From positions 320,001 to 384,000 of the forward strand of contig CAWDYC010000005.1 of the NCBI GenBank assembly GCA_963806535.1: a stretch of DNA of 64,000 bases, in the 5' to 3' direction. Each line of letters begins with the position of its first letter. Within the stretch, counting starts at the first letter, position 1. Source of the stretch: Candidatus Bathyarchaeota archaeon (GTDB taxonomy: Archaea > Thermoproteota > Bathyarchaeia > Bathyarchaeales > Bathycorpusculaceae). This document shows positions 1 to 64,000 of this stretch, piece after piece. Made by a program: the position numbers and the translations under genes. Under the pieces are notes generated by a model. That model was not told the origin of the DNA, made no database searches, and worked only from the letters and a program-made list of their open reading frames with translations.

Positions 1-135
1 AAAATTCACATTGAAGAATTTGATCATCTGAGAATGAATCTCTCTGAGCCGATGGCAAATTTCTTCTTGGTTTATTTTGGAATCGCTTTCTTGGAATGCT
101 GACGCTTGATATTCTGGGGATATTGTTTTTTTCAT
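1..135 (-). CDS. Hypothetical protein, 5' part only (runs off window), translationally coupled to cdc48
   Basis: ATG at 135-133 overlaps the cdc48 stop (TGATG); frame open to position 1: [30 protein letters not shown]... Confidence 0.5.
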   Translation of the reverse strand, partial: MKKTISPEYQASAFQESDSKINQEEICHRLREIHSQMIKFFNVNF

Positions 136-2306
136 CAAAGGTTTTCTCCAGAGCATTGGACCAATTTTTTGCGTTCTTTCATCTTATTGATGGCAGCTTG
201 CATGTCTTCCATGGATATTTCAAGTTTGGTTTTTATTTCGGATGCCTTCACTTTTTCGCTTAGAAAACGGCGAATAGCGAACATCGTAGCTTCTCGACAT
301 ACTCCGTCTATGTCCGCTCCGGTACAACCTTCGGTTTCTTCAACGAGTTTTTCAAATGAAACATTTTTTGCAAGTGGGTTCTTTGCGGTGTGTATTTTGA
401 AAATTTCAAGCCTAGCCTCAGTTTCTGGAGTTGGAACTTGAAGAATAAGGTCGAATCGCCCAGTTCTCAGCAAAGCGGGATCAATTATGTCGATTCGATT
501 TGTAGCTGCTAGAACCATGACACCGTGAAGTTCTTCTAAGCCGTCAATTTCAGTGAGGAATTGGCTAATTACTCTCTCCGACGTGTGAGCATCCGATATT
601 CCGCTTCCACGTTTAGGAACCAATGCGTCTATCTCATCAAAGAAAACGATGCATGGAGCTGATTGTTTTGCTTTCCGAAAGATTTCTCTTACGCCTTTTT
701 CGGATTCTCCCACAAATTTGTTCATAAGGGCTGGACCTTTTACATGGATAAAGTTAGCTTCGCTCTCTTTGGCAACTGCTTTCGCCAAAAGTGTCTTTCC
801 CGTTCCGGGGGGGCCAAAAAGGATTATGCCCTTAGGAGGTTTGGCCCCGGCTTCTTTATAGATATCTGCGTATTTCAAAGGCCATTCTATAGCTTCCATA
901 AGCTCTTGTTTCAATTCGTGAAGACCGCCGATATTTTCCCAAGAAACATTAGGTGTTTCAATTAGAACCTCTCTTAGAGCTGAGGGTTCAACAAAGCGCA
1001 ACGCGTCCTGAAAATCATCCATTCTTACTACTAGTTTGTTGAGCACTTCAGCCGCAATTAATTCGGCTTCAAAGTCAATCTCCGGCAAAATTCTTCGTAG
1101 TGCCTTCATGGCAGCTTCTTTGCAGAGCTCTGTTAAATCTGCGCCAGTGAAGCCATGAGTCAGATTCGACAGAATCATAAGGTCAACTTCTGGTGTAAGA
1201 GGCATACCTCGAGTGTGGATTTGGAGGATTTCAAAACGACCCTCTCTTGTTGGCATTCCTATCTCCACCTCTCGGTCAAATCTACCACCCCTTCGTAGGG
1301 CAGGATCGATTGCATTGGGTCTATTTGTTGCTCCGATGACCACCACTTGTCCGCGTGGTTCTAGCCCGTCCATCAAAGACAGCAGCTGAGATACTACCCT
1401 CTTTTCAACTTCTCCAGTAACTTCTTCTCTTTTCGGAGCTATTGCATCAATCTCATCAATGAATATGATGCAGGGTTTATTCTGTGCAGCTTGGGTGAAT
1501 ATCTCCCTTAAACGACCCTCTGATTCACCGTAGAATTTGCCATGAATTTCTCCGCCGCTAATGCTAATAAAAGTAGCAAAGGTTTCGTTCGCAACTGCCT
1601 TCGCAATAAGCGTTTTTCCAGTTCCAGGTGGACCATGTAGCAAAACTCCTTTGGGTGGTTCTATGCCAAGTCGGTCAAACACTTCTGGGTGACGAAGTGG
1701 CAACTCAATCATCTCTCTGGTCCTTTGAATTTGTTCGGACAGCCCGCCAACATCATCATAAGTGGAACCGAATCGTCTTCCCGTTTCGGCTGTTTTTTCT
1801 CGAATAACGATTTCCGTTGTCGAATGTAATATGGCAGCTGCGCCGTTAGGCTTAATGCGGACAACAATGAAGGAGACGCTTGAGCCTAAAAGTGTAAGCC
1901 GAATCTGGTCTCCTTCAACTAATGGTAAGCCATCCAAGAGGTTACGCACATGTTCTAATGGTTTTTCTCCCCCCCGCCAAGATTGGTCTTGCTCAAGTGG
2001 TGCAAGTGTAACTTTTTCTGCATCCACAACATCGATTTTCCTCACAGAAACGCAGTCGCCAATTCCAACAAAAGAATTGTTCCGTATTATTCCGTCTATT
2101 TGGATTAGATTCTTTCCCCGGTTTTCAGGGTAGGACGGCATGATTTTTGCAACAGTCCTTTTCTTGCCCATTATCTGAATGATGTCACCTGTCTGCGCCT
2201 GAATTTCTTTCATAATTTGAGGATCTATTCTTGCTATTCCTCGACCGAAGTCTCTAAGCGATGCTTCGTCAACGCGCAATGTTGAATTTGGGATGGTTTC
2301 TGACAT
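135..2306 (-). CDS. cdc48: CDC48/VCP-family AAA+ ATPase
   Basis: N-domain ([10 protein letters not shown]), two AAA modules with GPPGTGKT Walker [17 protein letters not shown] Walker [13 protein letters not shown]. Confidence 0.95.
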
Positions 2307-2410
2307 TAGTTTTTACCTTCGCAAATTAGACTACTACTTTACTTTTAGTTAATAACTAAATGTATATATACCTTTTGTTGTATTCTCATTGTCGAGGAAG
2401 AAGGCAAGAT

Positions 2411-3018
2411 ATGGAGCCAACAGGCAAATTTCTCCAAATAGTCGGAAACGAAACCCGCAGAAAAATACTCACCCTACTTTCTCAAAAACCACACTACATT
2501 TCCGAAATAGCCAAAAAATTGGAAATCACCCAACCAGCAATACTCAAGCACCTAAGCATCCTTCAAGAAGCAGGACTTATTGAAAGCTTTCGAGAAGAAA
2601 GCCCCTTAGGAGCAGCAAGGAAATATTATAGAATCTGCCACACAGTAGGCGTAGAAGTAGCCATCAATCCCAAAAGCTTCAGCGTGAACAAACAACTTGA
2701 AACAAAAAGTTGCCCAACATATTTGGAAATAGAAAAGACAATAAAAAAATTGACGGAACAAATAAACCGAAATCAAAGATCTGGTTACAAAAGCGAGTAA
2801 AGCAAGAGTATTAATAAAAAACGCTGAGACACTTTTAGCGTGCAAGGACTTTGAAAAAGGGAAACTGGATTTGCGAAACATGCCGTCAAATGGCTATATT
2901 AAGGAAAAAAACTTCGCAAATAATATTGCATGTTTCAAACGGTGATATCGATTCAGGTTTGCGCCAGCTTATGGATGCAATAAACCTCATTTCACCAAAA
3001 TTTGCAGCCAAATCCTAA
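2411..3018 (+). CDS. ArsR/wHTH regulator of Phr/HSR1 heat-shock-regulator type (apparent frameshifts ~2770-2880)
   Basis: GNETRRKILTLLSQKPHYISEIAKKLEITQPAILKHLSILQEAGLIES...RKYYRI; coding continues in another frame to TAA at 3018. Confidence 0.75.
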
Positions 3019-3098
3019 ATTATAGATGAATCAAATTTGACAAGCAAATTTCAGATTGCTATATCTAAAAATATGGTTATGTTCAAAGCAGCTTCTAA

Positions 3099-3671
3099 CT
3101 AATTCAACTGTCGTTTTTTTAGCCTTGCTTGCAAGATATTATTCTTGTAAATAAATTTCACAGGATCTTCCGTAATTGATGCTGGAAGCTTTATCTTCTC
3201 TAAATATTTCCTAATATCGTTCTCCGCAGTAATAGTAACGAAGTCTTCTCCCACGTTCATATTGACGTCTTTTTCGTTCATACCAGGCAATTCTGCTAAA
3301 ACTATTACGTATTCATCCTCTTCAAAAACATCCACAATCGGCTGTTTTTCTTCTCTAAAACCCAATAACGAAGGATATTGCTTTTTTGTTGCAGACTTTC
3401 TAAAACCACACCTTTTTGCTGGAGCCTTTATAAAGTGTAAACTAGCCGGATGCCTGTGAGCAAAAATCACCTTTTTGGTTTGTGTTTGAGAAAAAGTGTT
3501 GTTTTCGAAACGAACAAAATGTGCGCATTTATTACAACATTGCACCAGCACTTTGTCGTTCTTTATGTTTCTTACCATCGGACAAAAAACCCATTCAGCA
3601 TCCTGAATACCTCGGACCAGCAATTTGGTTTTGCCTTTCCTGAAAGCTACCCGACAGATCATCCACATCAA
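3099..3671 (-). CDS. Hsp20/alpha-crystallin (GvpH-like) protein with Cys-containing N-terminal extension
   Basis: PIVDVFEEDEYVIVLAELPG...YKNNILQARLKK alpha-crystallin signature; N-term CPM...CCNKCAHF. Confidence 0.75.
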   Translation of the reverse strand: MMWMICRVAFRKGKTKLLVRGIQDAEWVFCPMVRNIKNDKVLVQCCNKCAHFVRFENNTFSQTQTKKVIFAHRHPASLHFIKAPAKRCGFRKSATKKQYPSLLGFREEKQPIVDVFEEDEYVIVLAELPGMNEKDVNMNVGEDFVTITAENDIRKYLEKIKLPASITEDPVKFIYKNNILQARLKKRQLN

Positions 3672-3841
3672 ATTGGGCCTCTATTATATCACATCAAAGA
3701 AACGGCAGGTATTATCTTTTCGAAACTTGATTGCATTCAATTTCATTATGTTTAAACCCGCTCTTAAGCGTTAATTGTTGTCATAGTTGTATAGGTTTTA
3801 CTCCGTAATTAGAATATTTCGAAAAACGAAACAAGTCAATA

Positions 3842-3908
3842 TCGGATCTCGATACGAACGCCGTTTTACCCCCCTGAATATTACTTAAATAGTAATATAT
3901 CGTACTCG
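3842..3908 (+). promoter_or_regulatory. gvpA promoter: UAS-like box plus BRE/TATA, shared with gvpN promoter
   Basis: TCGgaTCTCGAtAC...CTGAATATTaCTTAAA...CTCG with identical spacing to 5276-5342. Confidence 0.6.
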
Positions 3909-3947
3909 AGAAGCATAACAAAGCTTCCATAAAGAGGTGAACTAAAA

Positions 3948-4175
3948 ATGGTGCAACAAAGTCCAGATTCAGGTAGTTTGGCAGAAGTAATCGATCGCAT
4001 AATGGACAAAGGTATAGTCGTCGATGCTTGGGCAAGAGCTTCACTGGTTGGAATCGAAATTCTCACCATCGAGGCACGTGTCGTAGTCGCTTCAGTCGAT
4101 ACATTCCTACATTACGCAGAAGAAATCACAAAGGTCGAACAAGCAGCAATAGCTACTCCTGTTCCAGCGTCCTAA
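3948..4175 (+). CDS. gvpA: Major gas vesicle structural protein GvpA (copy 1)
   Basis: [51 protein letters not shown]; GAGGTGA RBS. Confidence 0.97.
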
Positions 4176-4254
4176 ATCTGTAAAAAAAATAATACAAGTT
4201 TGAGATGAAAAAAATGTCTAAACAAAAAACGAAAAATCGAGAGGTGAACTAAAA

Positions 4255-4482
4255 ATGGTGCAACAAAGTCCAGATTCAGGTAGTTTGGCAGAAGTAATCG
4301 ATCGCATAATGGACAAAGGTATAGTCGTCGATGCTTGGGCAAGAGCTTCACTGGTTGGAATCGAAATTCTCACCATCGAGGCACGTGTCGTAGTCGCTTC
4401 AGTCGATACATTCCTACATTACGCAGAAGAAATCACAAAGGTCGAACAAGCAGCAATAGCTACTCCTGTTCCAGCGTCCTAA
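4255..4482 (+). CDS. gvpA: Major gas vesicle structural protein GvpA (copy 2, identical)
   Basis: Identical to copy 1; GAGGTGA RBS. Confidence 0.95.
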
Positions 4483-4511
4483 ATCTGTAAAAAAAATAAT
4501 ACAAGTTTGAG

Positions 4512-4892
4512 ATGAAAAAAATGTCTAAACAAAAAACAAAAAATCAAAAAGGGACAGCAACTGAAACAACGAAGAAAACTACTCCAAATCCAAATTCCGT
4601 AAATGGCAAGAAAAAACTTTACCAGCAAACCGCCATCAATTTCCAGCAAGCCGCAAACGAAATGCTCGCAGAAGGTATCTGTAACCTTCAAACGGGCGTT
4701 TCCAGTATGCAGAAAAGCATCAATCAAACCACAATCAATTTCCAAAAAGCTGCCAACAAAATGCATGCAGACGGTGCAAACAACCTAAGATCGGGCGTCG
4801 CTGAAATGATGACTGGTATCGCTGCCATGCAAGCTAGCATAGCCAATCAAGCAAAAGCCCAGCAAGAATACATTAAACAGTTCTACGGATGA
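4512..4892 (+). CDS. GvpC-like helical repeat protein
   Basis: Two 33-aa repeats (QTAINFQQAANEM.../QTTINFQKAANKM...), C-terminal YIKQFYG, position between gvpA and gvpN. Confidence 0.6.
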   Translation: MKKMSKQKTKNQKGTATETTKKTTPNPNSVNGKKKLYQQTAINFQQAANEMLAEGICNLQTGVSSMQKSINQTTINFQKAANKMHADGANNLRSGVAEMMTGIAAMQASIANQAKAQQEYIKQFYG

Positions 4893-4999
4893 TCCCCTCA
4901 CCCGTTGGAACAAAGCTGCTCCCAATCCCCAATTTTTTTTCAATTAGTCAGATCAATCGATGAAGTAAATGGCTAAGTAATCAAAGAGAGGTGAATTGA

Positions 5000-5161
5000 A
5001 TGTCAAAAATGCCAAAAAGTGCAGTTAACGCACAAGAAAGAGATAAAAAAATAAAATGGTTAAGAAAGCACAGAGAAATGGTACAATATTGTTCAGTAGT
5101 TCCTCGTCCGCAGAGAGTTCGCATGCTCTGGGTAAATGATCTCAAAAAAGAAAGGTCTTAA
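5000..5161 (+). CDS. Small basic protein (53 aa), possibly GvpI-like
   Basis: GAGGTGA RBS; MSKMPKSAVNAQERDKKIKWLRKHREMVQYCSVVPRPQRVRMLWVNDLKKERS; below ORF-track cutoff. Confidence 0.55.
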   Translation: MSKMPKSAVNAQERDKKIKWLRKHREMVQYCSVVPRPQRVRMLWVNDLKKERS

Positions 5162-5275
5162 TTATTCAAGGACCACTTTTTCTCTTTTCAAAAACTAAGT
5201 ATTCAAAATCGAATTTGAATGAGCACCTTAAAAGAACCCATATTTCAATCTTGGGAAAGTTTTTGCCAATAGTTT

Positions 5276-5342
5276 TCGATTCTCGAAACAGTTCTCGTAA
5301 CGTGTATCTGAATATTCCTTAAAAGGTTTGCTGTAAGTCTCG
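5276..5342 (+). promoter_or_regulatory. gvpN promoter with the same architecture as the gvpA promoter
   Basis: TCGatTCTCGAaAC...CTGAATATTcCTTAAA...CTCG, same spacing as 3842-3908. Confidence 0.6.
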
Positions 5343-5375
5343 CATGTATAAGGAAAAAAAAGAGGACTTTAAAAA

Positions 5376-6437
5376 ATGAAATACATGCCAACTCATCAGA
5401 GAGTTGTTCGCGGAAAACGAGTTCATGAAACCTTGGAAGAAAGGCAAACTAAAGTTTCCGATGAAACAAAACATCCGGAACTCTCAATCGATAAAATAGA
5501 AACAGAGTTCCTAACTCCCTCAATCGAAAGTTTTATTGAAACCGTACAAGTCAGAAAGTTAAAAGACAGAATTAGACTCTGGGTTAAAGCTTCATGTCAC
5601 CCCCATATTGTCGGCCCCACTGGTTGCGGAAAAACAACAATGGCAATGCAAGTAGCAAAAGAATTGGGCAGACCAACAGTATGGATAAACGGCGATGATC
5701 AAATAACAACAACAGACTTAATCGGTGGATACTCAGAAATGGAAGCTGAAAGTCTGGTAGACAAATACATCCATAACGTCAGGGTAACTAAGGACAAGAC
5801 AAAATACAGATGGGTTGACAATCCGTTAACACTCGCTTGTAAACATGGCTACACATTAGTCTATAATGAATTCTCGAGATCAAAGCCAGAAGCCAACAAC
5901 GTTCTGCTATCAGTATTAGAAGAACACGTTTTAGAACTCCCAACTATGTTTGGAGAAGAAAGATACGTCAAGGTTCATCCAGATTTCAAAGTGATATTCA
6001 CAAGTAACTCTGTGGAGTATGCAGGAGTACACAGACCACAAGATGCCCTATTGGACAGAATGATAGATCTTCACATGGATTATTACGACTTTGATACTGA
6101 AGTAAAAATTGTTAGAGCGCATTCCCACATCTCAATGGTCGAGGCGAAAAATATTGTCAAAATCGTTCGGACATTAAGAGAAGAACTGCCTGCCCCTCAT
6201 AAACCTGGCACACGGGCTGAAATCATGATTTCTAAAGGCCTCAAAGCTATGGGCAAGTATTCAAAAGAAGACTTTGAACAAATTTGCTTAGATGTGCTCG
6301 CAACAAAAATAGGCAATCCAACGGAAATTCCTAAAAAAATTGATTTCATAAAGGAAATGCTAAGTGATGCTCACTCAAACATACAGAAAAACCGGTCCGA
6401 TTTTATAGTACCAGAAATCGGGGTTTGCACGACTTAG
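5376..6437 (+). CDS. gvpN: Gas vesicle AAA+ ATPase GvpN
   Basis: GPTGCGKTTMA, WVDNPLTLAC, YNEFSRSKPEANNVLLSVLEE, EYAGVHRPQDALLDR. Confidence 0.95.
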   Translation: MKYMPTHQRVVRGKRVHETLEERQTKVSDETKHPELSIDKIETEFLTPSIESFIETVQVRKLKDRIRLWVKASCHPHIVGPTGCGKTTMAMQVAKELGRPTVWINGDDQITTTDLIGGYSEMEAESLVDKYIHNVRVTKDKTKYRWVDNPLTLACKHGYTLVYNEFSRSKPEANNVLLSVLEEHVLELPTMFGEERYVKVHPDFKVIFTSNSVEYAGVHRPQDALLDRMIDLHMDYYDFDTEVKIVRAHSHISMVEAKNIVKIVRTLREELPAPHKPGTRAEIMISKGLKAMGKYSKEDFEQICLDVLATKIGNPTEIPKKIDFIKEMLSDAHSNIQKNRSDFIVPEIGVCTT

Positions 6438-6459
6438 GATCTCATTGAAAGGAGACTAA

Positions 6460-6750
6460 ATGAAAATGGCGTTAGAGAAGATCTCTCTTTTCAAAGTCAC
6501 GGAAGTAGCATTTGATGCAGCAAAAAGATTTCTTTCCAAAAATCCAGAGACTATCATAGATATAAAAGAAAAAAAAGACGAATGGGCTGTCACTATTGAA
6601 GTACTGCAGAGAAAGTCAATACCTGACACACAAGATCTTCTCGCAAGATATGTAATAAGAATAGGCAAAGATGGACAAGTAATAGGCTGGACCCAGAAAA
6701 TGGTCAGAAAGCGAAGCGATCGAATTTCACCTGAAACAACAGAGGAATAG
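6460..6750 (+). CDS. gvpO: Gas vesicle protein GvpO/GvpR-like
   Basis: WAVTIEVLQRKSIPDTQDLLARYVI motif; directly after gvpN. Confidence 0.85.
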   Translation: MKMALEKISLFKVTEVAFDAAKRFLSKNPETIIDIKEKKDEWAVTIEVLQRKSIPDTQDLLARYVIRIGKDGQVIGWTQKMVRKRSDRISPETTEE

Positions 6751-6775
6751 GAAGATAACTAAGGAATGAAAACAC

Positions 6776-7597
6776 ATGGAAACTGCAACACTCTCTCAAC
6801 AGCTTCTGAATATGGACACTATTAATCCTAAACATGCTCTTCACTTGTATGCCCCAAATGTCGATAAGTATTCGATTCAAAATGCCTTCTTGATTTCCTC
6901 TCGACTCGGCCAAAAAATAATTTATGTTACTGCTGACAGCAGCGCCTTGCTAATAAAAGAGTTTAATCATGTAGGAGGAAAATTAAGAGTTGTTTCCCCA
7001 AGTGAACTATACGAACTCAAAAAAGAAGATTTTGAACAACAACTTATTGTCGATGCAGGTTCGTTAATCAATCAAGAATATGCGGAAATTGAAAGAAGGG
7101 AAAGCTTTCTAAATGAGTTATGCCTAAAGCGCAACTTAAACTGCTTATGTACGTACGACGTTACGAAATTCAACTTTGAAAAGATCAAGCAATTAGCTTC
7201 ACTCCATAAAGAACTTTGCTTAACAACAAATGATCTCACAATATTATCTGGTGATTTCTTTGATGAATCAACATTGTCAGCCGAATCGGTTGAAAAAATA
7301 GTAAAAGACAACTTAGAAAACGTGATTTTAGCGATTCTTCAGAAGAACATGATGTGCGGAACAGAAATAATCGGAACTATACACTTGAAGTTTAACGTGT
7401 TGCTTAGTCCGGGAACAATATATCCGATGCTTCATTCGTTGAAACAGAAAGGATTATTGACGTTTAAGAAATCAGGCAAAGAAATAGTTTATGGACCAGT
7501 CGAAGATGCTAAACCCAGAATAAGAAATCTGGTTAATGAGCATATTCAAGCTCACTCAGTTCTAAACCATTACCTGCAACAAGAACTAAAAATCTAG
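6776..7597 (+). CDS. MEDS-like sensor fused to GvpE/PadR-like wHTH regulator
   Basis: N-term ...RESFLNE...CLCTYD...H (MEDS-like); C-term IVKDNLENVILAIL...CGTEII...LLSPGTIYPMLHSL. Confidence 0.65.
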   Translation: METATLSQQLLNMDTINPKHALHLYAPNVDKYSIQNAFLISSRLGQKIIYVTADSSALLIKEFNHVGGKLRVVSPSELYELKKEDFEQQLIVDAGSLINQEYAEIERRESFLNELCLKRNLNCLCTYDVTKFNFEKIKQLASLHKELCLTTNDLTILSGDFFDESTLSAESVEKIVKDNLENVILAILQKNMMCGTEIIGTIHLKFNVLLSPGTIYPMLHSLKQKGLLTFKKSGKEIVYGPVEDAKPRIRNLVNEHIQAHSVLNHYLQQELKI

Positions 7598-7608
7598 AGG
7601 GTTGACGA

Positions 7609-8268
7609 ATGAAAAGAGAAGAAGGAAAATACTTTTACTGCGCAATAAAAAGCAACGAAGTGAAAAACTTTGGCAAAATAGGTCTCGGCAACGAAGAAGT
7701 CTACACCATTCCATGTGGAGACATAGCTGCAGTTGTCAGTGACTCTCCAATGACTGATTACGAATTGACCGAAGATAACACAAAGAAACATGAGAACGTA
7801 ATTAAAGAAATAATGAATCAATACTCAGTTGTACCAACGGAATTTGGGACCACAATAAAAAATGAAATAATCCTAAAACGCTTGCTAAAGAAAGCCTACA
7901 ACCCTACAGCAGAATCCCTAAAACTCGTTGAAAACATGGTTGAACTCGGAGTGAAAATTGTGCAAACCGATAAAACCGTTTTCGTAGACGATCAACAGAA
8001 AAAAACATTGGCCTCTGAAATTACTGAGTCTTTAAAATCAAAATCAAAAGAAACAGTTACGTGTGACTTATTTAGCGAGAGACTTGTTTTAAATGCCTCT
8101 TTTTTGGTTAACAAAGAACGGATAGATGCTTTCTCGGATGAAATTGAAATCTTGCAGATTAAATATCCAAAACTAAAGTTTCTCTATAGTGGACCCTGGG
8201 CACCGCATAACTTTGTATATATAAAAATTGGCACCGAAGGCGTGGAAATAAAGAAAAAGCAGGAGTAA
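7609..8268 (+). CDS. gvpF: GvpF/GvpL-family gas vesicle protein
   Basis: YFYCAI, IAAVVSD, HENVI, VVPTEFGT, YSGPWAPHNFV. Confidence 0.85.
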   Translation: MKREEGKYFYCAIKSNEVKNFGKIGLGNEEVYTIPCGDIAAVVSDSPMTDYELTEDNTKKHENVIKEIMNQYSVVPTEFGTTIKNEIILKRLLKKAYNPTAESLKLVENMVELGVKIVQTDKTVFVDDQQKKTLASEITESLKSKSKETVTCDLFSERLVLNASFLVNKERIDAFSDEIEILQIKYPKLKFLYSGPWAPHNFVYIKIGTEGVEIKKKQE

Positions 8269-8272
8269 TAAG

Positions 8273-8563
8273 ATGCCATTTTTCATAGACGATATATTTC
8301 TAGAAATGCTTGGCCTCTCTGTGCCGCCATTTGATATGATCTGGCTTATGGAGACAATCATGGATTATGGTGACGAAGGAAGAGTTAAAGAAAATCAACG
8401 AAGAATCAACAATGAATTAAGAGAAAATAGGCTACTCTATGAACTTGGCGAAATAACCAAGGAAGAATATGAAAAAAACAATAGTGAACTTTGCCATCAA
8501 CGCCTAATGAACAAACGATTAAACATTGTGCGTCCCAGTCAGAGAATAAACATTCTAGGATAA
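8273..8563 (+). CDS. gvpG: Gas vesicle protein GvpG
   Basis: FFIDDIF...LRENRLLYELGEITKEEYE. Confidence 0.85.
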   Translation: MPFFIDDIFLEMLGLSVPPFDMIWLMETIMDYGDEGRVKENQRRINNELRENRLLYELGEITKEEYEKNNSELCHQRLMNKRLNIVRPSQRINILG

Positions 8564-8717
8564 TTTTGTAGGAAGAGAAAAACATGATAGAAACACAAAA
8601 AAAATTAGTTAATCCAAAACGTTCAGAAAATCGAAGTGAAAAGGCGAATTCAGGATTAGAATTAGCCTTATTCTCAGAAAAAATAGGTATCTGTTCAATC
8701 AATAGGAGAAATGTCAT

Positions 8718-9041
8718 TTGTCCAATAGATCACGAGATACCACCCTAGTCAGCCTATTAGACGTAATACTAGACAAGGGCGTCACAGTAGATGCAAGGGC
8801 AAAGATTCGCTTTAGTAACATCGATCTTTTGGACACTAAAACTCGTATAATCCTTTCATCTTTTGAGACAGCTAAAAGAATTGGTTTGAAGTTTCCCGAA
8901 AATACTAATTTGAACACCCAATCATGGCAATCCTTAGCAACAATGCAGTCGTGCCTTAACTGTGGCAAAGAAATCAACCAAGAGGAACTTCATAGCGAGT
9001 GCCCATGGTGTGGATGGGTCAACAAACAAAATTGGAGGTAG
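8718..9041 (+). CDS. GvpA-family (GvpJ/M-like) protein with C-terminal zinc ribbon
   Basis: LVSLLDVILDKGV...SFETAKRIGLKFP; CLNC...CPWCGW. Confidence 0.8.
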   Translation: MSNRSRDTTLVSLLDVILDKGVTVDARAKIRFSNIDLLDTKTRIILSSFETAKRIGLKFPENTNLNTQSWQSLATMQSCLNCGKEINQEELHSECPWCGWVNKQNWR

Positions 9042-9046
9042 AAAAC

Positions 9047-9430
9047 ATGGAGAACATGACTTTAACGCCTGAAAAAGAACATTCTGGATTAGCTGACGCA
9101 ATCGATAGAATACTAGATAAGGGATTAGTGATTAACGCAGACATCGCTATCAGTGTTGCTGGAGTGGAACTGCTCGGAATAAAAATCAGAGCTGCTCTTG
9201 CTTCTTTTGAGACTGCAGCGAAATATGGACTAGAATTTCCATCAGGAACCAATCTAGATACAGCCGCCTGGAAAAACGCCGCAATAGAAAAAGAAGATTG
9301 CCCGCAATGCAGCAAAGAAGTTAACAGAGAAGAACTGCTGAACTTCGCATGTCCCTGGTGCGGATGGGAAAGCGCCAGAGCCAAGAAACTAAAACCAATG
9401 AAAGTTGGAGTGAAGGTGGGTGTAAATTGA
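9047..9430 (+). CDS. gvpJ: Gas vesicle protein GvpJ with C-terminal zinc ribbon
   Basis: LADAIDRILDKGLVINADIAISVAGVELLGIKIRAALASFETAAKYGLEFPSGT; CPQC...CPWCGW; GGAGG RBS. Confidence 0.85.
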   Translation: MENMTLTPEKEHSGLADAIDRILDKGLVINADIAISVAGVELLGIKIRAALASFETAAKYGLEFPSGTNLDTAAWKNAAIEKEDCPQCSKEVNREELLNFACPWCGWESARAKKLKPMKVGVKVGVN

Positions 9431-9969
9431 GTTCATTAAAGAATCTTGATGATCTTCTTGACGCTTTGGACGAAAAAAGCAAGCAGATGACGGTATATCT
9501 CTTGAACGAGCGCCATGCAGAGTTAAGAGAGTTGGCTAACCTGATTTGTGCCGCTTCAGATATGGAAGTCCTCATGATAATTAGAGAAATCATTAACCCT
9601 AAAGCTAAAGAAATCGTGGGTAAACCCATCGTTTCTTTTCAACGGTCAAAAATGGATTCGTTGACCGGCGAAATGATCATGTTTAGTTGGTGGGTTGATG
9701 AATATCTCGCAAGCAGTGTTCGTACTGAGGAACTATTAGATATTATAGATGAAGAAGATATCATAAGAATTGTTGCGGAGTTGCCTTCAACAGAGAAACA
9801 AATCCAAGTAAAATTAGCAGAGTCTCATCTAATAATATCTGGACGACAATACTACAAAGAACTCTCACTCCCTTGCCTCGTCAAAGATAAAATTGAAAAA
9901 ACCATCAACAACGGCGTTTTAGAAGTAAAATTAAACAAAAAGGCGGTATTACATTGCCAATTGAAATAA
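9427..9969 (+). CDS. GvpH/Hsp20-like protein
   Basis: C-terminal alpha-crystallin-like DIIDEEDIIRIVAELP...NNGVLEVKL; TTG start overlaps gvpJ stop. Confidence 0.65.
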   Translation: MSSLKNLDDLLDALDEKSKQMTVYLLNERHAELRELANLICAASDMEVLMIIREIINPKAKEIVGKPIVSFQRSKMDSLTGEMIMFSWWVDEYLASSVRTEELLDIIDEEDIIRIVAELPSTEKQIQVKLAESHLIISGRQYYKELSLPCLVKDKIEKTINNGVLEVKLNKKAVLHCQLK

Positions 9970-10271
9970 ATGAGAGCGATCTGAAATCAGGGCTTCTTGG
10001 AGTAATTGTTACTCTAGTTGAAGTTATACAAGATGTTCTTGAAAGAGAAGCTATACGGAGAATGGAGTCAGGCAGGCTAAACGCTGAAGAAATAGAAAGA
10101 TTAGGAAAGGGATTGATGGAGCTTGATGAAGCACTTGAAAACATCAAAGAAGAAAATTCTCTCCAATCTATAGTTAGATCTTTACGAACAGACATGGACC
10201 GATTAGTGGAAGACACTATTGATCTCATGGCTAATCCAGAAAATATGGCTATTAAGAGTGACTCCAAATGA
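9954..10271 (+). CDS. gvpK: Gas vesicle protein GvpK
   Basis: GLLGVIVTLVEVIQDVLEREAIRRMESGRLNAEEIERLGKGL. Confidence 0.92.
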   Translation: MPIEINESDLKSGLLGVIVTLVEVIQDVLEREAIRRMESGRLNAEEIERLGKGLMELDEALENIKEENSLQSIVRSLRTDMDRLVEDTIDLMANPENMAIKSDSK

Positions 10272-11074
10272 CTCAAACATGCGTTAGTGAAGAAGGAAGA
10301 TACCTCTATTGTGTCATCAATAGTGGAATCGAAAAGAATTTTGGGCAAGTAGGCGTTGAAGATAGCACCGTTAGTGTAGTTGCTTTCAAAGACATTGGTG
10401 TAGTTGTCCACTCATGTAAAGCAAAGCCCTATGAAACAAAGTCAAAAGAAGAAGCGGGCGAGTGGATTTTAGCTCACCAATACGTTATTGATCTTGCAAC
10501 AGTTGAATACGGAACCGTTATTCCGTTAACCTTCGATACAATTTTCAAGGGAAACGACAAAACTCTCACGGATTGGCTCAATGAGGAGTACGCTTATCTT
10601 AAAGCTATGCTAGCAAAACTCGAAGGAAAAGCTGAATACGGAGTTCAGGTTTTCATTAAAAACGAAACTTTTGAAAAATCACTGAGTAACAATGAAGAAA
10701 TCATTGGTTTAGAAAAAAAACTTGAAAACACAAGCAGCGGTGCAAGTTACCTAATTAGAAAGAAGCTGGAACAAAAAATGCAGCTTGAAAAACAGCTTAT
10801 AATAGGCAACTACACAAAAAATCTTTGTTGCCAAATCGAGAAAGTTGTCGACGATATAAAGTTTAGTTCAACAAGCAAAGAAGTTCCCAAGCAATGGCAA
10901 GACCAACAAATGATTCTAAACATAACTTGCCTAGCAAAAAAAGAGAAAATCGGAACCTTAGGAAGTGTGCTAGGGCTTCTTAAGAATGAAGGGTTTGCTG
11001 TTAGATTTACTGGACCTTGGCCGCCTTACTCTTTTGTTGGGCAAATGAGTAAATCAAAAATAAGGGGAAACTAA
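10268..11074 (+). CDS. gvpL: Gas vesicle protein GvpL
   Basis: GRYLYCVI, WILAHQYVID, GTVIPLTFDTIF, RFTGPWPPYSF. Confidence 0.88.
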   Translation: MTQTCVSEEGRYLYCVINSGIEKNFGQVGVEDSTVSVVAFKDIGVVVHSCKAKPYETKSKEEAGEWILAHQYVIDLATVEYGTVIPLTFDTIFKGNDKTLTDWLNEEYAYLKAMLAKLEGKAEYGVQVFIKNETFEKSLSNNEEIIGLEKKLENTSSGASYLIRKKLEQKMQLEKQLIIGNYTKNLCCQIEKVVDDIKFSSTSKEVPKQWQDQQMILNITCLAKKEKIGTLGSVLGLLKNEGFAVRFTGPWPPYSFVGQMSKSKIRGN

Positions 11075-11076
11075 AA

Positions 11077-12057
11077 ATGGCAAAATACATTTATGGAATC
11101 ATAAACTCAGATGACAAAAAAAACTTTGGAAACATTGGAATGGATAACGGCGAAACTTACAGTGTCCAATTCGAAGATATATGCGCTGTTGTGAGTGATG
11201 TGTTTGAAGACTGCAGAATTGGCGTCGAAGAAGCGAGAATTCATGATAAAGTTTTACGAAAGATTATGGATCCTTATTCCGTGATTCCAATGGGTTTCGG
11301 ATCAATAGCGAAGAATGACGCAGAGATAAAGAACATTCTAAAACGGGGTAAAATGAAACTTAAGAACACCTTGGAAAAAGTTGATAATAAATTGCAAATT
11401 GACATAAAGATTTCTTGGGATAAAACAATCCTTGCAATCATCTTAAAGGAAAATACCAAAATCCAAGAGCTAATCAATGCAGCTAAGGAAAACACGGATC
11501 AATCAAGCAGAATTGAGTTAGGCAGAAAAGTTAAATCAGCGCTTGATGAAAAGAAAGCTAAATATTTAGCCCACATAGAAAATTCACTGAAGAGCTTTTC
11601 AATGGATTTTGAAGAGAACAAAAACGTAGACCAAGACACTATTTTGAATGCTGCTTTCTTGATTGATAAAAACCAAGAGCAAGAATTCTACGCTAAATTG
11701 ACTGATTTAGAGAAAAAATATGATGGTAAACTTAAGTTTCTCTCCGTTGGTCCGTTGCCAGCTTATAATTTTACAAAAATCGTTGTTGGAAGAATAGATT
11801 ATGAAGCCTTAGAGGAAGCAAGGAGAACATTGGGTTTAAGTCAAGAAGTTAGCATATCTGAGATTAACTCAGCATATAGCAGTTTGGCACGAAAATATCA
11901 TCCTGATCTCCATCCAAACGATCCATCAAGTGAGAAAAAATTCAAGAAAATAATAGAAGCCAAATCTTTAATGGAAAGATATTGTGAACATTACCTTTGC
12001 TCGATTGAGAAAACAAAAGTTGAAGAAAACATCATTGTCGAGGAAAAAACTAGCTAA
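11077..12057 (+). CDS. GvpF/L-family protein with C-terminal DnaJ J-domain
   Basis: KYIYGII...SVIPMGFG...VGPLPAYNF followed by ARRTLGL...EINSAYSSLARKYHPD...KFKKI. Confidence 0.85.
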   Translation: MAKYIYGIINSDDKKNFGNIGMDNGETYSVQFEDICAVVSDVFEDCRIGVEEARIHDKVLRKIMDPYSVIPMGFGSIAKNDAEIKNILKRGKMKLKNTLEKVDNKLQIDIKISWDKTILAIILKENTKIQELINAAKENTDQSSRIELGRKVKSALDEKKAKYLAHIENSLKSFSMDFEENKNVDQDTILNAAFLIDKNQEQEFYAKLTDLEKKYDGKLKFLSVGPLPAYNFTKIVVGRIDYEALEEARRTLGLSQEVSISEINSAYSSLARKYHPDLHPNDPSSEKKFKKIIEAKSLMERYCEHYLCSIEKTKVEENIIVEEKTS

Positions 12058-12073
12058 ACTGTTCAGGTGTATA

Positions 12074-14002
12074 ATGATGATTCGAACAATCGGGATTGAT
12101 CTTGGGACTTCTAATTCTGCGGCTGCCGTTATGAAAGATGGAAAAATAAGACTTGTTCCGGCCGTCGAAGGACAAAATGTTTATGGGAAAATGTTTCCTT
12201 CAATTGTCGCTTTCAAAGTAGATGGGGAAATACTTGTTGGCAAAGATGCCAAAAAATACTCTTACGAACACCCTGAACGAACCGTTAGATGGATTAAGAG
12301 AAAAATAGGAACAGATTACACTGAGAACATCGATGGCCAATCATATAGCCCCCAAGAAATATCGGCTATGATTCTCAAAAAGATAAAAAAAGATGCTGAA
12401 AACTACATAGGCGAAAAAATAGAAAAGGCAGTAATTTCTGCGCCAGCCTACTTTAATAATAATCAAAGGAATGCAACTAAAGAAGCTGGGGAAATAGCCG
12501 GTTTTGAAGTTTTAAGAATAGTGAGTGAACCCACCGCAGCTTCATTAGCTTATGGTCTAGATAAGGTGGGTAAAAATCTGAAAGTAGCAGTGCTAGATTT
12601 GGGCGCTGGAACTTTCGATGTGACCATACTGGAGATGAACAAAGGGCTATTTCAGGTTCTGTCTACCAGCGGAGATATTCATCTTGGAGGCAAGGACATG
12701 GATGATTCGATTCTAGAGTACCTTCTGGAAGAAGTTGAAGAGAAACATGGCGTTTGCTTAGAGAACAATTCTAAAAACCTAAACTTGCTAAGAGATGCTG
12801 GAGAAATCGCCAAGATTCAACTTTCAACCAAACACTCAACCTCGATAGATACTGGAATCAAACTTAACCATTCCAAAAAAAGAATTAGCATAAGTTTGAC
12901 TCGAAAAAAGCTTGAACAGTTAATTAATCCACAACTTGAGAGATTACTAAATCCAATAGAAAACTCTCTTAAAGACTCCGGCTTAAGTTCTCAGAATATA
13001 GATAAATTAATTTTAGTAGGAGGACCAACCAGGATGCCCATAGTTAGAAAATACTTTGGAACTTATTTTAAAACAAAACCTGAAGTAGGCATAGACCCCA
13101 TGGGAATAGTTGCTACAGGTGCCAGCGTTCAAGCAAGTGTCTTGAATGGCGAAATAAAAGAAATGCTATTGCTAGACGTTACTCCCCTATCTTTGGGAGT
13201 TGAGACATCAGGCGGACTCTTTACAAGGCTAATCAAACGAAACAGTACGATTCCAACAGAGGAAAACATGACTTTTGCCACCCAAGAAGATTACCAAACA
13301 TCAATGATGATCCATGTCTTACAAGGTGAACGCGAAATGGCTAAAGATAATACTTCCGTAGGGTTGTTTAAAATCGACTGTATCCCAAAGGCACCCAAAT
13401 ACGAACAAAAAGTGGAAGTAACATTCAAAATAGATACAAACGGCATTTTGATTGTCTCCGCTGAAATCTTGGAAACAGGAAAAATTGAAGCTATCAAGAT
13501 TTCAGAGACAAGCAATCTTTCGCAGGATGAAATTATCAAGAGAATTATTGAAGCAACTAAGTTCAACGAGACGGACGAGAAAGAAAAAGAGTGCATCGAA
13601 ATTCAAAATCAAGCTGCAGCCACGATCCAATCTACAAAGAGATTTATTGAAGAGGCAGGAGGAAAAATCTCTCCTGAAGATAAGAAAAAACTTGAAACGG
13701 GTTTGCACCACTTACAAACAGCCATGAAAGCACATGAACCTCCGAGAGTTAAGTTATCTACTAGTAAACTTCTCGAACTTAAGGACGGTCTAATTGCAAA
13801 AACGAAAAAGGTAGGCCAAGCAAAGGTGTTACTTTCCGCTGCGGAAAAAAGATTAGGTAGCAAAGTATCTGAAAAGAAAAAGAAAGAGCTCAAGGCATCA
13901 ATAAGAAAGATTGAGCAAGCGTCACAGGAATGCGTAACTCAAGAGTTCATTAATTTAAGAGAAATGCTTGTTTTGTTAGAGGCGGATTGCGGAGAGGATT
14001 AA
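12074..14002 (+). CDS. dnaK: Hsp70/DnaK chaperone (divergent, gvp-cluster copy)
   Basis: IGIDLGTSNS, PAYFNNNQRNATKEAG, EPTAASLAYG, LGGKDMD, LVGGPTRMP, LLLDVTPLSLG. Confidence 0.92.
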   Translation: MMIRTIGIDLGTSNSAAAVMKDGKIRLVPAVEGQNVYGKMFPSIVAFKVDGEILVGKDAKKYSYEHPERTVRWIKRKIGTDYTENIDGQSYSPQEISAMILKKIKKDAENYIGEKIEKAVISAPAYFNNNQRNATKEAGEIAGFEVLRIVSEPTAASLAYGLDKVGKNLKVAVLDLGAGTFDVTILEMNKGLFQVLSTSGDIHLGGKDMDDSILEYLLEEVEEKHGVCLENNSKNLNLLRDAGEIAKIQLSTKHSTSIDTGIKLNHSKKRISISLTRKKLEQLINPQLERLLNPIENSLKDSGLSSQNIDKLILVGGPTRMPIVRKYFGTYFKTKPEVGIDPMGIVATGASVQASVLNGEIKEMLLLDVTPLSLGVETSGGLFTRLIKRNSTIPTEENMTFATQEDYQTSMMIHVLQGEREMAKDNTSVGLFKIDCIPKAPKYEQKVEVTFKIDTNGILIVSAEILETGKIEAIKISETSNLSQDEIIKRIIEATKFNETDEKEKECIEIQNQAAATIQSTKRFIEEAGGKISPEDKKKLETGLHHLQTAMKAHEPPRVKLSTSKLLELKDGLIAKTKKVGQAKVLLSAAEKRLGSKVSEKKKKELKASIRKIEQASQECVTQEFINLREMLVLLEADCGED

Positions 14003-14003
14003 T

Positions 14004-14606
14004 TTGCAACCTTCAAGGGATGGAGCTCTTGTCGATCTTATTGATAGAATTTTAGTCAAAGGCGTAATTCTTCATGCAGATGTAATAATTTCAGTTTCCG
14101 GTGTCCCACTAATTGGGATTAACCTGAAAGCTGCAATTGCTGGTTTGACTACTATGGTCGACTATGGGATGATGGGAACATGGGATGAACAAATCAGAAA
14201 AACCGTTCTAACTGAAAGCATCGAGGAAGCCCCATTAATTAAGGATGAGGAAATTATTCTAAAGACTTTTGGCTCATATTTTTGTCATAACAGATCTGTT
14301 TCTGGGGTATGGAGACCAGGCTTTCTTTATGTTACAAACAAAAGATTGTTCCTTTTCAAGAAGAACCCGAGTGAATTTTTGTTTGAGACCCCTATAGACA
14401 ACATAAAAGGATTGTCTGTCGATATGACCAGAAACTTGGAAGAAGAAAACAAGGCTCTTCAAGTTTTGGTTAAAAAAGATCTTACAACCACAGAGATAGT
14501 GTTAATTCGTACCGCAAAAAAAGATGTTCTAAAAAGTAAACTTGAAGAAATATTGGCAGAAACTAGGCAATCAGAAAAAGTTTTAGTTCCCGTTAATTTA
14601 ATCTAG
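14004..14606 (+). CDS. GvpM/J-family protein fused to GRAM/PH-like domain
   Basis: LVDLIDRILVKGVILHADVIISVSGVPLIGINLKAAIAG; C-term WRPGFLYVTNKRLFLF. Confidence 0.75.
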   Translation: MQPSRDGALVDLIDRILVKGVILHADVIISVSGVPLIGINLKAAIAGLTTMVDYGMMGTWDEQIRKTVLTESIEEAPLIKDEEIILKTFGSYFCHNRSVSGVWRPGFLYVTNKRLFLFKKNPSEFLFETPIDNIKGLSVDMTRNLEEENKALQVLVKKDLTTTEIVLIRTAKKDVLKSKLEEILAETRQSEKVLVPVNLI

Positions 14607-14620
14607 TTTTTTTGGTTATC

Positions 14621-15001
14621 CTATTTGGATCCACATTTTTTGATAAAGTTGGACAATATATTAGTGGACAAGTTAAAAGCAACTATTTTTTTTCTGAATA
14701 TCTCTTTTCCTTTTAACGTTAATTGGTAAAAAGTTTTTCCATCGTCTGAAACTGATTTTATCAACTGCTCATTTTCTAAACTGTGAAGCAAAGGATATAG
14801 TGTAGCTGGACTCAACAGAATACCAAACTCTTTATGGATTATAGCTATGATTTTATAGCCATAGGTTGATCTTCCATTCAACATTGACAGAATTACTATG
14901 TCCAAGAAAGTTTTGACGTGTTTCTCGATTGTTTGATCTTCAGGCATTAAATTATCTAAAAATGAAAACTCGAATTCGTTAGCATTTCTTGTTTCCAACA
15001 T
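14621..15001 (-). CDS. PadR/GvpE-like transcriptional regulator
   Basis: KTFLDIVILSML...YGYKIIAIIHKEFGILLSPATLYPLLHSLE...YQLTLKG. Confidence 0.85.
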   Translation of the reverse strand: MLETRNANEFEFSFLDNLMPEDQTIEKHVKTFLDIVILSMLNGRSTYGYKIIAIIHKEFGILLSPATLYPLLHSLENEQLIKSVSDDGKTFYQLTLKGKEIFRKKIVAFNLSTNILSNFIKKCGSK

Positions 15002-15320
15002 TTCTTATTCTTCTCCTTTATCTTCAATTAAATTAGTTTCCAGATCATTTCGAAGCTAGGAAACCTTAGTCCTGATTGATCCTATGTATTTAAAAAGAAT
15101 TATGAACAGCTATCATTCTCTATTCGGAATGTGAATATTCAAGTTAAATTACTAGAGTCTTAATCAGCAAAATGCCAAAGCATTTTTAGAAACCTTCACT
15201 GCTTGAACTCCAACAAAGTTAACAGAACGAATAATCCACAAGCACAACTAGAAGTTAATACTTGAAATTCATAAATATTATTAATATTTTAGGCATTTTC
15301 AGCAATGGTGAGGTGTTAAA

Positions 15321-15449
15321 TTGTTATCTCGTGATTGTGACGGTTGCGAAAGACAACTTTTCGAATGTAAACGCCGCTTTTTCAGAGTTTGCATCGGCGA
15401 AAAAGTTTTTTGTCCAGATGGCACAGCCCATCTAGTCGACAGCGAATAG
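15321..15449 (+). CDS. Small Cys/His-rich protein (42 aa)
   Basis: GGTGAGGTG RBS, TTG start: MLSRDCDGCERQLFECKRRFFRVCIGEKVFCPDGTAHLVDSE. Confidence 0.55.
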   Translation: MLSRDCDGCERQLFECKRRFFRVCIGEKVFCPDGTAHLVDSE

Positions 15450-15609
15450 TTAAAATGAACGATTGAAGACCCATCGCCAACGCTATCGTATACTCTTCAG
15501 AAATTTGTCTCAAAGTGCTTCGAATATTTAGTCTCTTGAACCATTTTTCATTTTGCTAGAAAAATTTCAGACATGAAACATATAAACTGGCTTTTTTTAG
15601 GGATGGAAG

Positions 15610-15685
15610 CGGGCCCGGTGGGATTTGAACCCACGATCTCCGGCTCCGAAGGCCGACACCTTAATCCGTGCTAGGCTACGAGCCC
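15610..15685 (-). tRNA. tRNA-Arg (anticodon TCG)
   Basis: Reverse complement GGGCTCGTAGCCTAGC...TCGGC-CT-TCG-GA-GCCGG...GGTTCAAATCCCACCGGGCCC folds as a cloverleaf. Confidence 0.92.
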
Positions 15686-15758
15686 TTTTCCATCAAAAAC
15701 CTCTAGCATACGGTGCTAAAGGTGATACCACGGTTTTATTTAGCCTTTGCATCTCTTT

Positions 15759-15953
15759 TTAGTCAGTTTTGGGTTTACGATACCACGAAACACCATCACC
15801 GTCCCTCTCGATAAACTCATAACTTTTCTGTATTGCCTGGCGTCTTTCCTGGCTGCTTCTAGCCTCAACTATCGTATATTCTTGGTCGCCAAAACATTGT
15901 TCTGCCAGTCGCGCGTAGATTTGAACATACGCTAAAGAACTGTGCCCCAGCAA
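15759..15953 (-). pseudogene. C-terminal relic of tyrosine recombinase/integrase
   Basis: LGHSSLAYVQIY (catalytic H..Y motif) then ...YEFIERDGDGVSWYRKPK; no intact upstream frame; adjacent to tRNA. Confidence 0.7.
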
Positions 15954-16300
15954 ATATTGAACCGAGTCAGAATTGCCCTTTGCGTGACGTTATTTTGTTG
16001 CACTCAATATCTGCAGCTATAAAAGCTAATCTTTTTCTGCTCTGAATTGTTGAACCATAACGCTAGTATACGGTGCTATCGTGGCACGCTGATTTTGGCG
16101 TCGGAAGAGACCTGGACTCTTTCGGGATCAAATGTATAATTGCAGAGGGAAAACAGTATAAATGGCGGTTGCTCGTCATCGGTTCCCGTCGGACAGCCTT
16201 TGTTTGCTTCTCTTTGTTACAAAAGCTTTTGAGGAATTTCTTTAGCTTAATTTACCGAAACATTTGCCTTGCTTTTCTTCGTGAGCCGCTAAAGCAATCG

Positions 16301-16355
16301 AAAGCGTCCCTTAGTTGGCGCTGCCATGGCTGACTATATACATCGCCATTGGAAT
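16301..16355 (+). repeat. 55-bp dispersed direct repeat, copy 1 (copy 2 at 27477-27531)
   Basis: aaagcgtcccttagttggcgctgccatggctgactatatacatcgccattggaat; 49/55 identical by manual alignment. Confidence 0.8.
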
Positions 16356-16525
16356 CATTAGATCCACAGAAAATATCTAGAAAAGCGGTGGGATAGAAAA
16401 CGCTTTTTTATAATTTGATGTCTCGGTTGAGAGTCACATCCGTTGTTGCCATTGAATAGTTTATGGTTGTTGACTGGAAAGTGGCGGTTTCTTGCATTGA
16501 GCATTCGATTTTTTCTCGATTCGTC

Positions 16526-16575
16526 AAAAGATTTATTAGCAATATCGATTAGTCGATACATCGATTAAACGATAT
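16526..16575 (+). promoter_or_regulatory. Promoter/operator with TCGAT repeats, duplicated at 18578-18628
   Basis: aaagatttattagca...tcgatta.tcgata.atcgattaaacgatat upstream of both the ABC operon and padR. Confidence 0.7.
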
Positions 16576-16592
16576 CGAATAGGCGATAATAA

Positions 16593-17633
16593 ATGTCTAA
16601 GCAAACTGAAACTCAGGTTGAAAACCTAAAGAAACTATCTACAACAAAAAGACAAAGTGCTCTAGCCGTAGAAGCAAAAGGGCTCGTCAAAATTTTTGGC
16701 GATAATCGTGCAGTTGATGGCGTGGATTTAGCCATACCGACAGGCTATATATATGGTTTACTTGGACCAAACGGTGCAGGTAAGACAACAATCATCAATA
16801 TGCTTGCAACACTACTAAAGCCAGACGGCGGCACCGCTAAAATATTTGGCCATGACGTACAGCGTGAAGCGCAAATCGTCCGTCAGCTAATCAGTGTAAC
16901 TGACCAAGATGCTGCTCTTGACGAGAAACTATCCGCAGCCGAGAACTTGAGAATCTTTGGAATGTTACTTGGATTAAGTATATCTGAAGCACGCAAGAGA
17001 ACCACAGAGCTGCTAGAAGAATTTGGGTTAACCGAAGCTGCCAACCGACCAGTCGAGAAGTTCTCTGGCGGTATGAGACACAAGCTCGATTTCGCGGCAA
17101 GCCTCATTGTGCAATCACCACTCATTTTTCTCGATGAACCCACAACAGGACTTGACCCGCGGACAAGAAATCAAATGTGGAAAATTATCCGACAAATTGC
17201 TTCGTCTGGGTCAACAATTCTCTTAACGACTCAGTATCTCGATGAAGCTGACCAGCTTGCTGACCGAATTGTCGTTATCGACCATGGACGTGTAGTGGCT
17301 GAAGGTACACCTAACGAGTTAAAAGCCAAAGTCGGAAGCGCAACGTTGCATCTACGACTCGAAAATGAGAAAGATAACGCCAAGGCAATGAGCATCGTTC
17401 AAACAGTACTAAAGACAAAAGCATCGACAAACGAGCCCACACTAATCACTGCCCCCATGGCAGATCCTGAACGCGTAACCGATTTACTCCTCGCTCTGCG
17501 CAAAGAAAACATTCGCCCTTCTAGAGTGAACGTGCAAGAACCAACTCTAGACGAAGTTTTCTTCATTCTTACCGGTGAAAGCAAACATGAACATGAAAGC
17601 AAGCAAACACAAAAAGGAGCGAGCAAGCAATGA
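16593..17633 (+). CDS. DrrA-type ABC exporter ATP-binding subunit
   Basis: GPNGAGKTT, FSGGMR, FLDEPTTGLDP, PTLDEVF. Confidence 0.92.
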   Translation: MSKQTETQVENLKKLSTTKRQSALAVEAKGLVKIFGDNRAVDGVDLAIPTGYIYGLLGPNGAGKTTIINMLATLLKPDGGTAKIFGHDVQREAQIVRQLISVTDQDAALDEKLSAAENLRIFGMLLGLSISEARKRTTELLEEFGLTEAANRPVEKFSGGMRHKLDFAASLIVQSPLIFLDEPTTGLDPRTRNQMWKIIRQIASSGSTILLTTQYLDEADQLADRIVVIDHGRVVAEGTPNELKAKVGSATLHLRLENEKDNAKAMSIVQTVLKTKASTNEPTLITAPMADPERVTDLLLALRKENIRPSRVNVQEPTLDEVFFILTGESKHEHESKQTQKGASKQ

Positions 17634-18448
17634 CAACAAAAATTGTTCCAGGCGTTGAACGCAAACTAAAGAACCGCACAAGCATTCCTATGACTATCCG
17701 GAACTCATTAACCATGGCTTATCGTCATTTGCTTCTGATTCGTCGAGACCCAGGGCAACTTTTTGACGTTATCGTACAACCCATTTTATTCACGCTCTTG
17801 TTTACCTTCCTCTTTGGAGGCGCAGTCTCGGGCAACATCACTAGTTATCTGCCAATAATTATACCAGGCATCATGGTCCAGACTGCGTTGACTGCTACCA
17901 GCGCTATGGGCGTGAAACTCCGCGAGGATATGGAGAAGGGCGTGTTCAATCGTTTCAAATCCCTTCCAATCTCACACGAAGCCCCCTTAACCGGGGCAGC
18001 GATAGCAGACTTGCTACGCTACAGCATCGCCACCTCTCTGGTAATAGTCATGGGTTATATCCTTGGTTTCCGATTGGCTAGTATTGGGGGCGTTGTTGCT
18101 GGCGGTCTTCTGGTTATTCTGGCTGCCTGGTGTATCAGCTGGATATTTGCTTTAATGGGCGTCATCGGTAATTCGGCAACCAGTGTGCAGGGCATCTCTT
18201 TTGCCATCCTGTTTCCGCTAACTTTCCTATCCAATGCCTTTGTACCTACCAACACACTGCCCAACTGGCTGCAAACATTTGTCAAGTTAAATCCAGTAAC
18301 CTATCTTGTTGATGCAATTCGACAGCTTTTCAATCAAGGCACTATCGGTAATGACTTCTGGCTATCACTCATCGGAATAGGAGTAATTGTGGCTATATTC
18401 GTGCCCCTCACTATAGCAGCCTACATGCGAAAAATACAATCAGAATAG
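17630..18448 (+). CDS. DrrB-type ABC-2 permease
   Basis: Hydrophobic; PLTFLSNAFVP..LPNWLQ..NPVT. Confidence 0.9.
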   Translation: MTTKIVPGVERKLKNRTSIPMTIRNSLTMAYRHLLLIRRDPGQLFDVIVQPILFTLLFTFLFGGAVSGNITSYLPIIIPGIMVQTALTATSAMGVKLREDMEKGVFNRFKSLPISHEAPLTGAAIADLLRYSIATSLVIVMGYILGFRLASIGGVVAGGLLVILAAWCISWIFALMGVIGNSATSVQGISFAILFPLTFLSNAFVPTNTLPNWLQTFVKLNPVTYLVDAIRQLFNQGTIGNDFWLSLIGIGVIVAIFVPLTIAAYMRKIQSE

Positions 18449-18577
18449 AATAAGTGAATCGTAATCTCTGTCTCCACTATTTTTTTCTAAGAATTTTTTT
18501 TATCTTTTTCTTCTGAATAATCATTTACAAGAAAGTGACTCTTTAGCAAAGATGATTTGCGTTACCACTAATTTTTA

Positions 18578-18628
18578 AAAAGATTTATTAGCATACTTCG
18601 ATTATTCGATATATCGATTAAACGATAT
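18578..18628 (+). promoter_or_regulatory. Second copy of the TCGAT-repeat operator upstream of padR
   Basis: Matches 16526-16575. Confidence 0.7.
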
Positions 18629-19131
18629 TGGATCAAATGATGAAAATGTCTAGAGAAGATAAACGTCAAGAACATTATGAGCATCACCATCTAGGACGGG
18701 GGCTTCATCTGGGCAGGTGGGATAATCCCCACAGACGAGGAATCCTCCGGACATGGGTGTTCGTATTGCTTCAACAGGAACCAAGAAACGGCGCTGAAAT
18801 AATGAACCAAATAGAGTTAATCAGCCAAGGAAACTGGCGACCTTCACCAGGCTCAATTTACCCTCTGCTAGATCAACTCTGCAAAGAAGAAAGCATCAGC
18901 AAACGTGAAGACGGAAAATATGAAATCACCGAAAAAGGCAAAAAAGAATTCGAATGGCCTTACAGAATGCACACAAAACAACCACGTTCTGCAGATGGTG
19001 CAATAGAAGAAATGAACAGCTACATCTCTTATCTTGAAGACTTAAAACGCATGGACCCCTCCAAAATTGTCCCCAGCATAGATAAACTCAAAAATGTCAG
19101 AGACCGACTAACAACCTTACTTGACACATAG
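18628..19131 (+). CDS. PadR-family regulator
   Basis: NGAEIMNQIE...WRPSPGSIYPLL...YEITEKG. Confidence 0.9.
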   Translation: MDQMMKMSREDKRQEHYEHHHLGRGLHLGRWDNPHRRGILRTWVFVLLQQEPRNGAEIMNQIELISQGNWRPSPGSIYPLLDQLCKEESISKREDGKYEITEKGKKEFEWPYRMHTKQPRSADGAIEEMNSYISYLEDLKRMDPSKIVPSIDKLKNVRDRLTTLLDT

Positions 19132-19244
19132 GTGTATTGCTCGCTATCGCGGGAGGAAACAAGAAGAAAAAGTTGCGCGTGCGCTCTGAATAGAAAGTTT
19201 TGAACTCACGGGTATGAGACGAGTAGCCCCGCCACAACTTTTTG

Positions 19245-20039
19245 TCAAACGTTTGTTGTTCCCTTATTTCCTTCAACGATGTCTTTTGCCCTAATGTTGG
19301 GGTTATGATATCTTCCGCGTTTGGCTGTTTTCTTCCCATACTGTATGGCTTCAACGGGGCACCATTGGATGCAGGCTAGGCATCTTTCGCAGTGATGCTG
19401 CCAAGAGGGCTTTTTGTTTACGATCTTTATGTTTTGAGTTGGACAAATCTCGCTGCAAAGACCGCAGATAGTGCACTTCTCATTCACCGTGAATTTCTCG
19501 TCAAATTTAGCGGCGCTCCTGTAGAAAAGTCGGCTGCCAATTTTGCTTATGTAAATGCCTGAACTTGTGAGGGGTCGAATTTCCTTTTTTGCGATTGCGT
19601 TGGCTGCTTTCTCTATGATGCCGTCGGCTTCTTCCAATATTTTGTGTGTTTCTTCAGTTGGTGGCGCGTCGAATTTGAGGATGTAGTTGCCAGGCAACTT
19701 TATTCCCTCTGTGTAAGATAACTGTGCGCCTTTGGATTGTAGAACTTCATTAAGTACGGCTAATGTGCCTTGTTTGGACCCGCCGTAATTTGCTACTGCG
19801 AAACAGTATGTTCCGGGGCGTATGTTGAGTTTTTCAGTGAATTGTTTGACTATTCTTGGTAATCCCCGGTAATAGACGGGGAAAACGAAACCCAAGTTTT
19901 CCTCTGAGCCGCCGACTGGTTGGATTGGTGGCGGTCTAGCTATGGATTTGATTTGGCAGTTTCCGATTTTTGTCGCCAGTTGGCGTGTGAGGTATAGTGA
20001 GTTGCCTGTTCCTGAGAAATAGTAAATTGTGGTTGCCAT
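19245..20039 (-). CDS. EFR1-type flavodoxin/ferredoxin fusion
   Basis: YYFSGTGNS; CTICGLCSEICP; CERCLACIQWCP. Confidence 0.9.
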   Translation of the reverse strand: MATTIYYFSGTGNSLYLTRQLATKIGNCQIKSIARPPPIQPVGGSEENLGFVFPVYYRGLPRIVKQFTEKLNIRPGTYCFAVANYGGSKQGTLAVLNEVLQSKGAQLSYTEGIKLPGNYILKFDAPPTEETHKILEEADGIIEKAANAIAKKEIRPLTSSGIYISKIGSRLFYRSAAKFDEKFTVNEKCTICGLCSEICPTQNIKIVNKKPSWQHHCERCLACIQWCPVEAIQYGKKTAKRGRYHNPNIRAKDIVEGNKGTTNV

Positions 20040-20170
20040 GTTTGGTTCTCCATGCTTTTGTTTGTATTGGTTTTGAGATATTGGTTATGCGATACAGTGG
20101 CTATTAAGTATATCGTAAAACCGATATCACGTCAGTAACCTTTAATATCAATTAACTCAAACGACTAGCT

Positions 20171-20491
20171 ATGGCTGAATGTGGCTCCAAAGGCTTCCTC
20201 TCATTTCTGATCGTGTGGCTAGTACGAAAAACGCCGATGACTGGAGCTGAAATAGCCGAAGAATTAGAAAGAAGGCGCGGCAAAAGACCCAGCCCCGGAA
20301 CAATATATCCAGTACTGAAAAACCTAAATAAAAATGAAATTCTCGCAGTAGACCAAAACAAACGATATTCTCTCACGGAAAAAGGGCAGAAAAACCTGGA
20401 AGCAGGCATCGATGAATTCATAAATACCTTTTATGATGTTGATGAAATGAGATTTTGTTTTCAGAAAAAGAAAGAAACAAAGAGTGAGTAA
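20171..20491 (+). CDS. PadR-family regulator
   Basis: TGAEIAEELE...PSPGTIYPVLK...YSLTEKG. Confidence 0.85.
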   Translation: MAECGSKGFLSFLIVWLVRKTPMTGAEIAEELERRRGKRPSPGTIYPVLKNLNKNEILAVDQNKRYSLTEKGQKNLEAGIDEFINTFYDVDEMRFCFQKKKETKSE

Positions 20492-20515
20492 CAGGTTAAC
20501 ATCCGGATGGAATCA

Positions 20516-21791
20516 TTAGAGTTCGGTTTCTTTATACCGCAGAGTATCCATCGTATCTTTAATGAAGGTTTTACCTTTACTCGTCAGCGAGTAAGCACTG
20601 TTTGTTTCGACAATGTATGCTTCGTCGATTAAGGGCTTGATAAGGTCAGAAAAATCGGCATCGAAATCAACGTCTGTTCCAACACTGAATTCATTGAACG
20701 CTGCAGGTATGTAGCTTGGTCGGAAAGTTTTTTCCAGCGAATCCACAAGCTCCTGTTTAGTGCTTAATTTGCCTTTGTATAGGGAGTACAATATCCAGTT
20801 TCGGAAGTTGTCCAAGCGGCGCTGCTCAAGTCGTTTTTCGATTGGCAGACTTGAACTTTGAAAACTCGGGCTGTTGCCCGTTCATCGATTTGGCAACTTC
20901 TCGGGTTAAACTTATTCCATCGATGCTGATTCTAACAGCTATGAATGCTCCAACTATCGCATCTACCCAGTATATGCCAAATATAGAGAAAATTACGCCC
21001 ACAATAACAGCTGCCGAGGAATATACGCTGTTTTTGGAGTCGATAGATTGAGATATTAGCGCCAGGCTCTGGTTTCTGTTTCCCACAATCCGCTGATACA
21101 GCGAAAGAACATACATCGATAGCATAGCTATGAGTTCAATGACAATTACCATTATAGGCATGTATATTGGAGGGAATATGCCCTGAACATTCTTAATTAT
21201 AGAACTTGCTGAATCATAGAACAGAATAGCCGCTGTTAGAAACATCAACCCAAGTATGATAAGCGTGCCCAAGGTGTCTTTTTTGAATTTTATGCCCGCC
21301 CAAACAATTGCTGAAGATGCTGTATCGACTGTTGTGTCTGCGCCATCAGCGATCAAACCGACGCTACCACTAAAAAACCCAGCCAACATTTTCAGTATAG
21401 CTAACGCAAAGTAACCGGCTGTCGCGTTCCTCGCAGCAGCAGAGGGACTTAAAATCTGGGTTTTAATCCTGTGGACCAAACTTTCCATGTCATTGGCGAT
21501 TTCTTCCGCTTGCACCCTGCCTTCAGCCGTTAACTCGTACGTAGCATTATCTGTAAGTTTTATCCATTTTTTGCGAGCCAGGTCATCGCATGTTGATACT
21601 ACACTCAACGTTTCGGAACGTGCACGCCGTCCTCCAGTCTGATTGTGGAAACCTGAGGTTTGCAGGGCAGTTTTTTCTTGGAGTTGCAGCAGGGTTTGGG
21701 CACCTTCTTTGCGAAGAATCAGAAGTATGCATTGAGCTAAATCGCCACTTATCCTTCGTTTCCTGTTTCGTGCCATGCAAATCACAGTCAA
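20516..21791 (-). CDS. Cation diffusion facilitator (CDF) transporter with wHTH-like N- and C-terminal domains (frameshift ~20850)
   Basis: GSVGLIADGADTTVD, SLALISQSIDSKN; YELTAEG at the N-end and YSLTSKG in ORF 20516-20815. Confidence 0.7.
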
Positions 21792-21830
21792 TGTCTATGG
21801 TTTGCGCGCTATTGCCCTCAATAAGCTCAA

Positions 21831-22586
21831 CTATTGTTCGTTTAACAGGTCAGCGAGTAACCGACGTTCCGCTCTTCTTAAATGAACAGCTAAAGTAGAA
21901 CTCGCAAGCCCAAGCTTTGCTGCAAGTTCATCCGCGCTTACTTTTCTAGGCGTATCAAAGTAGCCAAGCCTAAAAGCCAAAATGACAGCGTCCCGCTGTT
22001 TTTCAGTTAGGCGACTAAATGGTGAGCTAGGCAAGAATTTTGCATCCATAAGTGAAACCACCTTAAAATTTCCTGCTTTTTCGAAAAATTCAAGCGCCTC
22101 TTTCACTTGGTCATTATCTCCAAGCAAAGTAACTCTAACTTTTCCATCGCGATAACTAACAGGCATAGATGGGTACATAATTAGTTTTATGCTGCTCGTT
22201 TGAGAACTTGAATGAGGCGGCTTTCCCTTCATGAAGTAAATATAGATTCCTTCTTTTTCTTTCTCTAACAGTTGCAGTTCGACCTTGGCACCATGAGTCA
22301 TCTCTTTGTTATTAAATAGGTCTTCAATGTTGAAAGAAGGATCTTTGATTTCCACCTTAAGTATAGCTGCGAATTCGTCCTGATCAAATCTGAGAACATG
22401 CAGCATCTCAAATGACTTTATCTTTTGCAACATTTCCAATAATTTTAGACTCGATTCAATGTCAGGCGACTTTATGTTTTGATTCGGAAATTCTGGCTCA
22501 GGTTTGTCGACATCCTTTAGGTTTTCTAGATCTTTTAGTTTTTTAATTTGGTCTTTTATCGACAACTCTAAAACTAGTCTGCGCAC
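21831..22586 (-). CDS. HTH-10 (Bat-type) transcriptional regulator
   Basis: LTEKQRDAVILAFRLGYFDTPRKVSADELAAKLGLASSTLAVHLRRAE. Confidence 0.9.
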   Translation of the reverse strand: MRRLVLELSIKDQIKKLKDLENLKDVDKPEPEFPNQNIKSPDIESSLKLLEMLQKIKSFEMLHVLRFDQDEFAAILKVEIKDPSFNIEDLFNNKEMTHGAKVELQLLEKEKEGIYIYFMKGKPPHSSSQTSSIKLIMYPSMPVSYRDGKVRVTLLGDNDQVKEALEFFEKAGNFKVVSLMDAKFLPSSPFSRLTEKQRDAVILAFRLGYFDTPRKVSADELAAKLGLASSTLAVHLRRAERRLLADLLNEQ

Positions 22587-22628
22587 AGATAGGGATTGGC
22601 GTGGTACCCTAAATACTTTTTGAAAAGA

Positions 22629-22656
22629 CGAGTGTATTCGCTACAAGCTTAATCCG
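22629..22656 (+). promoter_or_regulatory. 28-bp operator-like box, duplicated at 24268-24295
   Basis: cgagtgtattcgctacaa(g/a)cttaatccg, 1 mismatch, each just downstream of a TATA-like tract. Confidence 0.75.
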
Positions 22657-22696
22657 CATGCCTTGACATGTGTAGGGAAAAACGAAGCGAAAAAAC

Positions 22697-24197
22697 ATGA
22701 CAGCTTTAAACCCAAAAGATAATTCGTTACCAACCGGTAAGACAAAAGCCGACAAATACCCCATTCGGGCACTTGTAATCTTAACTGCATCTCTTCTACT
22801 CATCAGTTATGTAGAAACCATGGTTCTTCCAGGCATCCCGACAATTGTGAAAGACTTGTCTACAACAACAACCATTGGATCTTGGATCACATCCATAGTT
22901 CTCCTAGTTGGTGCCGTGGTTTCATCAATTTTCGGCAAACTAGGTGACCTTTATGGAAAGAAAAAAATGATGCTTGTAGCTCTTGCTTTCTATACCATGG
23001 GCGTCGGCATCGCGGGATTCTCAACTAGCATTTACTTCCTGATATTTGCCCGAGCCATCCAAGGCGTAGGCTTAGCCATGCTTCCACTGGCACTAGCGTT
23101 TTTAACAGATATATTTCCCAAAGAACGATTAGCCAGTGCAATGGGCGTCATTGTAGGCTCAGCAGCCATCAGCACTTCGCTGGGATTAGTGCTTGGATCA
23201 TACGTTATTCAAAACTTAGGTTGGCGTGATGCTTTCCACATTGCGGCGATATTAAGCGTGATAGTTTTTGTCGCTGTCGTAGTGGTCATAAAACGAGACG
23301 CCTCCTGTACAAAGTGTAAAATAGACTACGTCGGTGCCCTACTGCTTTCACTAGGAATAGCACTTGTACTGATATACACAACGGAAGGATCAGCGCTAGG
23401 CTGGTTTTCACTTGAAGAATTGGCATTCTTGATTCCTGGGCTTTCATTGATAATTTCATTCTTCTACGCGGAAACTGTAGTGCCTGAACCGTTAATTCGG
23501 CTTGATCTTCTTAAAATAAGAAATGTTTTTATCGCTAATTTAGTTGTTCTCATATCAGGCATCACGAACTTTCTGCTCTTCTTTGTCGCCATCGAGTACC
23601 TTGAAGTGCCTGCGCCATATGGGCTGGGTTTTGATGTCATCCACACTGGTCTAACAATAGTGCCAGGTACAATAGTCATGCTTATAATGGGGCCGCTTGT
23701 TGGAAGGCTGGTGAGTAGAGTTGGACCCAAGCCAACACTCGTTGCAGGTGCAGGCGTCGAAATCGTGAGCTTTTTGCTGTTCATAGTCAACCGAGGAACC
23801 GCCATAGGCGTCACAGTAGACATAATTTTCGGTTTTATAGGACTTGTCACTCTGCTGGTACCTATCTCAAACATGATATCCCTATCTCTGCCCAAAGAAA
23901 GCATCTCTGTTGGTCAAGGATTCAACCAAACTCTCAAGAATCTTGGAAGTCGCAGTTGGGCCAGTTCTTACAACGTCAATCTTGGCTTCATTCACCGTTG
24001 CAGTAACTAAAGTCGTAGGTGGAAAAAGCGTTATTGTCGCAACTCTGCCCTCAGCAACAGCGTTCAACGTTATCTTCGGAATAGGTATCGCATTAGCCGT
24101 TTTAATCATCGCTTTGAGTCTGACAATCAAGAACGATGTTTTCAAAAAACCGAAGCAGGATGTGTCGAGAACCCTTGAAAAGAAGACTGTACCTTAG
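22697..24197 (+). CDS. MFS (DHA2-like) efflux transporter, frameshift ~23950
   Basis: GKLGDLYGKK motif A; ORF 23910-24197 supplies the C-terminus homologous to the paralog at 29167. Confidence 0.85.
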
Positions 24198-24267
24198 AAT
24201 GGAAGCCAGTGCCCGCTCGTTAAATTACTTGCTGGGCTGACGTTGCATCCTAATATTTTATAAAAAG

Positions 24268-24295
24268 CGAGTGTATTCGCTACAAACTTAATCCG
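24268..24295 (+). promoter_or_regulatory. Second copy of 28-bp operator-like box
   Basis: See 22629-22656. Confidence 0.75.
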
Positions 24296-24339
24296 AAACA
24301 GCAACCATGTATTAGGAAATTACGTGAAGTGAAAAATAA

Positions 24340-25341
24340 ATGGATCCATCAGATATTATTTCGGTCGAAAACCTCGTAGAGGTCTATGCTGACGGTACAA
24401 GAGCACTTGAAGGGATCTCTTTTAATGTGAAAAAGGGCGAGTTTTTCGGGTTTCTGGGGCCAAATGGCGCAGGAAAAAGCACCACAATCAAAATCCTCAC
24501 CACGCTCCTCAAAAAGACTTCAGGGCACGTGCAAGTAGCTGGTTACGATTTAGAAAAATCGCCAAAAGAAATCCGAAAAGTTATCGGAGTCCTCACACAA
24601 GAAACCATAATAGACGTTGACCTAACAGGCAAAGAAAACCTCCGTCTTCAAGGTCGACTCCAACAAATGCATGGTAGCGCCTTAGACCAACGAGTGGACG
24701 AGCTACTAAAAACTGTGCAGCTTGAAGAATTCGCAAACAAACCTGCTGGCCGATATTCAGGCGGCATGAAAAAACGGCTTGACCTCGCCTCTGCCCTAAT
24801 TCATAAGCCTAAATTACTTTTCCTTGATGAGCCGACAACTGGGCTTGATCCTCAAGCCCGTGCGTCAATATGGGACTACCTGGATGAGCTAAACAGGGAA
24901 GAAGGCATTACAATATTTTTGACGACTCAGTACTTGGAGGAGGCAGACAAACTCTGCCGGCGACTCTCAATAATTGATCACGGGAAAATTGTTGCTGGTG
25001 GTTCGCCAACAGAACTCAAGCAGGCAATCGGACATGACACCATAACTCTTTCTCTTAAGGACCCAAAAGATTCCCTGTTGAGATCCGAAACAAAAAGGAT
25101 TTTGCAAGAAATTCCTGGCGTAGTGGATGTTACTGATTCAGACGGCGGTATTGCTGCTCATGCGAAGAACGCGGATGAAATAATAGCTGATGTAGTTACA
25201 GCGTTGGACCGCAATAACATTCGCCCGACTTCTTTGAACATGTCCTCTCCAACACTTGATGATGTTTTCCTGCACCACACAGGCAGAAGAATAAGACCCG
25301 AAGAACTCGGCAGAAAAATCAACGAACAAATCTTAATGTGA
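24340..25341 (+). CDS. DrrA-type ABC exporter ATP-binding subunit
   Basis: GPNGAGKST, YSGGMKKRL, FLDEPTTGLDP, PTLDDVF. Confidence 0.92.
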   Translation: MDPSDIISVENLVEVYADGTRALEGISFNVKKGEFFGFLGPNGAGKSTTIKILTTLLKKTSGHVQVAGYDLEKSPKEIRKVIGVLTQETIIDVDLTGKENLRLQGRLQQMHGSALDQRVDELLKTVQLEEFANKPAGRYSGGMKKRLDLASALIHKPKLLFLDEPTTGLDPQARASIWDYLDELNREEGITIFLTTQYLEEADKLCRRLSIIDHGKIVAGGSPTELKQAIGHDTITLSLKDPKDSLLRSETKRILQEIPGVVDVTDSDGGIAAHAKNADEIIADVVTALDRNNIRPTSLNMSSPTLDDVFLHHTGRRIRPEELGRKINEQILM

Positions 25342-25353
25342 GGTAAAACAAAA

Positions 25354-26116
25354 ATGACACTATTTTATGACATTCAATCCTTGTTCCAAAGAGCTTTAAT
25401 AAAACTACGGAGAAACCCTACTCTACTGTTTGTCCACCTCTTCACGCCATTGCTGTTTCTGATCCTTTTCTCCCAGTTACTTCAACAACTCGGCATTTTT
25501 CTAGGACCAACTGGAAGTTACCTTGCTTACCTTACGCCGGGGATATTGGTGCTGAATTTAGTAATTGGTATGCCGACGGGCCAGTCGAGTCGTGAGTGAT
25601 CTTAACTCGGGGTTTCTTCAGAAAGTGCTTTTAACTCCTGCCAGCAGATCGGCAATTTTGCTTGGTCGCTTGGTGAGCGACATACTCGTGCTGATGGCCC
25701 AGTCAGCCATAATAATTGGAGTGGCAATGCTGCTGGGTCTTAGAATCGCAACCGGGGTCGGTGGACTCTTACTCATTTTCGTGACTTTTGCCTTCTTCGG
25801 ACTTGCTTGGTTTGGGCTTTCACTTGCCTTGGGCTTGAAGACAAAGAACGCAGAAACTCTATCAGCAGTTTCCAATATTATAGCCTTACCACTTATGTTC
25901 ATTAGCAGTGGCCTCTTTCCCACATCAATCATGCCTCTTTGGGCGCGAACCGTTGCTGACTACAACCCATTGAGTTATGTTTCTAACGTAACAAGAGGCT
26001 TAATCGAGGGAGGGTTGACTTGGAGTACGTTTGTTTCTGCTTACGCTGTAATCGGAGTGATTGCGATTGTGACTTTCGGCGCTACTTTGTACCTATTCAG
26101 GAAAGTGGTCAGTTAA
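25354..26116 (+). CDS. ABC-2 permease (frameshift ~25580)
   Basis: YLAYLTPGIL; PLMFISSGLFP..MPLWA...NPLSY split over two ORFs. Confidence 0.85.
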
Positions 26117-26395
26117 AAGGACCTAAAAATGACAACAGATAAACTGATTACAATGCCAGTGCTGGATAACAATTCCTCATTTTTTTTATTTTTCTAAAAA
26201 ACTTTCTGTATTTTGTTGAACTCAATATACCCGCAAAGTTTTTTTCTAAAGCCTTATTTATCGGTCGGATTGGTTGCTGGATTTTTTTTGCGGATAGAGG
26301 CTTAATTGCGTTAGCGGTGGCTTTGTTGATTGCCGCTTGGTATTTTACCCTTTTTTTGATGAATGCTCCCGTTTGCCTAGGTTTATTTGCCATAT

Positions 26396-26442
26396 TGGTG
26401 CATGGGGTGGGAGTTGAACCCGAGTGCACTCCGAAAGTACAC
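26396..26442 (-). other. Degenerate tRNA 3'-end fragment (hairpin, T-arm, acceptor strand, CCA)
   Basis: rc: gtgtactttcggagtgcac tcgggttcaactcccaccccatgcacca; no pairing 5' acceptor strand. Confidence 0.55.
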
Positions 26443-26500
26443 ATAGCTAAGCACCGTGTGCAGCTAGGTTAAATATAATTTCACGTGTGAAGTAATAACG

Positions 26501-27304
26501 ATGGCAAGGGTAATTTGTGTGGATGAAGAAAACGAACAAAAAAGCAAACTCAAAGACGACGCTACAGATCCAAAATGGTTACTGCGCTTAGGAGTACTTG
26601 AATCACTCAACGAAAAAGCAATGTCCTGCTCAGAATTAATTGATGAAATCCACAAGAACACCGGCGGAACATGGAAACCCAGTCTAGACGTAATCTACCC
26701 ATTACTTACCAAACTCCAAGATAACGCATATGTAAAAGAATTGCCCAACGGAAAAGGGTTTAAACGCTATGAGTTAACACAAAATGGCAAAAACTTGCTT
26801 GTGGACCAAACCAAAATTAAAGAGAAGTTTATTCAAGACACCATAAGAGAGGCACATTTGAAAAAAGGATTTCATGTTTTGGATTTTGGCTGTGGACCAG
26901 GACGTTATGTACTTGCTGTTTCAAAAGCAATAGGGGTGACAGGTAAACTGTATGCGTTGGATACTGCGCCGCTTGCCCTTGAAATGGTAAGACAAATCGT
27001 CGATAAAAATAAGCTAGCGAATGTAAAAACTATTGAATCCGATTGCGATACAGGTCTACCTGACGAAGAATTAGACGTTGCCTTCTTATATGATGCGTTT
27101 CACGGCTTCGATGACCCAAATGCCATATTGTCTGAAGTGCATAGAGTGCTAAAACCGACGGGTATCTTATCATTTAGCGACATCCATATAGAGGATAACG
27201 AGATAATCTCAAGCGTCACCCGCCGTAGATTATTTAAGCTAAAAAGCAAAAACCAATTAACCTATACATTCATGAAGACAGTAAAAGTGCTCATCGACAA
27301 ATAG
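26501..27304 (+). CDS. PadR-like wHTH fused to class I SAM methyltransferase
   Basis: WKPSLDVIYPLL...YELTQNG then VLDFGCGPG, EVHRVLKPTG. Confidence 0.75.
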   Translation: MARVICVDEENEQKSKLKDDATDPKWLLRLGVLESLNEKAMSCSELIDEIHKNTGGTWKPSLDVIYPLLTKLQDNAYVKELPNGKGFKRYELTQNGKNLLVDQTKIKEKFIQDTIREAHLKKGFHVLDFGCGPGRYVLAVSKAIGVTGKLYALDTAPLALEMVRQIVDKNKLANVKTIESDCDTGLPDEELDVAFLYDAFHGFDDPNAILSEVHRVLKPTGILSFSDIHIEDNEIISSVTRRRLFKLKSKNQLTYTFMKTVKVLIDK

Positions 27305-27397
27305 AGCCTTATCGTTTGTAGAGGATTTCTATGATCAAGGAATTTAAAAAACGTCAGGATAATCGTCAGGACAAAAACCATGTATTTTATTTATAAG

Positions 27398-27456
27398 TGG
27401 TGCCGGGGGGTGGGACTTGAACCCACTAAGGCCTGCGCCATAGGATCTTAAATCCT
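27398..27456 (-). other. tRNA-Leu(TAA) 3' fragment, att-like relic
   Basis: rc: agga-tt-TAA-ga-tcct, long variable arm, gtgggttcaagtcccac cccccggca cca; no D-arm or 5' acceptor strand. Confidence 0.7.
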
Positions 27457-27476
27457 TCTCTATATCTAAGGTAATC

Positions 27477-27531
27477 AAAGCGTCCTTTAGTTGGCGCTAC
27501 CATGGATGAATATATACGTCACCATTGGAAT
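27477..27531 (+). repeat. 55-bp dispersed direct repeat, copy 2
   Basis: Matches 16301-16355. Confidence 0.8.
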
Positions 27532-27620
27532 AGCCCTTTAGCTTTTTTAAAAACTGAAAGCCCATTAGGTCCCTTTGGTCAAGTATGAACTTTTTCTCTT
27601 CTAAATTTACTTAATGGGAA

Positions 27621-28103
27621 TTATGAGTTTGAACGGTTTATTGTTGCCTCGCGAATTCCTTCTTGGGATATTGCGTTTTTGAGTTTTTTTAATAGTAATA
27701 ACAATTCAGTTGTTTCTTGCGGTGTCAGAGCACTGACTGATTTCTGGAGAAACTCTGTAATTTGCTCTCTTGTTTTTTCGTAAAATTTCTTCCCTTCGGG
27801 GGTAAGTTGAATTTCTATTTTTCTTCGGTCTTTGCAGTCTTCCCGTTTCACTAGCCCCTTTTTTTCCATTCGGTCAATTAGGCTGGTTATAGTTGGTGAA
27901 CTAACCATAAGCTCATGGCTAAGTTCATTCATTTGCATCGGTTTTTTTGAGATAATTTTGAGCACAGCCCATTGTTGATCAGTTATATTATTCTGTTTTC
28001 CGATAACATCTATTAGCACTTTGGAGAAAAGTCTCTGGATGTCTCTTATTTCAGCGGAAATTTCCTCTCGCTGTGTTTTCGTTGCTTCTTCAAGTTCATT
28101 CAT
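27621..28103 (-). CDS. MarR-family regulator
   Basis: ITDQQWAVL...ITSLIDRMEKKGLVKRE..DRR...LTPEG. Confidence 0.92.
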   Translation of the reverse strand: MNELEEATKTQREEISAEIRDIQRLFSKVLIDVIGKQNNITDQQWAVLKIISKKPMQMNELSHELMVSSPTITSLIDRMEKKGLVKREDCKDRRKIEIQLTPEGKKFYEKTREQITEFLQKSVSALTPQETTELLLLLKKLKNAISQEGIREATINRSNS

Positions 28104-28137
28104 ATCATTCTACCCAAACATTTAGCCATACCAATTA

Positions 28138-28226
28138 TTAGTGTGACTAACTATAAATACCTGTTTGATATTATTTAGTCACACTAATGTTCAGTCCACC
28201 TAAGTTATTCGGTGAATAAAATGGTA
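28138..28226 (+). promoter_or_regulatory. Promoter with TTAGT-N3-ACTAA palindromes flanking a TATA box (MarR-like operator), duplicated at 29082-29172
   Basis: ttagtgtgactaa ctataaata ... ttagtcacactaa ... ggtgaataaaATGGTA. Confidence 0.75.
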
Positions 28227-28373
28227 AGCACGAACTCTAATAAAGAATTAAAAAATTTCCAGCCTGAAAACAAACCCGTCGCCCTGGTCACCGGGGCTAA
28301 TCAAGGAATCGGTCTTCAGATCGCAAAGGGTCTTGCGGCACACGGATTCAAATTGGGGAGTAACCATGTTTAG
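28221..28373 (+). pseudogene. Truncated short-chain dehydrogenase (N-terminal Rossmann fragment)
   Basis: VALVTGANQGIGLQIAKGLAAHG then stop after 50 aa. Confidence 0.7.
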
Positions 28374-29085
28374 AAAAAGCAAAGCTAAGGAAATTGAACA
28401 GTTTTCCACTCTACCGCTTGCAAAGAAAGAACTTGCCGTTTTCTATTTAGGAAAATCAGGTTTTCTTGCGCGAACAACAAATTCAACAGTCATAATTGAT
28501 CCTGCAGGATTCCTCAAGAAAGAGGAGGTAACCAACCTAAAGGCAGTTAATTTGCTGCTCTTTACTCACAGTCACGGGGACCATTTTAATTCAGGCGCAA
28601 CTCAAGCCATCTTCAAGGCAACAGCTGCTCCGATACTGGCTGAGTCTAAAGTAATCAAAAAACTAAGTGGAAAAATACCCGCAGGTAAACTTACAAGTGC
28701 CGAGTCTGGAAAAACCTACACTTTCGGCGATATTACGGTTACAGCTATTAAGGGTACCCATCTTGGTCCAATCATGTTATACCAAGTAAGAACTGGTGAT
28801 CTCATTGTTTTCCATGGCGGTGACTCTGGATACGTAACATTGAATGCATATCCGTCTGACATCGCGTTTCTTCCAACTGGAAGACCCACGGCTTCCCCTG
28901 AAAAAGCATACAAAATGGCGTCTGACCTTACACCCAGCTGGGCGGTTCCGATACATGGGTCCGCTAAACAGAAGCTACAGTTTGAAAGCAAAATAAAAGT
29001 AGGCATGCCCCAAACTCACGTTCTAATTCTTGAACCCTACACAAGTGCAACCATTACGCCTAACATTAGCTGTACTAATTGTTAG
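28366..29085 (+). CDS. Metallo-beta-lactamase-fold hydrolase (UlaG/COG2220-like)
   Basis: THSHGDH, FHGGDS, AVPIHG. Confidence 0.85.
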   Translation: MFRKSKAKEIEQFSTLPLAKKELAVFYLGKSGFLARTTNSTVIIDPAGFLKKEEVTNLKAVNLLLFTHSHGDHFNSGATQAIFKATAAPILAESKVIKKLSGKIPAGKLTSAESGKTYTFGDITVTAIKGTHLGPIMLYQVRTGDLIVFHGGDSGYVTLNAYPSDIAFLPTGRPTASPEKAYKMASDLTPSWAVPIHGSAKQKLQFESKIKVGMPQTHVLILEPYTSATITPNISCTNC

Positions 29086-29172
29086 TGTAACTAAGTATAA
29101 ATATCTGTTTTGATATTAGTTAGTGAGACTAATGTTTAGTTCATCTAAGTGCTTTGGTGAAATAAAATGGTA
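29082..29172 (+). promoter_or_regulatory. Second copy of MarR-like promoter/operator
   Basis: ttagtgtaactaa gtataaata ... ttagtgagactaa ... ggtgaaataaaATGGTA. Confidence 0.75.
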
Positions 29173-30681
29173 CAATACAAATGGACTGCATTAACAAACA
29201 CATGCATGCGGGCGCGCAAACCAAAAGATATGTCAGCACAAACTGTTAGCGGGAAAGTTGACAAGTACCCGCTTCGAGCGCTCGTTGTGTTAACAGCAGC
29301 TACACTTCTTGTTACCTATGTGGAGACAATGGTTCTTCCAGGGATTCCTACAATCGAAAATGATCTTTCAACATCAATCACAATCGGCGCGTGGATCACA
29401 TCCATAGTCCTATTGATTGGCGCAACAGTTTCACCCATCTTTGGCAAACTAGGCGACCTCTACGGTAAAAAGAAACTAATCATCGTAGCCTTGGTCTTCT
29501 ACACGGTCGGCGTTAGTATCGCTGGCTTTTCACCAAACATTTACTTCCTCATATTTGCCCGAGCAATTCAGGGCATTGGTTTAGCTGTGATCCCACTGGC
29601 GCTCGCACTGCTCACAGATATATTTCCAAAAGAGAAATTAGCCACAGCCCAAGGCGCTATAGCTGGCTCAGCTGCCATTAGTATGGCATTGGGATTAGTG
29701 TTGGGCGCTTATATTATTCAGAACCTTGGCTGGCAATTTTCTTTTCACACAGCAGCTATTGTAAGCGTGATTTTATTCATAGCAGTTGTGGCGGTTCTAA
29801 AACCAGATGTTTCACGCATTAAATGTAAAATTGATTACATAGGTGCTTTTCTTCTTGCAGTTGGAGTAGCGCTTGTTTTGCTTTATACGACAGAAGGATC
29901 GGCGTTAGGCTGGTTTTCGATTGAAGAACTCGTTTTCTTGATCTCTGGGCTAGCATTGACTATCTCTTTCTTCTACTTTGAAAGCATAGTAGATGAGCCG
30001 TTAATCTCGCTGGATCTTCTTAAAATAAGAAACGTTCTCATTGCTAACATAATAACTATTATTGCAGGGATCCTCAATTTTCTGCTCTTCTTTGTCGTAA
30101 TCGAATACTTGGAACTTCCCCCTCCTTATGGATTGGGCCTTGACATAAGTGCAACGGGCTTAGTATTGGTGCCTGGCACAATAGTAATGCTCATCCTCGG
30201 TCCAGTAATTGGGCGTATCCTAACAAAAACGGGACCAAAACCAATATTTGCCGCAGGCGCATCCATAGCGATCCTAAGCTTCGTGCTTTTAATAGCGAAC
30301 CGAGGAACCAGTACTGATGTTACTATTGGCGTCATATTTGGATTTGCAATGTTGGTCACTTTGCTCGTGCCTATCGTCAACACGATCTCTGTTTCCCTAC
30401 CAAAAGAAGCCATCTCAGTTGGTCAAGGATTCAACCAAACTCTCAAGAATATTGGGAACGCATTCGGACCAGTACTAACAACGGCAATCTTGGCGACTTA
30501 CACTGAGCCGATAACTAAAATTATAGGTGGGAAATCAGTCGTTGTAGCCTCTGTTCCTTCAGCCACAGCGTTCAACATCGTCTTTGCCATAGGTATAGCA
30601 TTAGCAGTAATTGTCATCGCTCTAAGTTTAGCAATCAAAAACGGCGCTTTCAAAAAACCCTCACAGGCTGAGAAATCTTGA
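29167..30681 (+). CDS. MFS (DHA2-like) efflux transporter, paralog of 22697
   Basis: GKLGDLYGKK; extensive identity to the 22697 protein. Confidence 0.9.
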   Translation: MVQYKWTALTNTCMRARKPKDMSAQTVSGKVDKYPLRALVVLTAATLLVTYVETMVLPGIPTIENDLSTSITIGAWITSIVLLIGATVSPIFGKLGDLYGKKKLIIVALVFYTVGVSIAGFSPNIYFLIFARAIQGIGLAVIPLALALLTDIFPKEKLATAQGAIAGSAAISMALGLVLGAYIIQNLGWQFSFHTAAIVSVILFIAVVAVLKPDVSRIKCKIDYIGAFLLAVGVALVLLYTTEGSALGWFSIEELVFLISGLALTISFFYFESIVDEPLISLDLLKIRNVLIANIITIIAGILNFLLFFVVIEYLELPPPYGLGLDISATGLVLVPGTIVMLILGPVIGRILTKTGPKPIFAAGASIAILSFVLLIANRGTSTDVTIGVIFGFAMLVTLLVPIVNTISVSLPKEAISVGQGFNQTLKNIGNAFGPVLTTAILATYTEPITKIIGGKSVVVASVPSATAFNIVFAIGIALAVIVIALSLAIKNGAFKKPSQAEKS

Positions 30682-30908
30682 AAAAAGGACGTATCGTTTT
30701 TCGCGGCTGGAACATTCCTCTTTGTTCGGAGTGAGAGAAACCGATGGTCAGTGACACAAATGCGCAAAAGCAAGAAAAAGGAATTGACGAGATTCCCTCT
30801 TTCCCTTTTTTATCAAATATTATCGGTATAAGCTGTTGCAGTTATTTCGGTAACTCTTACACCAAGTTTACTCCAACCAAAAGAGCGTTACCCAAGGAGA
30901 TTGGATCT

Positions 30909-32528
30909 ATGGCAGAAAAAGAATTTTCAGGATACAAAGTTGTTTTGACAGCTGATAGGACATTGATGAGTGAATACTCTGGAGAAATATTCTTGGGATT
31001 CAGCGCCTGTATACCCAAAGGACTCATCCCTGACAAATTGTACTTCTCATTATTCTGTCCTTCAGTTCCTATAAATAAGGATGGTTCAGTCAGGTTTGCC
31101 CCTTGCGGAACCAGAAAAATAGAAGCTACCTTACTCAACAGTGGCATCAGCAAAGAAGACATAATTGTGGCTCACCCCGACCGTCTCGACCAAGTCGTTG
31201 GCTCAAACACAAAAATCCTATGTATAACAGAAAATGACCCTTTGGGCATGGGACCCGCCACATCTACATTCACTCAAATATTTGGTGGCGAAGCGTACAT
31301 GGCGCTTAAATTTAAAGAAATACTCAACCACCCCGCCGTCAAAAAATATAGACCCCAAATAATCGTGGGCGGACCGGGCGCTTGGCAGTTGGAAGACGAC
31401 GAGGCACGCAGAAGCCTTGGAGTGGATTGTGTTGTCATAGGTGAAGGCGAAAAAGTAGTAAACAAATTAGTGGATGAAGCTATTCAGGGCAATCACTTGC
31501 CAGAAGTGGTTCACGGTCCAGTTGTTGAAGAAAAAGATATAGCCCTAATCCAAAACGCAACCGTTGATGGAATAATCGAGATTGCACGTGGATGCGGACG
31601 AGGCTGTGCCTTCTGTGTACCGACGCTTCAACTCTATCGATGCCGCTCAATCGGACACATACTAAAAGAAGTTGAAGTTAACCTACAAGCAGGAAGACAA
31701 CCCCTACTACATGCCGAAGACGTCCTAAGATACAAGGCTAAAGGCTTCGAGATAAACAAACCAGCCGTAAAAGAACTCTTTAGCACAGTTTACAACTACC
31801 CCGGAGTCAAGTCAGTCGGTATCAGCCACTTCGCCCTTTCCTCAGTTGCGAGCGCACCAGACTTGATTAAGGATTTATCGGAAATTTTAGAAGTAGAAAA
31901 AGCAGACGAGTGGATGAGTGGACAATGTGGAATCGAAACCGGTAGCCCTAGACTTATCAAGGAGTTGATGGTGGGCAAAGCTAAGCCGTTTGAGCCTGAG
32001 CAGTGGCCACAAGTTGTAGTGGATGCTTTCCAAACATTAAGTGACAACAACTGGGTTCCATGCGCTACACTCATTATTGGGCTCCCAGACGAGCAGGAAG
32101 AAGATGTCCAGCTTACCATTGACCTCATAGAGAAGCTTCATGACTACAAAAGCTTGATTGTGCCCTTGTTTATGGTAAGCGAAGGCGGATTAAAAAACAA
32201 GGCTCAATCATTCCACATCGATCAGTTGACCAGAAAACAATCGGAGCTTTTTGTTAAGTGCTGGCAACATAATTTACATTGGAGCAAAATCTTTCTGGAC
32301 GAATATAACATCACAAAAAACAGTTTTGGAACAGGTTATGGCATACGTCTCATATTAGCATACGGAATTAAACAAGCCGGTAAGCTTCTCAAAAAATGCG
32401 AAAACGACTATGACTACAACATCCAAGCCTTCATTAAAGATGCTCGAGAAGGCAAAATCAAAGGTACACCGATACCGCTTCGCCTCATTTACAAAGTATT
32501 AAAAACGTCAAAAGGGAGTAAAAGATGA
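30909..32528 (+). CDS. B12-binding-type radical SAM protein
   Basis: IIVGGPGAWQ; EIARGCGRGCAFC (CxxxCxxC); GIETGS. Confidence 0.88.
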   Translation: MAEKEFSGYKVVLTADRTLMSEYSGEIFLGFSACIPKGLIPDKLYFSLFCPSVPINKDGSVRFAPCGTRKIEATLLNSGISKEDIIVAHPDRLDQVVGSNTKILCITENDPLGMGPATSTFTQIFGGEAYMALKFKEILNHPAVKKYRPQIIVGGPGAWQLEDDEARRSLGVDCVVIGEGEKVVNKLVDEAIQGNHLPEVVHGPVVEEKDIALIQNATVDGIIEIARGCGRGCAFCVPTLQLYRCRSIGHILKEVEVNLQAGRQPLLHAEDVLRYKAKGFEINKPAVKELFSTVYNYPGVKSVGISHFALSSVASAPDLIKDLSEILEVEKADEWMSGQCGIETGSPRLIKELMVGKAKPFEPEQWPQVVVDAFQTLSDNNWVPCATLIIGLPDEQEEDVQLTIDLIEKLHDYKSLIVPLFMVSEGGLKNKAQSFHIDQLTRKQSELFVKCWQHNLHWSKIFLDEYNITKNSFGTGYGIRLILAYGIKQAGKLLKKCENDYDYNIQAFIKDAREGKIKGTPIPLRLIYKVLKTSKGSKR

Positions 32529-32618
32529 ACCTGCGGTCAGCTTTTGCTCATAGATTGAGTGACGAGTTAATGTTAATCCCAACCTGGAACTCTAAACTGC
32601 TGAAGTCTGGGAAGGCAA

Positions 32619-33044
32619 ATGGTAAGTGACAAAACAACTCGATATGCAAACAGAAACATAAGCCCGGTTAAGTTATCTGAGTGGATAATAGAATACTTAA
32701 AGCAAGATGGATATGAGACGCAAAAGGCTGAAGGGTATCTTGAATTTATTATTCAGGCCAGAAAGGAAAGCATCCTGCAAGATTTAACTATGGTCGACCG
32801 ATGCCTCACCATTCTTATTCTAGGTCAACCAGATGATTTTACGATTCGCATAGGCATTGGCAGATGGTTTCAAGGTAACCTGGAAAAGGGAACCGTTGCA
32901 TCAATTATGAATCTAGTGTTTGTTAAAGTCGATATTCCAGCCGCCATTTGGAACGAAAATTTTGAGAACATCATCAAAAATATTGACAGCATAATTGAGG
33001 GCAGATGGAGAATTCAAAAGGGAGATAATTTCCTTGTCACATAA
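32619..33044 (+). CDS. Hypothetical protein
   Basis: 141-aa ORF with plausible composition; no recognised motif. Confidence 0.55.
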   Translation: MVSDKTTRYANRNISPVKLSEWIIEYLKQDGYETQKAEGYLEFIIQARKESILQDLTMVDRCLTILILGQPDDFTIRIGIGRWFQGNLEKGTVASIMNLVFVKVDIPAAIWNENFENIIKNIDSIIEGRWRIQKGDNFLVT

Positions 33045-33763
33045 GAAACAATTAACTTATAGAGGGCTATTTTGGGCGCCGAGAATATTTTTCTTTGTCA
33101 ATGGTCTTAAGACGGGCACGTCAAATGCATTTCTGCTAGAATCCGATGCAGAAAATGTATGTGAATCATTATCGTTTAAGTTTCGTAAACAGTGTTTTGT
33201 ATTTTTGTTGAACTTAACTTTTTTTGAAAGCTTTTTCCCGAAAATTTTTATTTAACAACCGAATGCTCAATTTTTTATGCGAAGCAGGGACATTATTGCC
33301 TTAGCAGTAGCTCAATTTCTTGCATGTTTGTTAAAGAGTTATTTCGTCAGCATTTCATAAAGGTTGGACGGAAAAGAGGAAAACTTAGCAGTATAAACAG
33401 CGGTTGCTTGTCAGAGAATCCCATTGGACCTGAACTTTTCTTTTTCAGGCAACCACAGCAATTTACTGGATACCATTTATTATCCAATGGATTTTGCATG
33501 GGCTTTAGAGGACCAAAAAATTATGTCAAAAACTCATAAGGGCTTCAAATCCCAATAGTAAATCCTGCTTGAGCTTTGACTCCGAATAAAAAAGAGAATT
33601 TGCTTGCTGAGTCAAACCAGGAAATCATTAACCATCGCTAGTTGGACCGAGAATGAGTTACCTCTTATTTTTGGAAAAAAGGTCCAATATTGGGGTCGCA
33701 TTAAAAGATTTATGGCAATTCTTATAAACTAACATAATATTTAACTTCAGTGCTCCTTAAGGT

Positions 33764-33841
33764 GGGCCGGTAGCTCAGCACGGCTGGAGCGTTCGACTGA
33801 TAATCGAAAGGTCGGCAGTTCAAATCCGCCTCGGCCCACCA
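33764..33841 (+). tRNA. tRNA-Ile (anticodon GAT), CCA encoded
   Basis: GGGCCGGTAGCTCAG...TTCGA-CT-GAT-AA-TCGAA...GTTCAAATCCGCCTCGGCCCACCA; one A-C mismatch in the T-stem. Confidence 0.9.
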
Positions 33842-33940
33842 TCTAACTCGCCTTAAAATTATTTTTTGTAAAAAGAAAATTTTTTTATGCAGAATTTGGA
33901 TTTGCTGAAGAATTAATTGCGCGAAGGGTTCTAATTTTTA

Positions 33941-34080
33941 GTCAAAGGATCAAAAACAGTCATTATTAGTCTAAAATAGTCATAAAGGGTCAGAGTTAGT
34001 CAAATTAGTCGCCTCCTATGGAGGCAGCAAATCTGAATCAAAAACCAAACTGAGGGCAAGAATAAAAAGTAGCAAAATTT
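33941..34080 (-). repeat. Diverged repeat module with 10-bp-phased TGAC array
   Basis: GTC at 33959, 33969, 33979, 33989, 33999 on +; adjacent stem resembles that of 45861-45935. Confidence 0.55.
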
Positions 34081-34103
34081 GAAGCCAATCTTTTTTTGAA
34101 CAT

Positions 34104-34422
34104 GGGTCTTTTGGTGACTTTTTATGACGCGTAGTGACTTATAGTGACGCATCCTGCAACTAACCCAAACCCCAAACCAAGAAAACAATCCAAAACACAA
34201 AGAACAAATTTGCGTAAGAAAATACAGTAGAGATGCCTAAGCTTCACTTCTTGAAAGTTTACGCCATCTTCTTCCTTTTTCTCACATTTTTTTACAGATT
34301 CTCACAGATCCCTACATTTTCCTACATTTAAAGACGCAACCTGCAAACAAAACAAGCTCATAATCAAAAAAGCAACCCAAAACACAAACAACAAACCCAC
34401 CCAAAAAACAGTCAATAACCAG
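34104..34422 (-). repeat. Modular non-coding element, copy A (inverted relative to 45143-45517)
   Basis: Reverse complement aligns end to end with 45143-45517; contains 4 GTCA and 5 TGTA/TGTG 10-bp units. Confidence 0.9.
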
Positions 34423-34481
34423 TTAGATAATAAAAACCCTCTTCCTTTTTGAGATCCAAACCACTTTTAAAATTTCTTATT

Positions 34482-35447
34482 TCAAGCGGCATTTTGTTCT
34501 TCAGGTTTAGTTGTCTTCTCCTTTTTTCCTTCATTTAATTTCATTAGTGTTTTCATCATTTTTTCTTGCAGGATTTTTTCTATTGCGAAGGGTGAATGTT
34601 CATGTGGATGGGGTCCAAAGGTTGATGCATAAACTTTCGAAAACTCAGCTCCGAAAAGAATTATTAGATTTAAGATAAATATCCAAAGCAGAATGATCAT
34701 AAGTGAACCTGCTGCTCCAATGATTGTTGTTACGGTGAAGGTTTGAACGTAAATTCCGAGAACGTAATTGGTGACTGTAAATGCAATGCTTGTCACGATT
34801 GCTGGTAGGATTACGTCTTGCCAGTGAATTTTGATTTCAGGAAGCACTTTGTAAATCAAGGCAAAAAGCAGAGCTGACAAACTAAAAGAGAACATTATTT
34901 GCGCTATTGTAATAATAATAACTGTCAATGTGCCATTTATTGAATAATACTTTATTGCACTAAACAAAGGCGTCGCTATCACCGTCCAGGCTATAACAAT
35001 TAATCCAAATGAGGAAACAACAAAAAACGGCCCTATTTTTTGCCCAATTCTCCATGTCAATTTTTGTTTTATCGGCAATTTTACTTCCCATATAACATCC
35101 ATTGTATCACGCAGAACAGAAAAGGCACCAATAGCGCCAGCCAAAGAAAAAGCAACTACGGTGATTGCAGTCCATACCGACGTGAAAGGCGACATTGCAC
35201 CTGTGAGTAATTCCCGAAATAGACCTGCAACGGCTGGTCCAGCAAGCGAAGTTATTAGTTGTATTATCTGTTGGGTTGCTTGAGTTTGACCATAAAACTG
35301 TGCAAAAAAAGTTATTACAATTAGCAGAAGTGATGGTAAAGGTAAAATTATGAAGAATGTTAATGCAGCTGCTCGAAGAGGTGCATTGTCTTCTTGCCAG
35401 TCTCTAAATGAAGTTTTGAATAAACTCACTGTGTCCCTTTTGTTCAT
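34482..35447 (-). CDS. YihY/BrkB-family membrane protein
   Basis: DNAPLRAAALTFF; IIGAAGSLMIILLWIF...LFGAEF. Confidence 0.9.
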   Translation of the reverse strand: MNKRDTVSLFKTSFRDWQEDNAPLRAAALTFFIILPLPSLLLIVITFFAQFYGQTQATQQIIQLITSLAGPAVAGLFRELLTGAMSPFTSVWTAITVVAFSLAGAIGAFSVLRDTMDVIWEVKLPIKQKLTWRIGQKIGPFFVVSSFGLIVIAWTVIATPLFSAIKYYSINGTLTVIIITIAQIMFSFSLSALLFALIYKVLPEIKIHWQDVILPAIVTSIAFTVTNYVLGIYVQTFTVTTIIGAAGSLMIILLWIFILNLIILFGAEFSKVYASTFGPHPHEHSPFAIEKILQEKMMKTLMKLNEGKKEKTTKPEEQNAA

Positions 35448-35588
35448 GGATTGACCCTGACATGCTTAAAAAGTCAGCATTCAAGCTATCAAGCATTTCT
35501 AATTGTATATCTCTATGTGGGAGTAACCAAGCAACCACAAACTGCGTTACACTATTAAGAGCGACAAAGAATTCATAAACTGAACAGC

Positions 35589-36571
35589 ATGACACAGCTC
35601 ACGCCAGAAACAATCTGGAACTTAAACGAAAAAGAACTCTTAAACTTGCTAGAATCAGACTTCTTTAAACCAAAGCATAAAGAAATCCGCTTCTATGCTC
35701 CAAGCTTCACCTACTACAAAACAAAACATTACTGTTCTTCACCAAATAGTTTCCCAACTATTTCCGTTACAGGCACATCCTGCGCGTTAAAATGCAAACA
35801 TTGCGGCGGCAAAGTTCTTGAAACTATGCATCCAGCGCTTTCACCAAAGGAACTATTTGATTTATGCACTAAGCTTAAACAGGATGGCGCTCAAGGTTGT
35901 CTTGTCAGCGGTGGATGCTTGCCGGATGGTTCAGTTCCTCTTGATAGATTCGTGGGTGCGCTTGGGAGGATTAAACGGAGCTTGGCTTAACAGTTTTTGT
36001 CCATACAGGCATAATTAATTTTGAAACTGCTGTTTCGCTTAAGCAAGCTGGGATTGATGCAGCGTTAATAGATATTATTGGATCAGCCGAAACGATAAAG
36101 AAAATTTACAACCTCAAAGTTTCTCCAAAAGATTATGCTGATTCGCTTAAAGCATTGGATAAAGCGGAATTACCGTTTGTGCCACATGTTATTGTCGGGT
36201 TAAACGAGGGCAGATTAGATGGAGAACTAGAAGCGCTCAAAATGATAAGCCAAGTTAAGCCTTCTGCCATAGTAATAATAGCGTTCATGCCAATACATGA
36301 TACGGACATGGCAAATACCCCGCCGCCAAAACCAGTAGACATAGCCAAAGTCACGGCAACTGCACGACTGATGTTTCCTGAAACTCCCTTGATTTTGGGT
36401 TGCATGAGACCTAAAGGTGCAGCACGCGGCGAAACAGATGTTTTAGCGTTAAAAGCTGGGGTTGATGCAGTTGCTTTTCCAAGTGAAGATGCAATTAAAT
36501 ATGTGCAAAATGAACATTTTCAGCTTTTCTTTTTCTTCCTTCTGTTGCGCACAAATGTACTTGGATGCTAA
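35589..36571 (+). CDS. Radical SAM protein, biotin-synthase-like (frameshift ~35980)
   Basis: ISVTGTSCALKCKHC, LVSGG, PHVIVGL, LGCMRP. Confidence 0.8.
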
Positions 36572-36692
36572 TCAATTAAAAACACAGTCAATAAAGATAT
36601 TTTATCATCATTTCCAATAAAGATTCTCGCGTCTTCAATAATCTTCGCATGTAAAAACGAAAGGTTAATTTAGGCAAGAATGGAAGTAATGC

Positions 36693-36818
36693 TGGGTTTG
36701 CCGGTCAAAGGGCACGGGTTCCACCTGATCCCATACCGAACTCAGAAGTTAAACCGTGTTCCGTTTCCAGCTGTAGTGTGGTCTTAGGCCACGTGAACCT
36801 GGGAAAGCTGGCAGCTCA
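36693..36818 (+). rRNA. rrf: 5S rRNA (stand-alone)
   Basis: Conserved core CCACCTGATCCCATACCGAACTCAGAAGTTAAACC; complementary ends; ~125 nt. Confidence 0.88.
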
Positions 36819-36899
36819 CTTTCTTCTAATCAAAATATAGGTAGATTTGGCATAGCTTTATAACTTACTAATTGTAGTTTTTGGGAAGTGGTGTAGAAA

Positions 36900-38003
36900 T
36901 TGAGTCTTATTCCTGGGAGCGATTCGATAACTCAGATTATTAGCTTGCTTTCTTACGTGTTCTTCATAGTTTTGATTTTCTATGGTCAAAGAATCCAAAT
37001 GTACGTTATGATACGGGAAGTAGAAAATTCCCTTCATAAACTAAAGTACATAAAAGAGGAAGGGCGAAAAAATGCTATAGATGCCATAAAAGAAATTGGC
37101 AAACCAACAACTGACCCTTCAGCTCGTGTTGACCGCTACTTAGAATACTTTACGATTGGTCCACAAAGCATGGATCCGGCAGGTATAGTGTACAAGCTTG
37201 ATCACATACTTGACGTCAGAGATGAACGTTTGAAAGATGAAGTTAAACTAATGGCGCCAGCATGCGACGAAGTTCAAGTTAACAATTTAGAAAACACATT
37301 GGAAGCTGCCATGGCATTAAACTTCATCTACAAAGTCATCCGCCACTATTACATTCAAGGCAAAAAAACTCTAAGCCTCTATGTAATAATGCAAATACAA
37401 ATGATATTGCCCATGATTATGAAAGAAGCAGAAGCATACGCAAGCGCCCTCAAAGCGTTCGCTTACGGTCAGCCAATCGGAGACGGCGCTGGACCATTAG
37501 TTGCTGCAAAACTCATGCACGGCTACGAAGTCCGCAAGCTGCCAAAAGACTGCGTCATGGCTACCGTTCCTTTTGAAGGACGCACAGCTTTAATCATAAA
37601 AGCTGAAGGTCCAGGCGGCAACGTCGGCAAACCAGGCGATGCAGTTGAAGCTGTCATTGAAGAAAATGAAGGCAAAATTGGAATGGTTATCATGATTGAT
37701 GCAGGCTTGAAGCTGGAAGGCGAAACGGTTGGCGAAGTGTCTGAAGGCATCGGCGCAGCAATCGGTGGACCAGGCGTAGATCAATTCAAGATTGAAGCCA
37801 AACTGACAAAATATCAAATTCCAATCAACGCTGTAATAGTCAAAGAAGACATAGGCGATGCAGTTTCACCAATGCGCAAAGAAATTAATGACGCAGTTGA
37901 CCCAGTTATTGAACGAGTCAAAAACGTCATCTTAGAACGAACCAAAGAAGGCGACAAAGTAATCATCGTTGGGGTCGGCAACTCAATCGGAGTCGGACAA
38001 TAG
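36900..38003 (+). CDS. DUF1512 conserved archaeal protein
   Basis: PIGDGAGPLVA, KAEGPGGNVGKPG, IDAGLKLEGE, GVGNSIGVGQ. Confidence 0.8.
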   Translation: MSLIPGSDSITQIISLLSYVFFIVLIFYGQRIQMYVMIREVENSLHKLKYIKEEGRKNAIDAIKEIGKPTTDPSARVDRYLEYFTIGPQSMDPAGIVYKLDHILDVRDERLKDEVKLMAPACDEVQVNNLENTLEAAMALNFIYKVIRHYYIQGKKTLSLYVIMQIQMILPMIMKEAEAYASALKAFAYGQPIGDGAGPLVAAKLMHGYEVRKLPKDCVMATVPFEGRTALIIKAEGPGGNVGKPGDAVEAVIEENEGKIGMVIMIDAGLKLEGETVGEVSEGIGAAIGGPGVDQFKIEAKLTKYQIPINAVIVKEDIGDAVSPMRKEINDAVDPVIERVKNVILERTKEGDKVIIVGVGNSIGVGQ

Positions 38004-38070
38004 GAGGATAAAACAATGACAGCAAAATCAAACATCACAATCAACCAAAAAAATCTCAACTTACCTAACG

Positions 38071-38439
38071 ATGATCGTCTTAATTGTCGTAGCGCTGTCC
38101 ATAATATCGCTAATATTAGCAGCTAACGCATACTTGAGTACGCCAAGCCAACCCTTAGCCGCTGGATTTTTGGCGATTATTGGCTTAGTCGCTTTGACAA
38201 TGTCGGTGTTCACACTCTACCAATCAAGGAGGCAAGTAGCACAAATGAAAATTGAAATCCCCAAAGTAATGACAACGGTCGAATGCAAATGCGGATCCAA
38301 AACCGTGCGAGAATTCCAACGCGGCGACTATGTCTACAAAGATCTTGACGTCCCCTGCCAAAAATGCCCAAACACAAGACAAATGATTACAGCAATATAC
38401 AAAGAAGTCAAAGAAAAAGAAAAAACATACAACGTCTAA
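38071..38439 (+). CDS. Membrane protein with C-terminal zinc ribbon
   Basis: 2 TM segments; ECKCG...REFQRGDYV...CQKC..MITAIY. Confidence 0.7.
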   Translation: MIVLIVVALSIISLILAANAYLSTPSQPLAAGFLAIIGLVALTMSVFTLYQSRRQVAQMKIEIPKVMTTVECKCGSKTVREFQRGDYVYKDLDVPCQKCPNTRQMITAIYKEVKEKEKTYNV

Positions 38440-39338
38440 GTTAAAACTTCACAACCATCATCTTTCAACAGCACCGTATGCTCAGCTTGAGCAACGGGTT
38501 TTTTGCTTACTTCAACAAATACAGGATAACCCATAACAGCTTTTGACGCAAGCAACTCTTTGAATGCCGCTTTATGTTGTTCTTTGGGAACCACGCCAAT
38601 TAGCCATCGTTCAGCAAAAGGCAAGGTTCTAAAATTAGCCTCAATATATTTGAGGAGTTTTTTTGCGTATTCGTTTTTTACGGATTTTGTTTTAAGTAAA
38701 CGATAAATCGTAATTTGCGGGCTATCATCGACCCGTCCAATTGCGTCAGGCAAAGTCACGAATGGCTCTATAGCGTAAACTTCACCTGTTCGAACTTTAG
38801 CAAGAGACACTTGAGCCACGTTTGGAATAGATAATCCCGCATGAATTAGGTATCTTCCAACCGAATGCCCAGTCAGGTTTGAAATGGGTTTGAAGCCACG
38901 ATTTTTTATTGTCGTCTCAATTAAGCTGCCGATTTTGCCCAATGCCATGTCTCCATGAATATTCTCTATCGCTGTTTTCAACGCAAGCTCAGCGGTGGTT
39001 GTCATGCTTCTGCCTTCAGGATTAAAACTGACTGTAAACGCTGTGTCAGTAACGTAGCCGTCGACATGGACGCCTAAGTCCACCTTAACTGTGGAGCCTA
39101 TCGGTATCGTTAGCTTATCATCTGGTGGTGAAGTGTAATGAGCAGCTACTTCGTTGATGCTGACGTTGCATGGAAAAGCTGGTTTACCTCCTTTTGCCCG
39201 AATTAATTCTTCGACTTTCTCGCAGACATCAATAATTGGCATGTTTTCTTTGACGTAAGTCCTCATTTCCTCTCTTGTTTCACGAAGAATTTTGCCAGAT
39301 AAACGGAATTTTTCCAGTTCTTCTTTGTCATATGGCAT
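38436..39338 (-). CDS. map: Type II methionine aminopeptidase
   Basis: AFPCNVSINEVAAHY, DLGVHVDGYVTDTA, NLTGH, AIEPF, QAEHT. Confidence 0.95.
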   Translation of the reverse strand: MPYDKEELEKFRLSGKILRETREEMRTYVKENMPIIDVCEKVEELIRAKGGKPAFPCNVSINEVAAHYTSPPDDKLTIPIGSTVKVDLGVHVDGYVTDTAFTVSFNPEGRSMTTTAELALKTAIENIHGDMALGKIGSLIETTIKNRGFKPISNLTGHSVGRYLIHAGLSIPNVAQVSLAKVRTGEVYAIEPFVTLPDAIGRVDDSPQITIYRLLKTKSVKNEYAKKLLKYIEANFRTLPFAERWLIGVVPKEQHKAAFKELLASKAVMGYPVFVEVSKKPVAQAEHTVLLKDDGCEVLT

Positions 39339-39522
39339 TGCTGTTCACTTTTGTTAATAGTTTGGATAATGTGAGAGATGCTTAAATGCGTAGCTTAAAG
39401 CGCATCTAGAATATTCTCAGAATTCAAAGAAAAAGTACGTTTAAGAAATGCTGATGCAAAATTTCTTGAGCTAAGTCAAGGGAAAAGCTACAAGCTCAGC
39501 ACTAAGCACTGATAATTTCAGC

Positions 39523-40076
39523 TTAGGACTTGTAGAGTTTAGGATCAAGCAATGCAAAGTTATTGCCGCCTGCATGGTAGAGCATCCTTGCCTTTTTTAA
39601 GTCGTAACTTTCTGTAAAGACACCCATGTCAGCGTACGCTTCAATTATTTTTCCTACGAAAATCGTGTGGTCGCCCGTTGTAAATTTGCTCATCTACTTC
39701 GCATTCCAAGGTGGGCTATGCATTCGCGGATCGCTGGTGCTTTGACTTTTTTCGCTGTCATCGGTGTTAGGTTTGTTTTTTTGAATTTATCAAAGCTTCT
39801 ACCAGTTAAGGAGCCACATGCATAGACTGCTTGCAGTATCTCAAGTGTAGGAATGTTAACAATGAATTCGCCTGATTCCTCAATTAAGGCGTGGGAGTGG
39901 CGAGTGGGTGCGAGGCTGATGGCTAAAAGCGGCGGATTAATAGATGTTGGCATTGCCCAAGCGAGGGTTGTTATGTTGGGTTTTCCTGCTTTTCCAACAC
40001 ATGAAACCAATACTGTGTGCATCGGGTGAAGAAGTCTGTATGCTGAAGAGATTGTGACGTTTGTTTTTATGGACAT
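39523..40076 (-). CDS. Flavin reductase-like protein (frameshift ~39705)
   Basis: PTSINPPLLAIS, GEFIVNIP, APAIRECIAHL; GDHTIFVG in shifted frame. Confidence 0.8.
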
Positions 40077-40636
40077 TTTTGTTTTCGCCTTTATATGTTG
40101 ATTGCAGTGTTCTCGGACTTATTTTTCTTTTGCTTGATTACATATTAAATCGTAAGATTTAGATATTTAATTAAAATTCGATGAACTCACTTTACTCGAT
40201 TGCTATTTTAGTATAATTCTTAGGCTGTTTCATCGGATTGTTTTGTGTTTGATTTACTATAATAGCGATATACACGCATATTAGCAATTGTTATGTCTTA
40301 ATAGATAATACTGAGCTGAATGAAGATGATAGATATGTCGAGCAATCCGGAAGTATTCGAAAATGAAGAAGCAACCAAATTGTTAGATTATTTTGTTGCT
40401 TACAAGAAACTAATGAGTACCATTGAACAAATCAAATGCATAGCTGCAGTAAACAATAGAATACACTTCTCTGAAAACTAATCGACAGACAAAAATAAGT
40501 TAAATCAAATAAACAATAACCCGTCGGCAACAGCCCTGACAATAACGCTTGACAAGTAGATATTTGAAGATACTCGATCGGATTGATCCTTCTTGAGATA
40601 GCAGCTAAGAACCCAAAAAACAAGAGAAATAATATT

Positions 40637-41744
40637 TTAGCGTTTTATGTGAAACTGTTCGATTACGTCTTTGGCTTTTTCTCGGCGTTCTTGATGTTCT
40701 TTAAGGAACTTGTTGAGTTTTTCGGCTATGTCTTTTTTGCATTCGCCGCATAACATTTCGCCGCCTCGGCATTTGCGTTCGCGCTCAGCAAGTTTGGTGC
40801 TGTCTTCTTCGAAAAGGTAGAAGTAGTATTGGAAGATGCTGCATACTGTTGGGTCAGCGCCAGTTTTTCGTTGTTCGGCTGCTGTGCCTTTACCGCCAGT
40901 GAATGCATTCCAAATCTTCTTTTTTACAACGTCTGGCGGGTCTATGGTGAATATGCTGGTTTCTGGCATAGATGGCGCTCATTTTTCCGCCTGCTCCTAA
41001 GCCGGGCAGGAAGCGACAGTGAATTTGTGCAGGCTTATAGTAGCCGAGTTTTTGAGCTATGTCCCGTGTTACTCGCCAGTATGGGTCTTGGTCGATGGCA
41101 GCTGGTATGAGTGCCGGGACGTTTTCGCCTGTCAGTTTTTTGTGAATGAAACATGGTGCAGCTTGGATGGCTGGCCAGAATATCCAGCCGATGTTAGTGC
41201 TGTCTTGGAAGCCGAAACTGCTTCGTGCAGTGCTGTAAGTTATGCGTTTAGCCACTTCCAATGTTATGTCGTAGAGCAGGTCTATGTCTTGTGTGTCGTA
41301 AATAATGAAAGTGTTTTCTGGTTTGAATCCGAGTGCAATGAGGTCTAGGGCGTTTTCGTAGCAGTATTTGCTTGTTTTTTTGAGGTTGGCGTCGTCGCTA
41401 ATTAAGTATTTTTCGTCGTCAGTTATTTGGAAGTACAGTCGAGTGTTGAATTTTTGTTGAATATGAAGTGTAAAAATCCAGGGAACAAGATGCCCAATAT
41501 GGACGGGTCCGGAAGGTCCTCTGCCGGTGTAGAGAACAAATTTTATGCCTTTATCATAAAGATCAAGAACGGTGTCTAGGTCTCGGTGGCTGAAGAAAAT
41601 TTGTCTTTCAAGTTGGAGATGAAGTTTGTCTGTGTGTTTTTCGACTCTTTCAAGCAGTTGGGGGGTTAATGGTTGGGTGCCGAATTCGCGTATTAGGCGT
41701 TCGTAGTCTACTTTGCCTTTTACTTCCCAAGGTGTAACTACCAT
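40637..41744 (-). CDS. trpS: Tryptophan-tRNA ligase (frameshift ~40970)
   Basis: VTPWEV, YTGRGPSGPVHIGH, AIDQDPYW, KMSA; C-term CGECK in next frame. Confidence 0.92.
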
Positions 41745-41947
41745 TTCATTGTTGTTTTCTTCGCCAGATGAAGCCGTTTTGTATCACCAATGCCTTTTAA
41801 CAAGAGATGTTAATGACTTGTCATATATCTTTTTTCGAAACAGATATAATCTTTTGATTTTCTATTTTTTTAAGCAAGAGAATTGTGTTAAGTAATCTGC
41901 AAAGTATGCAATAGATTTTTAATGTTCATTTTTTTACTTTATTCGCG

Positions 41948-42982
41948 GTGTATAATACGGCTGAAGACATTTGGGTTCCAATGGACGGAGACACTTTTGT
42001 AACCAAGGATGGGTTCATTCTCAACACTTTTGGATATGAGCATCCAGACGACCGAGTTTTTGCATTCCTAAAGTATATCCCAGCGAAATTCAAAGAACTA
42101 TTTAACGTAGAAATGCTTGAGCGAACATGGAAGTTTGGCAATAACCAACTTTTCAGAGCAGAGAAACTCTATACAGCTAAGAATTATCAGACTTTCATTG
42201 AAGCATTCCGCAAAAACTTTCCCGACTACCTGTACTTCTGCCCTTTCCGTAACAAGGAGTTAATCACGGCGCCCCTTGATCGAATAGAACAGGTGTTTGT
42301 TCCTAAAGACCGCTTGGTTTGGCTGCAGAACCTACCGAAGCGTGACAAACTTCAACAGATGTCACTTGACCTAATCGATTTAATGTCAAAAGAGTCAGGT
42401 GTACCTTTGTGTGACTTGGGCATGCACGGTTCAATCGCCTTAAATATGCATGCGCCTGAATCTGACATTGACTTTGTTGTTTACGGCACTGAAAACTTCA
42501 GGATGGTGGAAGATGCAATTGCCCGGCTTGTTAACGCTGGAAAATTAACTTACATTGTGAGCAACCGTATAGAAGCCGCAAGAAAATTCCAGGGAAGATA
42601 TCTTGGCAAAATCTTCATGTATAACGCAACTAAAAACTGCTCGGAAATCAAGGAGAAGTACGGCGCGTACCGCTACATTCCACTTGACCACGTAAGGTTT
42701 CAAGCAACTGTCAGCGACGATTCAGAAACAATGTATCGGCCCTCAACATACAAAATCACCGGTTACAAACCCCAAGATGACCAATCAGAACTTGACTTAG
42801 ACAAAATCCCCGTTCAAGTTGTCTCAAACATAGGTCTCTACCGAAACGTTGCTCGCTGTGGCAAAGAAATCAAAGTCGCTGGCAAACTTGAACGTGTAGA
42901 ATCCACCAGTTCCAGCGAAGTATTCTATCAAGTGGTCGTTGGAACAGCAACCTCCGAGGAAGAATATATTTGGCCAACATAA
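41948..42982 (+). CDS. Predicted nucleotidyltransferase (COG1665-like), paralog 1
   Basis: GYEHPDDR; GMHGSIAL...SDIDFVVYG (Pol-beta GS..DxD). Confidence 0.8.
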
Positions 42983-44040
42983 AACTTCGAGACCGAGACG
43001 CCATAGAAACCGCCGAAGGCTTAATTTTCCGTGTCTTTGGCTACTCTCATCCGCCAAGCGCTTACATCTGTGACGCTGAATATGCTTCATCAAAAATCTT
43101 TCAGTCAACAGATCCAAGGGCTCCTAGAACAGGCAAAAAAGAACTTTACTATAAGTTTTACAATGATGAGGGCATGAAGTTAGTTGCAAAGAAATATCCA
43201 AAATATCTTGTTTTTCATGAAATGCTTGGTCTAAGTATTGTGGGCGTGAAAGATAGCGACATAGTTGAGGCTAGAAAGCCTGATGAGCGATTAGCTGTTT
43301 TGCTTGAGGTTGGACCAACAGACGAACTGCTATCGGCGATGGAACGTGTCTTAATGATTGCGCTAAATAATTCAGGCTTAAAAACCGAGGATTTTGGTGT
43401 CTTCGGTTCGATGCTGCATGGTTTTCATCATCCAAAATTCTCAGACATTGACTTTGTTGTTTATGACAAAAAAGAAAATGCTAAGTTGCGAAAAACGCTT
43501 GAAGATCTGTATGCTGACAAGGCGTCTGGTTTGCATAATGAGTTTGAATCAGACTCTGTGATGGCGGGCAAGGATTGGCGGTTCAAAAACTTTAGTGTTC
43601 CAGACTTCATTTGGCATCAACGTCGAAAACAAATCTACGGTTTATACGATGATGCAGCTTCTGGCCGAACCATAAAAGCAGAGTTTGAACCCGTTAAAGC
43701 TTGGAGCGAAATAAAATCAGAATACGACCCGCGGACATGCATAACTCGGCGAGGGTGGGTTAAACTTAAAGCTCGTGTAACAGCTGACGATGAGGCGCCC
43801 TTCATTCCATCAATCTACGACATAGAGCCTCTGGAAGTTATCAGCGGCCCAAAAGAAGCCCTAGATGCTAAACGTGTTTTCTCTTTTATGGAGGAGTTCC
43901 GTCAGCAAGCACAAAAAGATGAAGTTGTGATGGTGGAGGGCAACCTTGAAGAGGTCATGTCTCCAACTGAACAGTTCCATCAAGTCACGTTGACTTATTG
44001 CCCACGATACTATGAGCAGGTCCTAAAAGTGCTGCATTAA
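42970..44040 (+). CDS. Predicted nucleotidyltransferase (COG1665-like), paralog 2
   Basis: GYSHPP; GVFGSMLHG...SDIDFVVY. Confidence 0.8.
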
Positions 44041-45083
44041 CTGTGCTGCAGAACCATGTAGTCTGACGGTTTGTTTCCAAGAATCAAACGGTAATGCTCG
44101 CTGCCTGTTTTCTTGTTAGTTACCTGCTCGACTTTTCCTTGTGCCTCAACTGCTTCGCCGTTATTGGCTTGTTCACAGAATCTGCCGCGGAACGAAACAA
44201 TCTCCTGTATTGGCTTCAACTTGGGTCCCTCAACAACTTGGGCATCTTTTAGCTTGTAGGTGCAGGGTGTGAAAAGAGAATCTGTGCTGTCCAGGATTTT
44301 GCCTACTATTTTTGCGTAACCACTGTTTTTGAAGCACACATCACCATACTGCTCACTTATTTCATTCCAATCTTTCACGAATCTTACGAAGTAGTCGGTG
44401 CCCATGAATTTGCCTTGAAATGCTTTGCGGCTTTCGAGTAAAACGAAGTCTTCGAAGCTCATCTGAGTGTCCTTCGAACGGAAATCGAATAGTTCCTGCA
44501 ATTCAGTTTGACTGTAGGGTTTGAAGCCTGATGTTGGTTCTGTCTGAAGTTTTTGTAGGGCATCGTAGGCTTTTCGGCAGTTTTCTTCACCGTATATTAG
44601 TGGGTCTATGTCTGATTTTTCAGTTGTTAACCCAGCCATAATCGAACCAGAAATGCCTATGCTGCTCCACGGAATATTTGCTTCGGCTTTGAGCGTTTGA
44701 GCCAACTGCAACGCCTTAGCCTCCAGTATTGTCAGATCCTTTGCTGAACGTAAAGACCAAAGTTTCTCCTCTGGTTTGTAATGCAGGTCAATTTGATTAA
44801 TTGGCACCTCACACATTGTTTCTCCAAAGACTGGGTCAAAAACTATGAGGTCAGGCTGATTTTCCTGCAGATACTTGAATCTGTCGCTTAGGCTGTAGAC
44901 TTTGCCATATGCAGTGTCTTTGCTTAGTCTGGTTCCTGTCGGAGTAGGTATGAAACGTGGAAATGCAACAATTTTCTCTGGTGGATGAACTAAGCCTTTA
45001 ACGTCAAAAACCACGTTACTTTTCGTTTTTATCAAGTCGCCTTCACGTGCCTTCACAGATGCCTCTCCTTTGGGTTTAGTCAA
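44037..45083 (-). CDS. Predicted nucleotidyltransferase (COG1665-like), paralog 3
   Basis: VKGLVHPP; GISGSIMAG...SDIDPLIYG; SFRGRFCEQA. Confidence 0.8.
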   Translation of the reverse strand: MTKPKGEASVKAREGDLIKTKSNVVFDVKGLVHPPEKIVAFPRFIPTPTGTRLSKDTAYGKVYSLSDRFKYLQENQPDLIVFDPVFGETMCEVPINQIDLHYKPEEKLWSLRSAKDLTILEAKALQLAQTLKAEANIPWSSIGISGSIMAGLTTEKSDIDPLIYGEENCRKAYDALQKLQTEPTSGFKPYSQTELQELFDFRSKDTQMSFEDFVLLESRKAFQGKFMGTDYFVRFVKDWNEISEQYGDVCFKNSGYAKIVGKILDSTDSLFTPCTYKLKDAQVVEGPKLKPIQEIVSFRGRFCEQANNGEAVEAQGKVEQVTNKKTGSEHYRLILGNKPSDYMVLQHS

Positions 45084-45142
45084 CGATTACTCAGGCAAGA
45101 TTAAAAGCGTTTAGTTCAAGAAGATCTTTGTCCTTTGTGGAC

Positions 45143-45517
45143 CTGGTTATTGACTGTTTTTTTTGGGTGGGTTTGTTGTTTGTGTTTTGGGTTGCTTTTT
45201 TGATTATGAGCTTGTTTTGTTTGCAGGTTGCGTCTTTAAATGTAGGAAAATGTAGGGATCTGTGAGAATCTGTAAAAAAATGTAAGAAAATGTAAGAAAA
45301 AGGAAGAAATAAGTTGGCGTAAACTTTCAAGAAGTGACGCTTAGGCGTCTCTACTGCATTTTCTTACGCAAATTTGTTCTTTGTGTTTCAGTTTGTATTC
45401 TTGGTTTAGGGTTTGGGTTAGTTGCAGGACGCGTCACTATAAGTCACTATAAGTCATAGGAAGTCACCAAAAGTCACTACGCGTCATAAAAAGTCACAGA
45501 AAGTCACAAAAAGACCC
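45143..45517 (+). repeat. Modular non-coding element, copy B, with 6 TGTA/TGTG and 8 GTCA 10-bp units
   Basis: tgtaggaaaa-type units at 45241-45300; aagtcactat-type units at 45431-45510. Confidence 0.9.
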
Positions 45518-45563
45518 TCCCCAGCTCTTAAGTCTTGAAAATCTTCACTGTGCCTTACAAGAA

Positions 45564-45755
45564 TTATTTTGAATCTCGGTCAGATTCGCCCCAATACAAA
45601 TCCTGCAGCTCAACAGTGCTAAGCTGCTTATCTGCGTCCACTTTAAGTTCCGTTCCGCAGTTAGGGCACTGAATGGTTTCGCCAGGCTGAGCATACAGCA
45701 AAAAATCTGGTTTATTAGAAAAATCAAACCCACACTCAGGACACTTCTCACCCAT
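45564..45755 (-). CDS. LysW-like zinc-ribbon protein with 6-aa extension after WGE
   Basis: CPECG...GETIQCPNCGTELKV...LYWGE-SDRDSK. Confidence 0.6.
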   Translation of the reverse strand: MGEKCPECGFDFSNKPDFLLYAQPGETIQCPNCGTELKVDADKQLSTVELQDLYWGESDRDSK

Positions 45756-45860
45756 GCACTACCCCTCGAAATCCAATTAAGACCACATATGCAACAAACA
45801 CAAATCACTTTAATTCAATAAATAATTTTGCCCATCATCGGTGAGACACGAGTTTTGTTT

Positions 45861-46048
45861 TTTATGCAATTTGTCCTTTGCGTTTTGGACTGCTTTTTTG
45901 GTTCAGGGTTTGATGCGTTTGCAGGTTGAGTCTTTATCTGCAAGAAAACGCAAATAAACGCAAGAATCTGCAAAAAATGATAAGGAGGTGGTCTATTGTG
46001 TCCCGAAGGTTATTGACGGTTTTTCTGCAGGTTTGTTCTTTGTGTTTT
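45861..46048 (+). repeat. Further repeat modules: stem plus 10-bp-phased GCAA array, then a partial stem
   Basis: ...ggttcagggtttgatgcgtttgcaggttgagtc then GCAA at 45940/50/60/70; ggttattgac...tttgttctttgtgtttt at 46008-46048. Confidence 0.7.
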
Positions 46049-46096
46049 AAGCTAAGTTTGAAAAGTCATGATTTGAAATCCAAAAACCAAGTGTTT

Positions 46097-46240
46097 TTAC
46101 CGTTTGTTTTTTTTTGAAGTAATAAAGAAAGCTGAAGCAAACATTACAGTAAGCAAAAGTGGGATGCTCCATGACGGAAACTCTGGAACGGTAAGTGCGG
46201 CTGTGGCGGTTGGGGTTTGAGTTGGCGTAGAGTTGAAGTT
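46097..46240 (-). pseudogene. Orphan C-terminus of a surface protein (Thr/Pro linker plus PEF-CTERM-like sorting signal)
   Basis: STPTQTPTATAALTVPEFPSWSIPLLLTVMFASAFFITSKKNKR. Confidence 0.6.
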
Positions 46241-46427
46241 TGTATCGGAATAGAGATAGGTATTGCAAAAGGTGTAGATGCAATGGTTGCACTTATGATG
46301 GATGAGATAAGACGCATTATTGTTACAGAATAAGACAACAATTTCTTGTATAGACAGTTGTTTAGAAAGAGTTGGAATAAGCTTATTAATAATGTACGTC
46401 CTCAAGGAGCTTGGGGCAAGTAACCTA

Positions 46428-46640
46428 TTGGATAGGAAAGAAGCAGTCGCTTTAGTGAAGGAGCTAGGCTGCGAGGAGTTAGTTCAACCAAGTTTTGTTA
46501 TTATTGAACTCAGAACCCCTGATAATTATCAAGTGAAAATTAAAGGCGAATGCGACTTTAAACAAATTGAAGTTTTTTTAAAGAGTAAAGGGTTCTCATA
46601 TGAAGAGAAAAAAAATTACTTGGTTATTTTCAAGCCATAG
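46428..46640 (+). CDS. Small hypothetical protein, paralog of 46751
   Basis: RKEAVALVKEL...QPSFV.IE.R.PDNYQ..IKG...IFKP. Confidence 0.75.
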   Translation: MDRKEAVALVKELGCEELVQPSFVIIELRTPDNYQVKIKGECDFKQIEVFLKSKGFSYEEKKNYLVIFKP

Positions 46641-46750
46641 TTGCAGTTTTAAGATTTAATCATCAATGAAAACGTAGCTTAGTTATTTTAGAGTATATAG
46701 CAAAGTTTTATTAATCTTGTACGTTCACGTGTGGTTTAGAGGGGACAGAC

Positions 46751-46966
46751 ATGAAACGTGCTGAAGCGGTAGCAGTACTCAAAGAATTAAGTACAGAGCT
46801 TCTAATTCAGCCATCTTGGGTTCTTATCGAACAGAGAAAACCCGACAGTTACCAGCTATGTGTTAAAGGCGATTTTGATCTTCCACAATTAGAGGATCTT
46901 CTAAAAAAATACACTTTGTCATTTGAAGAAGACACTAAAGGATTTCTCTGCATTTTCAAACCATAG
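46751..46966 (+). CDS. Small hypothetical protein, paralog of 46428
   Basis: RAEAVAVLKEL...QPSWV.IE.R.PDSYQ..VKG...IFKP. Confidence 0.75.
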   Translation: MKRAEAVAVLKELSTELLIQPSWVLIEQRKPDSYQLCVKGDFDLPQLEDLLKKYTLSFEEDTKGFLCIFKP

Positions 46967-46984
46967 AAGAAAAAAGGTAACACG

Positions 46985-47110
46985 TTATTTCGTAACTTTG
47001 AAATGGCAATTACACTTTTTGCATGTAAAAGCAGCAACATGAAACAAACTGTTTTCTAGTGACTTATCAGGTTTAGAAACTTCTTTTCCGCAATTAGGAC
47101 ACTTAACCAA
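46985..47110 (-). CDS. 41-aa zinc-ribbon protein (Cren7-like), paralog of 54794
   Basis: VKCPNCGKEVSKPDKS...FTCKKCNCHFKV. Confidence 0.7.
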   Translation of the reverse strand: MVKCPNCGKEVSKPDKSLENSLFHVAAFTCKKCNCHFKVTK

Positions 47111-47686
47111 ATAGAACCTGCCCTGTAATTTAATACCATAGGTTTCATATGAAAAATAATAATAAGGATTTGTGGTAACAGAAAGCAACAACAAAGAATT
47201 CTATTTGAGTTAAGCTTATTGGCCCTCGGTCTAATTGCGTTTGTGATATTCTAAACCAACTTACGATCGGCTTGTTTGCGCTTTCTAAACACATTAACAA
47301 CCACAAATGAAAGCATAGTAAAACAATGGTAAGATTGCTGAAGGTGGAAACTCTAGAATGGTCGTCATGGCACTTGGTGAAGCAGAGCTTAGTCATATAA
47401 CGGTTAAGCCAAGTTTTGCCCAGTCAGTCAAGAAGTAATGTGAAATTTTTGCTGAAACGAACCATGCCAACACTTGGGAGCCTTTTTTGTTATAAGGTTC
47501 TATAAAAGTTTCTTGACTTGTTTTGGTCAAGTTTTCTTAACTGATCAAATCGCTTTCTGCAGTTTGGATTCAGCTAAATTTATTTAACTGACCAAGAGAA
47601 CGTAAACAAATAGCAGGCCTAAATATTTTTTTGATCTAACTTTATTACTCTCTTTTTAATTTTAAATAAAGCGAGGCACAAGTTTT

Positions 47687-48395
47687 ATGCCCGAAAATTC
47701 TACTGCAAACAAAGAAAGTAGCATAAAAGTAACAAAAAATGGACCCTACATTGTTTCTGGCAAACCCCCCTTGATGAACATGACAATAGAATGCGATAAC
47801 GAGGGAACCACCCCATCCAAATGGGGCATCGGAGAAAAAATGAAAACATCCGAAATCTACGCGCTATGCCGATGCGGCCAATCTAATAATAAGCCATTCT
47901 GCGACGGCTCACATATAAAAGCAAATTTTGACGGAACAGAAGTTAGCGATAATGAGCCTTTCGAGCAAATGGCTAAAGAAATTGACGGTCCAGAATTGAA
48001 ACTGAAAGATGCTGAGATACTTTGTGCTTCTGCCCGTTTCTGCCACAGAGGCGGCGATATCTGGGAAGTAATTCACCGCACAGATGAGCCTGGAGCCAAA
48101 CAAAACGTGATTGAAAACGCATGTGATTGTCCTTCAGGCAGACTTGTGGTGGTGGATAAGAAAACTGGCAAGACAATTGAGCCCAGCGTTAGAAAAGTCA
48201 ATTGGCGCAGTTCACGATCCAAGCAAAGGAGTTGATGGGCCCTTTTGGGTTCGAGGAGGCATTCCGGTCTATTCTAGCGATGGAAAACTCTATGAAGTTC
48301 GGAACCGCGTGACTCTTTGCCGCTGTGGAAAATCCACAAACAAACCGTTTTGTGATAGCAGCCATTATCCAGAGGAAGAAGATAGGGAGAGATAA
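47687..48395 (+). CDS. CDGSH iron-sulfur domain protein (frameshift ~48190)
   Basis: LCRCGQSNNKPFCDGSH and LCRCGKSTNKPFCDSSH; CPSGRL. Confidence 0.88.
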
Positions 48396-48398
48396 AGA

Positions 48399-48726
48399 AT
48401 GGTTGACGAAAACCTCGAGTTAAAAGAAGGAAGCATCGAAGATATCTTACGTTCCAAAGAGAAAAGCATATGTTCTTTTTTATGCTTCATGGTGTCCGTT
48501 TTCGCAGATGTTTTTGCCAATTTTTAAAGCGTATAAAAAAGATAATCCGACTGAATGCATAAGCCTCATGATTGATGACAAACCAGAACTGTGCGACAAA
48601 TACTCGATCGATTATTATCCAACGGTTATTTTTTTCAAAAACGGAACCGTGCACAAAAGGCTTGATGCTACTCCAGGGGTAGGATTAACCAAAAAACAGT
48701 TTGTCGAGCTCACCAAAACCAATTAA
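48399..48726 (+). CDS. Thioredoxin-fold protein with WCPFS motif (frameshift ~48465)
   Basis: VLFYASWCPFS; YPTVIFFKNG. Confidence 0.75.
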
Positions 48727-48804
48727 GATCTTTTATCTGGGTGTTATTGTTCTCTTTCAATAACAAGTTAAAATCTAGGTGTTTACAACCAGGAGTTAGA
48801 TTTT

Positions 48805-49407
48805 TTATATTAAAGATTGATTCATCGCGGAATTATAGTACGCTTTGTTTATCTCAACAAAAATTAATGGTCCGGTAGTTTTCGCGATTTCATGTGCCCT
48901 ACGAATGACATTATTCAAAAAAGCGAATGCTTGAGACCTATCTTTGAGGTTCAAGTCTTGTTTGGCTAACTCTATTTTTATTGCGTATTCAGCTAACAAT
49001 TCTGTACTGCAGATTTCACCATCTTTAATAAAAGTAAAACCAACAATATTGATTAACTCTTCTTTGTACTCCAAAGTCTTCCATAATGGTTCTGCTTTAG
49101 CAAGAGTTTTATGAATTTCATCGCTATCATGCTTTTTTCCAATTAGCAACTTAACACGCTCTTGCCACTTCTTCATCCACATAGAAGTCCAAACAGTCAA
49201 AAACGCATCGAGCTCCACCTTCTTTTCTTTGGAAAATTTATCAAATTTTTCTTCAAAACCCGTTTTAGACGTTGATGTATCATTAAATTTCATGTAGTTG
49301 ACGAAGTCTTTGCAAACAAGTTGCAGCATTTTTCTATCTGATCCCCGAGAATCTATTGACGGATCTATTTTTTTGATTTTTTCCACGATTAGTGCTTCAA
49401 TCTGCAT
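48805..49407 (-). CDS. Hypothetical protein
   Basis: ~200-aa ORF with AGGAG RBS; WTSMWMKKWQERVKL. Confidence 0.65.
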   Translation of the reverse strand: MQIEALIVEKIKKIDPSIDSRGSDRKMLQLVCKDFVNYMKFNDTSTSKTGFEEKFDKFSKEKKVELDAFLTVWTSMWMKKWQERVKLLIGKKHDSDEIHKTLAKAEPLWKTLEYKEELINIVGFTFIKDGEICSTELLAEYAIKIELAKQDLNLKDRSQAFAFLNNVIRRAHEIAKTTGPLIFVEINKAYYNSAMNQSLI

Positions 49408-49654
49408 TTTTATTCTCCTTTCTTTCTTGAACCGAAGTAACAAGAACAATTATTCCCTATCAATCGCCATATAACTGCCTTAGGCTTGTTTTTGCAATAT
49501 TGCTGTTTTTGACATATTATAGGGCGAAAACTGGTTTTTGGTTTTCGAGCGGCACTATCAATTGTTGGCTTTTTCCATTGATTTTGAGTAAGTGTTACAA
49601 GTTAAGTCCTCAAATTCACAAGCCATATAGCCATTCTAATCAGCCATACTGAGC

Positions 49655-51673
49655 ATGAGCAAACATAGTGTTAGCCAAGACACTAAATCCGAAACAATAG
49701 AACCAAATTATCCAATATTGGTCAATTCCTCAACTCTTGGCAAAAAAGGGTCCCTTCGAATTTTACTTGTAGATAATGACGTTTCATTTCTACAGCTTTC
49801 TAAATTAACTTTGGAGAAAGAAAACAATTTTGAAGTTGAAACCGCAACTTCTGTTGTAGAAGCTTTCCAAAAATTAGGAACTAAGAATTATGACGTCATT
49901 GTCTCGGATTATGAACTGCCTAATAGAAATGGCTTAGATTTTTTGAAAGATATCCGGGAACAAAAAAACAATGTATCGTTCGTCATTTTCGCATGCAAAT
50001 GTAGTGAAGAAATAGCCGTTACTGCGTTAAATTTGGGTGCTGATGATTTCTTAAGCAAGCAAGGCTCATCTGAGACTATTTATTGCCAACTAATCTTTGC
50101 ACTAAAAAAAATAGCAGAACGCAAAGAAAAAAGATTGCTTGACACTTCAGATTCAAAATATAGCACGCTTGTAGAGAAATCACTCCAGGGAATAATGATA
50201 GTTCAGGGAGCGCCGATTCGCGTGGCTTTTGCTAATGTTTCTATGGGAAAAATGATAGGCTATGATCCCACAGAGATTCTGGCTCTATCCCCAATCCAAA
50301 TATCTGAACTAGTCTATCAAGAAGACAGGGTCGTTTTTTTCAACCGCTTCAAAAATCGGTTAGCAGGAAAAGAGGCTGAGGATAACTATGAATTTAGAGC
50401 AGTACATAAAAACGGTTCAGTCCTGTGGATGCAAGCATTTTCAACTCTTATTGAGTATGAAGGTAAACCCGCCGTGCAAGCTATGTTCTTAGATGTTAAC
50501 GAGCGGAAAAAAGCCGAGGATGAATTGAAAAGAAGTGAGGGACGCTATAGAGAACTTGCTAATTTCTTGCCTGAAATCATTTTTGAATCTGACTTATCAG
50601 GAAAAATTACCTTCTTTAATCAAAGCGCCTTCGAAATCACGGGTTATGCCCCAGAAGAACTTGGAAAAGGTTTGAACATCCTGCAGTTTATTGTACCCGA
50701 GGAACAAGGAAAAGCGAAAGAAAACATTAAACTATCTTTAGCAGGAGAAAAACATGGTGCTAGTGAGTATACTCTTTTGAGAAAAAACGGCACAACATTT
50801 CCGGGGTATGTTAGAACGGCGCCTGTTATCTCTGAAAACCAGGTGAGAGGTCTCAGAGGGCTGGTTATGGATATTACTGAAATCAAGCAAATGGAAAATA
50901 CATTAGCAGAATATTCGGAACATCTTGAACAAATAATTGAAACAAGAACTAAAGAATTAAAGGAAACTCAACAGCAACTTGTGAAAACAGAAAGGTTAGC
51001 GGCGATAGGCGAATTAGCTGGTATGGTTGGACATGATCTCCGCAACCCATTAGCAAGCATCAAAAATGCGACTTACTACATGAAAAAGAAGGGCGCTGCG
51101 ATCTCTGAAGATCAAGCCAAAGAAATGCTAGAAATTATTGGCAAAGCAATTGATCATTCAGACAAAATCATAAACGATCTATTGGAATATGCAAGAGAAA
51201 TACGTTTAGAGCTCGATGAAACTTCAACCAGAAAATTATTGACTAAAGCCTTGGAAATGTTACAAGTACCACAATCTATTAAGATTCTTGATAATACCTC
51301 AGATGAGCCCAAGATAAGTGTTGATTTAGATAAAATGGTTCGTGTTTTCGTTAACCTCATTAAAAACGCCATAGATGCTATGCCAAATGGCGGCTCTCTG
51401 GAAATCCGAAGCAGTCAATCAGGTCCAAACATCGAAATATCGTTCGCAGATACCGGCGTCGGAATCACAGACGAAGTACTTCCGAAGATTTTTTCTCCTC
51501 TTTTCACCACAAAGGCGCAGGGGATGGGATTTGGGTTAGCCATTTGTAGACGAGTTGTCTCAGCTCATGGCGGCAAAATGTCTGTAGAGACTGCTGTAGG
51601 CAAAGGAACGACATTTACAGTTGTTTTGCCAATAGAGCCGAAGTTCGAGCAGTATAGTACAGTAACAGTTTAA
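49655..51673 (+). CDS. Hybrid REC-PAS-PAS histidine kinase
   Basis: VIVSDYELP (REC), two PAS/PAC, GHDLRNPL H-box, NLIKNAIDA, DTGVG, GMGFGL. Confidence 0.92.
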   Translation: MSKHSVSQDTKSETIEPNYPILVNSSTLGKKGSLRILLVDNDVSFLQLSKLTLEKENNFEVETATSVVEAFQKLGTKNYDVIVSDYELPNRNGLDFLKDIREQKNNVSFVIFACKCSEEIAVTALNLGADDFLSKQGSSETIYCQLIFALKKIAERKEKRLLDTSDSKYSTLVEKSLQGIMIVQGAPIRVAFANVSMGKMIGYDPTEILALSPIQISELVYQEDRVVFFNRFKNRLAGKEAEDNYEFRAVHKNGSVLWMQAFSTLIEYEGKPAVQAMFLDVNERKKAEDELKRSEGRYRELANFLPEIIFESDLSGKITFFNQSAFEITGYAPEELGKGLNILQFIVPEEQGKAKENIKLSLAGEKHGASEYTLLRKNGTTFPGYVRTAPVISENQVRGLRGLVMDITEIKQMENTLAEYSEHLEQIIETRTKELKETQQQLVKTERLAAIGELAGMVGHDLRNPLASIKNATYYMKKKGAAISEDQAKEMLEIIGKAIDHSDKIINDLLEYAREIRLELDETSTRKLLTKALEMLQVPQSIKILDNTSDEPKISVDLDKMVRVFVNLIKNAIDAMPNGGSLEIRSSQSGPNIEISFADTGVGITDEVLPKIFSPLFTTKAQGMGFGLAICRRVVSAHGGKMSVETAVGKGTTFTVVLPIEPKFEQYSTVTV

Positions 51674-51838
51674 TGTAGTAATCTAAAACTGGCTCTGGCG
51701 GTTCTGAAAACTTTGCAAGCGTTGTTTAATCACATCAGCTGTAAATAGCTTAAGTATTAAGCAATCGCTTGCATATGAGCAATTAGTTTTAAATAGATTA
51801 ACAAACAAAAAAGTACTAAGTATTTAGGAGACGAAAAT

Positions 51839-53527
51839 TTGGTTCGATTACAAATTAAAGTTATAACTATGTTTCTCTTAGCAACAATGATTATAGCAGT
51901 AGCCTATCCTGCAATTGCGAAAGCAACACCAACAGAATGGCAAGCAACACCAATGCACCACATACAAAGCGCAAGCGGTAGCACCCTATGCTGTTTCAGG
52001 TTTTGGCCCAAGCACCATAATAAATGCCTATGGCCTACCAACAGGCGGCTCAGGCACCATTGCAATAATTGACGCCTACGACGACCCCTATGTCGCCTCA
52101 GATCTGGCAACATTCAGCGGCAATTTTGGTTTACTAGGGGCGAACTTGGAGGTTCACAAGATGTCAAGTTACATCCAACCTAACGCGGGTTGGGGAATGG
52201 AAATCTCTTTGGACGTTCAATGGGCGCATGCTATTGCTCCAAACGCAAAAATTCTTCTTGTTGAAGCACGATCAGCATCATTAAGCGACCTACTTTCAGC
52301 TATCAGCTATGCAACCAGCAGATCAGATGTAGTTGCAGTTTCAATGAGTTGGGGCGGATCTGAATTCTCAACAGAAACAGCCTATGACAGCTACTTCAGC
52401 AGCAGCCACATAGCATATTTTGCTTCTTCAGGCGATAGCGGAGCAGGCACCAGCTGGCCCTCAGTTTCACCTAATGTTGTTTCGGTTGGTGGAACTACAC
52501 TCACTCTTGCTAATGGAGTAGTGTCCTCCGAAACAGGTTGGGCTGGAAGCGGCGGCGGAGTAAGCACCTATGAAGCTAAACCAGCATATCAGTCAAAGTT
52601 TAACAACAAATTACGGCAATCGCGCAACCCCAGACGTATCATATAATGCAGACCCCAACACCGGATATGCAGTATACGACAGTTACGGATACGGCGGATG
52701 GAACGTAGTCGGCGGCACAAGCGCAGGTGCACCCCAATGGGCAGCAATCCAAGCCCTCGGAATGTCAGCCACAAATACCAACCTTTACAATGACAATGGA
52801 AAAACTGGCTACTTCAGAGACATAACAAGCGGCTCAAACGGCGCATACAGTTGCGACACCAGGATATGACCTAGTTACCGGAATAGGCAGCCCACTAACC
52901 GTTTACTTCGCAGCACCACCAACACCAGACTTCAGCATTTCAGCATCACCAAACACATTCACAATGAGCACCGCAAACCCCACCCCTGTAACTTCAACCA
53001 TAACTGTAAAAGCACTCAACGGATTTACAGACACAGTCAACTTAGCAGCCTCAGCGCCAACTGGATTGAGCGCAACAATAACCCCGACACAAGATCCAAG
53101 CATCTCGACTCTAACCATAGCGCCATCCACAGGTTTCACCTCTGGAACGTACACGGTAACTGTAACTGGAACTAGCGGAAGTGGAACAATCATTCACAGC
53201 ACAACCGTAAGCGTAACAGTTGTTACACCAGACTACACTTTGACAGCCAGCCCAACAAGCCTAAGCCCAAGCCTTAGGCAAGGAGGCACAGCCACCGCGC
53301 AAATAAAAGTCACCGCTGTCAACGGCTACACAGGAGCAGTTACACTTTCGGCATCGGGACCAAACGGCTTAACCTACACCTTCAAGACAAACCCAGTATC
53401 TCAAGGCGGCACATCAACACTTACAGTAAAAGCAACCCAAATTGTTAGCGGAACCATTACCATAACTGGCATAGACGGCAACAAAGTAAGCCATACAACG
53501 AAAATCCAAATAAACGTTAAAAGATAA
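51839..53527 (+). CDS. Secreted S53 (sedolisin-like) peptidase with C-terminal Thr-rich Ig-like domains (several frameshifts)
   Basis: Signal peptide; EISLDVQWAH (ExxxD), SSGDSG, PDVS, GGTSAGAP, GYDLVTGIGSP across frames. Confidence 0.8.
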
Positions 53528-53676
53528 ACCCAAAAACAATCTTTTTCTTTTCTTTTTTATTATAAAAATTTCATATGCCGCCTGACTATCAAAGAAATAT
53601 TCTCTATTTTATCGATTACCATAACATTTTTAGGGATTGCATGCCGCATACTGTTTTTGTTGTGAAGTGAACTTAG

Positions 53677-54609
53677 CTGAAGTTAGAACAAACAAAAAGA
53701 ATTTTAGTTACTGGCGGCGCGGGTTTTATCGGCAGTCACTTCGTTGACAAGGTAGTCTCCGAAGGCTACAGTGTTCGAGTTCTTGATAATTTGTCGGCGG
53801 GCAAACTTGTAAACATTGCCGGGCATTTAAAGACTAAGAAAGTGGATTTCGTAAAAGGCGATATTCGTGACAGTGCCCTTCTCCGCAAATGTTTAGAAGA
53901 TGTTGACATAGTTGTTCATTTTGCAGCCCAGACAAGTGTAACTTTTTCTGTTAACCATCCAGATTTTACATTTGACGTTAATGCCTCGGGAACAAAAAAT
54001 TTGTTAGATGCTTGTGTGGAGAATGGCGTAGGCAAGTTTGTGTTTGCCTCCACATGCGCAGTTTACGGCGACCCAAAATGTTTGCCCGTTAACGAAACTT
54101 GCAAAACCAATCCAATCTCACCTTACGCTGAATCTAAACTTTTGGCAGAACGCCACTGTTTGGAAGCTGATGAAGCGAAGCTTTTGGATTCGGTTGTGCT
54201 TAGGTTCTTTAATGTTTATGGTCCACGGCAGTCTCTGAATGATTATAGTGGTGTTATAACAAAGTTTTTTGAAAGCGCAAAAAGAAAAGAGCCGCTGATT
54301 ATTTACGGTGATGGTTTGCAGACGCGTGATTTCATCAGTGTCCATGACATTGTTGACGCTCTCGTAGCTTGCATAACCAGTGCTAAAGCCGACGGCGAAA
54401 TCTTTAACATTGGCTCTGGAACACCCACAACTATTGCCGATCTTGCTAAAACGATTTTACAATTAACTGGCGTGGGCTCACAAATTTGTTATGAGAAGCC
54501 AAGAGCTGGCGATATAAAAGACAGTTATGCGGACATTTCCAAAGCGCAGAGGTTGTTGAATTATGAGCCGAAAGTTAATCTTAGAGATGGCCTGCGTGGG
54601 TTGCTTTAG
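53677..54609 (+). CDS. NAD-dependent epimerase/dehydratase (GalE-like); start uncertain
   Basis: ILVTGGAGFIG (in frame at 53701), SPYAESK, LRFFNVYGP. Confidence 0.88.
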   Translation: MKLEQTKRILVTGGAGFIGSHFVDKVVSEGYSVRVLDNLSAGKLVNIAGHLKTKKVDFVKGDIRDSALLRKCLEDVDIVVHFAAQTSVTFSVNHPDFTFDVNASGTKNLLDACVENGVGKFVFASTCAVYGDPKCLPVNETCKTNPISPYAESKLLAERHCLEADEAKLLDSVVLRFFNVYGPRQSLNDYSGVITKFFESAKRKEPLIIYGDGLQTRDFISVHDIVDALVACITSAKADGEIFNIGSGTPTTIADLAKTILQLTGVGSQICYEKPRAGDIKDSYADISKAQRLLNYEPKVNLRDGLRGLL

Positions 54610-54793
54610 ACTACTGGGTAAGCTGAGATTTTTAAGCACATTGGTTTTTGATTGCTGGTATGAGTTCTGGCAGGTCTAATGTAATTGTGCTCTATTTGGC
54701 AGCCTTGACGGTTTGTTGTAACTTTATGTGCCAACACATCTTCAAGTAATCAGTGCTTTACAGTACGGTAGAGTACCGTACCGAGAGGTTGAT

Positions 54794-54919
54794 ATGGCTA
54801 AGTGTCCTAAATGTGGCAAAGAAGTTTCGAAACCTGACAAATCATTCAGAAACAGAGTTTTCCAAATTGAAGCCTATACATGCAAAGAATGCGGAAACAT
54901 CTTCAAAGTCAGCGGCTAA
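54794..54919 (+). CDS. 41-aa zinc-ribbon protein (Cren7-like), paralog of 46985
   Basis: GAGGT RBS; MAKCPKCGKEVSKPDKSFRNRVFQIEAYTCKECGNIFKVSG. Confidence 0.72.
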   Translation: MAKCPKCGKEVSKPDKSFRNRVFQIEAYTCKECGNIFKVSG

Positions 54920-55010
54920 TTTTTCTTTGCTGTATGGCGCTTTGTATAGGAATAGAAGAACTGAATTGTGGCATAAATTTTTATCCCGCGAAGAGAAACT
55001 AATAGAAAGT

Positions 55011-55856
55011 TTACTTTCCGTCTGTGCGTTTCCCATTGGGGTCATTTTTTCCATGTGCAGTTTTCCGTTCAGTTATATCTCGGATTATGGCTATGGAATA
55101 CAAGCGATTGTTTTCCTCGAAAACTGACGCGTGCATTTCAACAGTTCTCTCTTGGCCTGAACCATCTTGAAGAGGAAGTTCAATTTTCATCCCAGCCGCT
55201 TTGCCTCTATTTTCAGATGCAAATTTTCTGATACCCTCAAGCACATAATCCTTGGATGCCTTTGGAAATTGCAGGCTGAATCGTTCAAAAAAATCCTGAC
55301 CAACCACATCTTTTGAGCAACTAAACATTTGCAGCGCAGCTTCATTCAGATTTGTTATTTTTCCCTCGTCATCTATCACAACAATGGCGTCGCTCGAAGC
55401 TTCAAAGATTGCTCGCAATCGCGTCTCACTTTGTTTGGCAAGTTTTTGTGCCTTTATGTTGTCTGCAGCCTGCTGAATGCTGAATGCGAGTTCCGTGTAA
55501 ACTGCCTCAGTATCACCAATTTTATGCAAGTATCTAAACGCACCAAGATTCAATGCTTCTACTGCAACTTCTTCTCTTCCTTTTCCAGTGAAAAGTATGA
55601 ACGGTGGACTCTGAGCGTTCTTTTTTAGTTCTGCGAGAAATTGGAGTCCGTTTTTTCCAAGCATTTGATAATCTGAAACGACAACATCATAATGAAACTG
55701 CTCCAGCTTCTTGAGAGCTTCATCCACTGAGGTGGCAATTTCAACCTCAAATTTGCCCTCCATTTCCAAAATTTGCTTTGAAACCTTCAAGAAACAGTCA
55801 TTATCATCCACATGTAAAACTCGCAAAACCCCTTCATTTTTAGTTGACTCAGACAT
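55011..55856 (-). CDS. Response regulator receiver plus PAS domain protein
   Basis: VLHVDDN, VVSDYQM, FTGKG; PAS ending IRDITERK. Confidence 0.85.
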   Translation of the reverse strand: MSESTKNEGVLRVLHVDDNDCFLKVSKQILEMEGKFEVEIATSVDEALKKLEQFHYDVVVSDYQMLGKNGLQFLAELKKNAQSPPFILFTGKGREEVAVEALNLGAFRYLHKIGDTEAVYTELAFSIQQAADNIKAQKLAKQSETRLRAIFEASSDAIVVIDDEGKITNLNEAALQMFSCSKDVVGQDFFERFSLQFPKASKDYVLEGIRKFASENRGKAAGMKIELPLQDGSGQERTVEMHASVFEENNRLYSIAIIRDITERKTAHGKNDPNGKRTDGK

Positions 55857-55936
55857 TTAGAATCTCCCAGAGCGTTTCCCAGTAAGTTGTTGTTTTTTGG
55901 TGCTTTGTTCTTATAATATATAGTTTGTCGCCAAAG

Positions 55937-57367
55937 TTACGGACTGACAGGCTCTGAATTTGAACCAGTGGCAGGAGAACTTGTCATTGCTGAAAGAGGA
56001 GATGCTCTTTTCCAAATATCATTTAGAGTATCCTTTGCTCTCTCGGCATATCCTAAATCGTTTGTGTAAAAAGTGTCTTCAAAATAAGATGAAGCTTCCA
56101 GCTTTTCCTGATCACACGACGGTGTCTTGAACATGAAGAGATGTTTTCCATCGACCAGTGTAGTTCTTAAGCAATTTGTTTCGATATGCCGAATTTCACA
56201 GTACTTTGATAGCTCCCGCGCGGCTTTCAGGTTTTCATTTGTTATGGGGGTCATGATTCTGATGGAGAGCCCATGTTCAGTACGCCCTTTCAGAAGTGGT
56301 ACTTTTTTCCAGAAACCAAAAATGTCATTTGAAGAGCCAATACTCACAATCTCTACTTTGGCCGAATCCATAATCTCAATGTACTTCTTGTAGGCGACTT
56401 CTGCACTCTTAATGACGTAAGTTTCTGGAGTTGGTTTGCCTGTCTTGATCTCCACTATCTTTTTCTGAATATCTGTTGAATTGAACCATAATTCATCGAA
56501 AAAAGCTTTGAAACCATTTACAAGAGCCTTACTGTTGGTCCATATGCCCGTATCTTCTTGGTCTGTGGCAGATATGTTCGCTAAGGATGACATGAAAAAG
56601 ATAAGTTCTTCTTCATCTTTTATGACCAATCGGGGAAAATGCTTTCCAAAAGAACCGATATCTCGCCCTTGAAAATTAAGTGTAGCATATGGCTTCATAC
56701 TAAGGAGACCCGTTATCGTGTCCACATTTTCTTGAGACAATTCGGTGAGAAATCTAAACTGAATCTGAGATTTCAGGGAATGTTTATGGGCGGCGTCAAA
56801 AAAACCAAATTGGTGACCATAAACCAATCCGGGAACGGTCGATACAGTTAACAATTCACTTTTGGTCTCATTTATTATCTGAAAAATTTTTGAGTGAATA
56901 TGATTTCTGCCTTGGATGACCATAAACCTTGCCGACGTATCAATATTTTCTCCCAACTTAGCTGATTGCCACTTGGAAAGAATTTCAGCCTTGTTTTGCT
57001 GCATCTGCTGTGTTTCCTCCATTTTAGTACTGATGAACAAATCGAATACTTTATCAAAAGGAATAGCGAAAAAACGAGCCGGATGCTCAAATGTGGAGCT
57101 TACAATCCCTTTGTTTTGCAGGCTTTTTAAGCTGCGGTAAACCTGTTGCCTGTTCATTTTCAGTGCGTCCAATATGTCTTTTCCTTTTGCGTTCCCTTTT
57201 TTAGCTAGGAAAAAATAAACTTGTGCGTCCATGCTTGTGAACCCGAGGTCAACAAGTGTTTTAACAAACGGTTCCTGATTCAACGTCTCAACCCCTTTGT
57301 TGTTCGACACATGCAATGCAATCTGTGAATTTTTGGGCGTTCTTTGGTATATTTTGAGTCTCTGCAA
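55937..57367 (-). CDS. TrmB-family regulator with duplicated effector-like domains; start uncertain
   Basis: LVDLGFTSMDAQVYFFL...QVYRSLKSLQNKG...PARF; W.NS...FDELW. Confidence 0.82.
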   Translation of the reverse strand: MQRLKIYQRTPKNSQIALHVSNNKGVETLNQEPFVKTLVDLGFTSMDAQVYFFLAKKGNAKGKDILDALKMNRQQVYRSLKSLQNKGIVSSTFEHPARFFAIPFDKVFDLFISTKMEETQQMQQNKAEILSKWQSAKLGENIDTSARFMVIQGRNHIHSKIFQIINETKSELLTVSTVPGLVYGHQFGFFDAAHKHSLKSQIQFRFLTELSQENVDTITGLLSMKPYATLNFQGRDIGSFGKHFPRLVIKDEEELIFFMSSLANISATDQEDTGIWTNSKALVNGFKAFFDELWFNSTDIQKKIVEIKTGKPTPETYVIKSAEVAYKKYIEIMDSAKVEIVSIGSSNDIFGFWKKVPLLKGRTEHGLSIRIMTPITNENLKAARELSKYCEIRHIETNCLRTTLVDGKHLFMFKTPSCDQEKLEASSYFEDTFYTNDLGYAERAKDTLNDIWKRASPLSAMTSSPATGSNSEPVSP

Positions 57368-58199
57368 TAAGAGTTTTGAAGTTGAGCCTCAATTATAGGT
57401 CGAGAAGCCGTTTTAGCCATCGTGCGTGTCGGTTTAGGTTTGATGGCTATTGCTGTCTCTTGTTTTATTTGTATTTGTGTTGTACTGTTCATTTGTTGCA
57501 CTTCTCTACACACCCTGAATTATAAACAGATTGTAGTAAGTCTTAATATATACGTTATTTTAGAATTCGCAGTATTCCCAAAAACGATATATGCATTTTC
57601 TGACGCAAATTGCTCAAGAACATGTAAAGTCTGGAAAACTGAAGAACTGGGACGTCTCTGCCAGAGGCAGCGCGGGACATACGATTTTTGAGGGAAACGA
57701 GATTGAACTATCAAAGGAATTAGGCAAATACAATCCTTACTTGAAATTGAAGCTCACATGGTTTTAAGTGCAGACCAACAAATAGAAATAGTAAAGAAAA
57801 GAACGCAGAATATACCAAAGTAGGTTATCGATTCAAAAAACAACTACAGCATGTCAAATCATTTCTTTAGTTTTTCAATTAAATTTTAGCCCAACCACGA
57901 TGACCTTACGCCAAGTTACCTATATAAAAAAAGTCTGGATTGATTGCATTAACTTACGGTTGCGGGGTTATAAAATAACAGAGAAATTACCCCTCAATAA
58001 AAAAGAAGAGAATGCAACGGGAAGTAAAAAAACAAAAGAAAACTTACCCCCCTTCACACTGAAATTAATATCCGCCCTCAAGAACAGCATCAATATGGCA
58101 GCATAGCTCACTTTTTTCAGGCATCAGTTACATTCAAAGGTTCTGAGGTAGCCTAACTCCTATACGCTAACTTCTTATAGAAATAATCGCAATCTTCAA

Positions 58200-59246
58200 T
58201 TGCCTATCTTATTTGAAATGTTAGGGCGGATGAATGTGGGCGCATTAGGGAAGATTTTCAAGACAAGAAATAGGAAGACTGAAGAACTTGACCGAATAGG
58301 AAATGAAAGTACCTTGCCAAAGGACTTGATTGCTTCTCTTAACGACACTGACCCGCAAGTTCGTGCCAGTGCGATAGAGAAACTAGGCAATATTGGAGAT
58401 AATTCTGCGGTTGACACTTTGGGAAGCATGCTTAAAGATAGTCGTGGACAAAGCGGGCTTATTGTTGAAACGCTTCGTAAGGTCGGTAATAGCAAAGCAG
58501 TAGATACCTTAATTTATGGATTAGAAAACCCTGATTCTTGGGTTCGAAACAAAGTTGCAGAAGCATTATACAAAATTAATGACCCTCGGGCGAAGGCTCC
58601 TCTGGAAAGATATGCGCATAACAACGAAATGGCTTCTGAAAAAGCAGCACATAAGAAGGAGAAACTGGACGGGTTCCAAAAAGAAACGCTAAAAGCAACT
58701 CATAACATGCAGTTGCAGGCAGAAGAAAAACCCAGCATACCAGTAGATGAATGGCAGAATGGACTTAAAGACATTCTGATTAAAATGAGAACTAAAGAAG
58801 CATCTGGCATTATAGGACACAAAGAAGCTGATAGCTTTAGGGAAAGTGTTGACCGTTTAAGAAATCAATTATTGTTGCACGAAGCTGCGCTGTCTGACCA
58901 GTTTCATCAAGTCAAGTTCTCTAAGCTGAGCCAAATTGACGTTTATGTTTGCGATCAATACTGGCAATATGGAGGGTGCCCACATGGTTATTGTCTGTCC
59001 AATTTGCCCAAGATAAGCGTCTATGAAGCACATTTAGGTGATACACGCTATGCAAGTGCAACGCGGTTTTGCCCTTCGCATTCCTCCAAAACTGGACCTA
59101 TGATAACCACGATTCCAAACAATAATCTGTATGCCAAAAAATTGACAATTGGAGATGTTGCCTGGCTTGAGGATTATGGGAATGCACGACTTGAGCGTAA
59201 TACTGCCAAATACGAAAACAATGAGCCACTTGTTTTTGTTTGGTGA
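58200..59246 (+). CDS. HEAT-repeat protein with unknown C-terminal domain
   Basis: DTDPQVRASAIEKLGNIGD; PDSWVRNKVAEALYKI. Confidence 0.75.
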   Translation: MPILFEMLGRMNVGALGKIFKTRNRKTEELDRIGNESTLPKDLIASLNDTDPQVRASAIEKLGNIGDNSAVDTLGSMLKDSRGQSGLIVETLRKVGNSKAVDTLIYGLENPDSWVRNKVAEALYKINDPRAKAPLERYAHNNEMASEKAAHKKEKLDGFQKETLKATHNMQLQAEEKPSIPVDEWQNGLKDILIKMRTKEASGIIGHKEADSFRESVDRLRNQLLLHEAALSDQFHQVKFSKLSQIDVYVCDQYWQYGGCPHGYCLSNLPKISVYEAHLGDTRYASATRFCPSHSSKTGPMITTIPNNNLYAKKLTIGDVAWLEDYGNARLERNTAKYENNEPLVFVW

Positions 59247-59347
59247 CCTTTGAAGGTTGGTTAGATTAAATTTTAACCCAAAACACGGTATTACATCGTA
59301 TCGTTTCTCTGGATACAAATCGTATACGTATTTGGCAATTTGTAGAC

Positions 59348-59449
59348 TTATATCCTTCTGAAATACCAGTTTTCTTCGGTTTCTTTTTGTTTTTCAGTTA
59401 GATCCAAATCTTTGTTTGAATTAATATCGCTTTTTAGTTTGCTGGTCAT
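59348..59449 (-). CDS. Small hypothetical protein (33 aa)
   Basis: AGGTGA RBS; MTSKLKSDINSNKDLDLTEKQKETEENWYFRRI. Confidence 0.35.
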   Translation of the reverse strand: MTSKLKSDINSNKDLDLTEKQKETEENWYFRRI

Positions 59450-59464
59450 GTTTTTCACCTTGTT

Positions 59465-59599
59465 TTAGAACTTTTGTTTTTGTTGTGAACGTTTTAGTCT
59501 CTCATTGAGTTTTCTTTCTCTTTCTTTCTTTTCAAGTGAACTTAGGGGAGCCAATGCTAAACCGGTGAGTAGGTGTTCAATTTTTGAGAGTGTTTTCAT
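59465..59599 (-). CDS. Small basic hypothetical protein (44 aa)
   Basis: GGTGA RBS; MKTLSKIEHLLTGLALAPLSSLEKKERERKLNERLKRSQQNKKF. Confidence 0.35.
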   Translation of the reverse strand: MKTLSKIEHLLTGLALAPLSSLEKKERERKLNERLKRSQQKQKF

Positions 59600-59716
59600 G
59601 AAAGTCACCATTAATTGTTTATTAAGATTTAAGATTGTTTTAAAATGATATTACGAATCACGACATATATCAAAAACGGGAATATCCTCTTAACTGCCAA
59701 ATGTAGAAACCTCGGA

Positions 59717-59935
59717 TTACTCATTGTTTTTGTGTCTTTGCGATTCCAAAATCAAAGGTTGATTTTCCTGCTGCGAAAGGATTCCAATTTCAAAAGTAGA
59801 ACTTGTGTCTTTGGACACTGGTATGTCGTGGTTTTTCTGTTTTCGATCTCCGATGGACATGAGAACAAAACCGATCATGAAGATTACTGCTGAGATTGGA
59901 AACAGAAGGATTTTTACGAAACGATTTCTGGGCAA
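59717..59935 (-). CDS. Small membrane protein
   Basis: GAGG RBS; single TM ILLFPISAVIFMIGFVLMSIG. Confidence 0.55.
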   Translation of the reverse strand: MPRNRFVKILLFPISAVIFMIGFVLMSIGDRKQKNHDIPVSKDTSSTFEIGILSQQENQPLILESQRHKNNE

Positions 59936-60337
59936 AGGTTTTCCCTCAGTTTTGAATTAGTTGCTCTTGGGTTAGTGTATGTGTGGTTTGACTTTAAAGC
60001 TTTGTGTATTAAGAGTTAATATTTTATATATCCGATATGATTGCACCCTAAAAAAGCATAGGTTTGCGGTAGATGCCACAAATACTGTTTTCTAAATTTT
60101 TCTGTGTTCATATCGTAATAAATTATATATGAAAATACTTGATCCATATTAATGTTCATATTTGATTCATATTATTATGTATTAAATGTTTTATTTGAAA
60201 CTTTTTTCGATAAATGTTTACTATTTTCATTTTGTTCTATATATTATAATTGGTATAATTGAGAAAGGCTTTTATGTTCATGAACACCTATCAGGTTTCT
60301 AATTTAACATACAATAGGTGAGGGGGTTAGGGAACGG

Positions 60338-60769
60338 TTGGTTCGAATTGAAGTTTGCTCTTTAAAAAGAAAACTAAAGAAAATAACCAATCATAAACCT
60401 CGCGCAGAAATCAAAGCCGTTCCCGTAAGCCAAATAATTTTTGAAAAAAAGGCTGCCCTTAGAAAAAGAATTTGGTATAGAGCCTTGAGCCGAGTTGAAA
60501 GAGGCATACTGGATCTCACAGTAAGATACGTTGAATGCATAAGAAGTTCTACGCTGGCCACTGTAGTGACGGCCATAATGGAAAAGCTCAAGCTTGCAAC
60601 GGAAAGCATGGTGGATCGATTGGTGAGAACAGTTGGTTTCTCTTTAGCTCAAAAAATAAGTGCAGTAGCAGTACGTTTGGGTAATCATTTGGCAGCTCGT
60701 TGGGCTGAAGATGCAGGGTTTGCCAGATACTTAGTAGTTACTCAGATGAATAGCGGTCGGATAACTTAG
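60338..60769 (+). CDS. Conserved hypothetical protein
   Basis: KKAALRKRIWYRALSRVERGILDLT; first gene of the operon. Confidence 0.6.
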   Translation: MVRIEVCSLKRKLKKITNHKPRAEIKAVPVSQIIFEKKAALRKRIWYRALSRVERGILDLTVRYVECIRSSTLATVVTAIMEKLKLATESMVDRLVRTVGFSLAQKISAVAVRLGNHLAARWAEDAGFARYLVVTQMNSGRIT

Positions 60770-61756
60770 TTGATTGTTAGCAAAACCCCTCTAAGATTAA
60801 CTTTAGGCGGAGGAGGAACAGATTTACCTTCATACAGCAATGAGTATGGAGGATTCGTTGTTACTTCAGCCATCGACAAGTACATTTATTTGATTGTCAA
60901 TCGTCGGTTTGAAGAACCCGTCAGGGCAAGCTATTCAATAACCGAAATTACTTCTCCAGTTGACAACATCAAGCATCCTGTTATCAGAGAATCGCTTAAA
61001 GCTTCTCAGTTTAAAAAGCAACTTGGAGATTATTTCCATAGCTGAGGTTCCTTCGAGAACTGGGTTGGGATCATCAAGTTGTTTCACTGTAGGGCTTTTG
61101 CATGCTCTTCACACGTATAAAGACGAGTTTTTGTCTAGGCAAACGCTTGCAGAAGAAGCTTGTGCCGTGCAGATGGATATTTTGAAGGAGCCCTGTGGTT
61201 ATCAAGACACGTTTATCGCTGCTTTTGGCGGCTTCGTTTGCCTAAACATTCAGAAGAACGGTCATGTCGAAGTTACACATTTGAATATTCCTGAGGATAC
61301 CGTGCGAGATCTTGAGAATAATTTGCTTTTCTTCTATACAGGCATTGAGCGTAGTGCAGCGGTTGTTTTGGCAGGATCAATGCAATAATGTGACTCAGAA
61401 CAGGTTTAAGGCTCTTGACGCCATGCATGAAATCAAAGAAATTGGCTATAAAGTTAAGAAATGCGTTGGAGGATGGAGATATTTCGGAGTTTGGTCGATT
61501 GCAGGATGAGCATTGGCAAGTTAAGAAGGCAACTTCGGGCGCTATTTCTAATGGTTTGATTGATCGTTGGTATCAGGTTGGGTTTGAAAATGGCGCTTTA
61601 GGCGGCAAAGTGATGGGTGCAGGTGGCGGAGGCTTTCTGATGTTTTACTGCGAAAGCGGTAAAGATAAGATTCGAAAGGCCATGGCTAAAGAAGGTTTGC
61701 GGGAAATCTCATTTAATTTTGAACCTCATGGTTCAATGATTTCGCTTCATGTTTAG
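60770..61756 (+). CDS. hddA: GHMP kinase, heptose-7-phosphate kinase HddA-like (frameshifted)
   Basis: KTPLRLTLGGGGTDLP, PSRTGLGSSS, GYQD..IAAFGG, GAGGGGF over 3-4 ORF pieces. Confidence 0.8.
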
Positions 61757-61764
61757 GTGATTAT

Positions 61765-62375
61765 ATGAATAAAGAAAAATTTGTTAAAGATTATCTTGTG
61801 GAATTGGAAGCCGTTACAAAACGGGTTTCACAAGAAGATATTTGTTCTGTGATGACTTTGCTGTTTGAGGCTTGGAAGAGCAACAAGCAGGTTTTCATTG
61901 CTGGCAATGGCGGTTCCGCATCTACTGCGACGCATTTAACTTGTGACTTAGCAAAATTTACTGCTGTTGGGGACAAGCGGCGATTTAGAGCTATTTGTTT
62001 AAACGACAACATCCCCCTTGGTTTCAGCACTTACCAACGATTTAGGATGGGACAGCGTTTACTATGAACAATTACGCAACCTCATGAACCCAGGCGATTA
62101 CTTGGTAGTTCTTAGCGTTCATGGCGGTTCTGGCGCCGACAAAGCTGGCGTTTGGTCTCAGAATATTTTGAAAGCAGCAAAATTTGTTCATGATAACGGC
62201 GGCAAAGTTATTGGGTTCTCAGGCTTTGACGGCGGCGCTTTGAAAGAGGTTGCTGATGCTTGTATTGTTGCCCCAGTGAACTCTACACCTCAAGTTGAAG
62301 GGTTTCATGCAGTGTTTAACTCATATGCTATGTGATGGATTGCGTAAAGCAATTATTGAAGGTGACATGGTTTGA
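61765..62375 (+). CDS. gmhA: SIS-domain phosphoheptose isomerase GmhA-like (frameshifted)
   Basis: GNGGSASTATH, SALTND.GW, PQVEGFH. Confidence 0.78.
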
Positions 62376-62515
62376 AGCGCATTATTGTTTGGGTTGACAC
62401 TTCCGATTCAGATGCAGCGTATGTCGAGAAACGGCTTCGAGAATACTTAGCAAAAGCAGGCGTTCGCTACACCATGTTTGAAGCTACTGAAGTAATGGAA
62501 ACAGATGATCAATGA
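62372..62515 (+). CDS. Small hypothetical protein (47 aa), translationally coupled in operon
   Basis: TTGA and ATGA overlaps with both neighbours; MKRIIVWVDTSDSDAAYVEKRLREYLAKAGVRYTMFEATEVMETDDQ. Confidence 0.5.
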   Translation: MKRIIVWVDTSDSDAAYVEKRLREYLAKAGVRYTMFEATEVMETDDQ

Positions 62516-63189
62516 CTGACGCAGTTTTCTTAGACCGAGACGGCGTAATTAATCAACTTGTTTTCTACCCCGATTTAGGGCTAATAGATTCTCCTCTAAA
62601 TCCTGCGGAGTTCAAGTTGATGCCAGGTGCGGCTGAAGCAATTAAAACGTTTAATCGTTTGGGTTTGAAAGTTATTGTGGTTTCTAATCAGCCAGGTATT
62701 GCTAAGGGTAAGATGTCTGAGGAATTGTTTGAAGAGATTCGCCAGAAAATGAAGAATTTACTTGCGAAAGAATGGCGCACATGTTGACGGTGAATATTAT
62801 TGTTTTCATCATCCTGAAGCTAAAAGAGTTGAGTTTAAAGTTAAATGTCACTGTCGCAAACCGCAGCCTGGATTAATCTTGAAAGCGGCAAAAGAGCTTG
62901 GTGTGAAAACTTCCAAGTCTTATATGATTGGGGACGGCTGTAACGGATATTAAAGCAGGGCAAGCTGTCGGATGCAAATCAATTTTGATTGGCGCAGATA
63001 AAATGTGACTTATGCAGGCTTATGGAAACTATGGCGGTTAAGCCAGATATTATTGCGTCTAGTCTGCTTGATGCTTCTAAAATTATTGAAAAAGAAATGA
63101 CTGAAAATAGGGAAATATTTGTTGATACAATAAATGTTAAAGAAATAGAAGAAAAAAATGAAGAAAAAATTAGACAGGAGTTAGTTTAG
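62512..63189 (+). CDS. gmhB: HAD heptose-bisphosphate phosphatase GmhB-like (frameshifted)
   Basis: AVFLDRDGVIN, VSNQPG, YCFHHP...CHCRKPQPG, MIGD. Confidence 0.82.
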
Positions 63190-63869
63190 ATGGTTGAATT
63201 CTTTATAGACACAGCAAATGTAAAAGAAATAAAAGAAATCCTCCCCTGGGGCATCCTAAGCGGAGTAACCACCAATCAGAAAATCTTTTCCTGTGAGAAA
63301 GGAATAAACTTCAAAGACCGAGTAAAAGAAATCCTCTCAGTAATCGATGCACCGCTTAGCATAGAGGTCACAAAAACCAACGAAAGCGACGAGGCAATGA
63401 TTGCTGAGGCAAAGGAATATTCAAGTTGGAACCCCAAAAACATTGTCATAAAAATCCCCATGTTTGGCAACGGACGAGGGCTCGTACTTGCTAAGCAAGC
63501 TTCACAAAGAAAAAATCAAGACAAACGTCACCTGCCTCATCACCACTAACCAAGTTGTTTTGGCAGCCCTTTCAGGTGCAACGTACGCAAGCATATTCTA
63601 TTGCCGAGTCCGAGACTGCAGGCGGCGACCCAGTCAAAGTTATTCAGGATTCTAAACGCATAATAGAGGAAAGCGGTTTAAAAACCAAAATCATCGTTGG
63701 CAGCATACGAAAACCTGAAGATGTGGCTGAAGCAGCAGCGGCAGGAGCACACATCATAACCATTACGCCCAAAGTTCTTTTGCAGATGCCGTTTCACCAG
63801 AAAACTGAGGATACCATCAAAGAGTTCGACCAAGCATGGCTCGAATTCAAAGCTTCATGTAAAGAATAA
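63190..63869 (+). CDS. tal: Transaldolase / FSA family (frameshifted)
   Basis: FFIDTAN, GVTTN, VIKIP, NVT, GSIR, GAHIIT, HQKT...F..W. Confidence 0.82.
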
Positions 63870-64000
63870 GACGAGCGGTTCTGTTGACTAAAAATAGTCG
63901 TTTAACCAAAAGATGTTTAAGTCATTCAGCACTAGAGTAATGCAGGCTTAAAAGTTGGAAAAAGAGATTGTCGTACAAAAACAAAGTGAGATTATTGTTA

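Follow-up and report, generated by a model that had tools for sequence, protein, structure and literature searches.

Why would a genome of the Bathyarchaeia carry, among its genes for gas vesicles, an Hsp70, a J domain and a Cdc48, and what would these proteins do there? The locus lies in a stretch of 64,000 nucleotides, here called the window, of which positions 135-15001 hold an intact gvp cluster together with chaperone genes; every reading frame is intact, as judged by profile and open reading frame checks. We consider it probable that this is an accessory gas-vesicle island of ~17 kb with a full gas-vesicle protein set and its own ATP-driven proteostasis machinery, acting in the manner proposed below.

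Content and extent of the island

The gvp set comprises two copies of gvpA, a GvpC-like repeat protein, GvpN, O, F and G, two GvpJ, an alpha-crystallin domain (ACD) protein resembling GvpH, and GvpK, L and M (Table 1). All genes of the gvp cluster are on the plus strand. Within it lie a fusion of GvpF with a J domain and a divergent second Hsp70; its flanks carry Cdc48, an ArsR/Phr-like regulator and a long sHsp. The initial annotation had described such a near-complete, co-oriented set, interleaved with Hsp70 and J-domain genes and flanked by Cdc48, Hsp20 and a heat-shock-type regulator. All of these elements are in place with intact frames, the regulator as a Phr-like protein only. That list had left out the 273-aa gene, the 53-aa ORF and the continuation of the island beyond the left edge of the window, where the Cdc48 operon continues with the genes for p341 (341 aa) and an ACD protein of 248 aa.

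Table 1. Features of the island in the window; scores are bits versus the cut-off of the family model
Feature	Position	Strand	Evidence
p341, first 52 codons (remainder left of window)	1-156	-	341 aa; second gene of Cdc48 operon
Cdc48/VAT-type AAA+ unfoldase	135-2306	-	TIGR01243 979.6 vs 802.65; CDC48_N, CDC48_2, 2 AAA domains
15-bp palindrome, 7-base arms and one central base	2345-2359		divergent cdc48/regulator promoter region
ArsR-family wHTH regulator, Phr-like	2360-2800	+	PF01022 59.5; NF053602 (Phr) 94.8 vs 320; likely start ATG at 2408
Long sHsp-like protein, ACD in C-terminal ~85 residues	3099-3671	-	NF041800 82.3 vs 140; Pfam HSP20 17.8 vs 20.8
gvpA copy 1, shell protein, 75 aa	3948-4175	+	PF00741 52.2; NF006874 129.7 vs 100
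gvpA copy 2, 75 aa, protein identical to copy 1	4255-4482	+	tandem duplication
126-aa helical protein with internal repeats, GvpC position	4512-4892	+	conserved there in relatives
53-aa basic ORF, conserved	5000-5161	+	tblastn: 14/16 loci L005-L020, also L031-L033
GvpN AAA+ ATPase	5376-6437	+	TIGR02640 342.9 vs 266.8
GvpO	6460-6750	+	PF05800 62.6
273-aa regulator-like protein, between gvpO and gvpF	6776-7597	+	C-terminal PadR wHTH, PF03551 28.3 vs 27
GvpF	7609-8268	+	PF06386 144.9
GvpG	8273-8563	+	PF05120 31.6 vs 30.6
GvpJ-like, C-terminal zinc ribbon	8718-9041	+	PF00741 29.4; halo GvpJ 45, below cut-off
GvpJ, C-terminal zinc ribbon	8999-9430	+	PF00741 59.9; NF046090 101 vs 125; start probably downstream of 8999
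ACD protein, GvpH-like position	9349-9969	+	NF041800 54.1 vs 140; no Pfam match
GvpK	9954-10271	+	PF05121 71.7
GvpL	10268-11074	+	NF045778 223.6 vs 200
GvpF/L-fold and C-terminal J domain fusion	11077-12057	+	PF06386 175.3; PF00226 48.2 vs 27.8
gvp-linked Hsp70	12074-14002	+	PF00012 582.7; likely start at 12074 (ORF open from 11984)
GvpM with C-terminal PH-like tail	14004-14606	+	NF046091 91.5 vs 109; PF00741 48.3; bPH_3 18.2, below cut-off
PadR-family regulator	14621-15001	-	PF03551 43.9; closes cluster in most relatives, position conserved

The gvpA pair forms a 307-bp tandem unit (2.0 copies, 99% identity). Profile searches gave no family match for the 126-aa repeat protein or the 53-aa ORF, and the former may have a GvpC-like role, judging by its position and repeats. 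The N-terminal half of the 273-aa protein is weakly MEDS-like (22.6 vs 29.8, below the cut-off), and its gene is kept in the clusters of all relatives with sequence reaching its position.

The GvpF-J fusion and its Hsp70

The genome encodes only two J domains, one of which is that of the fusion. Its HPD motif is invariant in all 20 aligned homologues, and both PF06386 and PF00226 were found in 120 of 120 fusion homologues among the matches listed (55-100% identity). The housekeeping DnaK of the genome is encoded in a canonical grpE-dnaK-dnaJ operon on another contig; the Hsp70 next to the fusion is an additional paralogue that shares 47% identity with it. This Hsp70 scores below the DnaK equivalog cut-offs (646.2 vs 648 and 644 vs 822.55), and an end-to-end alignment with a solved DnaK shows that the motifs of the nucleotide-binding (ATPase) domain, the linker and the substrate domain are kept.

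The gvp/dnaK/cdc48 synteny that the initial annotation had put forward as a check is borne out. The fusion is directly followed by the Hsp70, inside the gvp cluster, at 20/20 Bathyarchaeia loci (the window, L005-L020 and L031-L033), and Cdc48 adjoins the cluster in each of three gene layouts (window type, L013, L031). A distant family among these loci has fusions of only 32-34% and Hsp70s of 50-51% identity; in one of its members, L032, the J-domain score is marginal (26.4 vs 27.8 in one profile search, 28.4 in another). At one of the 20 loci (L015, genome G416) the Hsp70 is in two pieces with an in-frame TGA, which reflects either a gene that can be lost or an assembly error. In genome G008, reported as 100% complete, the gvp Hsp70 and gvp J domain are the only Hsp70 and J domain, and GrpE was not found in this genome. 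The pair appears self-sufficient there, consistent with a system that needs no nucleotide exchange factor.

The co-occurrence with gas-vesicle genes is strict. Across the genus (41 genomes), the same three genomes alone contain GvpN, both gvp-type ATPases (Hsp70 and Cdc48), the regulator and the long sHsp (3/3 gvp-bearing genomes, 0/38 others), and in a sample of 401 genomes of the class the Hsp70/J pair is present in 7/7 genomes with GvpN. In small trees, one of them a FastTree tree, the gvp-linked Hsp70s (18/18) form one clade apart from the housekeeping DnaKs (4/4), and the gvp-adjacent Cdc48s (7/7) form another (support 100) that excludes 10 further Cdc48 paralogues from these genomes. The Hsp70 and Cdc48 of the island are not housekeeping copies. 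The conserved fusion, the extra Hsp70 paralogue, the co-occurrence and the gvp-specific clades therefore support the dedicated proteostasis module that had been proposed for this locus. No paper describing an Hsp70/J-fusion/Cdc48 gas-vesicle architecture was found in the literature searches.

These features suggest, at the level of sequence, that energy-driven chaperones help to build or maintain gas vesicles. The core of the machinery would be a two-gene cassette, a GvpF/L-fold protein with a C-terminal J domain followed by a specialised Hsp70. The GvpF-fold domain would bind a GvpA-family client, either the very hydrophobic shell protein GvpA or GvpJ/M. The HPD loop of the J domain would trigger ATP hydrolysis in the adjacent Hsp70, clamping the client, which would be held soluble until its hand-over to the growing vesicle. 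Such a cassette would follow the logic of HscB/HscA with IscU. Most likely, in our view, clients of the GvpA family are captured by the GvpF domain and passed on to the dedicated Hsp70 through the J domain, which would make the fusion a client-specific J-domain protein.

GvpA as the client is suggested by analogy with haloarchaeal GvpF, a protein without a J domain. In Halobacterium, GvpA has GvpF as its only partner and is bound by it in the N-terminal half (PMC7688916). Aggregated GvpA causes proteotoxic stress in E. coli (PMC12848028). Complex prediction weakly supports binding of GvpA by the GvpF domain: the score was 0.51 (best of three controls, 0.05), with a partner pLDDT of at least 64 and at least 88% of contacts in common between runs, on a scale whose mark is passed by 116 of 157 solved pairs and 2 of 215 mismatches and, at scores of 0.60 or below, reached by only 18 of the 157 solved pairs and both mismatches. 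The archaeon may make vesicles, as had been proposed; the literature searches found no report of vesicles seen in any Bathyarchaeia, and a search for RNA runs containing the stretch found none, which speaks neither for nor against expression.

The Cdc48 module and alternative roles of the ATPases

The second, divergently transcribed module consists of the island-specific Cdc48, p341, the ACD protein, the long sHsp and the Phr-like regulator. The order cdc48, p341, ~250-aa ACD protein is kept at 7/7 Bathyarchaeia loci with enough flank. This Cdc48, the third paralogue of the genome (the other two genes lie elsewhere), has Walker A and B motifs in both AAA domains. The palindrome in front of it occurs once within the 64-kb window, and a site with at most two changes is present in the cdc48-arsR spacer of L005, L008/L059, L014, L015/L040, L016 and L041, which makes it a candidate operator of the ArsR/Phr-like regulator. 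Clusters of this kind do not always come with a Cdc48: none was found in the examined stretches of L018 and L033, nor on the contig of genome G162 that carries a gvp cluster with the Hsp70/J pair. The module probably acts in quality control, where it would extract, hold or clear misassembled or collapsed shell protein.

Other readings have to be weighed. The ATPases might mainly serve turnover or regulation, with Hsp70/J and Cdc48 dismantling collapsed vesicles, recycling GvpA or removing a regulator, a role akin to GvpD-mediated control of GvpE in haloarchaea. Cdc48-type unfoldases pull proteins out of stable assemblies, and the cluster has three wHTH regulators. Moreover, p341, which matched no known family, has an invariant H-E-x-x-E motif and its fold matches are mostly zincin peptidases, but these matches are non-significant (best E-value 0.2) and come from a structure model of only medium quality (pLDDT 64.5). 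The Hsp70/J cassette is also placed among assembly genes, away from Cdc48, and GvpF-type proteins bind GvpA early in assembly (PMC7688916). We judge turnover or regulation as the main task to be rather unlikely. It is also quite improbable that the chaperones are a general heat-shock or proteostasis module that travels with gvp on a mobile island and serves the whole proteome, since the J domain is covalently joined to a gas-vesicle assembly fold, the Hsp70 lies between gvp genes on the same strand at all 20 loci, orthologues of the island chaperones are absent from all 38 genomes of the genus that lack gvp, housekeeping DnaK/DnaJ/GrpE and two further Cdc48s are present in the host anyway, and Cdc48 stays linked to gvp genes across three rearranged layouts, as it does in bacterial clusters. 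What speaks for such a module is that the trio of Cdc48, Phr-like regulator and sHsp recalls the archaeal Phr heat-shock regulon, that the conserved palindrome is confined to the cdc48/regulator spacer and is not found in front of gvpA, that G162 has gvp without an adjacent Cdc48, and that the island has a lower GC content than its flanks (0.36-0.39 vs 0.42-0.44) and a tRNA-Arg gene 3' of it, a frequent arrangement for islands.

An artefact, bacterial DNA misbinned or chimerically assembled into an archaeal genome, is highly improbable. GvpF-J fusions and gvp-linked Cdc48 do occur on bacterial contigs, a related locus (L013) is titled Micrarchaeota, and the GC content of the island could be read in the same way. 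However, the island sits within a 402-kb contig, and the cluster recurs in 15 records titled Bathyarchaeia or Bathyarchaeota from several projects, on contigs up to 2.0 Mb; chimerism is therefore unlikely. The Hsp70 clade of the island neighbors the group containing the Bathyarchaeia DnaKs, and the Bathyarchaeia cluster type, with its MEDS/PadR gene, 53-aa ORF and PH-tailed GvpM, is unlike the bacterial type in L037. In sum, the searches turned up neither a chimeric contig, nor an earlier description, nor chaperones grouping with housekeeping copies, any of which would have spoken against the initial annotation.

Comparison with known systems

Families A, N, O, F, G, J, K, L and M are common to the island and the haloarchaeal clusters (gvpACNO/gvpDEFGHIJKLM, Halobacterium salinarum), as are a repeat protein at the GvpC position and a GvpH-like helper. 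To our knowledge, haloarchaeal gvp clusters have no Hsp70 and no Cdc48. They are regulated by GvpD/GvpE, where the island has the MEDS-like/PadR protein; in addition, the island GvpJ carry zinc ribbons and its GvpM a PH-like tail. Haloarchaeal GvpF-type proteins are GvpA binders (PMC7688916), and haloarchaeal GvpF aligns to residues 4-238 of the fusion only and is without the J domain.

The bacterial precedent is stronger than the initial annotation had allowed. Hsp20 and ArsA homologues are among the helper genes already described for bacterial gvp clusters (PMC2963123). The Octadecabacter arcticus pOA238_160 cluster has an Hsp20 and a protein that joins GvpL/F to a DnaJ domain, and bacterial metagenomic clusters L035, L037 and L039 combine a GvpF-J fusion with an ACD protein and a Cdc48-like ATPase; the fusion is therefore not lineage-specific. 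The bacterial gvp-linked Cdc48s are sister to the Bathyarchaeia clade, with support of only 80. In contrast to the island, these clusters have bacterial gene order and regulators (sigma-54 activator, sigma-70 region 2), and no Hsp70 was found in L035, L037, L039 or Octadecabacter within the stretches examined. The fusion by itself can thus do without a dedicated Hsp70 (L037, Octadecabacter). The literature searches found no paper commenting on the J domain or Cdc48 of bacterial gvp clusters.

The second module resembles archaeal Cdc48/VAT and the Phr (HSR1) regulon in its full Cdc48 architecture, ArsR-type wHTH neighbor, sHsp and palindrome in the common promoter region. It differs in that its Cdc48 is an island-specific paralogue in a clade of its own, without the C-terminal tail found in 8/10 others, and in that the regulator scores below the Phr model cut-off.

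HscB-HscA (Hsc20/Hsc66) is a dedicated J-protein/Hsp70 pair of Fe-S cluster assembly. The gvp Hsp70 is not a member of HscA (equivalog 491.4 vs 708.55). As in that pair, a specialised Hsp70 gene stands beside a class III J-protein whose non-J domain would serve one client, alongside the housekeeping DnaK system; the island differs in that the putative client-binding domain is a GvpF/L fold and the context is gas vesicles.

Gene content and distribution of the island

The ORF listing and profile scans bear out the gene list of the initial annotation, and all frames are intact. The gvp cluster is co-oriented on the + strand (window 3948-14606). It opens with two gvpA genes, followed by a 126-aa repeat protein, a 53-aa ORF, GvpN, GvpO, a 273-aa regulator-like protein, GvpF, and GvpG, and continues with two GvpJ-like proteins, a protein with an alpha-crystallin domain (ACD), GvpK, GvpL, a GvpF/L-fold protein with a C-terminal J domain (the fusion), an Hsp70, and GvpM with a PH-like tail. 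The 273-aa protein, which carries a PadR winged helix-turn-helix (wHTH) and a weak MEDS-like N-terminus, is a gene missing from the initial list. The gvpA pair constitutes a 307-bp tandem unit with 99% identity. The accessory set F/L, G, J, K, M, and O is represented by PF06386 (three times), PF05120, PF00741 (three times; J, J, and M), PF05121, and PF05800, each of which passes its Pfam cut-off. A GvpC outer-scaffold protein was not recognized in the Pfam and NCBIfam scans, in which the 126-aa repeat protein has no family match; it resembles GvpC only by its position and internal repeats. The neighboring 53-aa ORF is kept in most related clusters, with identity up to 96%. Neither of the two ACD proteins of the window reaches the Hsp20 family cut-offs in the Pfam/NCBIfam scans, and judged from their sequences both are divergent, ACD-like proteins. 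Both GvpJ-like proteins end in C-terminal CxxC...CxxC zinc ribbons. GvpM has a C-terminal extension of ~130 aa with a weak bacterial-PH match; this tail is also present in the distant-family locus L031 and absent from locus L032.

Features of the island and its flanks (coordinates refer to the window unless a locus is named; scores in bits)
Feature	Coordinates	Strand	Evidence and remarks
p341 (341-aa protein)	L042:14131-15156; first 52 aa = window 1-156	-	conserved, no family; always follows gvp-type Cdc48
gvp-Cdc48	135-2306	-	TIGR01243 979.6 (cut-off 802.65); CDC48_N, CDC48_2, AAA x2
Palindrome, 15 bp	2345-2359		cdc48/regulator spacer
ArsR/Phr-like regulator	2360-2800	+	PF01022 59.5; only ArsR wHTH secure
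Long ACD protein	3099-3671	-	HSP20 17.8 (cut-off 20.8); NF041800 82.3 (cut-off 140)
gvpA, two identical genes		+	PF00741 52.2; NF006874 129.7 (cut-off 100); GvpA
53-aa basic ORF	5000-5161	+	between GvpC-like gene and gvpN; no family match (Pfam, NCBIfam)
GvpN AAA+ ATPase		+	TIGR02640 342.9 (cut-off 266.8)
GvpJ-like proteins, two	8718-9430	+	
ACD protein inside gvp cluster	9349-9969	+	NF041800 54.1 (cut-off 140)
Fusion	11077-12057	+	J domain, PF00226 48.2 (cut-off 27.8)
gvp-Hsp70	12074-14002	+	PF00012 582.7; Hsp70 fold
GvpM	14004-14606	+	
PadR gene	14621-15001	-	closes gvp cluster
Conserved stretch, ~165 bases	about 15305-15470		300 bases upstream of tRNA-Arg
tRNA-Arg(TCG)	15609-15685	-	directly after island

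The window comes from a 402-kb contig in a genome of 2.95 Mb (91.75% complete). A profile search of one genome per prokaryotic species, with an alignment of fusion homologues as the query, gave 16 loci; the same kind of scan with the single fusion protein as query returned no match. The titles of 15 of these loci, on contigs of up to 2.0 Mb, read Candidatus Bathyarchaeia or Bathyarchaeota (MAG BA2 among them), and one reads Micrarchaeota. The proposed Bathyarchaeia origin is thus well supported, and a chimeric contig is an unlikely explanation because the same type of cluster recurs in 15 loci so titled. The gvp/Hsp70/Cdc48 cluster of the Micrarchaeota-titled locus, L013, is typical of the Bathyarchaeia type; both the Hsp70 and the Cdc48 of this locus are nested within the Bathyarchaeia clades, and hence this contig may be mis-binned or mislabelled.

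True GvpN, scoring above the cut-off, was found in 6 of the 401 genomes of a class sample, together with one copy cut by a contig end, and in 3 of the 41 genomes of the genus (G000, G416, and G417). The gvp cluster with its flanking Cdc48, ArsR/Phr-like regulator, and long ACD protein is a real, conserved, and rare accessory island. One MAG (isolate SPRUCE 278) has two gvp clusters on separate contigs and with different gene orders (L005 and L011). Comparison of both flanks at the DNA level with five gvp-less genomes of the genus gave scattered matches only and no island borders. The stretch ahead of the tRNA-Arg gene has 81-84% identity in other genomes of the genus, and an Rfam search of 15000-16600 called the tRNA only, with no Rfam or tRNA call for this stretch. 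Matching window 3901-13900 against sequencing runs gave three DNA runs, with only 0.07 of the words, and listed no RNA run.

The J-domain fusion and its Hsp70

All 120 fusion homologues listed (55-100% identity) combine PF06386 with PF00226, and the HPD motif (H275, P276, D277) is invariant in 20/20 aligned fusion sequences. The architecture of class I/II DnaJ (G/F region, zinc-finger, and C-terminal domains) was not detected with TIGR02349 (44.5 bits against 377.2). Since the TIGR02349 match is confined to the J domain, the fusion belongs to the class III, client-specific type. Searches with the window's proteins (tblastn) place an Hsp70 gene directly 3′ of the fusion within the gvp cluster in 16 of 16 loci, and the adjacency holds in 20/20 distinct loci, among which L009 and L012 have an Hsp70 truncated by the contig end and L015 has one split in two, with an in-frame TGA. 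This split copy (G416:C9:395660-397586) is a pseudogene or an assembly error. In the class sample, the fusion-Hsp70 cassette is present in seven of the seven genomes with GvpN (counting the copy cut by a contig end); three of them belong to a distant family, whose fusion and Hsp70 share only 32-34% and 50-51% identity, respectively, with the proteins of the window. Two gene orders occur among the loci: GvpM follows the Hsp70 in one and precedes the fusion in the other, and the fusion and Hsp70 are never separated.

The gvp-Hsp70 aligns end to end with the solved DnaK 2v7y and keeps the motifs of the nucleotide-binding domain, the interdomain linker, and the substrate-binding domain. It falls below both cut-offs for the housekeeping DnaK equivalog (646.2 versus 648 and 644 versus 822.55 bits) and below that for HscA (TIGR01991, 491.4 versus 708.55 bits). 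A canonical grpE-dnaK-dnaJ operon is located on contig 12 of the same genome; its DnaK passes both equivalog cut-offs (856.1 and 851.2 bits) and is 47% identical to the gvp-Hsp70. The genome encodes two J domains only, those of DnaJ and the fusion. Within the genus, Hsp70 of the gvp type (at least 66% identity) is restricted to the three GvpN-bearing genomes among the 41, the others having only DnaK at 41-52%. The Hsp70 tree (FastTree; 105 rows, 586 columns) comprised 18 gvp-linked and 4 housekeeping sequences and 83 of the 150 nearest representatives, of which only those of 560-700 aa were kept. All 18 gvp-linked Hsp70s, with two further representatives, form one clade apart from the four housekeeping DnaKs, and a 34-row group with a support of 99 contains both this clade and the housekeeping DnaKs. 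Collectively, these data bear on the earlier proposal of a dedicated proteostasis module, which is supported by the presence of the cassette in 20/20 loci and by the distinctness of the gvp-Hsp70 from housekeeping DnaK.

In the Bathyarchaeia genome G008, reported as 100% complete, the only Hsp70 and the only J domain are the gvp ones; a whole-genome search found no housekeeping DnaK, DnaJ, or GrpE, which suggests that the gvp pair can apparently work alone. A plasmid search with the gvp-Hsp70 returned ordinary dnaK genes only (at most 48% identity), and the Atlas look-up of P0154, the nearest Hsp70 representative, generic DnaK clusters only.

The Cdc48 module, its putative regulator, and bacterial counterparts

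The gvp-Cdc48 has the N domain and two AAA domains of Cdc48/VAT proteins, with Walker A and B motifs present. It is one of three full Cdc48 genes in the genome, of which the gvp-adjacent copy scores lowest. Its orthologues (at least 76% identity) are confined to the three GvpN-bearing genomes of the genus; among the other 38, 36 have Cdc48 paralogues at 59% or less only, and two incomplete genomes gave no match. Cdc48 lies within ~6 kb of a gvp cluster, in three different layouts, in 13 loci (the window, L005, L006, L007, L008, L010, L011, L013, L014, L015, L016, L019, and L031). No Cdc48 is present on the contig of the G162 gvp cluster (L032) and none was seen in the DNA examined for L018 and L033, and in four further loci a contig end truncates the sequence. 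An IQ-TREE analysis of 20 rows places seven gvp-adjacent Cdc48s in a clade (support 100) apart from ten other paralogues of the same genomes, and these seven are without the C-terminal tail common to eight of these ten.

Leftward of the window, the Cdc48 operon runs on with p341 and then a 248-aa ACD protein, an order held in 7/7 Bathyarchaeia loci with enough flank. p341 has the invariant motifs H-E-x-x-E (within VCxHELxEK) and FKEGxCEA. A fold search with a model of medium quality (pLDDT 64.5) found no match at E ≤ 0.001; the best E-value was 0.2, and the non-significant matches are mostly zincin peptidases. Because these matches are non-significant, a possible protease role for p341 is only a lead.

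The regulator does not reach the cut-off of the Phr/HSR1 family (NF053602, 94.8 versus 320 bits). Orthologues of the regulator (65-78%) and of the long ACD protein (43-59%) are likewise found in the three GvpN-bearing genomes among the 41 of the genus. The palindrome between cdc48 and the regulator, spotted by eye and then checked, occurs once in the 64-kb window, with no copy preceding gvpA, and the corresponding spacer of six related genomes has it too, with at most two changes. We regard it as a candidate operator site for the Phr-like regulator in this divergent gene pair. The Phr/HSR1-type operator core AAC-N5-GTT was rejected, with 26 matches against 23.6 expected by chance, all of them outside the promoters of interest.

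Using the distant fusion as query, we recovered a third fusion type (P0134-P0136), encoded by the metagenome loci L035, L037, and L039. In these gvp clusters the GvpF-J fusion is accompanied by an ACD protein and a full Cdc48-like gene, and no Hsp70 was found. L037 is bacterial by its neighbors, a sigma-54 activator and a sigma-70 region 2 protein, and its Cdc48-like protein, with two relatives, is sister to the Bathyarchaeia gvp-Cdc48 clade with a support of only 80. The last three genes of this cluster (L037:15228-18735) encode a 252-aa protein in which HTH_17 is combined with an ACD-like C-terminus, a 191-aa protein without a family match, and the full Cdc48-like ATPase with CDC48_N and CDC48_2 domains, an ATPase unusual for bacteria. 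The ESM Atlas contains protein clusters combining GvpL/F with DnaJ, mostly from Pseudomonadota and Chloroflexota, and the cultured, gas-vacuolate Octadecabacter arcticus 238 has a GvpF-J fusion in a plasmid-borne gvp cluster, with a marginal J-domain score (28.0 against 27.8 bits). Taken together, the metagenome, Atlas, and Octadecabacter proteins indicate that the fusion is widespread; what sets the Bathyarchaeia cluster type apart is the combination of the dedicated Hsp70 and the Cdc48 module.

Proposed function and relation to known systems

Gas-vesicle assembly requires that the extremely hydrophobic GvpA stay in solution and be inserted into the growing vesicle. The function that we infer for the island is a set of dedicated helpers. 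On the simplest reading, the fusion would act as a client-specific J-protein that presents GvpA-family proteins to the dedicated Hsp70, and the Cdc48 module probably serves to unfold misassembled shell protein or to extract it. For Halobacterium, PMC7688916 gives GvpF as the only partner of GvpA, bound at its N-terminal half, and describes GvpL as binding all accessory proteins; PMC6107691 reports that GvpF binds the GvpM C-terminus and that GvpH prevents GvpM aggregation. A complex prediction for the GvpF domain and GvpA scored 0.51, compared with 0.05 for the best of three controls, at a level where by the tool's calibration a pass is oftener wrong than right unless the pair is likely beforehand. 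The partner pLDDT was at least 64, and the runs share at least 88% of their contacts. This prediction lends weak support to binding of GvpA by the GvpF domain.

A broader model strikes us as possible, though rather doubtful: many uncultured prokaryotes would build gas vesicles in an ATP-driven, chaperone-assisted manner, run by a gvp-specific Hsp70 that the GvpF-J protein recruits and by Cdc48 with p341 and ACD proteins, with a gvp-Cdc48 lineage common to archaeal and bacterial clusters and with recycling of shell protein. If this model were true, the shared lineage would mean that the whole toolkit moved between domains, and through the Cdc48 module cells could pull shell protein out of collapsed or misbuilt vesicles and reuse it, a task for which we know of no machinery.

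Bathyarchaeia are uncultured archaea that are abundant and have been recorded chiefly in sediments, soils, and peat. The gene content of the island predicts buoyancy control in this group as a rare, patchy trait, and it illustrates neatly how, in prokaryotes, general chaperones can give rise to organelle-specific paralogues. Moreover, a natural cluster equipped with a J-adaptor, an Hsp70, and an unfoldase of its own points to specific helper proteins that can be tested and that could supply engineering parts. In this context, PMC12848028 describes GvpA aggregation as a cause of proteotoxic stress in E. coli and as a practical obstacle to the use of gas vesicles as acoustic reporters in other hosts.

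Full-text searches of the open-access literature returned no paper that describes an Hsp70 embedded in a gvp cluster, a GvpF-J fusion, or a gvp-linked Cdc48, and none on gas-vesicle genes in Bathyarchaeia. For bacterial gvp clusters, PMC2963123 already documents Hsp20 genes and ArsA homologues, and in Psychromonas ingrahamii PMC2405808 places the DnaK-like genes 1232 and 1233 not far from the gvp genes 1248-1262. By analogy, the gvp pair would work like the HscA/HscB system, of which it is not a member; HscB and HscA follow the same logic as that proposed here for the fusion and the gvp-Hsp70.
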